Source of the DNA: Opitutales bacterium
Lineage (GTDB): Bacteria; Verrucomicrobiota; Verrucomicrobiia; Opitutales; UBA953
Direction: 5' to 3'
DNA: 64,000 nt
Assembly (NCBI GenBank): GCA_964203605.1
Contig: CAXNMQ010000007.1
Span: forward strand, 5,342-69,341
Numbering within the stretch: position 1 is the stretch's first letter; each line of letters opens with the position of its first letter. A program made the position numbers and the translations under genes. The notes beneath the pieces were generated by a model. It saw nothing but the letters and a program-made list of their open reading frames with translations. It was not told the DNA's origin and did not search any database. Positions 1 through 64,000 of the stretch are shown piece by piece.

Positions 1-510
1 GGTGTGCTTGAGCAGGTGAATGATGGCGATGGCACCGGCGACGAGGGCGAAGCCAATCAAGGCCCACGGCCGGCCTTTGCTGACGATGACGGTGAGGGGC
101 AATAAAATCGGCCACGCATTGCCCCAGAAGATCATGAACGAATCCCAGGAGGCGAGTCCGCCGAGTTTGCGGTCGCGGTGCTGCAAGGCGTGGCCGGCGA
201 GACGGGCCGCGCGCGCGACATCGAAGAGCCGCTTGCCGGAGTAGACGCCACTGGAGAGTTTGATCGCGGGTTCGAAGGCGGAATAGAAATCGGTAATCGC
301 GATGTCGCTCTCGTCGACGTCGACCTGCGAAACGTCGCCGCGGAGGAGGACGATGCGGGCGGCCTGCGCGCCGGTCACGCCGCGCACGAGGAGGATCCGT
401 CCATACTTCTTTTCTAGGCTCTTCACGCGCCGCCAAGCCAACCAGGGCAGTCCCAAGGCAAAGATGCCGGCCAGGCAGAAAAGCAGGAGGAGCTTGAATT
501 CCGGGTTCAT
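1..510 (-). CDS. YugP-like (COG2738-type) membrane protein; C-terminus cut by the window edge; the expected HExxH position reads RLAGH
   Basis: Hand translation of the reverse strand from ATG at 510: MNPEFKLLLLFCLAGIFALGLPWLAWRRVKSLEKKYGRILLVRGVTGAQAARIVLLRGDV...AARLAGHALQHRDRKLG...; N-terminal TM helix, soluble domain, then TM helices. Absent from the ORF track because there is no stop inside the window. Confidence 0.55.
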   Translation of the reverse strand, partial: MNPEFKLLLLFCLAGIFALGLPWLAWRRVKSLEKKYGRILLVRGVTGAQAARIVLLRGDVSQVDVDESDIAITDFYSAFEPAIKLSSGVYSGKRLFDVARAARLAGHALQHRDRKLGGLASWDSFMIFWGNAWPILLPLTVIVSKGRPWALIGFALVAGAIAIIHLLKHT

Positions 511-657
511 GGCTTGGTCAGACCCTGCCGATTTGCGGGTTCCCATCAAGGTCTACCTAGTAGTTCCGGCATAAGGGGGATAAGCGGCGGTGGATTCTTG
601 CCGGTCGGGTGAGGCTTCGTTGACCAGTCCCGTAGGCTCGGATTGAGTGTCGTCACC

Positions 658-1548
658 ATGAACCCCGATCTCGTCAGAAACTACCTGACCAGCCTGCAGG
701 ATCGCCTCTGCGCGACCCTCGAGGAAGTGGACGGCAAAGCCAAGTTCATCACCGATGAGTGGAAGCGCGCCGAGGGCGGTGGCGGACGCACCCGCGTCAT
801 CGCCGGCGGCACGGTAATCGAAAAGGGCGGGGTGGCCTTCTCGGATGTCCGCGGCCACGCGCTGCCTCCGTCCGCCACGATCGCCCGCCCGGATCTCGCC
901 GGCAAAGGCTTCCGCGCGATGGGCGTCTCAGTCGTCCAGCATCCGCTCAATCCCTATTGCCCGACGTCGCACATGAACGTGCGCTTCTTCTGCACCGATG
1001 GCCCTGATCCGGTCTGGTGGTTCGGCGGTGGCTTCGACCTGACGCCTTATTACGGCTTCGATGAAGACGCGGTCTCCTGGCACCGTGCCGCGGAGAAAGC
1101 TACGGGCGCCCATTTTCCGAAGTTCAAGACCTGGTGCGACGACTACTTCCTGCTGAAGCACCGTCAGGAACAACGCGGCGTAGGCGGCGTGTTCTTCGAC
1201 GACTTCACCGAGGGCGGTTTCGAATCGGCCTTTGCGATGATGCAGAAGGTCGGCGATGCCTTTGGTCCGGCCTACGCCGAGATCCTGCGCCGCCGTAAGG
1301 ACACCCCCTATGGCGAGCGCGAGCGTAACTGGCAGGAAGTCCGCCGCGGGCGTTACGTCGAATTCAACCTCGTCTTCGACCGTGGGACGATCTTCGGGCT
1401 CCAGTCCGGTGGCCGGACGGAGTCTATCCTGATGTCCCTCCCGCCCCGCGTGCAGTGGCACTATGGCCACCAGCCCGCCGCCGGTACCCCGGAAGAACGT
1501 CTGCTCTCGCATTATCTAAAACCGCAGGATTGGCTGAAGGGGTCCTGA
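658..1548 (+). CDS. hemF: oxygen-dependent coproporphyrinogen III oxidase
   Basis: ORF 643..1548 (track start is TTG; in-frame ATG at 658 gives [17 protein letters not shown]). Typical HemF blocks: [77 protein letters not shown]. Confidence 0.93.
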
Positions 1549-2579
1549 TGAACTCCCGCGACCGCTTCCTCGCCGCCCTCCGCCGACAGCCCCATGACCG
1601 GGCTCCGGTCTGGATCATGCGTCAGGCCGGTCGTTACCTGCCCGAATACCGCGCCCTCAAGGCCAAGTCGGATTTCGTCACGATGGTTCGCACGCCTGAA
1701 CTCGCGGTCGAGGTCACGCTGCAGCCGCTCCGCCGCTTCCCGCAGCTCGACGCGGCGATCCTGTTCTCGGACATCCTGGTGATCCCTGAGGCCTTGGGCG
1801 TCGGTTACCGTTTCCGCGACGAAGGCGGTATCGCCATGGAGCGCGCGCTGGCTTCCCCGGCCGACGTCGCCACGCTGAAACTCGAAGGCGCCGCTGACCG
1901 TCTGCAATACGTCTACGACGCCCTCGCCATCCTTCGCAAGGAGCTCGGCCTGAATAAGACCCTGCTCGGTTTCGCTGGTTCGCCTTGGACGCTCGCCTGC
2001 TATCTCGTCGAAGGTGGCGGCTCCGAAGACTTCCCGAAGACCAAGGCGCTGATCAAGGCCGACCCGAAGATGATGCACCGCATCCTCGAGATCCTGACTG
2101 ACGCCGTCGCGCAATATCTCACCCGCCAGTTCGCCGCCGGCGCCGACGCGATTCAGATTTTTGACAGCTGGGCCGGCGCACTCACCGGTGCCGACTACGA
2201 GGAGTTCTCCCTGCGCTATATCCGTGCGGTGCTCGAACGCCTCCCTGCCGGCGCCCCCGTCATCCTTTACGCCAAGGGCAAGTCTCCGCAGGCCGCCGCG
2301 CTCGCCCAGACCGGCGTCCCCTGTCTCGGCGTCGACTGGACCATGCCCCTTTCGCAGGTCCGCCAGCTGGCCGGTCGCCCGATCTGTCTGCAGGGTAACC
2401 TCGACCCCGAGTTCATGACCGGCGAGCCCGCCGCCGCCGCTGCCGCGACCAAGGCCGTGCTGGCCGATAACGCCGGCGACCTTGGTCATATCTTCAACCT
2501 CGGCCACGGTATCACGCCGCAGGCCCGGATTGAGACCTTCCAGGCCGTCGTCGACGCCGTGGTTGCCTCTGGCGTTTGA
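1548..2579 (+). CDS. hemE: uroporphyrinogen decarboxylase
   Basis: ORF 1455..2579; conserved N-terminus begins at ATG 1548 ([35 protein letters not shown]), which shares one base with the hemF TGA (TGATG). C-terminal [10 protein letters not shown] motif present. Confidence 0.94.
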
Positions 2580-2610
2580 CATCGTCCGCCGTCCCGCCTC
2601 TTTTGCCCCT

Positions 2611-3637
2611 ATGTCCCGTAAAGGTATCCTGCTGTTGAATCTTGGTTCGCCGAAGAGCACTGCCGTGCCCGACGTGCGTAACTACCTGCGTGAATTTTTG
2701 AACGATGACCGCGTCATCGATTATCCGGCCCCGCTGCGCTGGCTGCTGCTGGAGGGAATCATCCTCCGGACGCGCCCGAAGAAGAGCGCCGCCGCCTACG
2801 CCAGCGTCTGGACCCCCGAAGGGTTCGCCCTTGGTGGTCACCACTGATAAGCTGCGCGCCAAGCTCGAGAAGGCCACGGGCCTGCCGGTGATCATGGGCA
2901 TGCGCTATGGTACGCCGTCTTGCGCCGAAGCCGTTGAGAAAGTGATCGCCGCCGGCATCGACGACCTGTTCGTGATGCCGCAGTATCCGCACTACGCGAT
3001 GTCCTCCTACGAGACCGTCGTCGTCAAGGTGCAGGAAGAACTCAAGCGTCTCGCCCCTGGCCTGAAGTATCATGTCCTGCAGCCTTTCTACAACGACCCG
3101 GCTTACATCGATGCCTTGGTCGAATCCGCCCAGCCTTGGCTGAGCAAGCCGTTCGACAAGCTGCTCTTCTCTTACCACGGCCTGCCGGAGCGTCATCTGC
3201 GCAAGGGTGACCCTTCGAAGGCGCATTGCATGAAGATGAAGGATTGCTGTTCCCATTACAGCCCCTGCCAGGCGACCTGCTATCGCCACCAGTGCGTCGA
3301 GATGACGCGCCTCTTCGTGGCCGCCGCCGGCCTCAAGGAGTCCCAGTATGAACTCTCCTTCCAGTCCCGTCTGGCTGGTGAGAAGTGGGTTTCGCCTTAT
3401 ACTGACAAGCGTCTCGAAGCCCTGCCGGCCGAGGGCACCAAGAACCTCCTGGTCATGTGCCCCGCCTTCACGTCTGATTGCCTCGAGACCCTCGAGGAAA
3501 TCCGCGAAGAAGGTAAGGAGACGTTCGAGCACGCCGGCGGCGAGCACTTCGACCAGATCCCTTGCCTGAACGATTCGGACATCTACGTGAAGTATCTCGT
3601 GAACCGCGTGAATCACTGGAAGCCAGATCATCGCTGA
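2611..3637 (+). pseudogene. hemH: ferrochelatase, reading frame broken by one extra base (about 2823-2826); probably intact in vivo
   Basis: N-terminal part is in ORF 2482..2847 from ATG 2611 ([37 protein letters not shown]). The rest is in ORF 2705..3637 ([14 protein letters not shown]...MGMRYGTPS...MPQYPHYAMSSYE...FSYHGLPERH). The two join as WTPEG|SPLVV if one G of the run gaaGGGttc is removed; frame moves 1 to 2. Confidence 0.9.
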
Positions 3638-3674
3638 GGCGTGAGGGTAGGGGCAGCACCACGTGCTGTCCTCA

Positions 3675-3719
3675 GTGCAAAGGTGCAAATCGGCCTGCGG
3701 CCTGTGCAAAGGTGCAAAA
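3675..3719. repeat. about 29-nt tandem duplication carrying four GTGCAAA heptamers and two CGGCCTG heptamers
   Basis: GTGCAAAGGTGCAAA-tCGGCCTGCGGCCT-GTGCAAAGGTGCAAAA read directly in the hemH / DUF1501 convergent spacer. Confidence 0.75.
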
Positions 3720-3821
3720 GTGAGAAGTCATTCTCAGGTCCCGGGTCTCGGCAATCGGGAATCTGGTTCGGGTGCTCAGGTTCAGGTGCGGGTGCGGGTC
3801 CCGCACCTGGATGCCTGCCTC

Positions 3822-3913
3822 GGGTAGGGCGGCCATTGCCATGGCCGCCGTTCGCCAAGCGAGGTCCGTATCTCCGTCGGGTCAACGGCGGGCACGCAGT
3901 GCCCGCCCTACCC
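3822..3913. other. GGGTAG...CTACCC-bounded element enclosing two 9-bp hairpins
   Basis: GGGTAG-GGCGGCCAT-tgcc-ATGGCCGCC-(37 nt)-GGCGGGCAC-gca-GTGCCCGCC-CTACCC. GGGTAGGGCGG at 3822-3832 is also fully complementary to CCGCCCTACCC at 3903-3913. Same architecture as 48094-48151. Confidence 0.65.
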
Positions 3914-4004
3914 AAGACCCAAGCTGTTCATCCGGTCTCCGGTTTCCCTTTGAAGCGTTGTCTTTGCTATCCGCCAACCGCTATCCGCTATCCACCTATT
4001 ATCT

Positions 4005-5270
4005 TCAAAACAACCTCGCGATGGGCTTGCCGCCATCGGTGATCGGCACGGGGCGGCCACCGGCCATGAGGTCCTTGGAAGTGTCGACCTGCATTGCCGC
4101 GAGGATCGTGGCGTGGAAATCGGGCACGCTCACCGGATCCTTGACCACGGTCTTGGATAAGTCGTCGGTCTCGCCGTAGGCGCCACAATGCTTCAGGCCG
4201 CCGCCAGCGAGGATCATCGAGAAGGCCGTGCCTTGGTGGCCGCGTCCGCCCTTGGCGTCGAATTCCGGCGGACGGCCGAACTCGGTGGCGATGACGACGA
4301 GGGTCTTGTCGAGCATGCCGGTGCGCTTGAGGTCTTCGATCAGGCCGGCGAGGGCATTATCGAGCTCGCGGATGAGGATATGCTGGTTGTCGATGCCGTC
4401 ATTATGCACATCCCAGCCCGCGCCGTTGATGAAGTTGAGGTTGTGCGAGACTTCGACAAAACGCACGCCGCCCTGGATGAGGCGACGAGCGAGCAGGCAG
4501 CGTTGGCCGAATTCGCCGCCGTAGGATAGACGCGTGTCGGCTGCTTCCTTCTTCAGGTCGAAGTGGCGCATGAACGAAGGCCCCGCGAGGCGGAAGGCCT
4601 CATGTTGGGCTTGGGCATATTCGGCGAGGGCGGAGCCTTCGGGGGCCGTGCCGCCGAGCGCGCCTAGGAGTTCCTGACGGCGGACCTTCTGGGCCGGGTC
4701 GATATCGGTCGGCGTGGTGAAGCCGTTCGGGCCCGTCTCGGTGTCGACGAGGTAGATGTAGCCATCCTTGATGCCGAGGAAGCCCGGGCCGCGGCTCACG
4801 TTCGGGTAGCCGATGAGCATGTAGGCCGGGACGTTCGGGTCGGCGGCGCCGCGGCGGTGGGCGACCATCGAACCGATGGAAGGATAGATGGCGTTGCCGC
4901 TGATCATGCGGCCGGTGTGGACGAGGTTCGTGGCGAAGGCGTGCTCGTCGATGACCTTGTGGTTCACCGAGCGGACCGCGGTGACGTGCTCCATGAGCTT
5001 GGCCGTACGCGGCAGGTGTTCGCAGAGGCGGACGCCGGAGGCAGAGGTCTCGATGGAAGGGTAGAGCGAGCCGCGCTTCTTGACGGTGGATTTGTTGTCG
5101 CCGAGCGCCTTCGGGTCGAAGGTGTCGACCTGACCCATGCCGCCGCCGAGCCAGATGAAGATACAATGCTCGGCCTTGCCTTTCACGCCGGCGGCGCCCG
5201 ATGAGGCGAGCAGCGGTGACGCGGCGAAGGGGGCGAGTCCGAGGGCGGTGAGGAAGGAGCGGCGATCCAT
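4005..5270 (-). CDS. DUF1501 domain protein (sulfatase-fold, twin-arginine signal)
   Basis: 421-aa ORF with ATG at 5270. TAT-like N-terminus [17 protein letters not shown]. Typical DUF1501 blocks: [21 protein letters not shown]...[23 protein letters not shown]. Lies 4 nt downstream of the PSCyt/DUF1553 gene. Confidence 0.88.
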
Positions 5271-5274
5271 GGTT

Positions 5275-8200
5275 TTAGTTGTAAAGGAATTCGGGAGAGT
5301 TGACGAGCGCCCAGACGACGTCCTCGGCGCGGCGGCGCCACTCGGTCGTCAGGCGGTCGGTCGCCGGGTCGCCCTTGCGGGCCGCGGCTTCCTCCTGCAT
5401 GCGCACGGTGGTGGCCAGATCATTGAGGTGGTTGGACCAGGAGACGTAATAGGCAGGCTTGCGAGGGTAGGCCGCGGACTTGGACGAGGACTGCGTCAAG
5501 CGGCCAGCGAAGCCTTCGCCGAGATACGCGGAGTATTTAGCCTTCTCCGCGGCGGTCGGGCGACGCGAGAGCAGGCGCAGGAACAGGGCGTCGGTGAGCG
5601 CCTCCGGCGACTTGGCTTCGAGGGCCACGGCCGTGACGCCGTGATCGTCGCTCAGGCGCGTGATCCAGGTGCCCATCGTGCCGTTACTGAGGATCGCGGG
5701 CTGCAGGGAGTTGGCCGAGCTCTCGCGGTCGGTCACGGGATCGGGACGGCTCGCACGCCAGCCGAAGGCGGCCAGGACGTCGCAGACGGCCTGGATGCGG
5801 GGCAGTGCGAGCGCGGGTCGGTCGCGCTCGTTGGAGGTGGAGGTGAGCATCCAGGCTCGGCGCGGCTGGCCGAGCGTCACGGAGTTCGCCTGTTCGCGGA
5901 TGCTGTCGATATCGAGGCTGGCCTCTTCCGTGCGGAAGGGTTTGCCGGTCGTGGCGAACATCGAGTCGACGACTTGTTCGGCGGAAAGGCGACGCGGGGC
6001 CGGCGAGGCGAAGAGAGGGCTCGTCTGCTTCTGCGAGGCGTCCGTCGCGCGCTGGTAGGCGTGCGAATTCAGGATGAGGCGCAGGACGTGGTCGGCATCG
6101 TAGCCGCTACGCACGAGCTCGCGGCCGAGCCAGCGGAGCAATTCCGGGTGCGAGTTCTTGGAGCGTTCCCAATCCCAGGCTTGGTCCACGAGGCCGCGAC
6201 CCATGAGGCGGGCCCAAAGGCGATTGGCCATCACCTGGGCGAAGCGTTCATTCTGCGGGGCGGTGACGAGCGTCGCGAGGCGATCACGCGGGTCCTTCGG
6301 ATCGAGCGCGAGGTCGTCAGCGACGCTTTCCTGCGAGAGTTCGGGGAAAGGCCAATGCGGCTCGACCGACGCGCCGGGCTCAAGGGTGACTTCGATGAGC
6401 GGCTTGCGACCGCCTTCGCGCAACTTGGCCATCGAGACGCTGCTCGTGATCGGAACCTTCACGGCCTTGGTCTCGAGGAGGGCGGCAAGCGCGAAGACCT
6501 GCTCTTGCTTGGCGGTGTGCGCCGGGGCGTCGTGGCAGCGCGCACACTTGGTCTCCATGCCAAGGAAGGCGGTGGTCACGATCGTGGCCTTGGCGGCCAT
6601 GGGCACGTCGTTCTGCGAGGCGATGCCGAAGCCGGCCGGGCCGCCGGCGGCGGAGCTGCCCTTGAGGCGCAGCAGTTCGGTGACCATGAGGTCGAGCGGC
6701 TTGCGGTCGGCGAGCGATTCGTAAATCCACCAGCGGAACGGACCGGAGTTGTTCAGCGTGGGATTCAGGATGTTCGGGTTCTCGGCGAGGACGTCCTGCC
6801 AGTAGCCCGTCCAGTGGTCGGCGGCGCGCGGGTCGTGCAGCAGGCGGTCGATGACCTTCGCGCGCTTGTCGGTCGAGGTATCGGCGGCGAACGCCTCGAT
6901 CTCGGCGAGGCTGGGCGGCACGCCGACGGTGTCGAGCGTGACGCGACGCAAGAAGGCGAGGTCTTCGGTCAGAGGATTGATCGTGGTGGGCAGCGTGCGG
7001 TAGTCGGGCCACGCGGCGCCTTCCTTGATCCACTGCTCGATGGTTGCGATCTCGGTCGCGGTGAGGCGATGGCCGACGGGCGGCATGGCTTCGTCGGGGT
7101 CCTCGGACTTAATGCGGGTGAGCAACGGGCTCTTCGCGGGGTCGCCGGGGATGATGGCAGCGCCGTCGGACGTTCCGCCTTTAAGTGCACCGGCCCGCGT
7201 GTCGAGGTGGAGCTTGCCCTTGGGCTTCCCGCCTTGGTGGCACTCGAGGCAGCTGGCTTCGAGGATGGGAAAGACCTTGGCGTAGAAATCCACGCCGCCG
7301 GTCTTCACGGCTTTCACCTGACCTTGGTAGGCGACGATTTTCTGGGCGATGAAATGGTCGATGGGGTTGTTGGCCGGGAAGTTGGCGGCGAGCGTCGGGA
7401 CGGGCGTCTCGGGCGTCTTGGCGAGCCACTGCTGCGCGGCTTCGCGGCGTTTCTGCCAGTAGTCGCCTTGGCGGGCGCGGGCGGCGGCACGAGCGGACGC
7501 ATCGACCTTGGTGAGGCGCGTCTCTTCTTGGGCGGCATAGGCGGCCCAGCCGGCGTCGTTATAGCTCGGAGTGTCGGCGGAAGGCGTCAGGAGTTGCCAA
7601 TCAGTGCGTCCCGCGAGCGAGATCGCGGCGATGGTTTCGCCGAGCTCGGGACGGCGGCGCATGATGGCCGGGCCTTTGACGCTGATGACGAACCCGACGA
7701 TGGATTCGAGGATGATGCGGTGTTCGCCGCCCTTGGTTTCAAATTCGACCCAAGCATCGCGGTTGCCCGGCGGGGCGAAGCGGAAGTCGCCGCCGAGGTC
7801 GAGATACTTGTCCTGATCCTTGATCGGTTTGTTGTCGGTGCCGGCGGGAGGGAAGGGCGTCTTGAGCTGGAGCTTGCCGTCGATGAAGAGCGCCGAGGCT
7901 CCGCGCCCGCGCAGGAGTAGGCGATGCTTGCCGGCCGGGAGTTTCACGGTCGCGAGCGCCCGCAGGAGATAAGGGTGGCCGCGTTCGGCGCGCACGCCGG
8001 TGTCGACATACTTTTCGGGGACGCGCGCGAAGCCGAAGGCGGGGGCGACGTAACTGTCGGTCACGGCGGGAGCTTTTTCCGGCCAGACGTTGGCGGTCGG
8101 TTTCCAGTCTTCGCAGAGTTCGACGCGGACCTGACCTTGGGTGACCGTGGTCCAGTCGATCTTCGGCGCCTTGCGGACGACTTCCGGGGCCTTGGCGGCC

Positions 8201-9039
8201 TTGGTGCCGCTGGCGCTGTCGTTGCCGGCGTTGGGGCTGGGGCCGACCTGGGCGATGTCGGCCTTGGCGACGGGCGGCAGGGTGGTGGCGAAGCGTGCGG
8301 CGATTTCAGCCGCGGGGACGAGGGTACGATAGAGGCGGATGTCATCGATCGCGCCGCGGAAGCTGCTGTTGGCGAGGCCGCCCATGGAGGAGCCGATCCA
8401 CACCGGGGCGTCGTCGACCACGGGCGCGTCGGTCGTCTCACCGTCCATGTCCCAGGAACCTTTGATCTCCTTGCCGTCGATCCAGCCGCGGATGCTCTCG
8501 GGTTTGCCGAATTCATAACGCACCGCGACGTGGTGCCAGCGACGGTCGTTGGCGAAGCCGGTGGGAGTCGTCCAGCGATGCCACTTGATACCGGTGCCGG
8601 ACGGAGAAGCGAAGAGGAAGTTGAGGCAGGCGCTGTCGTAGAGCACGCGCAGGCGCAGAGCCCAGTTCTGGTTGCTCGGGTTGGCGGACTTCGGATCGGT
8701 GCGACCCTTACCGATGACATAGGCGTTCTCGCCTTTGCGAAGACCGTCGGGCTTCACCCAAGCTTCGAGGGTGATCGCGTCGCCGTTCTTGAAGTCGAAG
8801 AGACTGTTTGCTCCCGCGTCCTTGATTTCGAGGTGCGCGCCTTTGCCGTCGAAGGTCGCGGCTTCATTCTTCTGCTCGAAGCGCGGGTAGTCCGGGCGAC
8901 GGGGGCCAGGCTGTTTGAAGGCGACGGTGCCGACGGCGTTGAACTCCGGAAGGGCAGAGCCGTCGAAATTCCACACCGGCACGGACTGGGCTGAGGCGAC
9001 GGCCGCGAGACCGAGGAAAAGGGGGACGAGACGGAGCAT
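5275..9039 (-). CDS. large secreted PSCyt1 (CxxCH) / DUF1549 / DUF1553 protein with an N-terminal LamG-like domain
   Basis: ORF 5275..9117 (track start is TTG); ATG at 9039 gives the signal peptide [19 protein letters not shown]. LamG-like region ([10 protein letters not shown]), planctomycete cytochrome c motif [20 protein letters not shown]1549-type [13 protein letters not shown]1553-type [13 protein letters not shown]. Confidence 0.88.
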
Positions 9040-9202
9040 CTTCTGATGGGACAGGGGCGGGGCGGAGGGGGTTCCGCTTAATGAGGGAGAATGAAGTGGC
9101 CTTGGCGATTGGGTCAATCGTGTCGCAATGTCCTTTTGGACGCCATCGGTGTCCGTTTCCGCCTGGGATTGCCTGTCGCTACGGCTGGCCTAGGGTCCAG
9201 GC

Positions 9203-10357
9203 ATGCCTTCGACCGCCCGCCGTCTCGCCGGTTTCACCGAATCCGTCATCCGCGGGATGACCCGCCTAGCCAACCAACACGGGGCCATCAACCTCTCCCA
9301 GGGCTTTCCAGACTTCGATCCGCCCGAGGCGCTGCTCGCCGCCTTGGAGCGCGCCACCCGCGGCCCGCATCACCAGTATGCCGTCACCTGGGGCGCCCCG
9401 CGCTTCCGGCAGGCGCTCGCCGCGAAGATCAATCGCTTCAGCGGCCTGGCCATCGACCCGGACCAGCACCTCGTGGTCACCTGCGGCAGCACCGAAGCGA
9501 TGATGGTCGCGATGATGACCGCCTGCAATCCGGGCGACAAGGTCATCGTCTTCTCCCCGTTCTACGAGAACTACGCGGCCGACGCCATCCTCTCGGGCGC
9601 CGAACCGATCTACGTCCCGCTACGGGCGCCGGACTTTCAATTCGACCCTGACGAGCTCGCGAAGGCCTTCGCCCAGAAGCCCAAGGCGATCATCGTCTGC
9701 AATCCTTCCAACCCTTGCGGCAAGGTGTTCACGCGCGACGAGCTGATGACGATCCTGCGGCTGGCCGAGGAGCATGACGCCTTCGTCATCACCGATGAGC
9801 CGTATGAGCACATCGTCTACGCGCCGAACACGCATGTGTATTTCGCCGCGTTGCCCGGCGCCTTCGAACGTACCATCACCTGCAACTCGCTTTCGAAGAC
9901 GTATTCCATCACCGGCTGGCGCCTCGGCTATGTCCAGGCCGCCCCGCACGTCATCGCGCAGGCCCGGAAGGTGCACGACTTCCTGACCGTCGGGGCCGCC
10001 GCGCCGTTGCAGGAGGCCGCGGTGGCGGGTTTGGAATTACCCGATTCCTATTACGCCGGACTCGGCCAGCTCTACGCCGCCAAGCGAACGCTATTCACGT
10101 CAATCTTGGCTAAGACGGGATTGAAATTCACCGAACCGCAGGGCGCGTATTATTCGCTGCTCGATATTTCGCCGCTGGGTTTCAAGACCGACACCGAAGC
10201 CGCCGAATGGCTGATCAAGGAGATCGGCGTCGCCGGCGTGCCCGGGTCATCGTTCTTCCGCGAACCCGAGCACCGCTACCTCCGTTTCCACTTCGCGAAG
10301 AAAGAAGACACCCTGCGCGCCGCAGGGGAGAAGTTGGGGAAGCTGAGTAAGGGCTAG
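9203..10357 (+). CDS. class I/II pyridoxal-phosphate aminotransferase (YbdL / kynurenine-aminotransferase-like)
   Basis: 384-aa ORF with ATG at 9203. Blocks: INLSQGFPDFDPP, SPFYENY, NPSNPCGKVF, SLSKTYSITGWRLGY (PLP lysine context), RFHFAK. Confidence 0.9.
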   Translation: MPSTARRLAGFTESVIRGMTRLANQHGAINLSQGFPDFDPPEALLAALERATRGPHHQYAVTWGAPRFRQALAAKINRFSGLAIDPDQHLVVTCGSTEAMMVAMMTACNPGDKVIVFSPFYENYAADAILSGAEPIYVPLRAPDFQFDPDELAKAFAQKPKAIIVCNPSNPCGKVFTRDELMTILRLAEEHDAFVITDEPYEHIVYAPNTHVYFAALPGAFERTITCNSLSKTYSITGWRLGYVQAAPHVIAQARKVHDFLTVGAAAPLQEAAVAGLELPDSYYAGLGQLYAAKRTLFTSILAKTGLKFTEPQGAYYSLLDISPLGFKTDTEAAEWLIKEIGVAGVPGSSFFREPEHRYLRFHFAKKEDTLRAAGEKLGKLSKG

Positions 10358-10430
10358 GGCCGGGGGCAGGGCTAGGGATAGAGCCTGCCATTATTACCTG
10401 GCCCAAGCCCTGGCCCAAGCCCTGTCCCTC
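10351..10430. repeat. G3-tract arm / C3-tract arm imperfect palindrome between convergent genes
   Basis: GGGCTAGGGCCGGGGGCAGGGCTAGGGA ... CTGGCCCAAGCC CTGGCCCAAGCC CTGTCCCTC. The first unit contains the aminotransferase TAG stop. The G-arm is near-identical to the reverse complement of 44431-44459. Confidence 0.75.
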
Positions 10431-10445
10431 GGTTGGCGCCCTGCG

Positions 10446-11876
10446 CTAACCGACGATCTTCTTATACGGCTCGCCTTCGTTCTGCGTCGGGCGTTCCGGG
10501 CGGCCTTTGTAACGATAAGTCAGGCCCATATTGTCGATGCCGAGCAGCCAGAGGATGGTCGCGTGGAGGTCGTGGACGTGGAGAGGGTTCTCGACGGCGC
10601 GCAGGCCGAGGTCGTCGGTGCTGCCGATGGTCTGGCCGCCTTTGACGCCGCCGCCAGCCATCCACATCGTGAAGCCGGTGGGGTTGTGGTCGCGACCGTC
10701 GCCTTTCTCGGACATCGGGGTGCGGCCGAATTCGCCGCCCCAGACGACGAGCGTGTCTTCAAGCATGCCGCGGGCCTTGAGGTCCTTGATCAGCCCAGCG
10801 ACCGGCTTATCCATCGAGGCACAGAGGCCAGAGTGGTTCGATTCAATCTTCGCATGCGCATCCCATTTGGAACCGGCGCCGTGGTAGATTTGCACGAAGC
10901 GGACGCCTTGTTCGACCATGCGGCGGGCGAGCAGGCAGAGGCGGCCCATGCCTTCGGTGGTCTTGTCGTCGAGTCCGTAGAGCGTGCGCGTGGCTTCCGT
11001 CTCGCCGGTGAGGTCGACCACGCCAGGCGCTTCGGCCTGCATGCGTGCGGCCATCTCGTAGCTGGCTAGGCGGGCACCAAGTTCAGTGCGGTCGGGGTAA
11101 CGGGCGGCGAAATCCTTGTTCACGCTATTGATCAGCTTAAGCTTCGACTTCTGCAGGTCCGCGGTGACGGCCTCAGGCGTGTTAAGATTTGGGATCGGCT
11201 CGGAGCCGCCGGAGATACGCACGCCTTGGTAGACTGCGGGCATGAAGCCGGCGCCCCAATTGCGCGGGCCGTTGATGACGGTGTTCTGGTTGTCCTGCAT
11301 CACGATGAACGAGGGCAGGTTGTTGTTCTCGGAGCCGATGCCGTAATTGATCCACGAGCCGAGCGAGGGCTTCCCTGCGAGGATGGAGCCGGTGTTCATC
11401 TGGCAGACGCCAGCGGAGTGGTTGATGCCGTCGGCCTTGCAGGAACGGATGACCGCGAGGTCGTCGGAGCAGGACGCGATGTGCGGGATCCAGTCCGAGA
11501 ACCATTGGCCCGACTGGCCGTGCTGCTTCCATTCGCGCTTCGAGGCGAGCAGGGGCGACTTTGATTCGCCCATCGCCGTGATGACGGAGCCGAAGCTGTC
11601 GGGAAGGCGCTGTCCGGCCAGCTTGTTGAGCAGCGGCTTTGGGTCGTAGAGGTCCATCTGCGACGGACCGCCTTCCATGAAGAGGAAGATCACGCGCTTC
11701 GCGCGCGGCTTGATGAGCCCGACGCCAGGCTGCAGGGGCGTGCCGGCGGCGGGGACAGTGATATCCTTGGCAAGCAGGTCGCTGAAGGCCATGGCGCCGA
11801 GGCCGAGGCCGGCGCTAAAGAGGAAGTCGCGACGGGAGGAAGTCGCTTCGACGCGATGGCAGCGTGGATCGTTCAT
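10446..11876 (-). CDS. DUF1501 domain protein (sulfatase-fold, twin-arginine signal)
   Basis: 476-aa ORF with ATG at 11876 overlapping the stop of the upstream gene (ATGA). SSRRDFLFSAGLGLGAMAF TAT-like signal; MEGGPSQMDLYDPKP, WDAHA, GGEFGRTPM...GRDHNP. Confidence 0.9.
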   Translation of the reverse strand: MNDPRCHRVEATSSRRDFLFSAGLGLGAMAFSDLLAKDITVPAAGTPLQPGVGLIKPRAKRVIFLFMEGGPSQMDLYDPKPLLNKLAGQRLPDSFGSVITAMGESKSPLLASKREWKQHGQSGQWFSDWIPHIASCSDDLAVIRSCKADGINHSAGVCQMNTGSILAGKPSLGSWINYGIGSENNNLPSFIVMQDNQNTVINGPRNWGAGFMPAVYQGVRISGGSEPIPNLNTPEAVTADLQKSKLKLINSVNKDFAARYPDRTELGARLASYEMAARMQAEAPGVVDLTGETEATRTLYGLDDKTTEGMGRLCLLARRMVEQGVRFVQIYHGAGSKWDAHAKIESNHSGLCASMDKPVAGLIKDLKARGMLEDTLVVWGGEFGRTPMSEKGDGRDHNPTGFTMWMAGGGVKGGQTIGSTDDLGLRAVENPLHVHDLHATILWLLGIDNMGLTYRYKGRPERPTQNEGEPYKKIVG

Positions 11877-14800
11877 TCGACGTAGAGGAATTCGGAGGAG
11901 TTAAGGAGGGCGTGACAGAGCGCGGCCAGCGGCGTCGCGCCGCTCTTGGTATCAACGGTGGCTTTCACGACACCGACGGCCAGGTCGCGTCCCTTCCCGG
12001 AGGAGTCGCGCAGGGTGCCGGTCTTATTTTCAAAGCGCCAGAAGCCGAGGGCGGAGGGGCGCACATCTTCGTTCGAGTAAAGCAGGTCTTGGTCGGTCAG
12101 CGCGCCGGCGCTTAGGCGCAGGTCATCGATCACGCCGTGGAAGGAGCTTTCGCGGTCGGCGCCCTTGCCGCCGAGCTGGATTGGCTGGGTCGCCGTGCGC
12201 ACGCCGGTGAGGTTCGTGACGACGCGGTCATGGAGCAGGGGCTCGTCGTCGTTGGCGAGGTCCTTGAGGGTGAAGCTCACTTCGCCCGGCCCGTTCTTGT
12301 CGGCGTAACGCACCGCCGCGGAGGCGTAGTAGGGTTTGTTCATCTCGATGCGTAGGTTCGAGAACTGCACGGCTTCACCGAACGTGCCGTCGAGCAGAGG
12401 GCCGTGGGCTTGGAGCACGAGCACGCGCGGGGCACGGCGAGACTTCAGTCCGGTCACGCCGAACTGCCATAAGCCGTCGTCCTTGCCCTTGCCGACCTGG
12501 GCGGCGATGACGCGCACGGCGCCGGTGTCACTCACGGTGCGGGGCACGATCACTCCCTCGATGGTAAAGCCCTTGGCAAAGTCGGCATCGGTCGCGCCGG
12601 GGGCGAGGAACGGCTTGCGATGAGCGGCGTCAAGGTGGGCGCCTTGGCCATCGCGGAAGGGGACTTTCTCCGGTTGGAAATCATTAGCCAGGGCGGCGGT
12701 GACGGCCACCGTGGGCTTCTGTGCTTGGACTTCCTTGAGGAAGGACGCCGCCCGGCGGGCTTCCTCCGCGGAGGGCAGGCGGGCGAAGAGGATTTGATAA
12801 AGGCGGCGGACTTGGGCGGCTTCATCGCGCGGGACTTCCTTCACCACGCGGGCGGCGAGGGCTTCACCGCGTTTCAGCATGAAGGGGCTGTTGAGGAGCA
12901 GGAGCGATTGGATCGGCGTCGTGGTCACGTCGCGCGAGGAGGCGCTGCTAAACCACTGCGGTGCGTCGAAGACGTCGGCGAGCGGGTCGCGGTTATTGCG
13001 CATGATGCGCGTGAAGATGCTGCGCACGGGTTCGCCGTAGACGACGCTCGGTCCGGCCTGCTTGTCGGTCTTGAGGTCACCACAGGCCGTGAAGATGGCA
13101 TCGCGGATCTGCTCGGACTCCAGGCGCTGGGGTTGGAAGCGCCAGAGTAGGGCGTTCTGCGGATCCTTGAGCTGACCGTCCTTGGGATCAGGGTGCAGCG
13201 AGGAGCGGCGATAGGCGGCGCTCGTCAGGATGAGGCGATGCATCGCTTTCTGATCCCAGTCTTTCGCCATGAACTCAGCTGAGAGCCAATCGAGTAACTC
13301 GGGGTGGGAGGGCGGCTCACCGAGGCGGCCGAAGTCGCTCGCGTAGGGCGCCAGGCCACGGCGGAAGTTAAGCTGCCAGAGTCGGTTCATCGCCGAGACG
13401 TGCGGTGAAGGGATTCGATTTTTCTGTCAGCCAGCGTGCGAGCACGGTGCGGCGCCCAGTGGTGGTGCCATCGGCGTTCGGCTTAATGGCAGCAGGTTCG
13501 GCAGGGTAGCTGGCGCTGAGGACCGTGAGGAAGGCGGGCGGGACGACGGTGTTCTTCTTGGGGATGACGGCGTCTATGCCCTGTGCACCGGTCTCGCGGA
13601 CGGTGAGGACGAACGGCGGTTCGGCGGGCTTGAGCTTGTCGTGTTCGGCCAACTTACGTTTCAGGTCGGCGTGCTTGACGCTATCCGCACCTTTGATGGA
13701 GCGGTCGAGGCGGTTGTACTCGTAGTCGACCTGCCGCCAAGCGAGTGCGGCGACCTGCTGCTCGTAAGGGGTGCGCTGGGCCTCTGGCTTATTGAGCATC
13801 TCCTGGACGTCGTCCGGGAAGATCTCGATGGCCTTCCGGGTCGCGGTCTCGCGGTATTTCTTCTCGAGCTGCGGTGATCTCGTCGCGGATGGACTTAGTT
13901 TCCTTCTCCCACGCGGCTAGCTTACGCGCATGTTCGCCGGCTTCCTTGGTCGTCCAGGCGATCCGATCTTCGACGGGAACGGTGTTGTTGAAGAAGCTCC
14001 GGAGGGCGTAGTAATCGCGCTGCAGAATCGGGTCGAACTTATGGTCGTGGCAGCGGGCGCACTGCATGCCGGCGCCGAGGAAGACGTCACCGGTGGTGTC
14101 GGTGATGTCGTTGAGGATGTTGTCCCACTGGCTGCGGGCGTCGCGGTTGTTGTATTCGTAGATCCAGTGGCGAAGGTAGCCGAGGGCGGTGAGCGCCTGA
14201 GGGTCGCCGGGGAAAAGTTCGTCGCCCGCGATCTGTTCCTGGATGAAGCGGTCGTACGGTTTGTTCTCGTTGTAGGCCTGGATGACGTAATCGCGGTAGC
14301 GCCAGGCAGTCGGGCGGAAGTCGTCGATGCGGAAGCCGTCGCTGTCGGCGTAGCGCACGAGGTCGAGCCAAGCGCGGCCCATGCGTTGACCGTAGGCGGG
14401 CGTGGCCAGGAGGCGGTCGACGAGTTTCTCGTAGGCGAGCGGATCGGTGGACTGGACGAAGGCGGCGACTTCTTCAGGCGTCGGGGGGAGTCCGGTGGCG
14501 TCGAAGGTGACGCGGCGGATGAGGACTCCGCGCTCGGCTTCGCCGGAAGGCGTCAGGCCATCCTTGGCGAGTCGGGCGTCGATGAAACGATCGATCGGGT
14601 GGGCAGACTTGCCAGCGGGCAGTTCGGGGAGCTTGACGGGTTGATAGGCCCACCAGCCTTTTTCCTTCTCGCCGATGGTGCCAGGAAGGTAGCGACCGGC
14701 AACGGGCGCCTTGGTCCGGCTCTTCGGCCAGGTTGCCCCGGACTTAACCCAGTCCTGGAGGAGAGTGACTTCTTCTTTGGTCAACCGATCGCCTTTCGGC

Positions 14801-15096
14801 GGCATCATGACTTCGGGATCCGTGGAGAGGATGTTCTGAAGAAAGAGGCTCTTGGCGGGGTCACCCGGGATGAGGGCTGCGCCGCCGTCACCACCGGTGG
14901 TCAGGCCGGCGAGGCTGTCCATGACCAGGCCACCCTTGTTCTTGCCGGCGGAGTGGCTGTGGCACTTGAAGCAACGGGAGTCCAGGAGGGCGACGGCCTT
15001 TTCGGCCTGATCGTCGCCGGCGGCCTGGACTGAGGCGCCCCAGACGACGAGGGTCGCAAGGGTCAGTCGGCGCAGGAGGGCGGAGGTCGCGGGCAT
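11873..15096 (-). pseudogene. PSCyt1 / DUF1549 / DUF1553 protein with a C-terminal LamG-like domain, split by two +1 frame breaks (about 13865-13872 and 13392-13400)
   Basis: Three consecutive ORFs (13789..15096, 13368..13799, 11873..13390) read as one protein. Signal peptide plus CFKCHSHSAGKNKGG and CARCHDHKFDPILQRDYYALRSFFNN; then QLEKKYRETATRKAIEIFPDDVQEMLNKPEAQRTPYEQ continues in the next frame; then NPFTAR|MNRLWQLNFRRGLA...PSHPELLDWL. Frame of the codon top coordinate goes 0 to 2 to 1. Confidence 0.85.
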
Positions 15097-15153
15097 GGGG
15101 TAGGGCTAAATAAGGTCCTTATTAATCAGAGGGCAACTTCCGTCCAATGTTCC

Positions 15154-16187
15154 TCAGTGCCCCGCCTTCTTCCATGAGGGGTAGTCCTTAGCCAGCAAGT
15201 CCCGGGCGTATTCGCCGAACCAGCTGTAGCCGTTGCGACGCTCATGGCCGATCTCGGCCAGCGTGGCCTTGGGGATGCCGTCGCGATCGCACACGTAAGG
15301 GGTGCCGGTCTTGAGGTCGTAGAAGCGGGCCCAGAGGGCGGGGGCCTTGGGGTCCGGGACCATGATAAGGTCCTTGGCGCCTAGAAGGGTCTTCTTGGTC
15401 TCCAGTCGCAGGCCGGTCACCTTGTGCGCTTCAAACCAAGCGACGGCGCCTTCGATGGAGGAACGGATCTCAGGCGTGGGCTTCTCGAGGCTCATGAGCA
15501 GGCGGACGATGCCGACCGACTCGCTGCCGCTGAAGGAGGGGAGCTCGTAGGAGCGCGCCTTGGCTGGCGCGAAGGTCTTCTCGTCGTGCTGGGCACACCA
15601 GACGGTGGGCTTGCCGCCGACGATGATCTGGCATTTCAGGATGCAGGCGATGCCGAGGTCGAACGCCTTTAGGCAGGCCGCGCGCGTTTTGGGTTCGAGG
15701 AACGTGTAGGTCTTTTCCGTGGCGACTTCGCGGACGAACTGCAGGATGCGTACCATCGCGCCGTCGTTGAAGGTGATGCGGTCGTAGTAGCCTTTGCGCA
15801 GCGGGAAGAACTGCGGCCAGCCACCGTTCGCGTATTGCGCGGAGAGCACGTACGTCAGTCCGCGGTCGAAAGACTTGCGGTAGGTCGCGTCCTGGGTCGC
15901 GTTGACCATGCGCGCCATGAAGCGCAGCTCATCGACGGTGCCCTTGTTGTCGAACGTAGGCTGCAGTTTCGCCCGGTCGCCCTCATAGGCCTTGCTGATG
16001 GTGTCGGTGTTCTTCGGCCAGCCGCCGGCGTCGGTCTGGAAACTGAGGATGATGGCCGCGACCTGCTTTGCCTCGGCGGAGGCGAACCAGCTGTCCGGTT
16101 TATTGAGAAAGCGGCGGGCGCTTTCGTCCGCCGCGAGCAAGCGGACTAAGGGTGAGGCACGCGAGGAAGAGCAGGGCGGGGCGCATG
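15154..16187 (-). pseudogene. pectate lyase, PelA/Pel-15E (PL10-like) family; possible frame break between the signal peptide and the mature domain
   Basis: ORF 15154..16140 (track start is TTG) carries SFQTDAGGWPKNTD, YANGGWPQFFPL, NDGAMV and similar blocks. A plausible signal peptide MRPALLFLACLTLSPLA starts at ATG 16187 in another frame. The 5' extension is uncertain; the enzyme body is confident. Confidence 0.75.
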
Positions 16188-16193
16188 GAATTG

Positions 16194-16250
16194 CAGGGAC
16201 AGGGACAGGGACAGGGGCAGGGACAGGCGTAGGATTAGGGGGAGGGCGGA
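16194..16250. repeat. G3-tract hexamer array (CAGGGA x4 with variants, then TTAGGGGGAGGG), potential G-quadruplex/i-motif
   Basis: cAGGGAcAGGGAcAGGGAcAGGGGcAGGGAcAGGcgtaggaTTAGGGGGAGGGcgg read directly. Lies in the divergent spacer between pectate lyase (-) and maf (+). Confidence 0.85.
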
Positions 16251-16295
16251 AGGAGTAAATGAAGGAAAGCGTGGAGGGCTGTTGCGGTTGTCTTA

Positions 16296-16916
16296 TTGGG
16301 ATTATTCCGCTCCATTGGTCGGGTGCCGTCGCCGCTCGTCCTCATCCTCGCCTCCGCTTCGCCGCGGCGCACGGAACTGCTCCGTGAAGCGGGCATTCCG
16401 CATCGCGTCTTGGTGGCCGCAGTGACCGAGCATGAAGATCCGACGACCGATCCGGCGAAGATGGTTCTGCATAACGCTCGCCTGAAGGCCGCGGCGGTCT
16501 CCCGCCTGCATCCCGATGCTTTGGTCCTCGGCTCTGATACCACGGTGGCCCTCGGCGAACGCGCCTTGAACAAGCCGGCCGACCTCGCGGAGTCCCGCGC
16601 GATGCTCCGTAGTCTTTCCGGTCGCGAGCATACGGTCCACACCGGCGTCTGCCTGCTTTGTCCGGCGCTGGGTATCGACGAGTCGCACGACGTCACGGCC
16701 TGGGTTCGCTTCCGCGACCTCGCCGAAGACGATATCACGCGCTATCAGTCCTTGGTGGACACCTTGGACAAGGCTGGCGCCTACGGTATCCAGCAGGGCA
16801 AGGAGATCATCATCGCTGATTTCCAGCAGCCCATCTCGACGATCATGGGCTTGCCGGTCGAATTCGTCAAAGCCCGCCTCGCCTCGCTCGGCGTCCTGGA
16901 AAGGATCACCGCATGA
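16296..16916 (+). CDS. maf: Maf-like nucleoside-triphosphate pyrophosphatase (septum formation protein Maf family)
   Basis: 206-aa ORF (TTG at 16296; in-frame GTG at 16323 is a likelier start: [20 protein letters not shown]). Blocks: GSDTTV, KPADLAES, HTVHTGV, DKAGAYGIQ. Confidence 0.88.
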   Translation: MGLFRSIGRVPSPLVLILASASPRRTELLREAGIPHRVLVAAVTEHEDPTTDPAKMVLHNARLKAAAVSRLHPDALVLGSDTTVALGERALNKPADLAESRAMLRSLSGREHTVHTGVCLLCPALGIDESHDVTAWVRFRDLAEDDITRYQSLVDTLDKAGAYGIQQGKEIIIADFQQPISTIMGLPVEFVKARLASLGVLERITA

Positions 16917-17821
16917 AGGCCTGGTTGCTCCTCCTGCCGACCGTGGCACTTGCGCAGGCTCCCGCCGTCAGTGGCGATGCCGAGATCTCTGGCACGATTG
17001 GCGGTAAGCCTCTCGTGATCCGTACGACCAGTCGCCTCGCTGGGGCGATCGACTCCGTGAAGTGGGATGGCGTCGAGTTCATCGATTCGCATGACCATGG
17101 CCGCCAGCTCCAGTCGGCGCTCAACGCCGATGTCGACGGCGTCTTCCATGTGGAGTGCTACAATCCGACCGAGGCCGGTTCGGTCGTGGACGCGCTCGGG
17201 CCTAAGTCCACCAGCCGCCTGGAATTCCTTTCGACCAAGGACGGCCTACTGACGACGCGCACGCAGATGGCCTACTGGCTCGCGCCGGGCATGAAGTCGG
17301 GCGGCCACCTCGCGCAGAACACCACTTTGCTGTCCGGTCATATCCTCAATAAACAGGTGCGCATTGGCCGTCCGGGGATGGATCATGTGTTGGATTATAA
17401 AGTGACGTTCACCGTGCCGGCCGATCGCCCGCATAAGTTCCTGCAGTTCGAAGCGCTGACCGGTTATATGCCGTGGTCCTTCAGTGAGGAGCTTCGTTTC
17501 GATGCGAAGACGTCGACGCTCGTGCCCTTGCCTCGGCAAGATGGCGAGCAACGCGACCCGGTCGTGCTTTCGACACCCTCTGGCTCCCATGCGATGGGCG
17601 TGTTCACGCCGGAGCGTCCGCGCGCAGGTCAGCCCGCGGTCGGTTTCGGCCGTTTCAAGTTCGAGCATGAAAAGGTCGTGAAGTGGAACTGCGTCTTCCG
17701 ACTTCGGCAGGATAAGCCGATCCCGCCTCACCACAGTTTCCAGCTCTACGTGGTGATCGGGACCCGTGAGGACTGCCGCCGGACGTTGGCGGCCCTGACC
17801 CAGGAGTTTGCCGGCCGATAA
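16913..17821 (+). CDS. hypothetical secreted protein
   Basis: 302-aa ORF with ATG at 16913 overlapping the maf stop (ATGA). Signal peptide MKAWLLLLPTVALAQA. No family recognised by eye. Confidence 0.65.
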   Translation: MKAWLLLLPTVALAQAPAVSGDAEISGTIGGKPLVIRTTSRLAGAIDSVKWDGVEFIDSHDHGRQLQSALNADVDGVFHVECYNPTEAGSVVDALGPKSTSRLEFLSTKDGLLTTRTQMAYWLAPGMKSGGHLAQNTTLLSGHILNKQVRIGRPGMDHVLDYKVTFTVPADRPHKFLQFEALTGYMPWSFSEELRFDAKTSTLVPLPRQDGEQRDPVVLSTPSGSHAMGVFTPERPRAGQPAVGFGRFKFEHEKVVKWNCVFRLRQDKPIPPHHSFQLYVVIGTREDCRRTLAALTQEFAGR

Positions 17822-17871
17822 TCGCCCTCGCCTACGCTTGAAGTCGGGCTGGGTCCGCCTAACTTCACGGC

Positions 17872-18785
17872 GTGCGGCCTGAAGAATCCATCGACCTACG
17901 GTCCGCGGCTATTGCGGTCGCGGTATCGCTCGGCCTGCACCTGCTCCTTCTCTGGGTCTTGCCGGACAGCTTTTCAGAAGGTCGTGGCGTTCGTGCGGCC
18001 GGTGGAGGTCCTGACGGCCCCGGTGAAAATCGACGAAGCCCGCCTGCCGCCGAAGCTCCGTTTCATTGAAACGAATCCGCTCGCCAACCAGGCCGTCCCC
18101 AAGACCACCCCGTTTACTTCCTGCCCGTAATCAGACCGCCGCTCAGCCAGTCCCGGAGAAGATGCCCACCAACTCGCCTCTCCCGAAATCCGAGGGCACG
18201 TCCGAGCAGCTCCGGATCGCGAAGGGCAAGCCTCGCTCCATCGACCAATCGGAGGCGCAGCCGATCTCCCAGCCTTCGATCTCGATGGCTGCTCCGGTCA
18301 AGGCCCCGCCGCCGCCCGGCCCGGGCAAGTCGGCCGCCCAGCCCTCGCCGACTCCCGCCCCCGTCCCCGTCGCGGCCAATCCCGACCGTCCGCGCGCCTC
18401 CGTGCCTTCCGGCACTTATGGTCTGTTGCTGCGCCGACCCGTCGGCGTCAATCGGGCCGGAACCATCGCGGTCGACGCGCGCTTCAGTAATTACGGTGAC
18501 TATACGCAGCGGATGATGGAGGCCATCCAGTCCAGTTGGTGGAGTATCATCGAGCGTTCCCGTTTCGAAGGCCTCTCCCGCGGCAATGTGATCGTGCGCT
18601 TCCGGCTGCATCGCGACGGCACGGTCACGGACGCCCAGGTCCTCGGCACCGAGGTCACCCGCGTGATGACCCTAGCCTGCAAGGATGCCGTGATGGCGCC
18701 GGCACCTTACGATATCTGGCGTGCGGATATGGTCGCCATGTACGGCGAGAGCGACACGGTCACGATCAACTTTATTTACCACTGA
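17872..18785 (+). pseudogene. TonB-like energy-transducer protein (N-terminal TM anchor, Pro-rich linker, TonB C-terminal-like domain) with two +1 frame breaks
   Basis: ORFs 17872..18069, 17912..18130 and 18066..18785 (frames 1, 2, 0) join as ...AVSLGLHLLLLWVLPDSF|QKVVAFVRPVEVLTAPVKIDEARLPPKLRFIETNPLANQ...TTPFTS|ARNQTAAQPVPE... Breaks lie at a TTTT run (about 17966-17975) and at about 18115-18122. C-terminus: GNVIVRFRLHRDGTVTDAQVL...TINFIY. Confidence 0.7.
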
Positions 18786-19633
18786 TGACTCTGGCTACTG
18801 ATTGGATCCCGTTTGGACGCGGCGTACGCGTCGTGGCGTCACATGAATGCGGGCTTATCGCGGTCGAGAAGCCTGATGGTATCCTGTCCCATCCGAATCC
18901 GGGTGAAGTCGCCGAGAAGGGCACCATCCTGATCACGGGCAACTACTCTCTCGACGAGGAGGCCTTCCATGTCCGCGACGGCAAGGGTGGCATTCGCCGC
19001 GTCTATCTGCTCAACCGTCTCGACTCCCCGACCAGCGGGACGTTGCTCCTTTCGCTCGACGAGGGCGTCGCCGACTTGGTCCGCAAGATGTTCGCCCGCT
19101 CGCAGGTCATGAAGCGCTACGTCGCCCTCATCCGTGGTCGCGGCCTGCGCACTCCCCGCGGTACCTGGCAGGACCAGATGGCCAAGACCAAAGGTCCCGG
19201 CGGTGGCGTGCGTTCCGAGACGGGGGCCGGCGCCCCCGCGGTGACGGTCTACGCTTGGCAGCGCTCGGCTGGCGGCTCGCTCCCCCTTTCGCTCATCCAG
19301 CTCGACCCGCGCACCGGTCGCACGCATCAGCTGCGCGTCCAGAGCTCCGCGCACGGTCATCCCATCCTTGGCGATCGCACTTACGGAGACTTCGAATTCA
19401 ACAAGGCCGTCGGCACCGCCCGCGGCTTTAAGCGTCTCTTCCTGCACGCCGAGTCGACGCAGTTGTCTTTCGACTGGCAAGGTGCGAAGGTCGACTTCAA
19501 GGCGTCGTCGCCGATGCCGAAGGAATTCGAGGAAGCTTTGATCGCCGACGACGAGGCGCCCGGCAAGGGCCCAAAGCGCCCGCGTCGCGACGCCGGCACG
19601 CCGATCTCCCCGCGCCTACGCATTCGGCTCTGA
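18785..19633 (+). CDS. RluA-family pseudouridine synthase
   Basis: ORF 18536..19633; ATG at 18785 (MTLATDWIPFGRG) shares one base with the upstream TGA. Blocks: IAVEKPDGILSHP, LLNRLDSPTSGTLLLS (RluA catalytic Asp motif), RTGRTHQLRV. Confidence 0.88.
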   Translation: MTLATDWIPFGRGVRVVASHECGLIAVEKPDGILSHPNPGEVAEKGTILITGNYSLDEEAFHVRDGKGGIRRVYLLNRLDSPTSGTLLLSLDEGVADLVRKMFARSQVMKRYVALIRGRGLRTPRGTWQDQMAKTKGPGGGVRSETGAGAPAVTVYAWQRSAGGSLPLSLIQLDPRTGRTHQLRVQSSAHGHPILGDRTYGDFEFNKAVGTARGFKRLFLHAESTQLSFDWQGAKVDFKASSPMPKEFEEALIADDEAPGKGPKRPRRDAGTPISPRLRIRL

Positions 19634-19642
19634 TTTCCCGGC

Positions 19643-20245
19643 ATGCCGTCCGCCTTCCAGCTCATCGAAGTCCGCGGGCCCGAACTGGCGCCGTGGATCG
19701 ATATCCTGGGTGGGCTACGTATCACCGTCTTCCGCGAGTTTCCGTATCTCTACGCGGGCGATCTGGCGTATGAGCGGGAATACCTCCGTGCCTACCTCGG
19801 CTGCCCGCGTAGCCTCGTCGTCTTCGCGCGCGATGAGGCTGGCCGGACGGTCGGAGCGACGACGTGCCTGCCGCTGGCCGACGAGACCGAAGACTTCCGC
19901 GGCCCGTTTATGCGCGCCGGCGTGCCGACGGACGACGTCCTCTACCTAGGCGAAAGCATCGTCCTGCCTGAGTTTCGCGGCGGCGGTCTCGGCGCGGAGT
20001 TCTTCGCCCGTCGCGAAGCGCACGCGCACCGGCTGGGCCTGCGTACGACGGCCTTTTGCGCGGTCGATCGGCCCGCCGATCACCCGGCTAGGCCTGCGGG
20101 CCATCGGCCGCTGGACGCTTTCTGGACCCGCCAGGGCTACCGCCGTCGCCCCGAACTGCAGGCCGTTTTCCCTTGGAAGGAAGTCGGCGAAGAACAGGAA
20201 TCTCCCAAGACCCTCACCTTCTGGACGAAGACATGGACCGCCTGA
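19643..20245 (+). CDS. GNAT-family N-acetyltransferase
   Basis: 200-aa ORF with ATG at 19643. Acetyl-CoA-binding-type motif VLPEFRGGGLGAEFF. Confidence 0.8.
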   Translation: MPSAFQLIEVRGPELAPWIDILGGLRITVFREFPYLYAGDLAYEREYLRAYLGCPRSLVVFARDEAGRTVGATTCLPLADETEDFRGPFMRAGVPTDDVLYLGESIVLPEFRGGGLGAEFFARREAHAHRLGLRTTAFCAVDRPADHPARPAGHRPLDAFWTRQGYRRRPELQAVFPWKEVGEEQESPKTLTFWTKTWTA

Positions 20246-21084
20246 CCCTCGCCTTGCTGACCTTCGATGTCGGCGTCCCCGCGGCCTCGCCCGATGCCTT
20301 CGCTGACCGTGTCTACGCGCAGGTGCGCGAAGCTTGGGACGATGGCGCGGACCTCGTCGTGCTCCCAGAGTTCCTCTGGATGGGACTCGAACCATTCGTG
20401 GCGGATGAAGATAAGCTCCGCGGCGTGGCGCGACTCTTCTGGACGGACCTCTGGCCGCGGCTCGCCCCGCGCCTGGCGCAGGTCGACAAGGGAGTCGTGC
20501 TTGGCACCGTGCCCTTTCTCGGCCCGGACGGACTGCTGCGCAACCGCGCGCCGATCTGGGATGGCCGCGCCTTTCGTCATCAGGATAAATTGCACCTCAC
20601 GCCATGGGAAGCCGCCTTCGTCGGCGGCGACGGTGTCGGCCTCTGGTCTTTCCGCGGTGTGCGCTGCGTCGTCGTCATCTGCCTCGACGTCGAGATCCCC
20701 GAGCTCGCTTCGCTCCTGCGCGGTCAGGGCGTCGAACTCATGCTCGTACCCAGCGCGACCGAGACCCTGCTCGGGGTCGAGCGCGTGGGGCGTTGCGCTG
20801 ACGCGCGTGCGGTCGAACTCGGCTGCCACGTGGGCGTGTGCCATCTCCTTGGCCGCACTACTTCCGTGCTCATCGACGAGAACGTCGGCCGTGCGGCGGC
20901 CTTCGCGCCTTCGCAGGCCGCGTTCCGCGACGAGCCGCGTCACCTTGCCACCCCGGTCTGCACGGAAGGGGACCACGCCCTCACCGTCGACGTCGACCTC
21001 GCGCTCCTGCGCCGCCATCGCGCGACGCCCGGCGAGACCGATCCATCCAAACTCCCCGCTCGCCCACTCCGCCTCCTTACCTGA
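20233..21084 (+). CDS. carbon-nitrogen hydrolase (nitrilase superfamily)
   Basis: ORF 20173..21084; ATG at 20233 (MDRLTLALLTFDV) overlaps the GNAT gene by 13 nt. Putative Glu-Lys-Cys triad contexts: VVLPEF, RHQDKLHLTPWE, VVICLDVEIPE. Confidence 0.8.
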   Translation: MDRLTLALLTFDVGVPAASPDAFADRVYAQVREAWDDGADLVVLPEFLWMGLEPFVADEDKLRGVARLFWTDLWPRLAPRLAQVDKGVVLGTVPFLGPDGLLRNRAPIWDGRAFRHQDKLHLTPWEAAFVGGDGVGLWSFRGVRCVVVICLDVEIPELASLLRGQGVELMLVPSATETLLGVERVGRCADARAVELGCHVGVCHLLGRTTSVLIDENVGRAAAFAPSQAAFRDEPRHLATPVCTEGDHALTVDVDLALLRRHRATPGETDPSKLPARPLRLLT

Positions 21085-21088
21085 ACCC

Positions 21089-21484
21089 ATGCACCCGCTC
21101 ATCCAACAGTATTACCAGGCTTTCAACTCCGGCGACCGTGAGGCGCTGCTCGCACTCCTGCATCCCGACATCGTCCACGAGATCAACGAAGGCGGCGTCG
21201 AGGTCGGCATCCCCGCCTTCCGCGCTTTCCTCGGTCGCATGGACCGTTCCTACCGCGAGCAGGTGGAGGACTTAGTCGTCTTCGCCGGTCCAGACGCCGG
21301 CCGCGCTGCTGCCGAATTCTACATCCGTGGCGAATATCTTAAGACCGACGAAGGCCTCCCGCCCGCCACCGGACAGAAGTATCATCTGCGCGTCGGCGCC
21401 TTCTTTGAGGTCAAGGACGGCAAGGTTGCCCGCGTTTCGAATTACTATAACCTTGGCGCTTGGATGCGGATGGTCGGCGCCTGA
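21089..21484 (+). CDS. SnoaL-like / NTF2-fold protein
   Basis: C-terminal 131 aa of the 405-aa ORF 20267..21484, starting at ATG 21089: MHPLIQQYYQAFNSGDREALLALLHPDIVHE...KVARVSNYYNLGAWMRMVG. Upstream of that the ORF is out-of-frame read-through of the nitrilase gene. Confidence 0.8.
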   Translation: MHPLIQQYYQAFNSGDREALLALLHPDIVHEINEGGVEVGIPAFRAFLGRMDRSYREQVEDLVVFAGPDAGRAAAEFYIRGEYLKTDEGLPPATGQKYHLRVGAFFEVKDGKVARVSNYYNLGAWMRMVGA

Positions 21485-21649
21485 GAGGGGGTGCCCCTGT
21501 CCCGTCCCCTTTCCGGACGACATTTCTTGGTTTGTTCACGCCGTCATCGCCTCCGGGTCGGAGGATAAAGGGGGAGGCGGGCGCATTGCAGTTTGCCTCG
21601 CTTCGGCGGGGCGACTTATTTCCGGGACGACGGCAGCCCCGCCGCCCCC

Positions 21650-22630
21650 ATGAACCCCTTGCCCGCCGCCCTCCTGGTGCTGCTGCTTTCCGCTTTGGCG
21701 GAGGGCCTGCATGCCCGTCGAGTGCGGGTCGCCGCCCGGTTGGCCTTCGGCCCGGAGGGCGCCTCCCGCGGCTGGACCAAGCTGGCCCCTTTCCTGCGTT
21801 GCCTGGCAATCACGGCGTTCGCCTGGGGCTTGGCGGTGATGTGGCAGCTGCATCAAGCGGCCAAGGACGGCAAACCTGCCGACACCAAGGAGCCGGTCCG
21901 CCTGGTCTTCGTGGCCGATCTTTCACCCAGCATGTACCTTAAGGACGCGGGGCCGGAAGGGAAGCAAACCCGGCAGGAGCGGATGCGCGAAGAAGTCGAA
22001 ACCGTGCTCATGCGGGTGGGCGGAGATCTGCGTTACGGCGTCATCGGTTTCTACACCGAGGCGCATTCCGTGGTGATGGACGCCCGGGATCCGGAACTCG
22101 TCCGCAATGTCTTCAACGGCTTACCTCTTCAATATGTAATGAAGGCTGGCTCGACCGATCTCGGTACCGCTATCAATGCCGCGGTCAAGGTCGTCGATGG
22201 CCTGCCGGCGCAGACGGTGCGGCTGGTCGTTTTCACCGACGGCGACACGATTCCGCTCCAGCCGATTCTGCCGCGCCCAAAATCCGTCAAGGATGTGCTC
22301 GTGCTCGGTGTCGGTAATCCGCGCAAGGGCACCTTCATCGCGGGCCATCAGTCCCGGCAGGATGCCGAAGTGCTTGCGACGGTCGCTCGCTCCCTGCGCG
22401 GTTCCTATTTCGACGTGAACGAGAAGCATCTGCCGACCGCCGCCTTGGGCGACCTGGTCGTGCGCACGCCATTGGCGAAGTCGGGCCTCGATCTCGCCCA
22501 GTGGGCAGTGTTAGCCATGGCCCTCGGTGCCGCGCTACTCGCGCTGCTACCCGTGGCCTTGCAATATGCCGGCTCTCGTTGGCGCGTCGTCCGTCTCGAA
22601 ACCGAAGCAGGGGAGGGCGCCGCCCGATGA
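21650..22630 (+). CDS. membrane-anchored von Willebrand factor A (VWA) protein, BatA/BatB-like
   Basis: ORF 21593..22630; ATG at 21650 (MNPLPAALLVLLLSALA). TM helices at both ends. MIDAS-type DLSPS, GSTDLG and FTDGD motifs. Confidence 0.85.
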   Translation: MNPLPAALLVLLLSALAEGLHARRVRVAARLAFGPEGASRGWTKLAPFLRCLAITAFAWGLAVMWQLHQAAKDGKPADTKEPVRLVFVADLSPSMYLKDAGPEGKQTRQERMREEVETVLMRVGGDLRYGVIGFYTEAHSVVMDARDPELVRNVFNGLPLQYVMKAGSTDLGTAINAAVKVVDGLPAQTVRLVVFTDGDTIPLQPILPRPKSVKDVLVLGVGNPRKGTFIAGHQSRQDAEVLATVARSLRGSYFDVNEKHLPTAALGDLVVRTPLAKSGLDLAQWAVLAMALGAALLALLPVALQYAGSRWRVVRLETEAGEGAAR

Positions 22631-23190
22631 GGAAATTCTTCACCCTGCTCTGGCTGCTCTTCCCCGTCGGGGTGGTGTATTATCATTTCAACGAAGGCCA
22701 GGCCCAGATGGCTCGCGAGAAAGCCCGGGATCATCTCGTCGCGATCCGCGAGCTTGAGCGCGCGAAGGAGCCCGATTGGCCGACCGTCGTCGAGGAATAC
22801 GATAAGCTCGCCGCCGAACTGCCCCAAGACGAACGCCCGTCCGTCCGTCATCAGATCCGCCTCGCGAAGGCCAAGGCGAAGATCGAGATGCTCGACGTCG
22901 CCGGCGCGATCGCCGACTTGGCCCAGTTACTCAAGGAGTCGGCGGCGGTCGACGGTGAGGACGGTTCGACGACCCGCGCGATCCGTGAGACACTCGGTAA
23001 GGCCTACTTCTACGCGACCTCCTTGCTCAAGGCCAACGGGGCTACCGAGGACGAATGGCGTCCCTACGCCGAACGCACCCGTCAGGTGTTCCGCTACCTC
23101 GCCGAACACCAGGACCCCGCGGCCCTTGCCGACTACGAGAAGCGCGTCGAAGCGGAATTCACCCGCTCCGTCCGCCAGAATAACTTATGA
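22627..23190 (+). CDS. hypothetical membrane-anchored helical (TPR-like?) protein, BatC-position
   Basis: ATG at 22627 overlaps the upstream stop (ATGA). MRKFFTLLWLLFPVGVVYYHF TM helix followed by an about 160-aa helical, charged region. Confidence 0.7.
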   Translation: MRKFFTLLWLLFPVGVVYYHFNEGQAQMAREKARDHLVAIRELERAKEPDWPTVVEEYDKLAAELPQDERPSVRHQIRLAKAKAKIEMLDVAGAIADLAQLLKESAAVDGEDGSTTRAIRETLGKAYFYATSLLKANGATEDEWRPYAERTRQVFRYLAEHQDPAALADYEKRVEAEFTRSVRQNNL

Positions 23191-23945
23191 AGACCCACCT
23201 TCTCCTTTGCGCCATCGGCGCCTTTGCCTTCGCCCAGGAAGCGCCCGCTCCGTCCGCGGTCGAAGGCGTGCGCGGCGTCCGCCAGGAAGGCTCCGGCAAG
23301 GTGAAGGAGATTGATCCCGCTGCGAAGAACGTCGCCCCTACCACTGTGCAGGGCGTCGATAAGGTCGACGGCGTGAAGGCGCCCGGTGGGGCCAAGGCCG
23401 TGAAACAAACGCCGCCGCCGACTTCCGTCACCGAAGGTGCGAAGCCTGTCGCGGGCGCCGGCACGAAAGCCACGCCGCCTCCGCCCTCCCCGAAGGGCGT
23501 CGAGGGCGTTGAGGGCGTGAAGCCCCCTGAAGGCGTCAAGGGTGCCGGTACCAAGGGGACGCCGCCTCCGCCTGCCCCGAAGGGCGTTGAAGGCGTTAAA
23601 GGCATGAAACCGCCGGAAGCCGTTAAAGGCGCGGGCACGAAGGCTACGCCACCGCCTCCGCCCGCCAAGGGACTCGCGGGCGTCAAGGGCGTGAAGCCGC
23701 CCGAAGGCGTGAAGCCCGCCGCTGGCGGCATCAAGCCCGTCGAAGGCGTCACCGGCATCGGCGCCGGCAAGCAGCAGAATCTCGAAGCCGCCCTCCAGGT
23801 CCAACCCGCTGGTAAGCCCGAGCCAAAGAAGGCGAAGGCCGCCGCCGCGCTCCTCGGCGGACCCGAGCCCAAGGGCAAGCCCACCAAGCAGGACGACCGC
23901 AAGCTCTTCGAGGAGATCAAGAAGATCCCCGACAACGGTTCCTGA
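23187..23945 (+). CDS. secreted Lys/Pro/Gly/Val-rich repeat protein
   Basis: 252-aa ORF with ATG at 23187 overlapping the upstream stop (ATGA). Signal peptide MKTHLLLCAIGAFAFAQE. Three tandem 29-aa units GAGTK(A/G)TPPPP.PKG(V/L).GV.G.KPPE.VK. Confidence 0.75.
   Translation: MKTHLLLCAIGAFAFAQEAPAPSAVEGVRGVRQEGSGKVKEIDPAAKNVAPTTVQGVDKVDGVKAPGGAKAVKQTPPPTSVTEGAKPVAGAGTKATPPPPSPKGVEGVEGVKPPEGVKGAGTKGTPPPPAPKGVEGVKGMKPPEAVKGAGTKATPPPPPAKGLAGVKGVKPPEGVKPAAGGIKPVEGVTGIGAGKQQNLEAALQVQPAGKPEPKKAKAAAALLGGPEPKGKPTKQDDRKLFEEIKKIPDNGS
23454..23714 (+). repeat. 3 x 87-nt in-frame tandem repeat inside the repeat-protein gene
   Basis: Protein-level units GAGTKATPPPPSPKGVEGVEGVKPPEGVK / GAGTKGTPPPPAPKGVEGVKGMKPPEAVK / GAGTKATPPPPPAKGLAGVKGVKPPEGVK, read directly from ORF 23187..23945. 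Confidence 0.85.
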
Positions 23946-23974
23946 GCACCCACATTTTCTAAACAACAAATATC

Positions 23975-26900
23975 ATGAGACTCCTCCGTCCGTTCCTCTG
24001 CGCCGCCCTCGTGCTCGCGGCGACCTTACCCGCCCAGCAGGCTGCGCCGCTCGACGCCAAGACTCAGCAGCAGTATGAGCGTCTGCTGCGCCATCGCTAT
24101 ACCCGTGACCTCACCGAGGTCTTTGCCGCGATGGAAAAATCGGCCAAGGCCGATGCCCGCGCGAACGCTGACACCCGCTTCCTCTCCGCCTTCCGCCTGG
24201 GCGACTGGGCGCAGGTGCGGGCCGAGCTCGCCTCGCTGCCGCCCGAACTCGGTCGCGGTATCTACGACAAGATACTCACCGACCTCGCCGAGCGCCCGAA
24301 GAACGGCGTCCGCATCGAGGATGTCTTCGCCCTCGCCGATGCCGCGCCTGGTGAACTCACCGACCTCGAGCTCCGCAAGATCGGGCAGATGCTCGGCCAG
24401 GTCGTCTCACCCAACGAAAGTTTCTGGATCGCCGAGCGGATGTCCCGTGGTACCGAGAAACTGGGCGGCAAGGATCCCGCTCGTCGGCTTGCTGCGGGCC
24501 GCGTCCTGCTCGCCGGCGGCTTCCGTGATCTCGCGAAGGCTTACCTCCCTGATGGCGTCGAGTTGGATAAGGTCGCTGACGAAGGCCTTCGCCAGGAGAT
24601 CGCCGCCTTCCTCGCCGCCGAACAGGCCACCGAGCTCGCCCAGCGCGACCAGATCTCGCGCATTTGGAATGACAACGTGGCCATCCTCCGTTCCGAGAAG
24701 AAGGTCAACGACTGGGAGAAGAGTAAGGCCGCTGGCGAGATGCTCCGCGTGCTCACGCAGGTCTCACCCGCCGTGCTGAGCGGCACGTTTGCCGACCTGA
24801 TGAAGTCCCAGCCCGAGGCCGCCCTTAAGATTGTCGGCGGACTTTCGCGCAAGATCCAGAACGAGACGCAGGCCGCCGCCGCGCAGCGCATCGACAATCT
24901 TCGTGCGCAGACCGTCCTCGCCAACCTCATCGCGGAGAGTCCCGACGCCGGCTCGGAGCCGTGGAAGCAGATCCTCACGCTCATGGCCGAATCCTGGATG
25001 AGCGAGGTCGAGAATTCCTTCAGCCGCCAGGCCGGCGTGCCCCGTCGTGGCGGCAGCAGCCGTAATGGCTCCAGCGAGATCGACCCGGAAGAGATGCTGC
25101 TGCTCGCCCCCGCGGGCAAGTGGGTTGCGGTCTTGCCGGCCGACCTTCGCGACCGCTTCGACGCCAGTCTCGCCCGCGCCATCATCGTGAGCGCTAATTT
25201 CGAGATGGCCGCCGACCGCATCGTCGAGCTCGCCCAGCCGTCGTCCGGCCGCCGGCGTGGCCCTCGCCGAAGACTTCCTGCTCGCTTGGGGGCAGGCGCA
25301 CAATCCCCAGCTTCCGCAGGAACTTCGTGCCCGTTATGGCCTACCCGAGGACGCCCGTATCCCCATCACCCCGGTGATGATGGAGCGCAACATCGACTCT
25401 CTCGCCCGCATGATGGAGGTCTTCCGCAAGGCCGGCGTCGCCCCGCGCGACGAGAGTAAGGTGGTCAACGCCTTCGACCTGGCCTACAGCAACGCCGAGG
25501 CCTACCGCGACTCGCACATCGAGCGCGTCTTCGGTCCGACCGCCAAGATGGATGAGCGGGTATTCTTCCTGCTCGCCCAGAAGATGCACTCTAATCTCGG
25601 TGACCGCTGGCGCCGGGCGGACATCCAGCGCGGTAGCCTGACCCGTCGCAACGAGGCTCAGACCTATTTGATGGCCGAAGCCGGTTACGCTTCGCTGCTC
25701 AAGATGATCGACGAGTGGCAGGCGAGCCGGCCCGACGCCTATAAGGCGATCCTCCTTGGCGCGGTCGTCCTCAACGACTGGTCCGATTTCGAAAGCTTCC
25801 AGGACTTGGCTCCGCTCGAGCCAGCCAAACGCCTCGTCGCCGCTAAGGAGAAGACGCTGCAGTCGCAGGACTACTTCCAGCGCGCCGCCGCGGCCTATGG
25901 CCGTCAAGTCGTCCGCTTGCAGGGCAACGAGCTGACCATCGACCCTTACCTCACTTGGTTCAACGCTGTCCTCGGCATCGGCAGCACCGGCCAGGTCAAC
26001 CTCGGCCGCCCGATGAACCGCGCGGCCCTCGGCCATATCCGCGCCGCCATCCTCGCACTACCAGGCAAGATGGCGCCCACTCACATGGGTCAGCTGGCGA
26101 AGTCGCTCAATAGCCGCCTCAACGATACCAACAATCCTTTGCATGAGGACCTGAAGTATCGCTACCTCGCGAGCACGCTCGTGGTCACCAAGGACGACCC
26201 GTTCTCCCTCGGCCTGAAGAAGCGCTCCGACTACCTCGACGAGCTCTTGAGTGAGATCCGCGTCCAGACGCAGGTCGACGGCCCTAACACGGTGGGCGTC
26301 GGACAGGAGTTCGGCATCATCTTGAGCGTCGTGCACACCGAAGCCATGGGCCGCGTGGCCCGCTTCGGCCAGTATCTCAGCAACGATGCCATCGCCATCG
26401 CGGCCGCCTCGAAGCGCCGTGGTCCGCAGGTGGCCAAGGGACCGGAGCCACAGGGGCCGCGCGATGAATTCGAGAAGAAGCTCACCGAAGGCCTCTCGCC
26501 GTTCTTCGATATCCGTTCGATCACCTTCGCCGCGCCCGACGTGAAGTCGCGTCCGACCGCCCGACCGGGCTGGGAGGAGACTCCGCTCGCCTACGTGCTC
26601 GTCCGCGCGAAGGACGCCAGCGTCGACAAGATCCCGCCGGTGCAGATGGAGCTTCGCTTCATCGACCTCAGCGGGCCGGTGACGATTCCCGCCACTTCCG
26701 CCGAGACGCTGCTCAAGGTCGCCTCTGGTAAACCGTCGCCACGGCCTGCCGACAAGGTCGAGGTCACGCAGACCCTCGACACGCGCCAGTTCGCGATCAA
26801 TGGCTCGCTGAGCCTAGAAGTCGCTGCGACCGCCTCTGGCCTCGTACCCGAACTCGAAGACCTGCTTGACCTGTCCCCGCTCGCCGCTGTCGCGAAAGTC

Positions 26901-27512
26901 CGGCAAGTGACGTCAATTGACCCGCTGATGGTGAAGGAACTCAACACGTGGGGAGAGAAGGTGGCCCCGCGTACCGAGCGCCGCTGGTCGATCACTGTCG
27001 ATGGCGATGCCATCCGCGCGGCGGACAAGGCGACCGACGTGCCGTTCCCGACAGTCAAGGCCGCAAACACGACTACCGTCTGGCGTACCTACCAGGACAT
27101 CGATCCGGTCGTGCTCTCCAAAGCCTCTGTCCTGCTCGATCGCGTCAAGGTCGCCCAAGGCGCTGGCTACGTTCCTCCGGTCGCCGAAGACTATTCCGCA
27201 TACCTCTACGTCGGCCTCGCCGCCGTGACGGCGTTCGTCGTCTGGATTACCCTCCGTAAGCGTGACACTGGGCCGCGTCCTCCTCGCGCCCGCGATGTCT
27301 TCAAGTTGCCGGCCACGGTCGACGGTTTCTCCGTCGTCGCCTTGTTGCGCAAACTGGGAGCCAGCCCGCTGGTAAAGTTCACCGCTGCGCAGAAGTCTGA
27401 GCTGCAGCAGGACATTGAGCGCGTGCAGACGGGCTGCTTCGGCGGCACGGCCACACTGTCGCCCGCCGACCTGAAGACCGTCGCGGAAAAATGGCTCCGC
27501 CAACTCCGCTGA
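23975..27512 (+). pseudogene. about 1,180-aa secreted/membrane-anchored protein of unknown function (BatD-position), one +1 frame break at about 25238-25255
   Basis: ORF 23975..25459 (signal peptide MRLLRPFLCAALVLAATLPAQQ) and ORF 25257..27512 join around ...ADRIVELAQP|..AAGVALAEDFLLAWGQAHNP (frame 2 to 0). C-terminal TM helix YLYVGLAAVTAFVVWITL followed by an about 85-aa tail. Confidence 0.72.
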
Positions 27513-27527
27513 ACCTTGCCTGATGTT

Positions 27528-27553
27528 CCTACCCCTATCCCTAACCCAACCCC
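27528..27553 (+). repeat. C3-tract motif (cctaCCCCtatCCCtaaCCCaaCCCC) 8 nt upstream of the MoxR start codon
   Basis: Read directly from the sequence. The track ORF start (TTG 27516) translates this motif as PDVPTPIPNPTPL, which is unlikely to be coding. Confidence 0.7.
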
Positions 27554-27560
27554 TTTAAAA

Positions 27561-28556
27561 ATGAACAACCCTCCTAATCCCGCGGCCGTGCAGGCCGCCC
27601 ACCAGTTCGTCGCCGACGTCCGTACGCGCGTCGGTAAGGTCGTCGTCGGCCAGGACGTCGTCGTCGAGCGCGTCATGATCGCGCTCCTCACCGGCGGCCA
27701 CCTGCTCTTGCAGGGGATGCCCGGCCTAGCGAAGACGCTCCTCGTGAACACCGTCGCCAAGGCCATCGACTTGGATTTCCGTCGCATCCAGTTCACGGTC
27801 GACATGCTGCCGTCCGACATCGTCGGCTCCGAAGTCGTCGACCAGAAGTCGGGCGACTTCCGTATCCACCGCGGCCCGGTCTTCACGAACCTGCTCCTCG
27901 CCGACGAAATCAACCGCGCCGCGCCGAAGGTGCAGGGCGCGATGCTCGAAGCCATGCAGGAGCGTAAGGTGACCCTCGGTGGCCAGACGATGCGCCTGCC
28001 GACCCCGTTCCTCGTTATCGCGACGCAGAACCCCGTCGAGCAATCCGGCACCTTTGAACTGCCGGAAGCGCAGCTTGACCGTTTCATGCTCCTCCACCGC
28101 CTGGGTTATCCCGGTCGCGACGAGGAGCAGGACATCCTCCAGCGCCAGCTCGGCATGGGCCTGCGCAAGGAAGAGGGCGGGGCGGTCCCGAAGACGGCCT
28201 TCGACATGATCGACGACTCGCCGGTCGGTACCAAGGCCGACCTCGTCGCCGCGATGGAAGCCGTCCAAGGCGTCCACGTGAGCGAGGTCTTCCTCCGCCA
28301 TTCCGTCGAGCTCGTGCGTCGCACGCGCGAATCCAAGGACCTCGACTTCGGTTGCAGTCCGCGCGCCGGCCTCGCCCTCGTCAACGCCGCCCGCGCCCGT
28401 GCGATCATCCGTGGTCGTGATTACGTCACCCCGGAAGATCTCTTCGATCTCGCCGAGGACGTCGTCCTGCACCGTGTCCGCGTGAGCTATGAAGCCGCGG
28501 CGGCGGGCCAGACGAGCGCCAAGGTGCTGGCATCAATCCTCTCCGGATTAGGCTGA
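27561..28556 (+). CDS. MoxR-family AAA+ ATPase
   Basis: ORF 27516..28556 (TTG); in-frame ATG at 27561 (MNNPPNPAAV). Walker A GMPGLAKT, Walker B LLADEINRA, ATQNP, sensor and LDRF blocks typical of MoxR/AAA_3. Confidence 0.92.
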   Translation: MNNPPNPAAVQAAHQFVADVRTRVGKVVVGQDVVVERVMIALLTGGHLLLQGMPGLAKTLLVNTVAKAIDLDFRRIQFTVDMLPSDIVGSEVVDQKSGDFRIHRGPVFTNLLLADEINRAAPKVQGAMLEAMQERKVTLGGQTMRLPTPFLVIATQNPVEQSGTFELPEAQLDRFMLLHRLGYPGRDEEQDILQRQLGMGLRKEEGGAVPKTAFDMIDDSPVGTKADLVAAMEAVQGVHVSEVFLRHSVELVRRTRESKDLDFGCSPRAGLALVNAARARAIIRGRDYVTPEDLFDLAEDVVLHRVRVSYEAAAAGQTSAKVLASILSGLG

Positions 28557-28560
28557 ACCG

Positions 28561-29424
28561 ATGCTTCGTCCGCGAACATTGCCTCACGATCCGGTCGACA
28601 GCCGGCAGTTCGAAGTCGCCGTCCGGCGGCTCGCGAACAGCCTGGACTTCGGCCAGCGTGATTCCGTGTTCCATGGCGCCGGCCTGGAGTATGTTCAGTC
28701 CCGTCCGTATGTCGCCGGCGACGCCGTCAAGTTCATCGACTGGAAGATCTCGGCGCGCCTCGGCAAGCTGTACGTCAAGGAGTTCAAGGAGACCAAACAG
28801 ATCCCGCTGTATCTCCTGCTCGATACCTCGGCTTCCATGTGCGTGTCCTCCCAGCCCCTGAGCAAGTATGCCTGGGCGGTGCGCGTGGCCACTGGCATCG
28901 GCTTGGCTGCCCAATCGTCGGTCACGCCCGTCGGCTTGCTCGGTTGCGGTGCCCGCGAACTGCATATCCGGCCGACGCTCTCGCGTAATATCGTCATGGA
29001 GTGGGCCCATCAATTGCGTCAGCACGATTTCACTGAAGTCACGTCGCTGTCGGCGCGCGCCCGTGAACTCGCGCCTTCCCTCGCCAAGCGTACGACCGTC
29101 ATCGTGCTGAGCGACCTGCACGATTCGGATGCCATTGCGGCGCTGCAGGTACTCTCCCAGCGGAACGATTGCATCGTCCTGCATTTCGAAGACCCCGCCG
29201 AGCAGGGTTTGCGTGGCGCGGGTATCATCCGCGGCGTTGAAGCTGAGTCGGGCCGCGGCTTCGTCGGCTTGGGCGGACGTCGCCAGGTCGACTCTTCTGG
29301 GTGGAAGGCCGAGCTCAGTCGCTTCGGTATCGATTACCTCCATCTGCGCACCGACGAACCGATCCTCGGTAAGCTGACCTACTTCCTCAAGAACCGCGGC
29401 TTCGCCAGCCGGACCGCCCGCTGA
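28561..29424 (+). CDS. DUF58 domain protein (MoxR partner)
   Basis: 287-aa ORF with ATG at 28561, 4 nt after MoxR. Blocks: GLEYVQSRPYVAGDAVKFIDWKISARLGKLYVKEF, LLLDTSASM. Confidence 0.9.
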   Translation: MLRPRTLPHDPVDSRQFEVAVRRLANSLDFGQRDSVFHGAGLEYVQSRPYVAGDAVKFIDWKISARLGKLYVKEFKETKQIPLYLLLDTSASMCVSSQPLSKYAWAVRVATGIGLAAQSSVTPVGLLGCGARELHIRPTLSRNIVMEWAHQLRQHDFTEVTSLSARARELAPSLAKRTTVIVLSDLHDSDAIAALQVLSQRNDCIVLHFEDPAEQGLRGAGIIRGVEAESGRGFVGLGGRRQVDSSGWKAELSRFGIDYLHLRTDEPILGKLTYFLKNRGFASRTAR

Positions 29425-29426
29425 CC

Positions 29427-29735
29427 ATGGCCGCGTCGAAGACATCGTTCCGCGTCTGGCTCCTCCGGGGGCTGGCCGTGCTTGCGGTCATCGTCGCTGG
29501 CTGGTGGTTCCTGCAGCAGGAGGATAATCTGAAGGTGCCGCTCGGCGTCGAGCAGGCCGCCATCATCACTTACAGCGGCCCGGGGCTCATCGTGAAGCCG
29601 TTCCGTTACGGTGTGGCCGTGAACGTACGCATCGCCCAGGTGACCGAGCACAGCGGCGCCAAGGTCTACGACGTCCGCTACCTCGTGAACCGCGAGGGCG
29701 AGCATGACCTCATTGCAGTATCTCATGTCCGATAA
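29427..29735 (+). CDS. hypothetical membrane protein (possibly the N-terminal part of the next ORF)
   Basis: 102-aa ORF with ATG at 29427, 2 nt after DUF58. TM helix LLRGLAVLAVIVAGWWF. Overlaps the next ORF by 32 nt in the +1 frame. Confidence 0.55.
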   Translation: MAASKTSFRVWLLRGLAVLAVIVAGWWFLQQEDNLKVPLGVEQAAIITYSGPGLIVKPFRYGVAVNVRIAQVTEHSGAKVYDVRYLVNREGEHDLIAVSHVR

Positions 29736-30258
29736 CGGCGGTGCCCTGAGCGGTTTGCCGTCGTTCAAGGTGATGGGTGATCCGAAACTATCGAAGGAAC
29801 TCGAAGCCCGGGTGAAGGAGACTGAGGACATCGGGATTGAGGTGCGCGGGCATTATCAGGCGACGCTCGTGGCGCTCGCCGTCTTTTGGATTCTTTGGCT
29901 GTTCGCACTCATCTTCTGGCGCCGCCCGAAGAAGCCCGTTCCGGTCCCCGTGAAGCCCCCGCTCAGTTTGGCCGAACAGCTCCGCCTGCTCCTGGGCGAA
30001 CTTGAACAAGGGGGACTCTCCGCTGAGCAGAAGGCCCGACTCGAGATGCTTCTGCTGCGTTGCTGGCGCGAAGGGCTCGTCCCCGCCGATGCCCCCATGG
30101 CCGACGTCTTGGCCGCCATCGCCCGCGGTGAACGAACCGGCGAGGCCTTGGATCATCTCCAGCGCTGGCTCCATCGCCCCGGCTCCGGCGTCGCTGACGC
30201 CGAGATCGCCACGATCATCCGCCAGCACCTTCCGGCCCCCGAGGCCGTCCGCCCATGA
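29704..30258 (+). CDS. hypothetical membrane protein, DUF4381-like (TM helix followed by RRPKK and a helical tail)
   Basis: 184-aa ORF. LVALAVFWILWLFALIFWRRPKKP then LSLAEQLRLLLGELEQGG... Position between DUF58 and BatA matches the DUF4381 slot of Bat operons. Confidence 0.6.
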   Translation: MTSLQYLMSDNGGALSGLPSFKVMGDPKLSKELEARVKETEDIGIEVRGHYQATLVALAVFWILWLFALIFWRRPKKPVPVPVKPPLSLAEQLRLLLGELEQGGLSAEQKARLEMLLLRCWREGLVPADAPMADVLAAIARGERTGEALDHLQRWLHRPGSGVADAEIATIIRQHLPAPEAVRP

Positions 30259-31187
30259 CCTTCCTGCATCCCCAATGGCTGGCGCTACTGGCCCTCCCGG
30301 TCATCCTGGCCTTCTGGGAGTGGGTGCGCCCCGGTCAGCCCCTTGCGATGCCTTACGACGGCGGCAAGGGCCGTCGCGGCTGGTTCCTGCGTTGCCTCGT
30401 GCTCGTCGCCAACTGCCTACCGGCTGGCCTGCTCGCTATCGCCGTGCTGTTCCTCGCGCATCCGATCACCTTCCAGCCGCCGGAAGTCGAGCGCCAGCTG
30501 ACCAATATCCAGGTCGTGCTCGACACCTCGGGCAGCATGCGGGGCACGCATGGCGACCAGAGCAAAAGCAGGCATAGCCGTTTTGACTCCGCCATGGAGT
30601 CTCTCGAGAAGTTCCTGCGCCATCGCAAGGGCGATGCCTTCGGCCTGACGATCTTCTCGCGCAACTTCATCCACTGGGTGCCCCTGACGTTGGACACCGA
30701 GACCATCATGCTCTCGCGTCCGTTCATCACGCCCAACGTGCTACCCGACGAGCTCTGGGGCGGAACTTTCATCGGTAACGCCCTTTACGGGGCCTCGGCC
30801 CACCTCGCCGAGCGACCCGTCGGCGACCGGATGATCATCCTGATCACCGACGGCGAGAGTCCTGATATCAAATCGCCGAAGGACGTGCCTATCATCGCCG
30901 ACCTTAAGGAGAAGGGAGTCATCGTCTTCGCCGTGCTCATGACGGACATCCCCGTGGACCCCGCGCTTATCGGCATCGCCCGCTCGTCCGGTGGCGAGGC
31001 CTTCAATGCCGTCACCCCGGACGCCCTGAATGCCGTCTTCAAGCGCATCGACGAGATGAAGAAGGTCGTTGTCCTCGAGAAGAAGCCCCGGGCCGCCGAT
31101 TATTACGACCCGTTCTTCCTGCCGGCGCTCGGCCTGCTCGCCGCGGCCGTCTTCGCGCTCTTCGGCCTCCGCTTCACGCCCTGGTAA
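30255..31187 (+). CDS. VWA domain membrane protein, BatA-like
   Basis: 310-aa ORF with ATG at 30255 overlapping the upstream stop (ATGA). MTFLHPQWLALLALPVILAFWEW, MIDAS VLDTSGSM, GGTFIGNAL, LITDGES, C-terminal TM helix. Confidence 0.9.
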   Translation: MTFLHPQWLALLALPVILAFWEWVRPGQPLAMPYDGGKGRRGWFLRCLVLVANCLPAGLLAIAVLFLAHPITFQPPEVERQLTNIQVVLDTSGSMRGTHGDQSKSRHSRFDSAMESLEKFLRHRKGDAFGLTIFSRNFIHWVPLTLDTETIMLSRPFITPNVLPDELWGGTFIGNALYGASAHLAERPVGDRMIILITDGESPDIKSPKDVPIIADLKEKGVIVFAVLMTDIPVDPALIGIARSSGGEAFNAVTPDALNAVFKRIDEMKKVVVLEKKPRAADYYDPFFLPALGLLAAAVFALFGLRFTPW

Positions 31188-31193
31188 AACAAG

Positions 31194-31217
31194 AAGGCCG
31201 CCCGGGTGGGCGGCCTT
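31194..31217. terminator. bidirectional hairpin between convergent batA-like and autotransporter genes
   Basis: AAGGCCGCCC-gggt-GGGCGGCCTT, a perfect 10-bp stem. A-run upstream on the plus strand, so TTGTTTT follows it on the minus strand. Confidence 0.65.
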
Positions 31218-31238
31218 CGGACCGACTCTGCCGACCGC

Positions 31239-34200
31239 TTAGAAGCGGAAGGAGTAGTTGGCCTTGATCTGGTGGGCAGACTTCACGTCGGCACCGGTGT
31301 GGTAGTCGTAGCTCACGCCGGCGGAGCGGCCTTCGCCGAGTCCGAGGTTGAAGCCAATGCCACCGCGCAGGAGGTCCTGACTGGCACCGAAGGTGCGGAC
31401 CGCGAACGACGTGGGGGAGGCCGCATCCGCGAAGCTCGCGTTGAGGGTATCGCCATCGGTGGTGAGGGCGTGCTCATAGGCGACGTTCAGCGATACCGTG
31501 ACGTTTTCGTCGAGCTTGATGCCGTAGCTCATACCGACTTCGGCGGTGACGTCCGACTGCTTGGCCGCAGCCACGTTGAGGTTGGCGCCCGTACCGACTT
31601 CGGTGAAGGCGTCGCTCTCGGCGATATTGCGGCTAAGCGCGACGTAGGGGACGATGGCGCCGAGCTTGGTGAAGCTCATGCGGGCCGACAGCGTGGTGGA
31701 TTCGATATTCTGGTTGCTGAACGACTGGCCGGAACGTGATCCGCTGGCCTTCAGTTCGCCTCTGACGATGCCGACATCCAGACGGCCGAGCGCCCATTCA
31801 GTGCCGAACCCGAGGCCGTAAGATTCACCCGAAGCTTCCGAAGCGAAGCCCGACGCGGAGGTCTTGCCGTCATTGTTGGCGAACAGCACGGAGAAGACCG
31901 AGGCGGTGCCCACCTTGCGGCTGAGCAGAGCGTAGGTCGAGTTCACGTCGAACGCGCCGTTGAGCGTGGTCGTCGAGGCCGTGGAGGTGGACTGCTGCTG
32001 GTCGTAGCCGAGCTGAGCGTTCCACGTGTCACCGAAGGCCTGGGCTCCGGCGAGGGAGCGGGCCAGGGAGTAGGTGTTGCGGGAGGCCATCACGAGCGAC
32101 GTGCCATACGGCTCAGGGGAGAGCGCGTCGAGGGCGGTGTCCACGTTGGCGGCGCCGAGGAAGGCGACCGTCGCAGCACCCATCTCGCCGGAGGCGATGA
32201 AGGCCTTGCTGGTGGCGAGGACCGCGGTGCCGTTCTTGATCACCTGGCCGTCGGTGAGGCCGTTCGCGTAGAGTACGGTGGCGATCGCCTTGCGGTTGGT
32301 GTCGGTCGTCAGGTCGGCGAACGTCTGGGTTTCGGTGATGCCGGAACCGTGGATGCGGCCCGTGGCGTTGTTGAAGAACACCTGCGAGGTCTGCGTGCCA
32401 CGGTCGAGGTTCGTGAACGAACCCGAGTAGGCGAGGGCGCTGACGGCGAGGACAGACTGCGTGCGGGTCAGGTCGTAGGTGCCGCCGGTCTTCGTGACCA
32501 TCAGGGTGCTGCCGGCCTGGAAGGTCGCGGTGCCCGAGACGACCACCTGGTCATGCTGCGTGTTCGCGGTCAGGCCCCAGACTTCGATGTCGAGCGTGCC
32601 GGCTTCGAGGTAGTTGCCACTGATCGTGGTCGTGCCAGGGGAGTTGCCCGGCGCGAGCGTGCCGAGGTTGGTCAGGTTGCCGTTGATTGTCACGGTGCCG
32701 CCGAAACTGTTACCCTTGAGGATGCGAACCGACGAGGCGAGCGAGCCATTGACGACGAGCTTTCCCTTGGCGACGTTCGTGTCGCCGGTGTAGGTGTTGA
32801 CGCCGGTGAGGGTCAGGGTGCCCGTGCCGTTCTTCCAGAGGCCGCCCGTGCCGCCGATGGCGCCCGAGGCGGTGGTGCTACCGGTGATATCGAAGACTCC
32901 GCCCGTGCCGGCAAGGGTCACGGCGTCGGTGATGGTTCCGCCGTTGGCGACGATGCTGCCGCCGTTGGTCAGCGTAACGGAGTTCCGATTCCGGTGCGCG
33001 ACGTCGCGAGCCGAGTCGCTTGTTGAGGGCGATGAACTGGCCGCCTTCGACGAGGGTGGCCGCGTTGGCGCCGGTGGCGGCGGCGTGGTTCTGGGTGGCC
33101 ACGAGGAACCACTGGCTACCGACGATGCCATCATTGACGATCGTGGTGATGTCGATGATGCCGGAGTGCTCTTCGTCGAGCGTCTGGAAGTTGACGGCGC
33201 CCGTGGTAAAGCGGGTGCGATCGGATTCAAAGATCTGCACGGCGCTGGCCTCGCGTTGAGCCTGGGTGCCAAGGGTGTGGTCGACGATCCAGTGCTTGGC
33301 GACATAGGAGCTATTACCCGGGTCTTCCTGAATGTAGAGTTTGTTGTCGTCGCCGATGGTCAGGTTGTCGAAGCTACGGGCCTGCGGCGCCGTCTAGACC
33401 CAGTGATGTTCTTCGAGTCGACGATGACCTTGATGGAGCCGCCCGTGGTCAGGATGCCGTCGGACGTGCGTGCTATTGAAGTCGAGTTGGTAGATCTTGG
33501 AGGTGACGGATACGCTGTTAACCGTCGCACCCGTGGTGGCGAAGATCAGGGAATTCTCGTCGACCCAATGAGCGTCTTCAGGGCGAGCGAACTGGGTTAC
33601 GCCGGCGGCGCAGCGAGGCGGTCTGGAACTCGGCTCCGGTCTTGTGCGGCGATGGTCCCATTGGTCGAAGATCGGGGCGAGGGCGAAGGTGCCGTTGATG
33701 CCGGAGGCGTTCTCGAGCGTGACGGCGCCGGTATAGCCCGTGACGCCGGTCAGTTCACCTTGACGCCGTAGAGTCTGGCCGTTCGTGAGGCCGGCCTTCT
33801 GGACCGCGTTGCCGGTGTTGGTCTTGGTGCCGATGTAAACATAGACTTCGCCAGGGGTCGTGTCATCCGTGCCGACGACGACAGTCTGGAGAAGGTTGGC
33901 CGCGCCCGGGGTCGAGCCGTAGTTGGAGCGGGCGAGGAGGTTCTCGTAGGAATACTTACCGTGGTGCGGGAGTTCGTAGGCCTTGCCGACTTCACCCGCA
34001 GCACCCGTGGCGATGCAGGCGAAGGCCTTTGCCTTCGGCGCCGGTTTCTTCGCCGTTCAGGAAGATCAGGCCATCGTAGCCCGTCGAGGTGCTCGCATCC
34101 CAGAAGGCGCTGAGCTTCGGGAGGTCTGCGGCACAGGGGCGGAGGTAGGCATAGGCGGTGGCGGGAGCAGCCCAGGTGGTTCCGTTCCACATCATCTGGT

Positions 34201-34599
34201 TGAGGCGCGGAGGTCACGAAGTCGCCGCCGGAGACGACCTGCCAGGTCGAGGTGTTGATCACCCACTTGGAGACGAAGCCGCCAGCTGCGCCGTGGGCGC
34301 GGGCGGTGCCCTGGAGGACGCACAGTGGTGATAGTCTGAGTGGCGCCGATTTCGTGGTTGGCGAGGACGGTCATCGTGCCGTCGCCGTTCGAGTAAGCAC
34401 CGAGACCGTCAGGGATACCGGCCATCAGGTAGCCGCCGATGCCGTCGCCCACCGTCAGGAGAGAGGTGGCGGACCAGCCCGGTGAGGTCGGAGTGAGGTA
34501 AGAGGTCTGGGAGCTAGACGGGCCCTGAATCACGCTCTGTGCGGAGAGCGAGACGGTGGTAGCCGCGGCGACGAGGAACAAACGTGCGATGTTTTTCAT
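31239..34599 (-). pseudogene. autotransporter (signal peptide, DUF839/PhoX-like beta-propeller passenger, PATR repeats, C-terminal beta-barrel) with many frame breaks in the passenger region
   Basis: ATG at 34599 (MKNIARLFLVAAATTVSLSAQS...GIPDGLGAYSNGDGTMTVLANHE). Coding signal then hops between frames through 34320-33000 (ORFs 33750..34262, 33992..34195, 32878..33240 and unlisted pieces). Clean from about 32990 down: GTLTLTGVNTYTGDTNVAKGKLVVNGSL (autotransporter-associated beta-strand repeat) and a beta-barrel ending ...IKANYSFRF. Confidence 0.75.
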
Positions 34600-34796
34600 G
34601 GGTAGGGACGAGCACCTTACCTTTACGTCTCAACGGAACGGCGTCAGATTTGTGTCGGCAGCGTCATACACCGAAAGGTCACTTCTGCCGCAAACGACAC
34701 AAGCGGCGTGCGACCGTGACAAGCGCAGTCATTCGGTAATCAAGCCGACATTAATACGACACGCCTGACACCTTCGTCACCGAACCGTCGCCTTTG

Positions 34797-35579
34797 TCAC
34801 TTCATCATCGCCAATCCGCGGAACGCGAAGGCCATTCCGAGGGCGATGAGAAGATAAGAAGAGACGTAAGGGGCGCGATGCGCGACGCGACTGAACCAGC
34901 CGGACTTCTCGGCGAGCTTCTGGAAGCCCCACGACGCGAGCACGCCGACGGAGATCATCGTGAGCGCGAGTCCGAAGCTGAACGCGGCGACGATGCTGAA
35001 GCCGAGAGAGAATTCCTTGAGCTGCAGACAGACGATCAGAATCGAAACCGCGGCGGGGCAGGGCATGAGGCCGCCGGTCAGGCCGAAGATTACAATCTGT
35101 CCGGTGGTGACCTGCCGGTTCGCGAAACGTTTCTGGATATCCGCCGCGTGCGCTCGGGCGTGCGCATCCTCGTCCTCATGGCCGTGATGATGGTCGTGAC
35201 TGTGGTCGCCTTCGCCGTGATGATGGTGGTGATGTCCTTGCTCTTCGCGCAGGCGCATGATCGTCCACACCGCCATGCCGATGACGATGAGTCCGCTGAT
35301 AAGGAGAAAGTAAGGTTCGGTCTGCTCGACGTTCCAGTGGGAGCCGTATTGGAGCGCGAGGCCGGCGAGGATCCAGATGATGAGCGTGTGCGAGAGCGCG
35401 GCGCAGAAACCGAGCAGGGCGGCCTGCCAGGCCGTCCCACGAACGGCGATGATGAAGGCCGCCATCATGGTCTTCGAATGGCCGGGTTCGAGCCCGTGCA
35501 GCGCCCCGAGGAGAATGGCTACCGGGATGTAGAGCCAGGCATGGGCGGTGCCCTGTTGCAGCAGCTGCGAGAAGTCCAT
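34797..35579 (-). CDS. nickel/cobalt efflux transporter (NicO/RcnA family) with a His-rich loop
   Basis: 260-aa ORF with ATG at 35579. HGLEPGHSKTMM motif, loop HHHHHHGEGDHSHDHHHGHEDEDAHARAHA, GGLMPCPAAV. Confidence 0.85.
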   Translation of the reverse strand: MDFSQLLQQGTAHAWLYIPVAILLGALHGLEPGHSKTMMAAFIIAVRGTAWQAALLGFCAALSHTLIIWILAGLALQYGSHWNVEQTEPYFLLISGLIVIGMAVWTIMRLREEQGHHHHHHGEGDHSHDHHHGHEDEDAHARAHAADIQKRFANRQVTTGQIVIFGLTGGLMPCPAAVSILIVCLQLKEFSLGFSIVAAFSFGLALTMISVGVLASWGFQKLAEKSGWFSRVAHRAPYVSSYLLIALGMAFAFRGLAMMK

Positions 35580-35623
35580 CGCCCGAGGCTAGGGACGGGC
35601 CGGGGTCTGTCCACCCCGATGCT

Positions 35624-36832
35624 TCAGCCCGTGATGGTCGGAATCTTTAGAGACTGGCCGCCGTTGAGCGCGGACTGGTGAGCAATCATGCCCGGTACCG
35701 TGTAAGCGAGGGCTTCGTCGATCCCGACGAACGGTTTGCGGCCCTTGGCGATTGCATCGATGAACTCGTGCGTGATGAAGCAATGCGAGCCTTCGTGGCC
35801 GCTGTCGTGTCGGAGCGGCTCAGGAAGCATGTCGGTCTTCCACCATTTGACCTCCGCGTATTTCTCGAGAATCTGCGACGAACGTTCGAAGCCACCGCTG
35901 TCCTTTTCGCTCTTCGTCTCGGCCCGGACAATCGAGGGGCCGGTGGTGCCGGTGGGGTCGCTGAAATAGAAACTCATCTTGTCGCCGAAATAGCGGGCGC
36001 GTTCGCCGCCTTTCTGGGCGCCCCGCCACCAGATCGCCACGCGCATGCTGTTCCCGCGGTCGGTGCGGAAAAGCGCGGTCTCGGTCCAGAAGGGGTTGTG
36101 ATAGGCGTTGTCCTTCACGATTGGGTGGTCGTCGCCCCAGCCGTGGCAGACGACTTCCGTCAGCCGTTCGCCCGTGACGCTGAGGAGGTGCGAGGTGCAG
36201 TGGGTTGGGTAATGCATCGGCGGCAGGCCGTGACGCCAGGTGCGCTTGCCGTTCTCGAAGTAGAGCGTCTCGAGTCCGGGGTGATGGTACTCTGATTCGG
36301 TATAGTAAAGGTGACCGAAGCGGCCTTCGGCGTGGAACTTGCGGGCCGAGATCGTGAGCTGCTGCCAGCAGCTGGTCTCGCCCATCATGTAGGTGAGTCC
36401 GGATTTCTTGACCCCACCAGCGAGCTGGCCGCATTCCTCGAGCGTCATCGCGGCGGGCACGGCGCTGAGCACGTGCTTGCCCGCGGCCAGGCAGAGGAGG
36501 GTATGACGGACGTGATCCGGCGCCGGTGTCGCGAGGAAGACCGCCTCGACCTTGGGGTCCTTGAGCATCTCCTCGAGCGAAGGGTATCCCTTGGCGCACT
36601 TGTAGACTTTCTGCAGCGCCGCGAGGCGCTCGGGACGGAGTTCGGCCACCGCCTCGACGACGCAGTCTGGGTGCTCATGGAATTGGAAGCTGAGGCCAAA
36701 GCGGCCGCCGACGATCGCCACGCGGACTTTGCGGGCCGGGGCGGTGAAGCCGACCTGGCCGAAGAGGGAAGTCGATGCCAAGGTGGCACCCAGCAACGTG
36801 CTTTGGCGGAGGAAGTCGCGACGGGTACTCAT
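35624..36832 (-). CDS. Gfo/Idh/MocA-family oxidoreductase with a twin-arginine signal
   Basis: 402-aa ORF with ATG at 36832. MSTRRDFLRQSTLLGATLA; Rossmann start VRVAIVGGRFG; typical PVC periplasmic dehydrogenase architecture. Confidence 0.85.
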   Translation of the reverse strand: MSTRRDFLRQSTLLGATLASTSLFGQVGFTAPARKVRVAIVGGRFGLSFQFHEHPDCVVEAVAELRPERLAALQKVYKCAKGYPSLEEMLKDPKVEAVFLATPAPDHVRHTLLCLAAGKHVLSAVPAAMTLEECGQLAGGVKKSGLTYMMGETSCWQQLTISARKFHAEGRFGHLYYTESEYHHPGLETLYFENGKRTWRHGLPPMHYPTHCTSHLLSVTGERLTEVVCHGWGDDHPIVKDNAYHNPFWTETALFRTDRGNSMRVAIWWRGAQKGGERARYFGDKMSFYFSDPTGTTGPSIVRAETKSEKDSGGFERSSQILEKYAEVKWWKTDMLPEPLRHDSGHEGSHCFITHEFIDAIAKGRKPFVGIDEALAYTVPGMIAHQSALNGGQSLKIPTITG

Positions 36833-36932
36833 GGGGGTGACATCATCCTTGCACCTCGTTCTTTGCCTGCAATCCGTGGTATGGATTGAAGTCGGTCATT
36901 GCGGTCTCCGTGGACGTATTCAGAAGTATCTT

Positions 36933-38061
36933 ATGAATCCGCCCCTAGGTTCGTCGCTCCGTCGTATTTGGCCGTTATTCGCCGCGGTCGCTCTGTGCGC
37001 CCAGACGGCCCAGGTGCTCGAGACGAAGACGATCACGCCGCCCGAAGAACCCTATGCCGGCTGGTCGACGCTGGCGCGCCGCGCTAACGGTGAGCTCTGG
37101 GTCAGTTGGTCCGGCGGCCGCGACGGCCATATCTGTCCGCTCGGGCAGGTGAAGGCGATGACCTCCAAGGATGACGGCGCGACGTGGACCTACCCGCGTG
37201 TGCTCCTCGACGGCCCAATCGACGACCGCGACAGCGGCGTGATGGAGACCGCCAAAGGGACGCTGCTCGTCACGACGTTCACGTCTCTGGCCTACGAAGA
37301 ACGCGGCCTGCTCGCGAAGCAGACTCCGGAACGTCAGGCCCGCTGGAAAGCGGCGCAGGACCGTCTGACGGCCGAGGAGCGCAAAGCCCAGCTCGGCGAA
37401 TGGGTGCTGCGCTCGACGGATGGCGGCAAGACTTGGTCGCCGCCCATCGCTACCATCGTCAACAGTCCGCACGGCCCGACGCAGCTGAAGGACGGTCGCC
37501 TCCTCTACGTCGGCAAGCAGCTCTGGAATACTGACGGCAAGATCGGCGTGGCCGAATCGAAGGACGATGGCCTCACCTGGACCTGGTTGAGCGAGATTCC
37601 GACCCGCCCCGGCGATGAAGTGAAGAAGGGCTATCATGAACTCTTTGCGATCGAGACGGACGACGGGCGCATCGTCGCCCAGATCCGTAACCATAACAAA
37701 CCCGACGTCGGCACGACGCTGCAGTGCGAATCAAGTGACGGCGGCAAGACCTGGACCGTGCCGAAGGCGATCGGCGTCTGGGGCCTACCTTCGCAGCTCC
37801 TCAAGCTCAACGATGGCCGGCTTGGTCATGACTTACGGCTATCGTCGCAAGCCCTTTGGCAATCAGGCGCGCATCAGTGCGGACCAAGGCCGGACCTGGA
37901 GTGAACCGCTGACCGTCTCCGCCGACGGCGAAGGCTACGACCTCGGCTATCCGGCGACGGTCGAACTCGCCGACGGCACGCTGCTCACCGTCTGGTATGA
38001 ATTCCAGAAGGCCGCGGGCAAGGCCGTGCTCCGCCAGGCGAAGTGGAAGCTGGGGAAGTAA
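36933..38061 (+). pseudogene. BNR/Asp-box repeat sialidase-like glycoside hydrolase, one +1 frame break at about 37820-37826
   Basis: ATG at 36933 (MNPPLGSSLRRIWPLFAAVALCAQTAQ). Five SxDxGxTW boxes (SKDDGATW, STDGGKTW, SKDDGLTW, SSDGGKTW, SADQGRTW). ORFs 36729..37904 and 37636..38061 join as LKLNDGRL|VMTYGYRRKPFG if one G of cttGGtc is removed. Confidence 0.82.
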
Positions 38062-38129
38062 GCGCGGCTATGCCGCGCGGGGTACTGCTGGCACGGTGAA
38101 CTGCTGCGAAGCAGCGCGCTGAGCGCGGC

Positions 38130-38375
38130 TCAGAGCCCAAACCCTTGGGACTTGCGGACGTCGCCGACGTACCAGTTCTCGAGCTTCTCGCGGGCCCAGG
38201 GGGTCTTGCGCAGGAAGGTGAGCGACGACTTGATCGTCGGGTCGAACATGAAGCAGCGGATCGGGATGCGGTGGGCGAGTTCCTGCCAGCCGTATTTTGC
38301 GACCATCGACTCGAGGAGCTTCTGCAGGGTGACGCCGTGCAGGGGATCGCGGTGAGGGGGACGTTCGTCGGGCAT
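38130..38375 (-). CDS. DUF2132 (VF530-like) small helical protein
   Basis: ORF 38130..38510; ATG at 38375 gives an 81-aa protein [69 protein letters not shown], matching the DUF2132 pattern as I remember it. Lies 5 nt downstream of the preceding gene. Confidence 0.7.
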
Positions 38376-38380
38376 GGTGT

Positions 38381-38803
38381 TCAGGCAGCGCAGCGCTTGA
38401 GGAAGACCAGCTGGGCGATGGCCACGATCTTCGGGGGCATCAGGCGCGGACGGATGATCGCCGGGTCGGTCGAGTGGCTCGTCACTTCGAAGAGGCCATT
38501 GTAGAACCATTTACCGCCTTCGGTGCGACGGACGTAGACCGGGAGCGGGCCGCGGGTCTCGGCGAGTCGGATGCCCCACTTGGCCTGGTCGCCTTTGCGG
38601 CCGACCCAGACTTCGCACGGTTCGCTGTCGGCGCGCGGATTCCAGCCGAGGCCCAGGCAGACGCCGATGACCTCGGTGCCCTTATGGATGACGAAGTTCG
38701 GGGGCTTCGGGTCGCCGCCGAGGAAGGCACGGACTTCATCGAACTCGTAACCTTCGCCGACGACGTGCGGGGCGGGGGTGGGAGAAGGCGAAGCGTCGGA
38801 CAT
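38381..38803 (-). CDS. hypothetical protein
   Basis: ORF 38381..38815 (TTG); ATG at 38803 ([21 protein letters not shown]...[22 protein letters not shown]...). No family confidently recognised. Confidence 0.6.
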
Positions 38804-38857
38804 GGCTGAAGGCAATAGGCTGACCGTCCTTGCGGGGGAAGGCTAAATCCCAGTCCA

Positions 38858-38885
38858 ACAAAAAGGCACGCTTGCGCGTGCCTTT
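38858..38885 (-). terminator. rho-independent terminator of aspS
   Basis: Minus-strand sequence GGCACGC-gcaa-GCGTGCC followed by TTTTTGTTGG, about 25 nt after the aspS stop. Confidence 0.75.
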
Positions 38886-38906
38886 CGTCGGGAGCCTGCG
38901 AGGGCC

Positions 38907-40703
38907 TTAGGCCTTCGGCTCGTCTTCCACGAGGCGGATGCGCAGGTCGCGCAGCTGCTTCGGGGCGACGGGGCTCGGGCAGTCGGCCATCAGGTCGCGG
39001 CCGTTCTGGTTCTTCGGGAAGGCGAGGATGTCGCGGATCGAGGAGCGGCCGGCGAGCATGGCGACCACGCGGTCGAAACCGAGGGCGATGCCGCCGTGGG
39101 GCGGGGCACCGTAGGAGAAGGCCTTGAGCATGTAACCGAAGCGGCTTTCCACGAGGTCCTGCGGAATCTTGAGGATGTCCTCGAAGACGCGCTTCTGGAC
39201 GGCCGGGTTATGGATGCGGATCGAGCCGCCGCCGAGTTCGACGCCGTTGAGGACGATGTCGTAGTGCTGGCCGCGGACCTTAGCAGGGTCAGTGGCGAGC
39301 AGAGGCTCATCCTCGACGACCGGGGCGGTGAACGGGTGGTGGGCCGAAAGGTAGCGCTTCTCTTCTTCGTCCCAGAGCATCAAGGGGAATTCGATGACCC
39401 AGAGGAAGTTGTACTGGTTGGTCGGGAGGTTCATGCGACCGCGGGCCTTGAGGAGGAAAGAGGACTCGAGGCGGATGCGGCCGAGGATCGTCGAAGCCTG
39501 CGACCAGGGGGCGGCGGCGAAGAAGACGATGTCGCCGTCCTCGATGTTGAGCTGCTGCTTCAGCGCGGCTTTTTCTTCGTCGGAGAAGAACTTCACGATC
39601 GGCGACTTCCATTCGCCCGCTTCGCACTTGATGAACGCGAGGCCCTTGGCGCCCTGGCTCTTGGCGATGGTTTCGAAGTTAGTCAGCTCGCCTTGGGTGA
39701 TGTCGGCGAGGCCCTTGGCGTTGATCGCACGGACCACGGAGCCCGGGGTGTTGGCGGCGCCGTTGAAGACCTTGAAGGAGGAGTTCTTGAACAGGCCCGT
39801 GAGGTCCTGGATTTCCATGCCGAAGCGCGTGTCCGGCTTGTCGATACCGAAGCGGTCCATCGCTTCCTGGTAGGCCATGCGCGGGAAGGGCGTCGGGATA
39901 TCGATGCCGAGGGTTTCCTTCCAGGTGCGCTTGAGGATACCTTCGATCAGCTTGTACATGTCCTCGCGGTCGATGAAGGACATCTCCAAGTCGACCTGCG
40001 TGAACTCCGGCTGGCGGTCGGCGCGGAGGTCTTCGTCGCGGTAGCAACGGGCCATCTGGTAGTAGCGTTCGACGCCGGCCACCATGAGCATCTGCTTGTA
40101 CTGCTGCGGGGACTGCGTGAGCGCGTAGAATTCGCCGGGGTTGGTGCGGCTCGGCACGAGGAACTCGCGGGCGCCTTCCGGGGTGCTCTTGAAGAGGGTC
40201 GGGGTCTCGATCTCGAGGAAGTCCTGGCCGTCGAGTTCGGCGCGGATGGCGCGGGCGGCCTTGGCGCGGAGCTTGAGGAGACCGATGTTGCGGGGGCGAC
40301 GGAGGTCGAGGAAGCGGTATTCGAGGCGGAGGTCTTCGTTCACCTTGTCGGCCTTATCGTCGTCCATCGGGAACGGCAGGTCGGCACAGATGTTATGGAC
40401 CACGAGGGACTCGGCGGCGATTTCGATGCTGCCCGAGGCAAGCTTGGCGTTGATGGTCTCGGCCGAGCGGGCGCGGACCTTGCCGGTGATCTCGATGACG
40501 GATTCCGTCTTCAGGCGCTGGGCGATTTCCTGGATGCCGTCGGAGCCTGGATTGAAGACCACCTGGGTCATCCCTTCGCGGTCGCGGAGGTCGACGAAGG
40601 TCACGCCGCCGAGGTCGCGCTTGGTGTCGACCCAACCCACGAGGGTCACGGTCTGGCCGGCGTCGGCGGGGCGGAGGGCGTTGCAGGTATGGGTGCGTTT
40701 CAT
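38907..40703 (-). CDS. aspS: aspartate--tRNA ligase
   Basis: 598-aa ORF with ATG at 40703. MKRTHTCNALR..., OB-fold N-domain, class II motifs (FLVPSR, QSPQQYKQMLM, RCYRDEDLRADRQPEFTQVD, GGGSIRIH, GAPPHGGIALGFDR). Confidence 0.96.
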   Translation of the reverse strand: MKRTHTCNALRPADAGQTVTLVGWVDTKRDLGGVTFVDLRDREGMTQVVFNPGSDGIQEIAQRLKTESVIEITGKVRARSAETINAKLASGSIEIAAESLVVHNICADLPFPMDDDKADKVNEDLRLEYRFLDLRRPRNIGLLKLRAKAARAIRAELDGQDFLEIETPTLFKSTPEGAREFLVPSRTNPGEFYALTQSPQQYKQMLMVAGVERYYQMARCYRDEDLRADRQPEFTQVDLEMSFIDREDMYKLIEGILKRTWKETLGIDIPTPFPRMAYQEAMDRFGIDKPDTRFGMEIQDLTGLFKNSSFKVFNGAANTPGSVVRAINAKGLADITQGELTNFETIAKSQGAKGLAFIKCEAGEWKSPIVKFFSDEEKAALKQQLNIEDGDIVFFAAAPWSQASTILGRIRLESSFLLKARGRMNLPTNQYNFLWVIEFPLMLWDEEEKRYLSAHHPFTAPVVEDEPLLATDPAKVRGQHYDIVLNGVELGGGSIRIHNPAVQKRVFEDILKIPQDLVESRFGYMLKAFSYGAPPHGGIALGFDRVVAMLAGRSSIRDILAFPKNQNGRDLMADCPSPVAPKQLRDLRIRLVEDEPKA

Positions 40704-40863
40704 GGGGTCGTGGACGGACGGAATCGAGGGGTATGGTTAACGGACGGGGAAAACCCTAGTCAAAGCCCAATTGGGAGGGTTAGGTGGGCCTGCGGGACGG
40801 GGAGGGCTCAGGGGCGGATAATTCGGGTGTGCAGGGCTAAGGAAATGGGTTTATCTCCCAACC

Positions 40864-42474
40864 ATGCGCACCCCCGCACTCCTGGTTGCCTGCCTCATGG
40901 CAGCGACGCTTCCTGCTGCCCCTCAGAAGGTCGAGATGGCTGGTTACCTCCTCGTCCCGACCGAGCGCGTGCCGGAGACCTACGACGCCGGCTTCTCGAT
41001 CTACGCCGCCGCTTGGCCGCTGTTGAATCAATACCCTGGGCATCGCTTCCAGACCGGCCTCTTCGGCACTTGGATGCATCCGCAGTATCCTAAGGATGCG
41101 AAACCCAAGGATCTTTATAACGACATCGAAGGCGGCCTCGGCTGGTGGCGTGACACGCACTTCCCGACAACGACGCCGAAGTTCATCATGGGTGGCGTCG
41201 GCGTGAATTTCTACGACATCGCCAACGGACCGGGCTACGGACGCGGCACGTGGGAAGATCCGCGCGGGCTCTACGGCGTGGCTCAGCTGACGCCTTGGCT
41301 GCTCTTCCCGCTCGACGGCCTCAACTTGAAGCAGGGCGTCAATGGCGAGCTCTTCGGCTACGGTTACCTGCCGATGCCGTTCGCCCAGCCGAAGACGAAG
41401 ACTGAAGGCAAAGACGTGCCCACGGGCGACAACTGCTGGACGCTCTTCCTGAACTCGTCGAACTTCAAGGGCCCGGTCTGTTTCTTCACGCCGAACTTCT
41501 GGTCGCGCGCGGCCCTCCGTAATCCGGCCGTCGCCGGCCAGATGCTCGATTCCCGTGGCTCCGATCCGAACAAGCATTTCCAGATGGAGACCCAGTATGT
41601 GCCCGCCGCGCAGGCCACGGACGACAAAGGTGCGACCTATGCGCGCGTCGCGCCGACATCCTTTCCGGTCGGCGCCGATGGCACCACTGTCGTGCTGCAT
41701 CGGCTGACGTCGTATGACCGTCGGGCGATGTACGACGGCGTGAAGGCTTGGTTCGACGGCGGCCCGGTGGCGAGCGGCGCGGTCAATCCCGCCGGCGCGT
41801 TCATCCAGAACTTCAAGAACAACGGCGGCTCGACCTGGAGCATCTACAAGCAGGGCACCAAGCGGGAGGCCAAGCCAGGGCTCGCTTGGAAATCCTTCGC
41901 CACGCCGCATTCCCCGGATCCGATGACCTACGGCTACAAGTGGAACGACGAAGTCGTCTCGCGCACGACGCCCGGTCTCGTGACGCTGCCGCAGTATTAT
42001 CGCTTCGGCACGGGCGGGAAGAACGGGCAGTGGACGCCAGTGAAGCCCGCCGAGGTACCGGCCGCGACTGGCCTGGCGCAGATGAGTTTCGAGCCCCCGG
42101 TGGAAAAGCCGCAGTTACCGCGGGAGACCCAGCCCGGCGAAAAGACGACCTGGAAGATCCCGGGTCCAAAGGCCGGACCGTTCCAGGCCTTCCTCGGCGA
42201 CGGCAGCGTCGTCACTTATTATTGGTACCGCTTCGCTGACCAGCCCGCCATCCTCAACGCTGACCTGACGTCTGCTGAACGCGAAGCCCTACAGGTCAAG
42301 GTCGAGAAGCTCCACCGCTCATGGACCAAGGATCGCGACTACCTCGCGCCTCCAACTGTCGGCAAGCTGGCCGCGCTCGATCCGGCGCAGGTTTTGACTC
42401 CGCCCAAGGGACTCGAGATCGGCTACGTCCCTATCGCCACGCGACAGGAATTGGCCGTCCCGGCGAAGAAGTAA
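40864..42474 (+). CDS. hypothetical secreted protein (536 aa)
   Basis: ATG at 40864. Signal peptide [24 protein letters not shown]-rich with no recognisable catalytic motif. Confidence 0.65.
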
Positions 42475-42480
42475 GCCTGC

Positions 42481-42636
42481 TCAGCGACGGTCGAGATCCT
42501 TGGTCTCGACCGGTTCGACGTGCGCGAGGTGCTCGGGGTTCTTCTTGCCCGTGAGTACCTTGATGAGGCACCAGACGAAGAGGATGGTCACCGCGCCCAC
42601 CGAGATGAGCATGAAGAGAAGTCCGGCGGTTGTCAT
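42481..42636 (-). CDS. small single-TM protein (51 aa) immediately downstream of the SNF transporter; possible MetS-like small subunit
   Basis: Hand translation (too short for the ORF track): [54 protein letters not shown] at 42636 lies 18 nt after the transporter's corrected stop. Confidence 0.5.
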
Positions 42637-42654
42637 GGTCGTAAGGTGGTAGGA

Positions 42655-44254
42655 TTAGCGGGCGTCCCAGCGTTTGCCGGCTCGATGAATCATTAGCGCC
42701 GAGAAGGCCGCGAAGAGCAGGAGGAAGAAGGCCGTCAGGCGGGCGACGCCGCTGGCCGGGTGGCCGGGGCCGCCGATGAGGTCGAGGATCGGGTCGGTCG
42801 GGGTGAAGACGGGCGAGCTGAACGAGAGATTCCAGCCCGCGACGTTCTTGAGCACGAACATCAGGAAGATGGCGGTGAGGAACGTCGGCGAAATCCAGCG
42901 GAGGATGAACTTGAAGATCCGGGGAATACGGATGTCGGCGCCGTGATGGGCTTCCGTTCCAGCCGCGTTCGGTGCCGAAGGCGAAGTTGAAGACATAGAT
43001 CAGGATGGTCCCTTGCAGGAAGATGCCGATGTCGCCGATCCAGAAGTCGACCGTCGAGAGCGCCTTCAGGCCTTCGCTGAAGTAGACGACGAGCGTGCAG
43101 CCGACTGCGGTGATCAGGCCGAGCAGCGCCACGGAGCCGGGGCGATCCAGTCCGAGGCCTTCTTCTAGGAAGGCGATGCCAGGCTGGAGCATCGAAAGCG
43201 AGGAGGTGATGGCGGCGATGAAGAGCAGGGTGAAGAAGAGTCCGCCGAAGAGATGTCCGTAGGGCATGCCGGCGAAGACCTGCGGCAGGACGTTGAAGCC
43301 GAGGGCGAAGGTGCCGCCCGCGACGGCGGAGGCGCCGAGGAAGGCGAAAGCGGCGGGGACGGTGATCATGCCGCCGAGGCCGACTTCGCAGAACTCGTTG
43401 GCGGCGGTAGCGGTCAGGCCGCTGAGGACGACGTCATCGTTCTTCTTGAGGTAGCTGGCGTAGGTGATGATGACGCCGAAGCCGACGGAGAGCGTGAAGA
43501 AGACCTGCGAGGCGGCCTTGAGCCAGACGGCGGGATTCGAGAGGCCGTTGGAGATGTCGTGCGGATTCCACATGTAGCCGAGGCCATTCCAGACGCTGAG
43601 CTCGGGCTTCGTCGGGTCGGGCGTACCGAGGGTCAGCACGCGGACCAACAGGATGAGGGCGATGGCGATCAGGAGTGGCATACCCCAGTTACAGATGAAC
43701 TCGATGCCCTTGGAGAGGCCGCGGTAGATGATGACGAAGTTCAGGATGAACACGCCGATGAAGAACAGGAACGGCGTACCGAGTCCGAGGACGGCGCCGT
43801 CGGCCTTGAGGCCGGTGAACGCGGCGAAGGCGTCGGCGTAGGTCTTCGGGTCTTTGCCGAGGTCGAGTCCACCGGTGAAGCTGCTCCAGGCATAACCCAG
43901 GCACCACGACTCGATGACGACGTAATAGAAGTAGACGCCGACCGGGATGATGAAGCCGAGGAGGCCGACGTATTTGCCCCAAGGCTTCCGGATGATGGCG
44001 TGGAAGATGCCCGGGGAGGAGTTATACCCCTGCGTGCCGCCGAAACGTCCGAGGGTCCACTCGACCCAGCAGATCGGCAGGCCGACGATCAGGAGCGAGA
44101 TGAAGTAGGCGATCAGGAAGGCGCCGCCCCCGGTCTCCTTATCGGCGACGAGGCCGGGGAAGCGGAGGAAGTTACCTAGTCCGACGGCACTGCCGGCGAC
44201 GGCCATGATGACGCCTAATTTAGAGCTCCAGCCGTCAGGTTGCTTGGTCGTCAT
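42655..44254 (-). pseudogene. sodium:neurotransmitter symporter (SNF/NSS) family transporter, one +1 frame break at about 42950-42958
   Basis: ATG at 44254. [19 protein letters not shown]...[32 protein letters not shown] 42431..44254 leaves frame after [10 protein letters not shown], and the true C-terminus [26 protein letters not shown]... is in ORF 42655..42996. Confidence 0.85.
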
Positions 44255-44324
44255 GCTGTTGGTGGGTGAGGGTTTACTATGCAGGGCAGGGTAGAGTGCA
44301 ATCGTTCAGAGCAGGCAGGGCCTG

Positions 44325-44459
44325 CTCAGGGCTAGAGCCAGGGCTAGGGCTAGGGCTAGGGTTCGGGCTGATGCCGGATCTCAGTGATCGATGAATGAGA
44401 CTGCTACTTCGCCCGTATTTCTTCGGAAAACTAGCCCTAGCCCCGGCCCTAGCCCTGAG
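44325..44459. repeat. inverted pair of G3-tract repeats (GGGCTAGGG units) around a 69-nt spacer
   Basis: Left arm ctcaGGGctagagccaGGGctaGGGctaGGGctaGGG (44325-44361). Right arm ctagCCCtagCCCCggCCCtagCCCtgag (44431-44459); its reverse complement matches the left arm with about 2 mismatches over about 29 nt. Confidence 0.8.
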
Positions 44460-44516
44460 TCGGGGTCATTCCCTATTCTTCTCGCCCTTTCCAATTCCTC
44501 TACTCACTTTGCGCTA

Positions 44517-45834
44517 ATGCCGTTTGCATCCTTAGGCCTCGACGCCTCTATCCTCAAAGCCGTGGCCGACCAGGGCTACACCGAACCGACGCCGATCCAG
44601 AAGGCTTCCATTCCGGTCATCATCGAGGGCAAGGACGTCATCGGCGTGGCCCAGACGGGCACCGGCAAGACCGCCGCTTTCACCCTCCCTCTGCTCACCA
44701 AGCTGGTCCGGACGCAAGAACAGCACCCACCAGGGCCGCGTCCGCTGCCTGATCCTGGCCCCGACCCGCGAGCTCGTCGTCCAGATCGCTGAGAACGTCG
44801 CCGCTTATTCCCGTTATGCCGGTGCGACCGTCGCCACCTGTTACGGCGGTGTCTCCGAACGCCCGCAGATCGCCGCTCTCCGTCGTGGCTGTGACTTCCT
44901 CATCGCCACCCCGGGTCGTCTCCTCGACCTCGGCGGCCAGGGTCATGGTGACTTCTCCGCTGTCGAGTACCTCGTCCTCGACGAAGCCGACCGCATGCTG
45001 GACATGGGCTTCCTCCCCGCGATCAACACCATCGTCCGCGCGCTGCCCAAGGAACGCCAGACCCTGATGTTCTCGGCCACGCTCTCCCGCGAGATCGAGA
45101 CCCTCACGAAGCAGTATCAGCGCGACCCTCAGATGATTGAGGTCGGCCGTCGTACTTCCCCGGCCGAGACCGTCACTCAGCTGCTCTACGAGTGCCCGGG
45201 TGCCCTCAAGCAGGTCATGCTGCACCACCTCCTCAAGGACGAAGCCCTCAAGTGCGTGCTCGTCTTTGCGCGGACCAAACATGGTGCCGATCGCGTCTGC
45301 CGCAAACTCCAGGGCGAAGACATCAGCTGCGCCGCCATCCACGCCAACCGCTCGCAGAGCCAGCGTCAGCGCGCCCTGCAGGCCTTCAAGAACGGAGAGG
45401 TTCGCGTGCTCGTCGCGACCGACATCGCCTCGCGCGGTATCGATGTCGACGGCATCTCCCACGTCTTCAACTTCGACTTCCCTGACCAGCTCGAAGACTA
45501 CGTCCACCGTATCGGTCGTACTGGCCGTGCGCTCTCCACCGGCACCGCCATCACCTTCGTCACCCGCGAAGACCTTGGCGAACTCCGCCGCCTCGAGCGT
45601 ATCGTCGGCAAGCACCTCCATTGCGGCAAGCTGCAGGGCTTCGACTACACTCAGCAGGCTCCGCCCCGCACCCCGGAAGATTTCCAGCGTCACCAGGATC
45701 CCCGCGCCGGCTCGCACAACAGCGAACGCGAAGGCCGCCCCCAGGGTGGTCGTCACGGCGGCTTCCGCGCCTCCAAGGGTAATTACCGTCCCTTCGGTCG
45801 TCCGGGCACCCGCCGCAGCGGCGGACCTAAGTAA
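44517..45834 (+). pseudogene. DEAD-box ATP-dependent RNA helicase (RhlE-like), one +1 frame break between about 44700 and 44745
   Basis: ATG at 44517 ([60 protein letters not shown]). Continues in the next frame with [73 protein letters not shown]. Confidence 0.9.
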
Positions 45835-45842
45835 GGATAAAA

Positions 45843-45874
45843 GAGGCTCGGAGGCTCAGAGGCCCAGAGGCTCA
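45843..45874 (+). repeat. 4 x 8-nt tandem repeat GAGGCYCR
   Basis: GAGGCTCG GAGGCTCA GAGGCCCA GAGGCTCA, read directly, between the helicase stop and its terminator. Confidence 0.8.
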
Positions 45875-45879
45875 GAAAA

Positions 45880-46056
45880 TCAGCCCGGCGACCCCGGGCT
45901 TTTTTGTGCCTTACCGCGTGGAGTGCCCTTGCGGCAGGCGTCGCTACAGAAGCGGACCTCGTCCCAGCAGCGGGCCCACTTCTTGCGCCAGAGGAAGGGG
46001 CGCTGGCAGGTCGGGCAGACTTTGGCCGGAAGGTTTTCCTTTTTGACGCCGCGCAT
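45880..46056 (-). CDS. DUF2256 zinc-ribbon-like small protein
   Basis: ORF 45880..46065 (TTG); ATG at 46056: [43 protein letters not shown]. The CxxC...WRKKW...C..xC pattern is typical of DUF2256, a family often found next to photolyase-related genes. Confidence 0.75.
45882..45906 (+). terminator. rho-independent terminator of the DEAD-box helicase gene
   Basis: AGCCCGG-cgacc-CCGGGCT followed by TTTTTGT. Overlaps the last codons of the convergent DUF2256 ORF. Confidence 0.75.
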
Positions 46057-46099
46057 AGCTTGCAATGAGACAGAGGCGGCGGTCGGTGCAAACCGGACC

Positions 46100-46459
46100 T
46101 CAGGATTCCGTCGTTAGCTTAGGCGCGGCCTCGGCTCGTTCGCGTTCGAGCCGGGAGATACGGCGGTCGAGTGGGATGTAGATCAGGATCGGTGCTGCTA
46201 TCGCCGCCAGCAGGACGGCCATGATGCTGGTCACGTCCAGGAAGGGATGGGTATACATGTCGATGGCGAAGGCGCCGAGCAGGATGGTCAGGCCGGCGAA
46301 CATCGAGCCGAGTATGGCCATCGCGCGGTGGCCGCGGGCGACCTCATCGCCGCCCTCGGCGGTGACGAGGTCGGGCAGCACGGAAGCTCCGAAGAAGATG
46401 CCGAGGATCGAGACCACGACCTGGGCCAGTACCAAGACGACTCGGGCGATTTTCCCCAT
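46100..46459 (-). CDS. hypothetical membrane protein (3-4 TM helices)
   Basis: ORF 46100..46570; ATG at 46459: [31 protein letters not shown]... Hydrophobic segments throughout. Confidence 0.6.
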
Positions 46460-46547
46460 GGGTGGAACGAAGGCGATGGGAGGTAGGTTGGCAAATGGAT
46501 TAGGGTTGGACGCTTGCCAAACGGCTCCTTCGTCCTCCCTTACGGTC

Positions 46548-48092
46548 GTGGCCAATACCGTCCGTCTCATCCTCGGCGATCAGCTGAACCCAGAGCATTC
46601 CTGGTTCGGGAAGAAGGACGCGTCGGTGACGTATGTGTTCATGGAAGTCCGCTCCGAAACGGATTACGTCGTGCATCACGCCCAGAAGGTCATCGCGATC
46701 TTCGCCGGGATGCGGCGGATGGCGGAGCTGTCTGACCAAGCAAGGCCATCAGGTCCGTTATTTCCAGTTGGGTGATAAGGACAATCGCCAGAACTTCGCG
46801 GAGAACCTTCAGCTGGTCGTTCAAGGCGACCAAGGCCGCGCGTTTCGAATACCAGGAGCCCGACGAATACCGCCTCGACCAAGACCTGCGCACCTTCGCC
46901 GCCGGCTGCGGGCTGGTCACGTCCTGCGTGAGCTCTGAGCACTTCCTCGATGGCCGTGGTGGAGTGGCCGCGCATTTCAAGAAAGATGCCAAGCGTTGGC
47001 TGATGGAGTCCTATTATCGCCGTATGCGCGTGAGCACCCGTCTGCTGATGGAGGAGGATGGCACGCCCGCCGGTGGTGAATGGAATTACGACAAGGAGAA
47101 CCGGAAGCCATGGAAGGGTACGCCGCCCCCGCCGAAGGCATGGGATGTCTCACATGACCACTCCGCGATCTGGGCGGAGATCCAGGCCGCCGGGGTGAAG
47201 ACCATGGGTAAGCCCTGCGAAAAGGAATTTCCTTGGCCGATCGATCGAAAGGAGGCGCTCAAGCAACTCGACGCCTTCATCGAGCGGGGGTTGCCCGACT
47301 TCGGCGACTACGAGGACGCCATGCACACGTCGTCGGACCGGCTATTCCACTCGCGGCTCTCTTTCGCCCTGAACGTGAAGTTGCTTGCGCCCCTCGAGGT
47401 TGCGCAGGCCGCGGCCGACGCCCATGAGCGGGACCCGCAGCGTTACCCGCTCGCGGCGACCGAGGGCTTCGTCCGGCAGATCATCGGCTGGCGTGAATAC
47501 ATCCGTGGGGTGTACTGGGCCAAGATGCCGGGTTATGCCGACGCCAACGGCCTCGGCCACACGCTTTCGCTGCCGTCCTGGTTCTGGACCGGCAAGGTGA
47601 AGATGAACTGCATGCGTCATTCCGTCGGGCAGTCGCTCGACACGGCCTATGCGCACCATATCCAGCGCCTGATGGTCATCGGGTCGTTTTGTCTGACCGC
47701 GGGCGTGGATCCGGCGGAGGTCGAGCGCTGGTATCTCGGCGTCTACATCGACGCCTTCCAGTGGGTCGAACTGCCGAACGTCATCGGCATGAGCCAACAC
47801 GCGGATGGCGGCTTCCTCGCGAGCAAGCCGTATTGCTGCGCCGCGAGTTACGTCTCCAAGATGTCCAATTATTGCGGCGGCTGTCCGTATGACCCCAAGG
47901 ATCGCACCGGCCCGCTGGCCTGTCCGCTGAATGCGCTCTATTGGGATTTCTGGCTGCGGCATCAGGAGCGCTTCCTGAACAACCCACGCATCGGCATGGC
48001 CGTGCGTCAGGCCGCGAATATGTCGCCGGCGGAGAAGGCCGCGGTGCAGCAAGAAGGCCGCGGAGCTAAGGGCCGGGATCGAGGAGCTGTAA
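46548..48092 (+). pseudogene. cryptochrome/photolyase-family protein of the FeS-cluster (COG3046, photolyase-related) type, three +1 frame breaks
   Basis: GTG at 46548 (V/MANTVRLILGDQLNPEHSWF). Segments run in frames 0, 1, 2, 0: ...AIFAGMRRMAE | LTKQGHQVRYFQLGDKDNRQNFAENLQLVV | KATKAARFEYQEPDEYRL ... YCCAASYVSKMSNYCGGCPYDPKD...ACPLNALYWDFW ... AAVQQE | AAELRAGIEEL stop (TAA 48090-48092). Breaks at about 46720-46735, 46815-46830 and 48050-48060. Confidence 0.8.
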
Positions 48093-48093
48093 A

Positions 48094-48151
48094 AGGTAGG
48101 GTTGAGCGCCCTCGCTCAACCGCGGCTGACCAAGGGTGGTCAGCCCTACCT
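48094..48151. other. compact three-way-junction-like palindromic element between convergent genes (outer stem AGGTAG/CTACCT enclosing two 8-bp hairpins)
   Basis: AGGTAGg-GTTGAGCG-ccct-CGCTCAAC-cgc-GGCTGACC-aagggt-GGTCAGCC-CTACCT, all complementarity checked by hand. Spans exactly from the photolyase stop to the sulfatase stop. Confidence 0.7.
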
Positions 48152-49674
48152 TACTTCTTCGCGGCGGCCTTCTTCTTTCCCTTGCCACCGTTAGCGGGCA
48201 TCGGGTCGACGCCTGGGAGCGGGAAGTCGGGATTTGGGACGCGCGCGGCGGTCATCTTGGCTTCGAGTTCCTTAACCACTTCGGGGAACTTCGCGGCGAG
48301 GTCGGTCGTTTCGTTCGGGTCGGCGTCGAGGTCGTAGAGCTGCGTCACGATCGGTTCCTTGGCCTTGACGGCCTTAGTCATATCCGTGCGGATGGCCTTC
48401 CACTTGCCGTCCCAAATCGCTTGCTGCGAACCGTAGCCTGGGAATTCGCGATAGAGCGGGGCGGTGCGCGGGGCATCCGTGCCCTTGAACGTCGGGACGA
48501 GGCTCTCGCTGGCGATATCGGCCGTGCGCTCTAACTTCACGCCAGCGACTTCGGAGAACGTCAGCAGCCAGTCTTCGAAGCCGGAGATACGGTTCGAGCG
48601 CGTGCCGGCCTTGATGCCGGAGGGCCAGCGGACCACGGTCGGTTCGCGGACACCCCCTTCATGGAGGGAGCCCTTCAGGCCCTTTAGACCGCCGGCGGAA
48701 TTGAAGTATTTCGTATCGGCGCCGCCCGCGTCGTGCGTCGCGCCGTTGTCGCCGGTGAAGACGATGATCGTGTTGTCGGCCACCCCGGCCTGCTCGAGCG
48801 CGGCGAGGATGCGGCCGACTTCCTTGTCGAGGCGTGAGATCATCGCAGCGTAGGTGGTGCGGGGCGTACGGTTGGGGCTGTAGCCGCCTTTCTGCGGGGC
48901 GTAGGGCGCGTCTTCCTTAATCACGCCTTCGTACTGCTTCAGTTCTTCCGCGGGCACTTGCAGGGCCACGTGCGGCAGGGGCGAGGCGTAGTAGAGGAAG
49001 AACGGTTTGCTCTTGTTGGCGGCGATGAAGGCTTCCGCACCTTTGATGGTGCGTTCGCTCAGGAAATCTTTGCCGATGAACGGTGCGTAGGCCTTGGGGT
49101 CTTGCGGGTCGGCGTCAGCCGGGAAGACGCCATGGCCGGGCACGCCGTCGGGTCCGTTATCGAGCGGAATCTTGACGCCGTTATCCTGGATGAAAGGGGG
49201 GTAGTGGCTGTGCGCGACCCATTGGCTGGTGACGCCGAGGAAGCGGTCGAAGCCTTGTTTCAGCGGGCTGCCGGTGGAGTCGAAGCCGCCCATGCCCCAT
49301 TTGCCAAACGCCGCGGTCGCATAGCCGGCTGACTTGAGCGTGGCGGGCAGCGTCGTGATGCCGTTCGGTAACGGGAACTGCTCGCGGTCGCCGACGTCGC
49401 CGTTGTCGCGCGCCGTGGAGCGGCCAGGATTACGTCCGGTCATCAGCACGGTGCGCGACGGCGCGCATACCGGGCTGCCGCAGTAGTGGCGGGTGAGGAT
49501 CATCCCTTCGCGGGCGAGACGGTCCACGTTCGGCGTGCGGATGATCTTCTGGCCGTTGTAGCCGACTTCACCGTAGCCGAGGTCATCGGCCAGGATGAAG
49601 ACGATGTTCGGACGAGACTCCGCGCAGAGGCTGGCGCAGAACAGGGATAGCAGAAGCAGGGGGGCGCGGCTCAT
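48151..49674 (-). CDS. arylsulfatase (formylglycine-dependent sulfatase family), secreted
   Basis: 507-aa ORF with ATG at 49674. Signal peptide; RPNIVFILADDLGYGE; CGSPVCAPSRTVLMTGR (C-x-P-x-R); GKWGMGG; FTGDNG. Confidence 0.92.
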   Translation of the reverse strand: MSRAPLLLLSLFCASLCAESRPNIVFILADDLGYGEVGYNGQKIIRTPNVDRLAREGMILTRHYCGSPVCAPSRTVLMTGRNPGRSTARDNGDVGDREQFPLPNGITTLPATLKSAGYATAAFGKWGMGGFDSTGSPLKQGFDRFLGVTSQWVAHSHYPPFIQDNGVKIPLDNGPDGVPGHGVFPADADPQDPKAYAPFIGKDFLSERTIKGAEAFIAANKSKPFFLYYASPLPHVALQVPAEELKQYEGVIKEDAPYAPQKGGYSPNRTPRTTYAAMISRLDKEVGRILAALEQAGVADNTIIVFTGDNGATHDAGGADTKYFNSAGGLKGLKGSLHEGGVREPTVVRWPSGIKAGTRSNRISGFEDWLLTFSEVAGVKLERTADIASESLVPTFKGTDAPRTAPLYREFPGYGSQQAIWDGKWKAIRTDMTKAVKAKEPIVTQLYDLDADPNETTDLAAKFPEVVKELEAKMTAARVPNPDFPLPGVDPMPANGGKGKKKAAAKK

Positions 49675-49733
49675 GCCGATTTATTAGGGTTAGGCCTTCG
49701 TTATGTCGAGAAACCAAGGGGGTGGGTTTGTCG

Positions 49734-49762
49734 GATTGACATCCCTGCTGGGGTGGGGCTTA
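49734..49762 (+). promoter_or_regulatory. possible sigma70-type promoter for tRNA-Pro (exact TTGACA, 17-nt spacer, weak -10 CTTAAC)
   Basis: TTGACA at 49734-49739 read directly. The -10 match is poor and the distance to the mature 5' end is about 19 nt, so this is tentative. Confidence 0.25.
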
Positions 49763-49780
49763 ACCCAATCTTTCCTCTCT

Positions 49781-49857
<77 letters not shown>

Positions 49858-49875
49858 GAGGAAAACGAAGCCAAA

Positions 49876-49892
49876 GCCCCACCAAGTGGGGC
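49876..49892. terminator. hairpin between the tRNA-Pro 3' end and the convergent sulfatase stop
   Basis: GCCCCAC-caa-GTGGGGC. On the minus strand it is followed by TTTGGCTTCGTTTT, so it is most convincing as the terminator of sulfatase gene 49900..51261. Confidence 0.55.
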
Positions 49893-49899
49893 CAAGGGC

Positions 49900-51261
49900 C
49901 TATTTCTTCGCCTTCTTGGCCGGGGCCTTGCCTGCCCTGGTGCCCTGGAACAGCGGGGCGACCAGTTCCTTATCCCAAGCCGATAGGTCGGCGGAGAGCT
50001 TGGCGACGACTTCGGGTCGAGCGGACGCCAGGTCCTTCGCTTCGCCGATATCCGTTGACAGGTCGTAGAGTTCGTCGGGTTGCTTGCCGTTGCGGACCAA
50101 CTTCCAGTCGCCGGAGCGGACGGCGTAGCTTTGTTCGCCGCCGATGCGCCAGATGCGCCAGAAGAGGTTCGTATGTGGTGCGGCTTGGGTCTCGCCTCGC
50201 AGGAAGGGGATGAGGTTGACGCCGTCGAGTTTGCGCTCGGAGGGGAAGGTGACGCCGGCCAGCGACAACGCCGTGGCCGTGACGTCGAGGGAGGAAACCG
50301 GGCGGTCGTAGGTCGAACCCGCCTTGAGCCGGGCCGGCCAGCTGATGACGAACGGGACGCGGACGCCGCCTTCGTAGACCGTGCCTTTATTGGCGCGTAG
50401 CGGCGTGTTGTCGGCGCCGAGCGAGGGTGGCGTGCCGCCGTTGTCGCTGAAGAAGAAGATCAGCGTGTCCTGAGTCTGTCCGCTGGCCGCGAGCGCCCGG
50501 GTGACCTCGCCGACGGCGTCGTCCAGCAGGCTGATCTGCGCGAGGCACTTGCGACGGGTCGGATCTTTCACGTCCGCGAACTGTTTCTCGCGCTCGGCCG
50601 TGGGCATGTGCGGGGTGTGTGGGGCGTTGAACGCCAGGTAAAGCATCCAAGGCGCGCCGGCCTGGCGGGTGACGAAGGCGGCGGCCTCCTTGCCGAAGGC
50701 CGCGGTCAGGTGGGCGGGGATTTCCGTGGTGGCTTGGCCGTCGCGGGTCAGCGGGACGTTGTATTCTTTCTTCACGTCAATCGCCCAGCCGGAGAAGGAA
50801 TGGCCGCCGCCGATGAAGCCATAGGTCTGTTGGAAACCGCGGGCCCAAGGCGTATGCGCCGGCGTCGCGCCGAGGTGCCACTTGCCGATCCAGCCCGTCC
50901 GGTAGCCGGCTTCCTGCAGGAACTGCGGAAGGAGTTTCTCCGTGAGCGGCAGGCCCGCCCCGGCGTCGGTCGGATTATAGGGCGGATTTTTCTCATGCCC
51001 GAAGCGTTGCTGGTAGCGGCCCGTGAGCAGGCCGGCGCGCGTGGGCGAACAGAAGGGGTGGGACACGTAGCCGCTGGTGCAGCGCACGCCGGAAGCGGCC
51101 AGCGCGTCCAGATGGGGCGTCGGCACGGCTTTGCCGCCGTTGAAGCCGACGTCGGCGTAGCCATGGTCGTCGCTGACGATCACGAGGATATTGGGCTTAC
51201 GGTCGGCGGCGAAAGCCAAGGCGCAGGCGCAGGTGGCGAACAAAAGTCGGAGGGTGTTCAT
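49900..51261 (-). CDS. sulfatase (arylsulfatase A-like), secreted
   Basis: 453-aa ORF with ATG at 51261. Signal peptide; KPNILVIVSDDHGYAD; CSPTRAGLLTGR; GKWHLG; FSDNGG. Confidence 0.92.
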   Translation of the reverse strand: MNTLRLLFATCACALAFAADRKPNILVIVSDDHGYADVGFNGGKAVPTPHLDALAASGVRCTSGYVSHPFCSPTRAGLLTGRYQQRFGHEKNPPYNPTDAGAGLPLTEKLLPQFLQEAGYRTGWIGKWHLGATPAHTPWARGFQQTYGFIGGGHSFSGWAIDVKKEYNVPLTRDGQATTEIPAHLTAAFGKEAAAFVTRQAGAPWMLYLAFNAPHTPHMPTAEREKQFADVKDPTRRKCLAQISLLDDAVGEVTRALAASGQTQDTLIFFFSDNGGTPPSLGADNTPLRANKGTVYEGGVRVPFVISWPARLKAGSTYDRPVSSLDVTATALSLAGVTFPSERKLDGVNLIPFLRGETQAAPHTNLFWRIWRIGGEQSYAVRSGDWKLVRNGKQPDELYDLSTDIGEAKDLASARPEVVAKLSADLSAWDKELVAPLFQGTRAGKAPAKKAKK

Positions 51262-51268
51262 GGTAAGG

Positions 51269-52312
51269 TTATTTAGAGAGCTCCAGAGCCGGTCCCGCCT
51301 TGCCTGGCTTCTGGCTCAGCGACCAATCGGCAGGTTGGCCTTTACGTTGGCGGGAGAGCCATTCCAGGGCGGCCGTGGGTTCGGAGTCATGGCCGCCTTC
51401 GAAGACCGTCACGCGGGCGTTACCGGAGGCGCGTCGGAAGAGGGTCGCCTTCTGGCGTTCCGGGTCGATCTGCGTCTCGGTGGCGAGATCGGCGGGGATC
51501 TTCTGTTCGCGGACCATGAAGTCGATGTCGGCGACTGAGACCTGTTTGTCGGGTGCGGCGAGCACGTTGAAGGCGAGGAGCGAATGGCTCACTGGTACGG
51601 ACCCCGTGTGGCCATCATGGATGCCCGTATTGATATCGAGCGGCACGCCCTTGGCGGCGGCGAGATGGAAGAGGGGCGAGCGATGGCGGTATTCCGCTTC
51701 CGTGGCGGGACCAGGCTTTCCGCCGCAGCACTGCTCGATCATCTTGGCGTAGTTATTCTTCCGTGCCGTGCTCTCGGCGTGCCAGGCGGTGAGGTCAGAG
51801 ATCGGTACCCAGGCGCTCACCGCGGCCCAGAGGCCGGGGACACGTGAGGCCATGACGAGCGACATATGTCCGCCGCCGGAGCCGCCCACGAGGTAGATAC
51901 GATCCGTATCAATGCGGGCGTGGCTCTTGGCGTATTCGACCGCGTCGATGATGTCCTGTGAGGCCAGGTCGGAAGCACAGGCTTCCGGATTGTTGTTAAT
52001 GCCACGGAAAGCCGGAGCGATCATCACCCAGCCACGTTGCTTGGCCAGTCCGACGAGCATGGGCCCTTGTTCGATACTTCCGCTCCAACTGTGCAGGAAG
52101 ACCAGCAGAGGTACGGCCGGGCCGGCGAGATTCTTCGCGGCGGAGTCAGGCTGGTAGTAGACGACTTTCTGTGGAGAGCCGTCTTTGGTGCTGGTGACGT
52201 CGACCGCCATCTTGAGCGCTATCGCCTTCATCTCGTCGGCGGAAGGTCGCTTGGCGGGTTCAGCCGCGACGAGCGTCACGCAGGAAAGGATGAGGGTGGC
52301 GAGGGGCTTCAT
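51269..52312 (-). CDS. alpha/beta-hydrolase (prolyl-oligopeptidase/esterase-like), secreted
   Basis: 347-aa ORF with ATG at 52312 overlapping the upstream stop. Signal peptide; nucleophile elbow VGGSGGGHM; later D and H candidates (GIHDGHTG). Confidence 0.8.
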   Translation of the reverse strand: MKPLATLILSCVTLVAAEPAKRPSADEMKAIALKMAVDVTSTKDGSPQKVVYYQPDSAAKNLAGPAVPLLVFLHSWSGSIEQGPMLVGLAKQRGWVMIAPAFRGINNNPEACASDLASQDIIDAVEYAKSHARIDTDRIYLVGGSGGGHMSLVMASRVPGLWAAVSAWVPISDLTAWHAESTARKNNYAKMIEQCCGGKPGPATEAEYRHRSPLFHLAAAKGVPLDINTGIHDGHTGSVPVSHSLLAFNVLAAPDKQVSVADIDFMVREQKIPADLATETQIDPERQKATLFRRASGNARVTVFEGGHDSEPTAALEWLSRQRKGQPADWSLSQKPGKAGPALELSK

Positions 52313-53313
52313 TTGGCGGAGGAGATGAGGTGCGCTTTGATGAAGTCGCTATCCGTGGCGTGGACGATGTTCGGGGCGCCCGGGTAGACGAGTTCGCAGG
52401 GGGCCTTGAGCGCGTCGCAGTGTTCCTTGAGTTTCACGCCGAAGTTGGCCGTATGCGTAGGGTCCTTCTCGTCTTTGCCGAGGTTAGGCGGGGTGCTGTA
52501 GAAAAGGCCGACGGGTGGGTCGTCGCGGGAGACGAGTTCGTAGGGCGAGTACTCCTTGATCCAGGGGAGGATGCGTTCGCGCTCGGCGTAGAACATGTCG
52601 AAGGACGAAAGTTTCTGCTTCGCGTCCCAGACGATGCCGAAGGCGTGGGCACCGTATTTGCTATTGGGCGTCCAATCGCGCATCTGCTTCGGGTCGAGGG
52701 TGGTCTGGGCGCCGGAGACCGCGGCGCAGGTCACGCGGGTGGATTCGCGGGCGATGGGGTCAGCGCTGTTCGGATCGGCGAGGTCATCGTGGAACGCGAT
52801 CCAAAGGCTGGTACAGGCGCCGGCAGAGCCGCCCGCCAGGGCGACCTTGGTCTTATCGAGGTTCCATTCCTTGGCCTTGCTGCGCGTGAACTGGAGGGCG
52901 CGGGCGCAATCGACCATCGGTCCTTTCACGGGTGGCACGAGGCCGTCGTTCATCGAGTCCCGGATGTTGCGGTATTCCACCGAAACCACCGAGATGCCGG
53001 CGTCGAGAGCGGGCTTGAGCATGCTGCGTACGACCGATCGGTCGCCGCCGGTCCAACCGCCGCCGTGGATGTAGAAGAGTAAGGGCGTAGGCTTATCGGA
53101 CTTCGCGCGCCAGAAGTAGATCCGCTGCATCCGGTGCGATCCGTAGGAGACGTTCTCGTCGGGTTCGAGCGGCAGTGGGTATTTACGAAACTCAGGGTCG
53201 ATGACTTTTGCCGGTACGGCGGCCTTGGCGGGAGCTTTGGTCGGCGCGTCGGCAGCGAGCAGGGAGGCGGCGCCTAGGGTAAGGGCAACGACAGAAGCGA
53301 GCAGGGGGTTCAT
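52309..53313 (-). CDS. alpha/beta-hydrolase, HGGG-type esterase/lipase, secreted
   Basis: 334-aa ORF with ATG at 53313. Signal peptide; oxyanion HGGGWTGGD; nucleophile LAGGSAGAC. Confidence 0.82.
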   Translation of the reverse strand: MNPLLASVVALTLGAASLLAADAPTKAPAKAAVPAKVIDPEFRKYPLPLEPDENVSYGSHRMQRIYFWRAKSDKPTPLLFYIHGGGWTGGDRSVVRSMLKPALDAGISVVSVEYRNIRDSMNDGLVPPVKGPMVDCARALQFTRSKAKEWNLDKTKVALAGGSAGACTSLWIAFHDDLADPNSADPIARESTRVTCAAVSGAQTTLDPKQMRDWTPNSKYGAHAFGIVWDAKQKLSSFDMFYAERERILPWIKEYSPYELVSRDDPPVGLFYSTPPNLGKDEKDPTHTANFGVKLKEHCDALKAPCELVYPGAPNIVHATDSDFIKAHLISSAK

Positions 53314-53359
53314 GCTGCCATTAAGACAGCCAGAACCCCCTGCGGTTGCGAGTAAAACC

Positions 53360-53809
53360 TTACTTCGCTGGTGTCGCGGGCGGGACCTTGCAGGACTGCC
53401 AGGCGAGGAACTTCCATTCGCCTTTTTCGAGGTGCCAGACGGCGAGGAAGCTGATGGTGCTCTCGGCGGGGTTGCCTTTCACGACCGCCTTCACATCGAA
53501 GCGTCCGGCCATGAGTGCGATGCCGGGGGCAGGGAAGGTGAAGGCGCGCTGCTGGTAGGCGTATTTCGAATAAGTCGCCGAACCATCCGTCAGGGAATCG
53601 ATCAAGGACGCCTTGGTGTCGACCTGTCCGTTCGAGTGGGCGTAGCGCAGATCGGGCGAAAGCACGGCTTCGAGCTTTTCGCGGGTCGGGGCCAGCATGG
53701 CCGCCACCCGGGCGTCGTCGGCCGCGGACACGCGCGCGAGTTCGGGGTGGTCGGCGGCCGAAGCGGTGAGCGCGAGGAGGACGGCGAAGAGGGCGGCGAG
53801 GTGTTGCAT
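53360..53809 (-). CDS. DUF4440 / SnoaL-like NTF2-fold protein, secreted
   Basis: ORF 53360..53830 (TTG); ATG at 53809 (MQHLAALFAVLLALTASAADH). ...FLAVWHLEKGEWKFLAWQS, typical of DUF4440. Confidence 0.75.
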   Translation of the reverse strand: MQHLAALFAVLLALTASAADHPELARVSAADDARVAAMLAPTREKLEAVLSPDLRYAHSNGQVDTKASLIDSLTDGSATYSKYAYQQRAFTFPAPGIALMAGRFDVKAVVKGNPAESTISFLAVWHLEKGEWKFLAWQSCKVPPATPAK

Positions 53810-53830
53810 AGGAAATGGGAAGAGCGGCAA

Positions 53831-54566
53831 TTATTTCTTCTTCTCGAGCATGGAGCGGACGCGGGCTTCTTCCTTGGCCAGGGCGGCCGGGCGGAATCGG
53901 CATCGGCACAAAGGTTGGGTCGGCTTTGATGATCTCGCTGGCAGGAATCGTCCGGAGGCGCAGGTTTCGGAAAGCGACGTCCTGGCCGTGGTCCTGAAGG
54001 AGCAGTTTGCCGCCGCGGCCCTTGAGGTCGCCACCGCGAATGGTCAGTAGGCGGATTTCCGAAGCCCACTTGGGGTCGGTATAATCGAAGGACAGAACAT
54101 TCTGCTCGTTGAGCCAGTGCTCAATGACCGTGCCTTGGCAGCGGATGCGGGCGGTGTTCCATTCGCCGACAGGACGGGTGACCTGCTTACTCGGGGCCAT
54201 GCAGAAGAAGAGGGAAGCGGCTGCCTGGCGTGGATTCTCGCCGTAAGGGCTGCCGATGTCGTCCAGCACCTGATACTCGACCTGTCCCGGACGGTAATAG
54301 ACGCCGCTATTGCAGCCCTTGCTGACCTTCCAGTCGAAGCGTAGCTCAAAATCGTCGGGCAACGTGCGAGCTTCGTAGGTCAGCTGGCCAGAGGGTCGGA
54401 CGCGGGCGAAGGCGCCGTCTTGGATCTCCCAATTGCCGGGGTGTTTCCAACCATCGAAGGTCTTACCATCCGAAAGCGCGACGAAACCAAGGCGCTGCTC
54501 CTCTTGGTCCATCGGTGCCGCGGCGAGCGAGGCTATCGTGGCGATTATTGTAATCAGGAAGCGCAT
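53831..54566 (-). pseudogene. DUF1080 (3-keto-disaccharide hydrolase-like, LamG fold) protein, one +1 frame break at about 53884-53895
   Basis: ATG at 54566 (MRFLITIIATIASLAAAP). GFVALSDGKTFDGWK...NWEIQDGA...NSGVYYR...EYQVLDD...QDHGQDVAFRNLRLRTI. The track ORF 53310..54602 then runs on out of frame over the next gene. Removing one base gives ...PTFVPMPIPPAALAKEEARVRSMLEKKK stop at 53831. Confidence 0.82.
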
Positions 54567-54578
54567 GTCAAAGTGGCC

Positions 54579-54608
54579 TAAGAACAAAGAACAAGGAACC
54601 AAGAACGA
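54579..54608. repeat. AT-richer purine microrepeat (AAGAAC/AAGGAAC x4) directly upstream of the DUF1080 gene start
   Basis: tAAGAACAAAGAACAAGGAACCAAGAACga read directly; unusual composition for this window. Confidence 0.6.
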
Positions 54609-54636
54609 TAGCGGTGCGCTCGGCCATCTGTCATCT

Positions 54637-55674
54637 TTACTGCCTTACGGCAGTGACAATACTGCGATCACACGCGGTGTCCTGATGGCGAATGTCCCCG
54701 AAGCCGGCTTCGGTCAGGAGCTCGCGCATCTCGCCAGTGCCATAGCAACGGCCTTCGGTGACGCTCATCAAGAGAGCGGAGTAGGCGGCCACGGGAGCCG
54801 GGCCGGTCTTGTCGTCGTTGAGGTGGGCGTCGTGCACGATGAGCAGTCCGCCCTTGGGCAGTGCCTTGGCCGAGGCGGCCAGGAGGAAGCGGACCTTATC
54901 GGTGTCCCAGTCATGCAGGACGTTGGAGAATAGGTGGACGTCGTAGCCGGAGGGCAGGGCTTCGGTGAACATGTCGCCGGCCTTGACGTCGACGCGGTCC
55001 TGGAAGCCGCGTTTGGCAATCATCTTGCGGGTGATGCCGTCGACCGGGGCGCGTTCGAAGACCGTGGCGGTAAGCTTGGGGTGATTGGCGACGAGCGCGC
55101 AGGCGTAGATGCCCGAGCCACCGGCGATATCGAGCAGGCGGGTGCGCGTGCCGATCGGCGAGGCTTTGGCCATCGCGGGTCCGAGCGTGAAGCCACGCGA
55201 ATCCATCGCCGCGGTGAAGCTGGTCGCGAACGCGTCGGTGAGCATGGCTTCGCTCCAAGGCTTCTCGTCCTTGTAGCTGCCCCAGTTGGCGGGCTTGTCG
55301 GTCTTCAGGATGATGATGAAGTCCTTCACCACTGGACGGTCCTTGAGCGAGGCATAGTAGGCGCCCAGGAAAACAGGAGAGGTACTGTCGAGGTGCTCTT
55401 GGCCGAGCGGGGTGGTGGAGTAGATGCCGTCCTTTAGGGCGAGAAAGCCATTGGCGACGAAAAGCGTCAGCATCACGTCCGTCGGCCGGCGGTGCGTACC
55501 AAGGTCGCGGCAGACCGTTGCGAGATCGGCAGGCTTCGCGGCGAGCTTTGTGAACAGGTCGAATTCCGTAATCGCGGCGGCGATCAGGTCGACAGCGTAG
55601 AGGCCATCGCGGAAGCGATAGATCTCCAGCGGATCGTGGGCGGGCGCGCAGGTGAGGTCGAGCGAGGCAGGCAT
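54637..55674 (-). CDS. class I SAM-dependent O-methyltransferase (COMT-like with N-terminal dimerisation/winged-helix domain)
   Basis: ORF 54637..55716; ATG at 55674 (MPASLDLTCAPAHDPLEIYRF). SAM motif LLDIAGGSGIYA; VLHDWD block typical of the O-methyltransferase 2 family. Confidence 0.82.
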   Translation of the reverse strand: MPASLDLTCAPAHDPLEIYRFRDGLYAVDLIAAAITEFDLFTKLAAKPADLATVCRDLGTHRRPTDVMLTLFVANGFLALKDGIYSTTPLGQEHLDSTSPVFLGAYYASLKDRPVVKDFIIILKTDKPANWGSYKDEKPWSEAMLTDAFATSFTAAMDSRGFTLGPAMAKASPIGTRTRLLDIAGGSGIYACALVANHPKLTATVFERAPVDGITRKMIAKRGFQDRVDVKAGDMFTEALPSGYDVHLFSNVLHDWDTDKVRFLLAASAKALPKGGLLIVHDAHLNDDKTGPAPVAAYSALLMSVTEGRCYGTGEMRELLTEAGFGDIRHQDTACDRSIVTAVRQ

Positions 55675-55730
55675 AAGCAAGGGCTGCACGATGACAGCCC
55701 TTGGGGAGAAAACCACCTGATTTCTCAGGC

Positions 55731-57158
55731 TTACTTCGCCTTCTTCTTGCCGGCTTTCTTCTTGCTGGCTTGTTCGCCGTCGGCGGTGGGCTTGTCGGCG
55801 TGGTCGGGGATCTTGAAGTCAATGGCCTTAGCCTGCTTGTCGTATTCCGCTTCTAGCTTCTTGCGTAGGTCGGCGTAGGCGGGATCGGCGGCTAGGTTCT
55901 TGATTTCGTACGGGTCGGCCTTGAGGTCGAAGACCTCGGTCCACTCGTCGTGGCCGGGGTACTTAATCAGCTTGGCCTCGGCGGTGCGCACGGCGGTCGT
56001 GAGCGGGGAGCCGAAACCCTTTTCGTAGAAGTAGCAGTAGAAGAAGCTGTCGCGCCAGTCGGTATGCTTCTCTTCCAGGAGCGGCTTCCAGCTGCGTCCG
56101 TGAATCGCGGCGGGCACCGGCAGCCCGGCGAGGTCGAGGAAGGTTGCGGCGGGGTCGATGTTGAGGACCATGCGGTCGTCGGTCCGGCCGGCCTTCACGG
56201 CGCGTGGGTAACGGAACAGCATCGGGATGCGCATCGATTCCTCGTAGGCCGTGCGTTTATCGCCAAGGTTATGTTCACCGAGGTAGTAGCCGTTATCGCT
56301 CGAGAAGACGAAGACCGTGTCCTCCGTCAGCTTGAGGTCGTCGAGGAGCTGCAGAAGCTTGCCGACGTTATCGTCGACCGAGTTGATGCCCCGGAACATG
56401 CCGAGGTTGGTCGGAACCTCCTTGGCGTCGGTAGCCTTGCCCTTGGCGCCGTTCGGTCCGGCCTTGGCGTAGATGGCGGGGATGCCGTAGTTAGGCACCG
56501 AGCGGGCCAGCGCGCCTTCGTAATCCTTCGCGTTGCGGGGAGGCGGAGTGAAGGGGCCGTGGGCGGTCTTGAGGCCCAAGATCATCAGGAAGGGCTTCTC
56601 CTTGTTCGCTTTGATGAAGTTCGACGCATACTCGGTGGTGACGTCGTCAACGAAGCCCTTGCTCGGGGTCTTGACGCCATCGACTTCGATCGGGCAGTCG
56701 AAGTAGACGCCCTGGCCGACGAAGCTCGCGGAGGTGTCGAAACCCGGGCGTTTGCCCGATTGGTTGCCGTGGTGCCACTTCCCGAAGTAGCCCGAGACGT
56801 AGCCGGCCGGGCGGAGCAGGGTGGCGACGGAAATATTCCCTTCCGGGTGAGGCGTGTGGTTGTTGGTGACGCCGTTGACGTGGCCGTACTGGCCGGTCAC
56901 GAGCGAAGCGCGCGAAGGGGCGCACAGGGAGTTTACCACGAAGGCGTTGCGGAAGCGTACGCCCTGCGCCGCGAGGCGGTCGAGGTTTGGAGTTTTGAGC
57001 CAAGGGAAGCGGCCTTTCTCGCCCTGTTCTTTCTGTACGACGCTCAGCGCATCCCAGCGCTGGTCGTCGGTGAAGACGTAGACGAAGTTGGGCTTACGGT
57101 CAGCGGCGGTCGCGAGTGAGGCGAAGCCGGCGAAGAGGAGTAGGGCGAGCTTGTTCAT
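55731..57158 (-). CDS. sulfatase (N-acetylglucosamine-6-sulfatase-like), secreted
   Basis: 475-aa ORF with ATG at 57158. Signal peptide; KPNFVYVFTDDQRWD; CAPSRASLVTGQYGH; GKWHHG; SSDNGY. Lys-rich C-terminal tail. Confidence 0.92.
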   Translation of the reverse strand: MNKLALLLFAGFASLATAADRKPNFVYVFTDDQRWDALSVVQKEQGEKGRFPWLKTPNLDRLAAQGVRFRNAFVVNSLCAPSRASLVTGQYGHVNGVTNNHTPHPEGNISVATLLRPAGYVSGYFGKWHHGNQSGKRPGFDTSASFVGQGVYFDCPIEVDGVKTPSKGFVDDVTTEYASNFIKANKEKPFLMILGLKTAHGPFTPPPRNAKDYEGALARSVPNYGIPAIYAKAGPNGAKGKATDAKEVPTNLGMFRGINSVDDNVGKLLQLLDDLKLTEDTVFVFSSDNGYYLGEHNLGDKRTAYEESMRIPMLFRYPRAVKAGRTDDRMVLNIDPAATFLDLAGLPVPAAIHGRSWKPLLEEKHTDWRDSFFYCYFYEKGFGSPLTTAVRTAEAKLIKYPGHDEWTEVFDLKADPYEIKNLAADPAYADLRKKLEAEYDKQAKAIDFKIPDHADKPTADGEQASKKKAGKKKAK

Positions 57159-57165
57159 AGTGATC

Positions 57166-58746
57166 TTATTTGGCCTTGGCCTTGCCTTTGGCGGCGGGAG
57201 CGGGGGCGGGAATCGGCGCCCAATCGTCGGTACGGAAGGGCGAAGCGGGGAGATCGGCGACGTTCACGAGGTTGGTCTCCGGATTGTCGAGCCAAGCGTA
57301 ACGCAGCGCGACTGGGGCGGCGACATCCGGGCTGGTCACGATGAGCTTGGCGCCATCGATCTTGGCGCTCGCCGGCTTCCACTGCTTGTCGACGCCGGCA
57401 AGCTGGAGGCCTTTGACGGCACCGCCATCGCGGGTCTTCAGGCCGTCGGCATGGGAGAGGGTGACGATGACTTCGGCGCCTTTGATCTCATGGCTGGCGG
57501 GCAGCGGGCCGCTGGTGGCGGCGACCTTCTTGCCGTACACCGTGCCGAGGGCCCAGAGGGAAAGGCGCCGGCCGACTTCCTGCTTGTTGGCCGGGTGGAT
57601 GTTGCCGACATCACCGATATCGATCGCGATGGCCATGCCTGTGTGGGGTAAAGCCAGCGTCTTCAGCATCGATTCGCGGATCAGCGGCCAGCCTTCCCCG
57701 GCGCGTTTAAAATTGGGAAGCTGGACCCAGGCGAAGGGTAGCGCCTCATCGCCCCAGCGAGCGCGCCAATCTGTGACGAGCGCGGACAGCTGATGGACGT
57801 AGAGTGTGGCGCGGCTGTCGGTCGAGTTTGCTTCGCCTTGGTACCAGAGCATGCCTTTGAGCGTGAAAGGCACGAGCGGGGCGACCTTGCCGTTGAACAA
57901 CCCGCCGTAGTTTCCTTTACGTTCACTGACGTCGGCGGCGTTGCGGGGTGGGCGGGGTGCCTTCTTGCCTTCGGCGAGGGCCTTGGCTTTGGCGGCCTTG
58001 AATTTCTCCACCGCGGCGGCGTACTCGGCCTTCGCCTTTTCTGGGTCGACCTTGGGCATGGCGTCGCTCTGGGCTTTCAAGGCGGCGCTAAGCTCGAGCT
58101 TCGTCTCTTGGACTTCTGGAGCAATCCAGGACTCGATGGGTGTGCCACCGACGGAGGTGTTGATCAGCCCTACCGGGACGCCGACTTCGCGATGGATTTC
58201 GCGGCCGAAGAAGTAGAGGACGGCGGAGAAGCCGCCGACGTTGTCGGGAGTGCACGCGAGCCACTTGCCCTTCGCCTGGGCTTGCACGGCGGTGGCGGTG
58301 CCAGACTCTTCCTTGAAATGACGAATCAGTGGGAAGGTCGCGGCGGCCTTCTCTTTCTCGAAATCTTTCGCGCGATTGACGGTCATCGCCATGTTCGACT
58401 GGCCGGAACCGAGCCAGACGTCGCCGACGAGTACGTCGGAGACCTCGGCCTTGCGGTCATCCTTGCCCTTGGCGGTGAGCTTGCGGCTTTCGGCGCTGGC
58501 CGTCAGCGGCTCGAGGCGGAGCGACCATTTGCCGGACGCATCAGCTTTGGCATTCTTCTTTTGGCCAGCGAACTCGACGATGATCTCTTCGTCGGCATCA
58601 GCCCAGCCCCAGACCGCGATGGGCTTGTCGCGTTGGAGGACCATGTGGTCGGAGAAGACGGCCGGTAGCTTCAGGTCGGCGGCGGAGAGGGCCTGGCAGA
58701 CGGCGAGGCAGAGCAGGGTGAGCAGGGGCGTGCGCAGAGGGGGCAT
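57166..58746 (-). CDS. sialate O-acetylesterase-like carbohydrate esterase (SGNH-type)
   Basis: 526-aa ORF with ATG at 58746. Signal peptide; FSDHMVLQRDKPIAVWGWA; GDVWLGSGQSNM; WYQGEAN, characteristic of the 9-O-acetylesterase family. Confidence 0.85.
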   Translation of the reverse strand: MPPLRTPLLTLLCLAVCQALSAADLKLPAVFSDHMVLQRDKPIAVWGWADADEEIIVEFAGQKKNAKADASGKWSLRLEPLTASAESRKLTAKGKDDRKAEVSDVLVGDVWLGSGQSNMAMTVNRAKDFEKEKAAATFPLIRHFKEESGTATAVQAQAKGKWLACTPDNVGGFSAVLYFFGREIHREVGVPVGLINTSVGGTPIESWIAPEVQETKLELSAALKAQSDAMPKVDPEKAKAEYAAAVEKFKAAKAKALAEGKKAPRPPRNAADVSERKGNYGGLFNGKVAPLVPFTLKGMLWYQGEANSTDSRATLYVHQLSALVTDWRARWGDEALPFAWVQLPNFKRAGEGWPLIRESMLKTLALPHTGMAIAIDIGDVGNIHPANKQEVGRRLSLWALGTVYGKKVAATSGPLPASHEIKGAEVIVTLSHADGLKTRDGGAVKGLQLAGVDKQWKPASAKIDGAKLIVTSPDVAAPVALRYAWLDNPETNLVNVADLPASPFRTDDWAPIPAPAPAAKGKAKAK

Positions 58747-58798
58747 GCCTATCTAACAGCCAGACCGATGAGGAGTTGCGAAAAAACCGCCCAAGGGG

Positions 58799-61473
58799 TC
58801 ACTTTAAGGTCTTAATATAAAGAATCAGCGAGTCGATCTGCGCGATCTGATAGCACCCCGGCAAAGCTAGGCATGGCGAATTCCGACTTCATGAAGGAGG
58901 CATGCTTCTTGGCGTTAGGCTCGAGGATGGATTCTCGTAGGTAGCGCGCATCCGCGACGAGCGAACCTTTCTTGCCCTTGTCGGTCACGTAATCGCGCTT
59001 GGAGCCAAAGAGGCCTTTCCAACTCGGGCCGACGTTGCTCATCGCAGTCTCGCCGACGGAGTGGCAGGCGATGCAGCCGAACATGGTGGCGAGGCGTTTC
59101 CCTTCTTCGGCAGAGACGATCTCGGCCTTCTTCGCCGCCGCGGCACGCGGGGTGAGGTCGATGTCGATCGGGCCAAAGCCTTCGGCGACGGGGTCGAATT
59201 TCGTGAACTCGTACGGCGTCGTGTAGGCGTTCTGACGCATCTCGGCGCCGGTGGCGGACGCGATGCCCCAGCCGATCCGCAGCTGTTCGACGGGTTTCAG
59301 TCCGGGGACGCCGATGAAGACGCTCTTACCGTCTGTGGCTCAGGTAGGCGCTGCTGGCCGTGAGCCAATCGTTGCCGGTCTTGCCATCGGCCTTGTATTG
59401 GGCTGAGCCGTAGGTGTGGGCCCGCTTGTAGTGCCACGTCGCGAAGGAGTAGTTGTCGGGACTCGTGGCCTTGGCCGAATCGAGGGCGACGTCGAAGCGG
59501 AGCAGGATGCCGCGGTCCGTCGGGATGACTTCGCGGGGCGTCAGCGAAGGGGCCCCGGTGTGTCGCACGCGTTCGATGCCGGTGAGCGTCTTCAGCGTGT
59601 TGCCCCAGCCGGCAATCTGGAAGCCGGCGATGTACAGCTGGCCGTCGGCCGGATTGACCGAGCCGTTGAGGGGCGGGGTGGCGAAGTCGCTGGCGATGCT
59701 GACGACGCTGGCCTGCGGGCGGGAGCCGCGATGATTCCAGAGCACGCGGAGGAGGTCGGGCTGGTTGAAGCAGATCTGCAGCATCTCGTCGTTGAGCGGT
59801 CCCATCTTGGCGTCGAAGAGCCAGACCTGCGAGAGGGCGGAGGCGTTGACGGCGTGGGGAATCCAGGTGAGCGGCTCGGCGATGGGGGCGGGATATTTCT
59901 GCTTGGGTAGCTTGTCGCTCAGGAAGCCGTAGAACTGGGCGTCCTTGACGATGTGGATCGGCGTGCTGGGGATGTACTGCCCCTGCTGGTCGCTGGCGAT
60001 GACGAGACCCGTGCGCGGATGGACCGACAGGTTGGGCTGGCGGAAGCCATAGCCGAGCAGGGTGGCCGTCTGCCCGTCGGCAGAGACACGGAGGATGCTG
60101 CCGTTGTGCTTACCGATGGTCGTCGCTTCCTGGCCACCTTTGCCGATGACGAACTCGCCTTTCGGGGCGAGGCGGATCGTGCTGGGGAATTCGCGCATGT
60201 CGGCGGTCTGGGCGAAGGCGTTCGAGAAGAGCTCATGGACGTCGGCTTCACCGTCGCCGTTCGTATCGCGGAGTCGCCAGATGCCATTGCGGTCGAAGAC
60301 GTAAATCTGTTCGTCGCGGATGGCGCAGGTCATCGGCTCGTGCAGTCCGGAGGCGAAACGGCGCCAGGTGACGTCGGTGGCGCCCTCCTTGAGTCCGCGG
60401 GCGAGCCAGACATCGCCGTCGAGGGTGACGACAACCGCCGTGCCATCTTTGAGGAATTGAATGTCACCGGTACGCACGGCGCGCTTCCATGGGTTGTCGA
60501 CGGGGAGGGCGACGTGGTCGATGACGTAGGTGTCCTTGGCGGAACTGAGGGCGACCTTGGTTGTGACCGAGGATTTCCATCGGCGTGAAGTCGGTCCGGC
60601 GGGGATGGCGACCGCGGCGATACTGGGGGCGGGGTGTTCATCGCAGAGCGAGACACAGATCGCGGCCGCGGCCGCGTTGGCGGGAACCTTGACCGTAAAG
60701 AAGTCGTCGTCAGGGATGAGTTCGGCCGGGCCGCTGACCGTAACGCCGGTCTCGAGTTCTTGGGACGGGCCTTGGTGGCGGGCGCCGACGACGAGGAGCA
60801 GGTCCTTCGTATGGGCAGAGACGGCGAGATGGCGTTCGATGACGATTTGGCCGTCATGTTCGGAAGTCTTCCAGAGCTCGCGGATAGTCGCATCGGCGAC
60901 GCGATAGGTGAGGACGACATCTTGTCCGACGAGTTCGACGGATTGGAATTGGCCGAGCGACGTCGGGATAGGACCGCGGCCGACTTCCTCGGGCGAAGGG
61001 GCGGGGGAGCGCGGGTCGGTGTGGTCGACCGTGGCACCGAGCTGCCAACCGGGGACGATGGCGTGGCCGAGCCAGAGTTTGCCTTCGGGTTGCGGCGCTG
61101 GGAACTGGCCGCCGAGTGTCTTGCGGCTGGGGTCGTGATAGGAGCCGGGTGCGAGGGCTTTGTCGCTCACGCCTTTACCACGCCAGACGGCGGAGACGCG
61201 GAGTAGGTCGGTGTCAAAGCAGGCCCAGGTGTCATGGGGTAGCTTGATGATGATCCCGCGTGGCGTGAGGTTGTTCTTACCGAGTCCGTCCCGGCGTGCG
61301 TCGAGGATCGAGGAGAAGAAAGGGAAGTCGGCTTCTACCCAAGTGCCCCAAGGCTGCGGGGCGTAGGACATGGTCTTACGGCCTTCGCGTGGCGCAGTTT
61401 TTTTCACCGGCTCGGCCGCGAGACAGCTCAGCGCGCCGAGGAGCAGGGTGAGGATGAGCCGGCTGACGATCAT
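58799..61473 (-). pseudogene. large secreted protein with a C-terminal mono-haem cytochrome c domain (PVC-type haem-binding protein), two +1 frame breaks
   Basis: ORF 59326..61512 (ATG at 61473 gives the signal peptide MIVSRLILTLLLGALSCLAAEP). It joins ORF 58812..59240 across about 59333-59342 (...SSAYLS|DGKSVFIGVPGLKPVEQL...). Haem motif GCIACHSVGE. A last break at about 58835-58850 restores the typical ending ...GVLSDRQIDSLILYIKTLK stop at 58799. Confidence 0.8.
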
Positions 61474-61541
61474 GGGTGGGTAAGGGGTAGCCCTCGCCCT
61501 GATAAAAGGCAATAAGACCTACTCGAGATCCAGTGAAAACC

Positions 61542-63632
61542 TCAGAGTCCCTGCAACCAGCGGAGGAAGCTGCCTTCCTCGGAGACCATGATGCGGAGTA
61601 AATCGCTCCGTTCGTCAGTCCAGGGGAGGACGCGGGCCGAGAACTCCACGTGCTCCTTTGTCACGTCGAGCAGGAGCGGCTGCTTCAGCAAGGCTTGATT
61701 ACGCGTCATGATGATCCAGTCCGAGCCATAGAAGCCAGCGTCCTCGTAGGCCGTGTCGTTGTCGTCGATGGTAATAGCCGGGAAGCCGATCTTCTCTGCG
61801 ATGCGGTAGACCACGGGGTGGAGGTCGAGGTAGCGGTTCGAGACGTGGATCACGATGGCACCGTCAGGCTTGAGGTGGCGCTGGTAGGTCGCGAAGGCCT
61901 CCAGCGTGAGCAGGTGGACCGGAATCGCGTCGCTGCTGAAGGCGTCGAGGATGATCATGTCGTACTGCTGATCAGGTTCCCCTTCCATGCGGAGGCGAGC
62001 ATCGCCCATGACGAGTTCCGTCTTTGCCTTGGAGTCTTTCAGGTAGGTGAACGTGCTCGTCGCGAGCCGCGCCACGTCGTCATTGATTTCGTAGAAGCGG
62101 AACGTGTCGCCCTGGCGTCCCCAGGCGGCGAGGGTGCCGGAGCCGAGGCCGACGGCGCCGACGCGGCGTCCGCCTTCGGGCTTGATGGTGCGCAGAAGTC
62201 GCCCGACGCCGCTGGTCGAGGTGTAGTAACTGCTGGGGTTGGTGCGTTTCTCGGGGTCGACGTATTGGAGTCCGTGGATCGTCGCGCCGTGCTGCAGCGT
62301 GAGATGATGCAGTTCGGGGTTACCGGCATCGTTCTCGATGACCTTGAGCACACCGTAGAAACCGCGGGTGACCGAGAGGGCGCCCCGCAAGGACGTCGCG
62401 GCGACGTCGTACAGGCCGTAACCGAAGGCCGGGAGGAGCAGGAGTAGGACGGCCCAGCCCCAGCGGCCGCGGCCCTTCTGCAGGAAGCTCGTAGCGTCTT
62501 GGCGGAGGACGCCCAGCACGAGCGCCGCCGTGAGGAAGAGCGCGAGGTGGAGTTCAAAGTAATCCAGGAAGATGAACGGGGCCACGAGGGCGACGAAGAG
62601 TCCGCCCGCCGCCCCGCCGGCGGAGATAGAAAGGTAATAGCTGGTCAGGCGGCTGGCCCCTGGTCGCAGGCGGAAGACCTCGCCGTGGCAGACCATGCAC
62701 GCGACGAACATCGTGCCGAGGTAAAGCGTGGCGAGCGGCGTAATGTTCGGGTGTGATTCCGCCTGATTGAGGTTATACAGCACCATGCCGAGCAGCGCGG
62801 CGAGGAGGGGCAACCAGACGGCGCGGTGATACCAGCGCGGGCTGTCGAAGCTGATGATGAACGAGAGCAGGTATAGGCTGAGCGGCAGGACCCAGAGGAA
62901 GGGCACGACGGCGATGTCTTGGCAGAGCTTATTGGTGATCGCGAGGAGTAGCATCACGCCACATGCGGGCAGGGCGAACCAGAGCAGCTTACGGCTCATC
63001 GAGGGAGCTTCTTCCGCGTCGTCCGCGATGGCCGCTTTCGTATCGGCGCCGGCGCTCTTCCAGACCTTGTAACCGCACCAGCCGGCGAGGCCGGCGTAGA
63101 GGGCGAGGCCGATGGACCACCAGTTGGCCTGAGCCTGACGGGCGAGCTGAGGTTCGAGCACGAACGGATATGCCAGGAGCGCGAGGAGGGAGCCGATGTT
63201 TGAGAGGGCGTAGAGACGATAGGGCGAGACGCCGGGGTTCGCCTTGCTGAACCAAGCCTGCAAGAGCGGCCCGGTAGCCGAGAGCACGAGATAGGGCAGG
63301 CCGAGGCAGGCCAAGAGTAGCAGTAGGATGTGTCCAGCGGCATTGGAACCGTCGGTCGGCTTCCATTGGTCGCCTGGGGTGATCGGGAGCAGGGCCACCG
63401 CGAGCGCCAAGAGGCAGAGGTGGGTGATGACCTGACGGCGAGGGGTGAGGCGGCTGATGCTGAAGTGGGCGTAGGCGTAGCCGCCGAGGAGCAGGACCTG
63501 GAAGAACAGCATGCAGGTCGTCCAGACGGCAGGCCCGCCGCCGAACCAGGGGAGGATGAAGCGCGCGATCAGCGGCTGGACGAGGAAGAGCAGGCAGGCT
63601 CCCCAGAAGATGGTCAGGCTGAAAGCGAACAT
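61542..63632 (-). CDS. fused polytopic membrane domain + spermidine-synthase-like (class I methyltransferase fold) protein
   Basis: 696-aa ORF with ATG at 63632. About 8-10 TM helices in the first 420 aa, then VGAVGLGSGTLAAW...YDMIILDAFSSDAIPVHLLT (aminopropyltransferase-like motifs). Confidence 0.8.
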   Translation of the reverse strand: MFAFSLTIFWGACLLFLVQPLIARFILPWFGGGPAVWTTCMLFFQVLLLGGYAYAHFSISRLTPRRQVITHLCLLALAVALLPITPGDQWKPTDGSNAAGHILLLLLACLGLPYLVLSATGPLLQAWFSKANPGVSPYRLYALSNIGSLLALLAYPFVLEPQLARQAQANWWSIGLALYAGLAGWCGYKVWKSAGADTKAAIADDAEEAPSMSRKLLWFALPACGVMLLLAITNKLCQDIAVVPFLWVLPLSLYLLSFIISFDSPRWYHRAVWLPLLAALLGMVLYNLNQAESHPNITPLATLYLGTMFVACMVCHGEVFRLRPGASRLTSYYLSISAGGAAGGLFVALVAPFIFLDYFELHLALFLTAALVLGVLRQDATSFLQKGRGRWGWAVLLLLLPAFGYGLYDVAATSLRGALSVTRGFYGVLKVIENDAGNPELHHLTLQHGATIHGLQYVDPEKRTNPSSYYTSTSGVGRLLRTIKPEGGRRVGAVGLGSGTLAAWGRQGDTFRFYEINDDVARLATSTFTYLKDSKAKTELVMGDARLRMEGEPDQQYDMIILDAFSSDAIPVHLLTLEAFATYQRHLKPDGAIVIHVSNRYLDLHPVVYRIAEKIGFPAITIDDNDTAYEDAGFYGSDWIIMTRNQALLKQPLLLDVTKEHVEFSARVLPWTDERSDLLRIMVSEEGSFLRWLQGL

Positions 63633-63719
63633 GGCGGGGTACGTGTTTGGAACCCCGCTGTGAGGCGAAGGTTAGGGCAAAGAAGGGCTAGGTCCTCGCC
63701 TCCCTCATGGCAACCCCGT

Positions 63720-64000
63720 TCAGGCCCGCGGGTGGAACTTCAGCACCAGCGACTCATACCCGAGCTTACGCTCGTAGTCATGCTCGGTCTCCGTGCGTTC
63801 CTCGGCCGAGACGATCTCCATCGAGTCCACCAGCTCGACGCACTTTTGCAGTAGGGTACGCACAATCAGGCGGGCGTGCGGGGCGCCGAGGCAGAGGTGT
63901 TCGCCGAAGCCGAACGACAGGTGTGGGTTCGGTTTGCGGTCGATCTTGAACTCGTCGGCCTGCGGGAAGACGGACTCATCGCGGTTGGCGGAAGCCCAGC
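63720..64000 (-). CDS. cytochrome P450, C-terminal fragment (gene continues beyond the window)
   Basis: Hand translation of the reverse strand: ...WASANRDESVFPQADEFKIDRKPNPHLSFGFGEHLCLGAPHARLIVRTLL... stop (TGA at 63720-63722). FGFGEHLCLG is the P450 Cys-haem ligand signature FxxGxHxCxG. Confidence 0.85.
   Translation of the reverse strand, partial: WASANRDESVFPQADEFKIDRKPNPHLSFGFGEHLCLGAPHARLIVRTLLQKCVELVDSMEIVSAEERTETEHDYERKLGYESLVLKFHPRA

Follow-up and report, generated by a model that had tools for sequence, protein, structure and literature searches.

Results

The recurrent C-tract motif that had been predicted upstream of the first genes of transcription units is probably not a single element. 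We favor the reading that it shows the C-rich side of three features specific to the lineage of this freshwater Opitutales bacterium, namely a G-poor translation initiation region, short tandem-repeat arrays of fixed polarity, and GTAG-type REP elements, whereas the data do not support a fixed promoter element. What the analysis shows is the composition, polarity, hairpin potential and variability of these sequences. The window, i.e. the whole analyzed stretch of 64,000 nucleotides, derives from a freshwater Opitutales (Verrucomicrobiota) lineage whose AspS relatives are freshwater Opitutae MAGs, and not from a planctomycete. Relatives with at least 84% AspS identity and GC contents of 48-72% are referred to as the clade; since all of their loci share synteny around aspS, their independence is limited, and collapsing of orthologues was the sole correction applied. 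Gene starts were self-called, with 10 of 13 agreeing with reference calls, and intergenic sequence makes up about 11% of the total.

The C-tracts were found at the predicted positions with two corrections. The pectate-lyase start, previously placed at 16187, is an ATG at 16186, out of frame with the downstream ORF, and the tract at 21494-21514, assigned as promoter-proximal to a 'Bat' gene, directly follows the stop codon of the upstream ORF 21089-21484 and is thus a 3' element (a GGGGGTGCCCC mini-palindrome).

C-run counts and base composition

The expectation that the C-rich strand is the coding strand was borne out: among the window genes preceded by a gap of 60 nt or more (n = 28), positions -60 to -1 contain 47 C3 runs compared with 19 G3 runs, and 17 C-run pairs with a single G-run pair. 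A clear excess of C over G within -40 to -1 marked 12 of the 14 listed sites, the exceptions being the autotransporter (C/G 0.28/0.28) and Ni/Co transporter (0.40/0.38) genes. The anticipated enrichment over shuffled controls did not materialize, as mononucleotide shuffles of the same 60-nt stretches yielded 50.0 ± 5.3 C-runs against the 47 observed (z = -0.6), and sequences with a C-run pair numbered 6 against 6.1 expected; the scattered C3 tracts upstream of genes therefore show no excess over local base composition in this test. Since run counts match composition, most of the listed motifs reflect C-rich, G-poor composition and not a discrete motif. Three features did lie far beyond chance: period-6 arrays, CC immediately before ATG, and a mirror-image G-rich bias after stop codons.

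A C-rich initiation region without Shine-Dalgarno sequences

G depletion around start codons extends from about -25 to +30 and includes codons 2-11. In the window, CC-ATG occurs at 34% of starts compared with 9.8% of all ATGs (p = 5e-6) and CCC-ATG at 17% compared with 2.5%; taking window and clade, CC-ATG is found at 33-34% of starts against a background of 10% (p = 8e-33 in the clade). The CCC-ATG context is exemplified by CCCTACCCC (15097-15106, minus strand), which abuts the ATG at 15096, and recurs at the ATGs at 21650, 34599, 36832, 40703, 46459 and 61473. A C-tract cluster, CCCCCTCCGCCCCGCCCCTGTCCC (9048-9075, minus strand), is present in the PSCyt leader (ATG 9039). High-GC clade members have C at 66% of -1 and 59% of -2 positions, and relatives with 48-59% GC have 55% C at -2 and -4, with G at 5-13% over most of -12 to -1. 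The C-rich, G-poor pattern was absent from internal ATG controls. Within codons 2-11 the C-skew reaches +0.37, compared with +0.10 in gene bodies, and affects all three codon positions.

The suggestion of translation initiation without a Shine-Dalgarno (SD) sequence gained support from these compositional data. SD-like cores in -18 to -5 were found in just 5-6% of genes, with upstream control windows at 9-13% in the high-GC set and 2-11% in the low-GC set. The predicted minimum free energy was -13.1 kcal/mol for -30 to +29 versus -16.3 kcal/mol for -90 to -31, both at a GC fraction of 0.63 (p = 6e-6), and -19.4 kcal/mol inside genes; the composition of the start region thus lowers predicted structure without a change in GC content. 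Operon-internal genes, which had been described as lacking the motif, indeed lack arrays in the window, but they retain the C-rich context (56% C at -1, 51% at -2). The C-rich start region is missing at some genes, including those of the aminotransferase (9203) and the Ni/Co transporter (35579).

Lineage specificity, as originally proposed, was supported, with both context and arrays being strong at or above 84% AspS identity whatever the GC content, and weak or absent in more distant Opitutales. Distant high-GC Opitutales show a weaker C preference at -1 (59%), so that part of the context may be GC-linked. Verrucomicrobiales have been reported to lack SD sequences globally (PMC10798248), and SD-scarce Verrucomicrobia retaining the CCUCC anti-SD are listed in PMC10783764.

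For the start-proximal tracts, the function with the best support is SD-independent initiation on an unstructured leader, a translational role that we infer from composition. Almost every gene, whether or not it leads its unit, carries a C-rich, G-poor initiation region from about -25 to +30, with C preferred at -1, -2 and -4 and SD-like sequences avoided. In a genome of 64% GC, removal of G rather than lowering of GC would keep the ribosome landing zone single-stranded, which may allow 30S subunits to load without SD pairing, much as A-richness does in Bacteroidia.

Tandem-repeat arrays with fixed polarity

Period-6 arrays (CCCNNNCCCNNNCCCNNNCCC) gave 10 matches at six places in the window, all intergenic, compared with 0.04 expected. 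Four of these places were sites of the original prediction (pectate lyase, MoxR, SNF transporter and DEAD helicase), while the other two, at 10351-10377 (minus strand) and 10402-10428 (plus strand), are situated between the 3' ends of convergent genes and had been missed. Of 27 arrays, all 27 are intergenic, and none were found in distant Opitutales. Overall, array periods range from 6 to 16 nt, e.g. (CCCTAG)n or (CCGCTAA)n, and the arrays are located at the edges of intergenic regions.

Whichever strand is read, intergenic regions have a G-rich 5' side and a C-rich 3' side, so that the sense strand is C-rich before starts and G-rich after stops. Counting the arrays nearest a gene end as sense-C-rich to sense-G-rich, we obtained 36:3 at 5' ends and 6:39 at 3' ends for all clade arrays (Fisher p = 9e-14), 12:2 and 2:15 after collapsing clade orthologues (p = 5e-5), 21:3 and 5:32 for clade solo arrays, and 5:0 and 0:5 in the window alone (p = 0.008). 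This polarity is kept whether the intergenic region is divergent, convergent or plus-strand tandem. Array-to-ATG distances vary from 7-8 nt to about 90 nt, and several 5' arrays, such as that of aspS, lie 50-90 nt from the ATG, probably upstream of the core promoter; selection on leaders cannot directly explain the polarity of these arrays.

Inverted array pairs are common and fold into long hairpins with z-scores down to -7.6. Solo G-rich arrays after stop codons fold inconstantly (z from -6.7 to +2.4), and a hairpin terminator role is hence not general; E. coli-type intrinsic terminators were no commoner than expected by chance. Away from start codons the arrays are hypervariable between strains and turn over fast through gain or loss of units and allele replacement, with hexamer and heptamer arrays swapping for one another at orthologous sites.

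The start-adjacent arrays may constitute the unstructured leader itself. The MoxR array (CCCCTATCCCTAACCCAACCCC, 27528-27554, plus strand) fills the 48-nt spacer before the ATG at 27561, and only 5% G is present in the 40 nt preceding this ATG. It is invariant in 10 strains, which differ only in the length of the adjacent A-run, and is retained as CCCCACCCCTATCCCTACCCC in species L016. The pectate-lyase (CCCTGT)n array (16194-16227, minus strand) precedes its ATG by 10-36 nt on the sense strand, and the orthologue in L019 carries a heptamer CCGCCAA/CCGCTAA array at the equivalent place.

Between the SNF transporter (ATG 44254) and DEAD-box helicase (ATG 44517) genes, a sense-C-rich (CCCTAG)n array of about seven units (44325-44369, minus strand) forms the left, G-rich arm of a 146-nt palindrome. 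The right arm (44431-44459, plus strand), likewise (CCCTAG)n and sense-C-rich, lies 58-86 nt upstream of the DEAD ATG and matches the SNF-side array as an inverted repeat (29 nt, 93% complementary). The fold energy of the palindrome is -84 kcal/mol (z -5.9 and -7.6). Strains differ in unit number, and heptamer or GGTGGCA alleles occur in other strains and species; the conserved DEAD leader begins only at 44471, where alignments to other species break. A small perfect hairpin, GAGCAGGC-AGG-GCCTGCTC (44309-44327), adjoins the palindrome on the SNF side, and an analogous hairpin with another sequence is present in the alternative allele. The unit family of this alternative allele is also that of a sense-G-rich heptamer array, (GCTATCC/GCCAACC)n (3966-3993, plus strand), 12 nt past the stop of the minus-strand gene 4005-5270. 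At the DEAD 3' end, a sense-G-rich (AGAGGCTC)n array (45842-45876, plus strand) starts 8 nt past the stop codon and is followed by a canonical bidirectional terminator hairpin at 45882-45900; orthologous arrays are present in L011, L012, L016 and L017.

In the convergent region between the aminotransferase (9203-10357) and DUF1501 (10446-11876, minus strand) genes, the array at 10351-10377, G-rich on the plus strand, begins within the TAG stop codon of the former and provides the 5' arm of a hairpin (-57 and -55 kcal/mol, z -2.7), while the CCCAAG/CCCTGG/CCCTGT array at 10402-10428 provides the 3' arm and lies 18 nt from the stop of the latter. The length of this region varies from 76 to 190 nt among strains with identical DUF1501 protein.

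Upstream of aspS, the C-rich, G-poor leader ACCCCTCGATTCCGTCCGTCCACGACCCC-ATG (40704-40733, minus strand) is conserved across the clade and is preceded by a promoter-like block (40734-40763, minus strand) consisting of TTGACT (40758-40763), 18 nt and TAACCA (40734-40739), for which conservation suggests a promoter function. Beyond it lies a degenerate C-tract array (40773-40825, minus strand). Over the 160 nt preceding aspS, sequence identity among 10 strains is 100%; in relatives, the array position is taken by clean (CCCTAT/CCCTAC/CCCTAG)n arrays, other sequences, or nothing. The array is hypervariable beside an invariant promoter-like block.

GTAG-type REP elements

The motif had been regarded as undescribed, which holds only in part: reverse-complementing the CCCTACCC unit gives the GTAGGG head (GGGTAGGG) of GTAG-type REPs. 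Opitutus terrae has been reported to be highly enriched in GTAG repeats, with head-outside dimers as the predominant REP arrangement (PMC3733652). The window contains five GTAGGG stem-loops, including two head-outside dimers. One dimer (3824-3911) comprises GTAGGGCGGCCATTGCCATGGCCGCC (3824-3849, plus strand) and GTAGGGCGGGCACTGCGTGCCCGCC (3887-3911, minus strand), an arrangement by which the plus strand ends in CCCTAC; the fold of 3810-3925 reaches -66 kcal/mol (z -6.0). The second (48096-48149) consists of GTAGGGTTGAGCG..CGCTCAACC (plus strand) and GTAGGGCTGACCA..TGGTCAGCC (minus strand) and is located at the sulfatase 3' end; in other strains, both of these REPs occur nested within the 10358-10445 intergenic region. 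A single REP, GTAGGGGCAGCACCACGTGCTGTCC (3647-3671, plus strand), is located 10 nt past the stop of gene 2705-3637. The clade yielded 44 intergenic matches, 13 of which are the tRNA-Pro anticodon arm, compared with 1-5 for control tags.

Together, arrays and REPs would represent REP/STRR-like dispersed repeats. They would be tolerated, or put to use as hairpin terminators or insulators lacking a U-tract, only when so oriented that leaders stay free of G. Candidate functions of the arrays are terminator or insulator hairpins, G-quadruplex (G4) structures, rut sites and selfish DNA, and the terminator role is our inference.

Alternative explanations

That arrays and REPs are nothing but mobile or slippage-generated DNA without host function is possible, though we consider it unlikely. 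Arrays are hypervariable between strains with identical flanking proteins, unrelated unit families replace whole alleles at one site, (GGGGTA)n arrays adjoin GTAG REPs in some strains, the clade is enriched in these REPs, and head-outside dimers are the predominant REP arrangement (PMC3733652); polarity would then follow from such dimers, with their GTAG heads and G-run flanks, and from purging of G-rich leader insertions. However, solo arrays without GTAG (GGTGGCA, AGAGGCTC, CCCGACTCTGT) show the same polarity, REP orientation itself is only weakly polar (28:16), and polarity persists in convergent regions, where no leader is at stake. Moreover, array positions are constant across species (MoxR, DEAD 3' end, aspS) although units change, and neither target-site duplications nor empty sites were seen. 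An insulating function, in which arrays reading C-rich into a gene and G-rich out of it would load Rho onto untranslated transcripts entering a gene (5' sense read-through or 3' antisense), appears improbable. It would accommodate the mirror symmetry about both gene ends, also of solo arrays, the C-rich far arm immediately preceding the neighboring gene in convergent regions, and the chance frequency of E. coli-type intrinsic terminators; yet the arrays, at 20-50 nt, are shorter than typical rut regions, the G-arm would sequester the C-arm in paired elements, and C-rich leaders would draw Rho to genuine mRNAs as well.

G4/i-motif formation, likewise part of the original prediction, is conceivable from the sequences: 14 canonical G4 motifs (10 of them intergenic) compare with 5.4 ± 2.1 expected, six arrays repeat G3N3 at least four times, and surveys found G4 motifs enriched close to the starts and ends of bacterial genes, asymmetrically between strands (PMC12581993, PMC12563890). 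We nevertheless hold it to be equally improbable that predicted folding of G3N3 arrays regulates initiation and termination, with an upstream G4 in the template strand, accompanied by an i-motif on the C strand, and a downstream G4 in the RNA or non-template strand. G4s are not the common denominator, as orthologous GGCGGTT, GGTGGCA, ATACTCC and AGAGGCTC arrays are unable to form three-tetrad G4s, heptamer arrays without G3 runs replace G3 hexamer arrays at orthologous positions, and paired arms would favor a very stable Watson-Crick hairpin. Least probable of all, and by a wide measure unlikely, is the promoter-proximal transcription signal (UP-like, discriminator or initiator) recognized by RNA polymerase or a lineage-specific sigma factor. 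The aspS and DEAD arrays do end just upstream of a conserved block, a possible core promoter, and the hexamers CTAACC, CCCTAG and TACCCC are 10-14 times enriched in upstream sense strands. However, no positional -10 or -35 signal accompanies the tracts or arrays, ATG distances vary between 7 and about 90 nt, no part of the upstream region is less conserved than the arrays, identical arrays occur at (convergent) 3' ends, and both codons 2-11 and operon-internal genes share the C-rich context.

Upstream C-tracts and sequence context

The original prediction described short C3-tracts (CCCTA/CCCTG type) on the sense strand as a recurrent motif just upstream of the first genes of transcription units. 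The positions of these tracts were borne out, two corrections aside: at the pectate lyase gene the tract is real, but the ATG lies at 16186, and the tract at 21494–21514, which had been assigned to a Bat-like gene, is present but sits immediately 3′ of the stop of the upstream ORF. The C-rich strand is indeed the coding strand, with 47 C3 and 19 G3 runs between −60 and −1 of the 28 genes with an upstream gap, and 17 pairs of C-runs versus one pair of G-runs. A discrete motif, however, did not emerge. The number of C3 runs equalled the expectation from mononucleotide shuffles of the upstream regions (50.0 ± 5.3, each 60-nt stretch shuffled), so the scattered tracts follow from a local C-rich, G-poor composition, and we therefore ceased to treat the C3-tract motif as the element under study. 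Two features of the window greatly exceeded chance. Arrays in which four or more C3 runs recur with a period of exactly 6 nt gave 10 matches at six places, all intergenic, where 0.04 were expected, and CC preceded 34% of the starts versus 9.8% of all ATGs in the window, and CCC 17% versus 2.5%.

We concluded that the finding is a composite of several features. Tracts about 30 nt or less from a start codon (starts 15096, 34599, 36832, 40703, 46459, 61473, MoxR at 27561 and pectate lyase) are a G-depleted initiation region without Shine-Dalgarno (SD) sequence, the clean repeats represent polar arrays of STRR/REP-like type, and the CCCTAC units are REP heads. The aminotransferase gene (ATG 9203) is one of a small number of genes that depart from this C-rich pattern: its start region at 9160–9202 contains G and is not C-rich (GGCCTAGGGTCCAGGC-ATG).

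The window has a GC content of 64%, and the closest relatives of its AspS (38907–40703, minus strand) are freshwater Opitutae/Opitutales MAGs of the Verrucomicrobiota, which led us to reject the planctomycete origin implied by the initial gene labels. AspS identities of 84–99% were found at 32 loci with GC contents from 48 to 72%, and of 66–78% at 48 further loci; freshwater Opitutales relatives with at least 84% identity are hereafter called the clade. Metagenome contigs with an identical AspS share 97–99% DNA identity with the window and thus represent strains of the same species. Compared with these near-identical contigs, the window carries frameshifted or fused genes for the DEAD helicase (44517–45834), the PATR autotransporter (31239–34599), a BNR protein (36933–38064), the SNF transporter (42431–44254, fused to a 51-aa ORF) and the pectate lyase (15154–16186), a pattern suggestive of pseudogenes, or of errors in the assembly or in homopolymer runs. 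Exact lengths of C- and G-runs in the window hence call for caution, and we used a purpose-built, composition-based gene caller blind to upstream sequence, which recovered 10 of 13 reference starts on locus L001 as well as most of the starts originally assigned. As a separate observation, the coding strand of the window genes and of relatives L012–L041 is overall richer in C than in G (skew about +0.10; third codon positions C 0.56, G 0.32), giving the window a positive GC skew wherever genes sit on the minus strand.

Translation-initiation region

Initiation-region statistics, compiled from 224 to 338 genes of the window and close relatives depending on the filter, revealed that C increases and G decreases from about −40 toward the start. 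Genes with an upstream gap carry C in 54% of cases at both −1 and −2; the values reach 66% at −1 and 59% at −2 in high-GC genomes, while genomes of 48–59% GC show 55% C at −2 and −4 and merely 5–13% G over most of −12 to −1. The pattern was absent from internal ATGs, in-frame and out-of-frame controls included, and it extends into codons 2–11, where every codon position shows the bias and the C-over-G skew is +0.37, compared with +0.10 for gene bodies. The bias is also present at operon-internal genes, which argues for a translational rather than a transcriptional cause. Bacterial initiation proceeds without scanning, and the resemblance to the eukaryotic Kozak context gccRccAUGG is probably superficial: C is favoured at −1, −2 and −4 and G is raised at −3 (29–31%) as in Kozak sequences, but +4 in the clade is A (49%) rather than G. 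Bacteroidia use A-richness for initiation, whereas the bias of the clade is toward C and away from G, with CC at −2/−1.

No purine peak was seen at the Shine-Dalgarno position, and SD-like cores (GGAG/GAGG/AGGA) occur between −18 and −5 in only 5–6% of the genes, with upstream control windows being higher overall (2–13%). The tracts are C-rich, that is in the same sense as the anti-SD and not its complement, taking as anti-SD the CCUCC reported for SD-scarce Verrucomicrobia (PMC10783764) in place of the host's own 16S. The predicted fold of −30 to +29 is about 3 kcal/mol weaker than that of the adjacent upstream window of identical GC (0.63) and 6 kcal/mol weaker than that of windows within genes. 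By these statistics, the region belongs to the SD-less class of the Bacteroidia/Verrucomicrobiales type, in which SD-like sequences before starts are at or below chance and the SD gives way to an initiation region of biased composition and weak structure that favours a particular start-codon context (PMC10798248; PMC10783764). SD sequences are globally missing in Verrucomicrobiales (PMC10798248), and some Verrucomicrobia are SD-scarce although the CCUCC anti-SD is conserved (PMC10783764); the clade belongs to the Opitutales, which neither study singled out. In distant high-GC Opitutales the preference for C at −1 is weaker (59%), indicating a trait that is wider than the clade, yet strongest inside it. 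Removal of G would keep a GC-rich leader from pairing, and such an unpaired leader could allow the 30S subunit to load without SD pairing.

Polar tandem arrays

TRF analysis of about 520 kb of clade sequence yielded 100 intergenic arrays with a period of at least 5, at densities of 1.73 per kb intergenic versus 0.52 per kb coding sequence. The six period-6 arrays of the window are the clearest members of this large population, whose periods range from 6 to 16 nt and whose unit families, including GGGCTA, GGCGGTT, GGTGGCA, AGAGGCTC, ATACTCC, TCCCCTA, CCCGACTCTGT and GGGGACAC, recur at unrelated loci. As intergenic head-to-tail units of 6–8 nt at many loci, they fall into an STRR-like class.

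The predicted occurrence of C-rich arrays before genes was correct as far as it went, but the 3′-end arrays, which are sense-G-rich, had been missed. Arrays nearest a 5′ gene end are sense-C-rich and those nearest a 3′ end sense-G-rich, with C:G ratios in the clade of 36:3 and 6:39, respectively (Fisher p 9e-14), and of 5:0 and 0:5 in the window alone (p 0.008). The polarity persisted when orthologous flanking genes were collapsed (12:2 and 2:15, p 5e-5) and among arrays without a complementary partner (21:3 and 5:32), while distant Opitutales gave 14:5 and 10:7 (p 0.48). All types of intergenic region, convergent ones included, are G-rich on the left and C-rich on the right, marginally so in the minus-strand tandem class (p = 0.058), and downstream of stop codons a G-rich stretch of some 60 nt precedes C-rich sequence. 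A literature search on Opitutae with G-quadruplex, or on arrays like these, returned no description.

GTAG-type REPs

Read on the opposite strand, the unit CCCTACCC becomes GGGTAGGG. In the window, GTAGGG joined to a 9–10 bp stem forms five stem-loops (3647–3671, 3824–3849, 3887–3911, 48096–48121 and 48124–48149), including two pairs arranged as head-outside dimers, in which the top strand opens with GTAGGG and closes with CCCTAC. Across the intergenic DNA of the clade, 44 GTAG-tagged stem-loops were counted versus 1–5 for control tetranucleotides; the anticodon arm of tRNA-Pro accounts for 13 of the 44, leaving about 31. With a GTAG tag, a stem-loop within the 5–13 bp stem range and repeated, mostly intergenic occurrence, these elements are GTAG-type REPs, a described family of mostly head-outside dimers that has been reported as highly enriched in Opitutus terrae (PMC3733652). 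The assignment covers the REPs and the CCCTAC unit and excludes the CCCTAG and CCCTGT arrays, which like the heptamer families carry no GTAG. Certain strains have (GGGGTA)n arrays immediately next to GTAG REPs, and at least some arrays may therefore stem from REP heads. REP polarity as the full explanation of array polarity was ruled out, as REP orientation is biased by 28:16 only.

Array turnover at orthologous sites

At aspS, a TTGACT-N18-TAACCA block and a C-rich 30-nt leader are invariant across the clade, and the array upstream of this block is hypervariable or absent. The divergent region between the genes for the SNF transporter (ATG 44254) and the DEAD helicase (ATG 44517) holds a palindrome whose hexamer count varies among strains and which is replaced in other strains and species by palindromes that share its architecture but consist of GCGGTTA heptamers or GGTGGCA units, with conserved flanking leaders. 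At least three allelic classes of the long palindrome thus exist at 44255–44516 among the alleles compared (window, L001, L002, L004, L005, L010, L011, L016, L017 and L030), and these classes cross species boundaries, possibly because the polymorphism is old or because the site is a hotspot of recombination or insertion. The convergent region at 10358–10445 varies from 76 to 190 nt among strains with an identical DUF1501 protein, its alleles including unit gain or loss, arms made of (GGGGTA)n/(CCCCTA)n and small palindromes nested within. The (CCCTGT)n array of the pectate lyase gene has as its counterpart in the relative's locus L019 an array of CCGCCAA heptamers, and the MoxR leader array is unchanged in ten strains and kept in another species.

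Such turnover beside conserved leaders and blocks disfavours a fixed promoter element. A sigma-70-type element (−35, −10, UP or discriminator) would be neither positioned, as array-to-ATG distances range from 7 to about 90 nt (ATG-based), nor conserved, given the hypervariable arrays next to an invariant block at aspS and DEAD. Neither TANNNT nor TTGAC peaked at any position upstream of genes, and a promoter scan with E. coli-type consensus remained at chance level. General leaderless mRNAs, considered on account of weak T(−12), A(−11) and T(−7) signals and of the sequence before the sulfatase gene, were discarded since TANNNT showed no peak except in the aspS orthologues. The sulfatase upstream region (49681–49709) carries TCGACA-N17-TAATAA-N6-ATG, conserved in relatives, which would give a leaderless or near-leaderless mRNA as an isolated case.

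Hairpins, terminators and G4 motifs

Many arrays are inverted pairs predicted to fold as long hairpins, namely at 44320–44465 (−84 kcal/mol, z −5.9 and −7.6), 10345–10445 (−57 kcal/mol, z −2.7) and 3810–3925 (−66 kcal/mol, z −6.0). Other 3′ arrays did not fold better than shuffles. With mixed z-scores, from −6.7 to +2.4, hairpin formation was rejected as what the 3′ arrays have in common. The array hairpins lack the T-run that follows the GC-rich hairpin of an intrinsic terminator, canonical terminator sites lie separate from them (e.g. 45882–45900), and a terminator scan with E. coli-type consensus gave chance level. In an Rfam scan tRNA-Pro alone matched, the palindromes corresponding to no known RNA family. 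Of the features of a MITE, inverted arms are present; target-site duplications or an empty allele were not seen among the strain alleles compared, where whole alleles are exchanged and units are added or lost. At 45842–45900, four tandem AGAGGCTC/GGAGGCTC units, beginning 8 nt past the stop of the DEAD helicase gene, include the SD core GGAGG and are followed by a canonical bidirectional hairpin terminator; the position of this array is conserved in four other species. A small hairpin at 10429–10453 (TCGGTTGGCGC-CCT-GCGCTAACCGA) includes the DUF1501 stop codon and is kept in most strains, the neighbouring arrays being variable.

By sequence, G4 motifs (four or more runs of three or more G or C, loops of 1–7 nt) number 14 in the window versus 5.4 expected, 10 of the 14 being intergenic. 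A role of the G3 arrays as G4 or i-motif switches was considered as a rival reading. As orthologous sites replace G3 arrays with arrays lacking G3 runs, such folding is unlikely to be a common requirement, and we give little credence to this reading. Bacterial promoter- and terminator-proximal G4 motifs (PMC12581993; PMC12563890) resemble the present arrays in the intergenic enrichment of G3N1–7 x4 near gene starts and ends and in template versus non-template asymmetry, but differ in that the clade's G3 arrays are interchangeable with arrays incapable of G4 and mostly have a complementary C-arm nearby. The four G4 motifs within genes all lie on the antisense strand.

Interpretation and comparison with known systems

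Most likely, the orientation of arrays and REPs would be constrained by a need to exclude G from leaders, since RNA rich in G would base-pair with C-rich start regions, and paired arrays likely act as hairpin terminators or insulators without a U-tract. That the arrays and REPs are purely selfish repeats is conceivable but rather doubtful, while arrays for Rho loading appear improbable. Equally hard to favour, taken as a whole, is a gene-boundary code, in which polar G/C arrays, read C-rich by entering and G-rich by leaving polymerase, actively insulate transcription units. Under such a code, insulation may come from pausing at hairpins, R-loops or G4 as polymerase leaves a gene and from Rho loading as it enters one, the C-rich polarity may double as a Kozak-like, SD-independent landing pad for ribosomes, and the arrays may be fast-evolving yet functionally maintained, replacing canonical promoter-upstream and terminator signals.

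Among known systems, those nearest to these features are SD-independent initiation as seen in Bacteroidia and Verrucomicrobiales, GTAG REPs/REPINs and cyanobacterial STRR. To our knowledge, strict 5′-C/3′-G polarity and strain-level allele replacement have not been described for STRR. STRR share with the arrays of the clade intergenic tandem repetition, units of about 7 nt and hairpin capability, and have been suggested to act in translational coupling or to affect transcript stability (PMC2670836), but they belong to another phylum, and the clade has many unit families with periods of 6–16 nt. GTAG REPs/REPINs (Di Nocera et al. 2013, PMC3733652) likewise combine GTAG with a 9–10 bp stem and a 2–3 nt loop and are intergenic, often as head-outside dimers folding into larger hairpins; unlike them, the clade's head sits within G-runs (GGGTAGGG), and its REPs occur alongside tandem arrays whose units resemble the head, such as (GGGGTA)n, and in some strains adjoin them.

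Start-codon choice in SD-less bacteria has so far been studied mainly in Bacteroidia, with Verrucomicrobiales flagged only in 2024, and this lineage suggests a solution for GC-rich genomes based on G depletion and C enrichment with CC-AUG rather than A enrichment, which offers testable sequence rules for start-site annotation and expression design in Verrucomicrobiota. The 5′-C/3′-G polarity of fast-evolving intergenic repeats forms a clean population-genomic pattern that could reveal mutual constraints among repeats, transcript ends and leaders. The arrays also serve as length markers at the strain level and are likely troublesome for assembly and gene calling.

ARAGORN and Rfam agree on tRNA-Pro at 49781–49857, while a 91-nt tRNA-Thr call by ARAGORN (52699–52789, plus strand), which lies within a minus-strand gene and lacks Rfam support, is probably a false positive. 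Finally, three 87-nt direct repeats with 9-nt sub-repeats at 23350–23750, within the gene at 23187–23945, encode a Pro/Gly/Lys-rich repeat protein segment.
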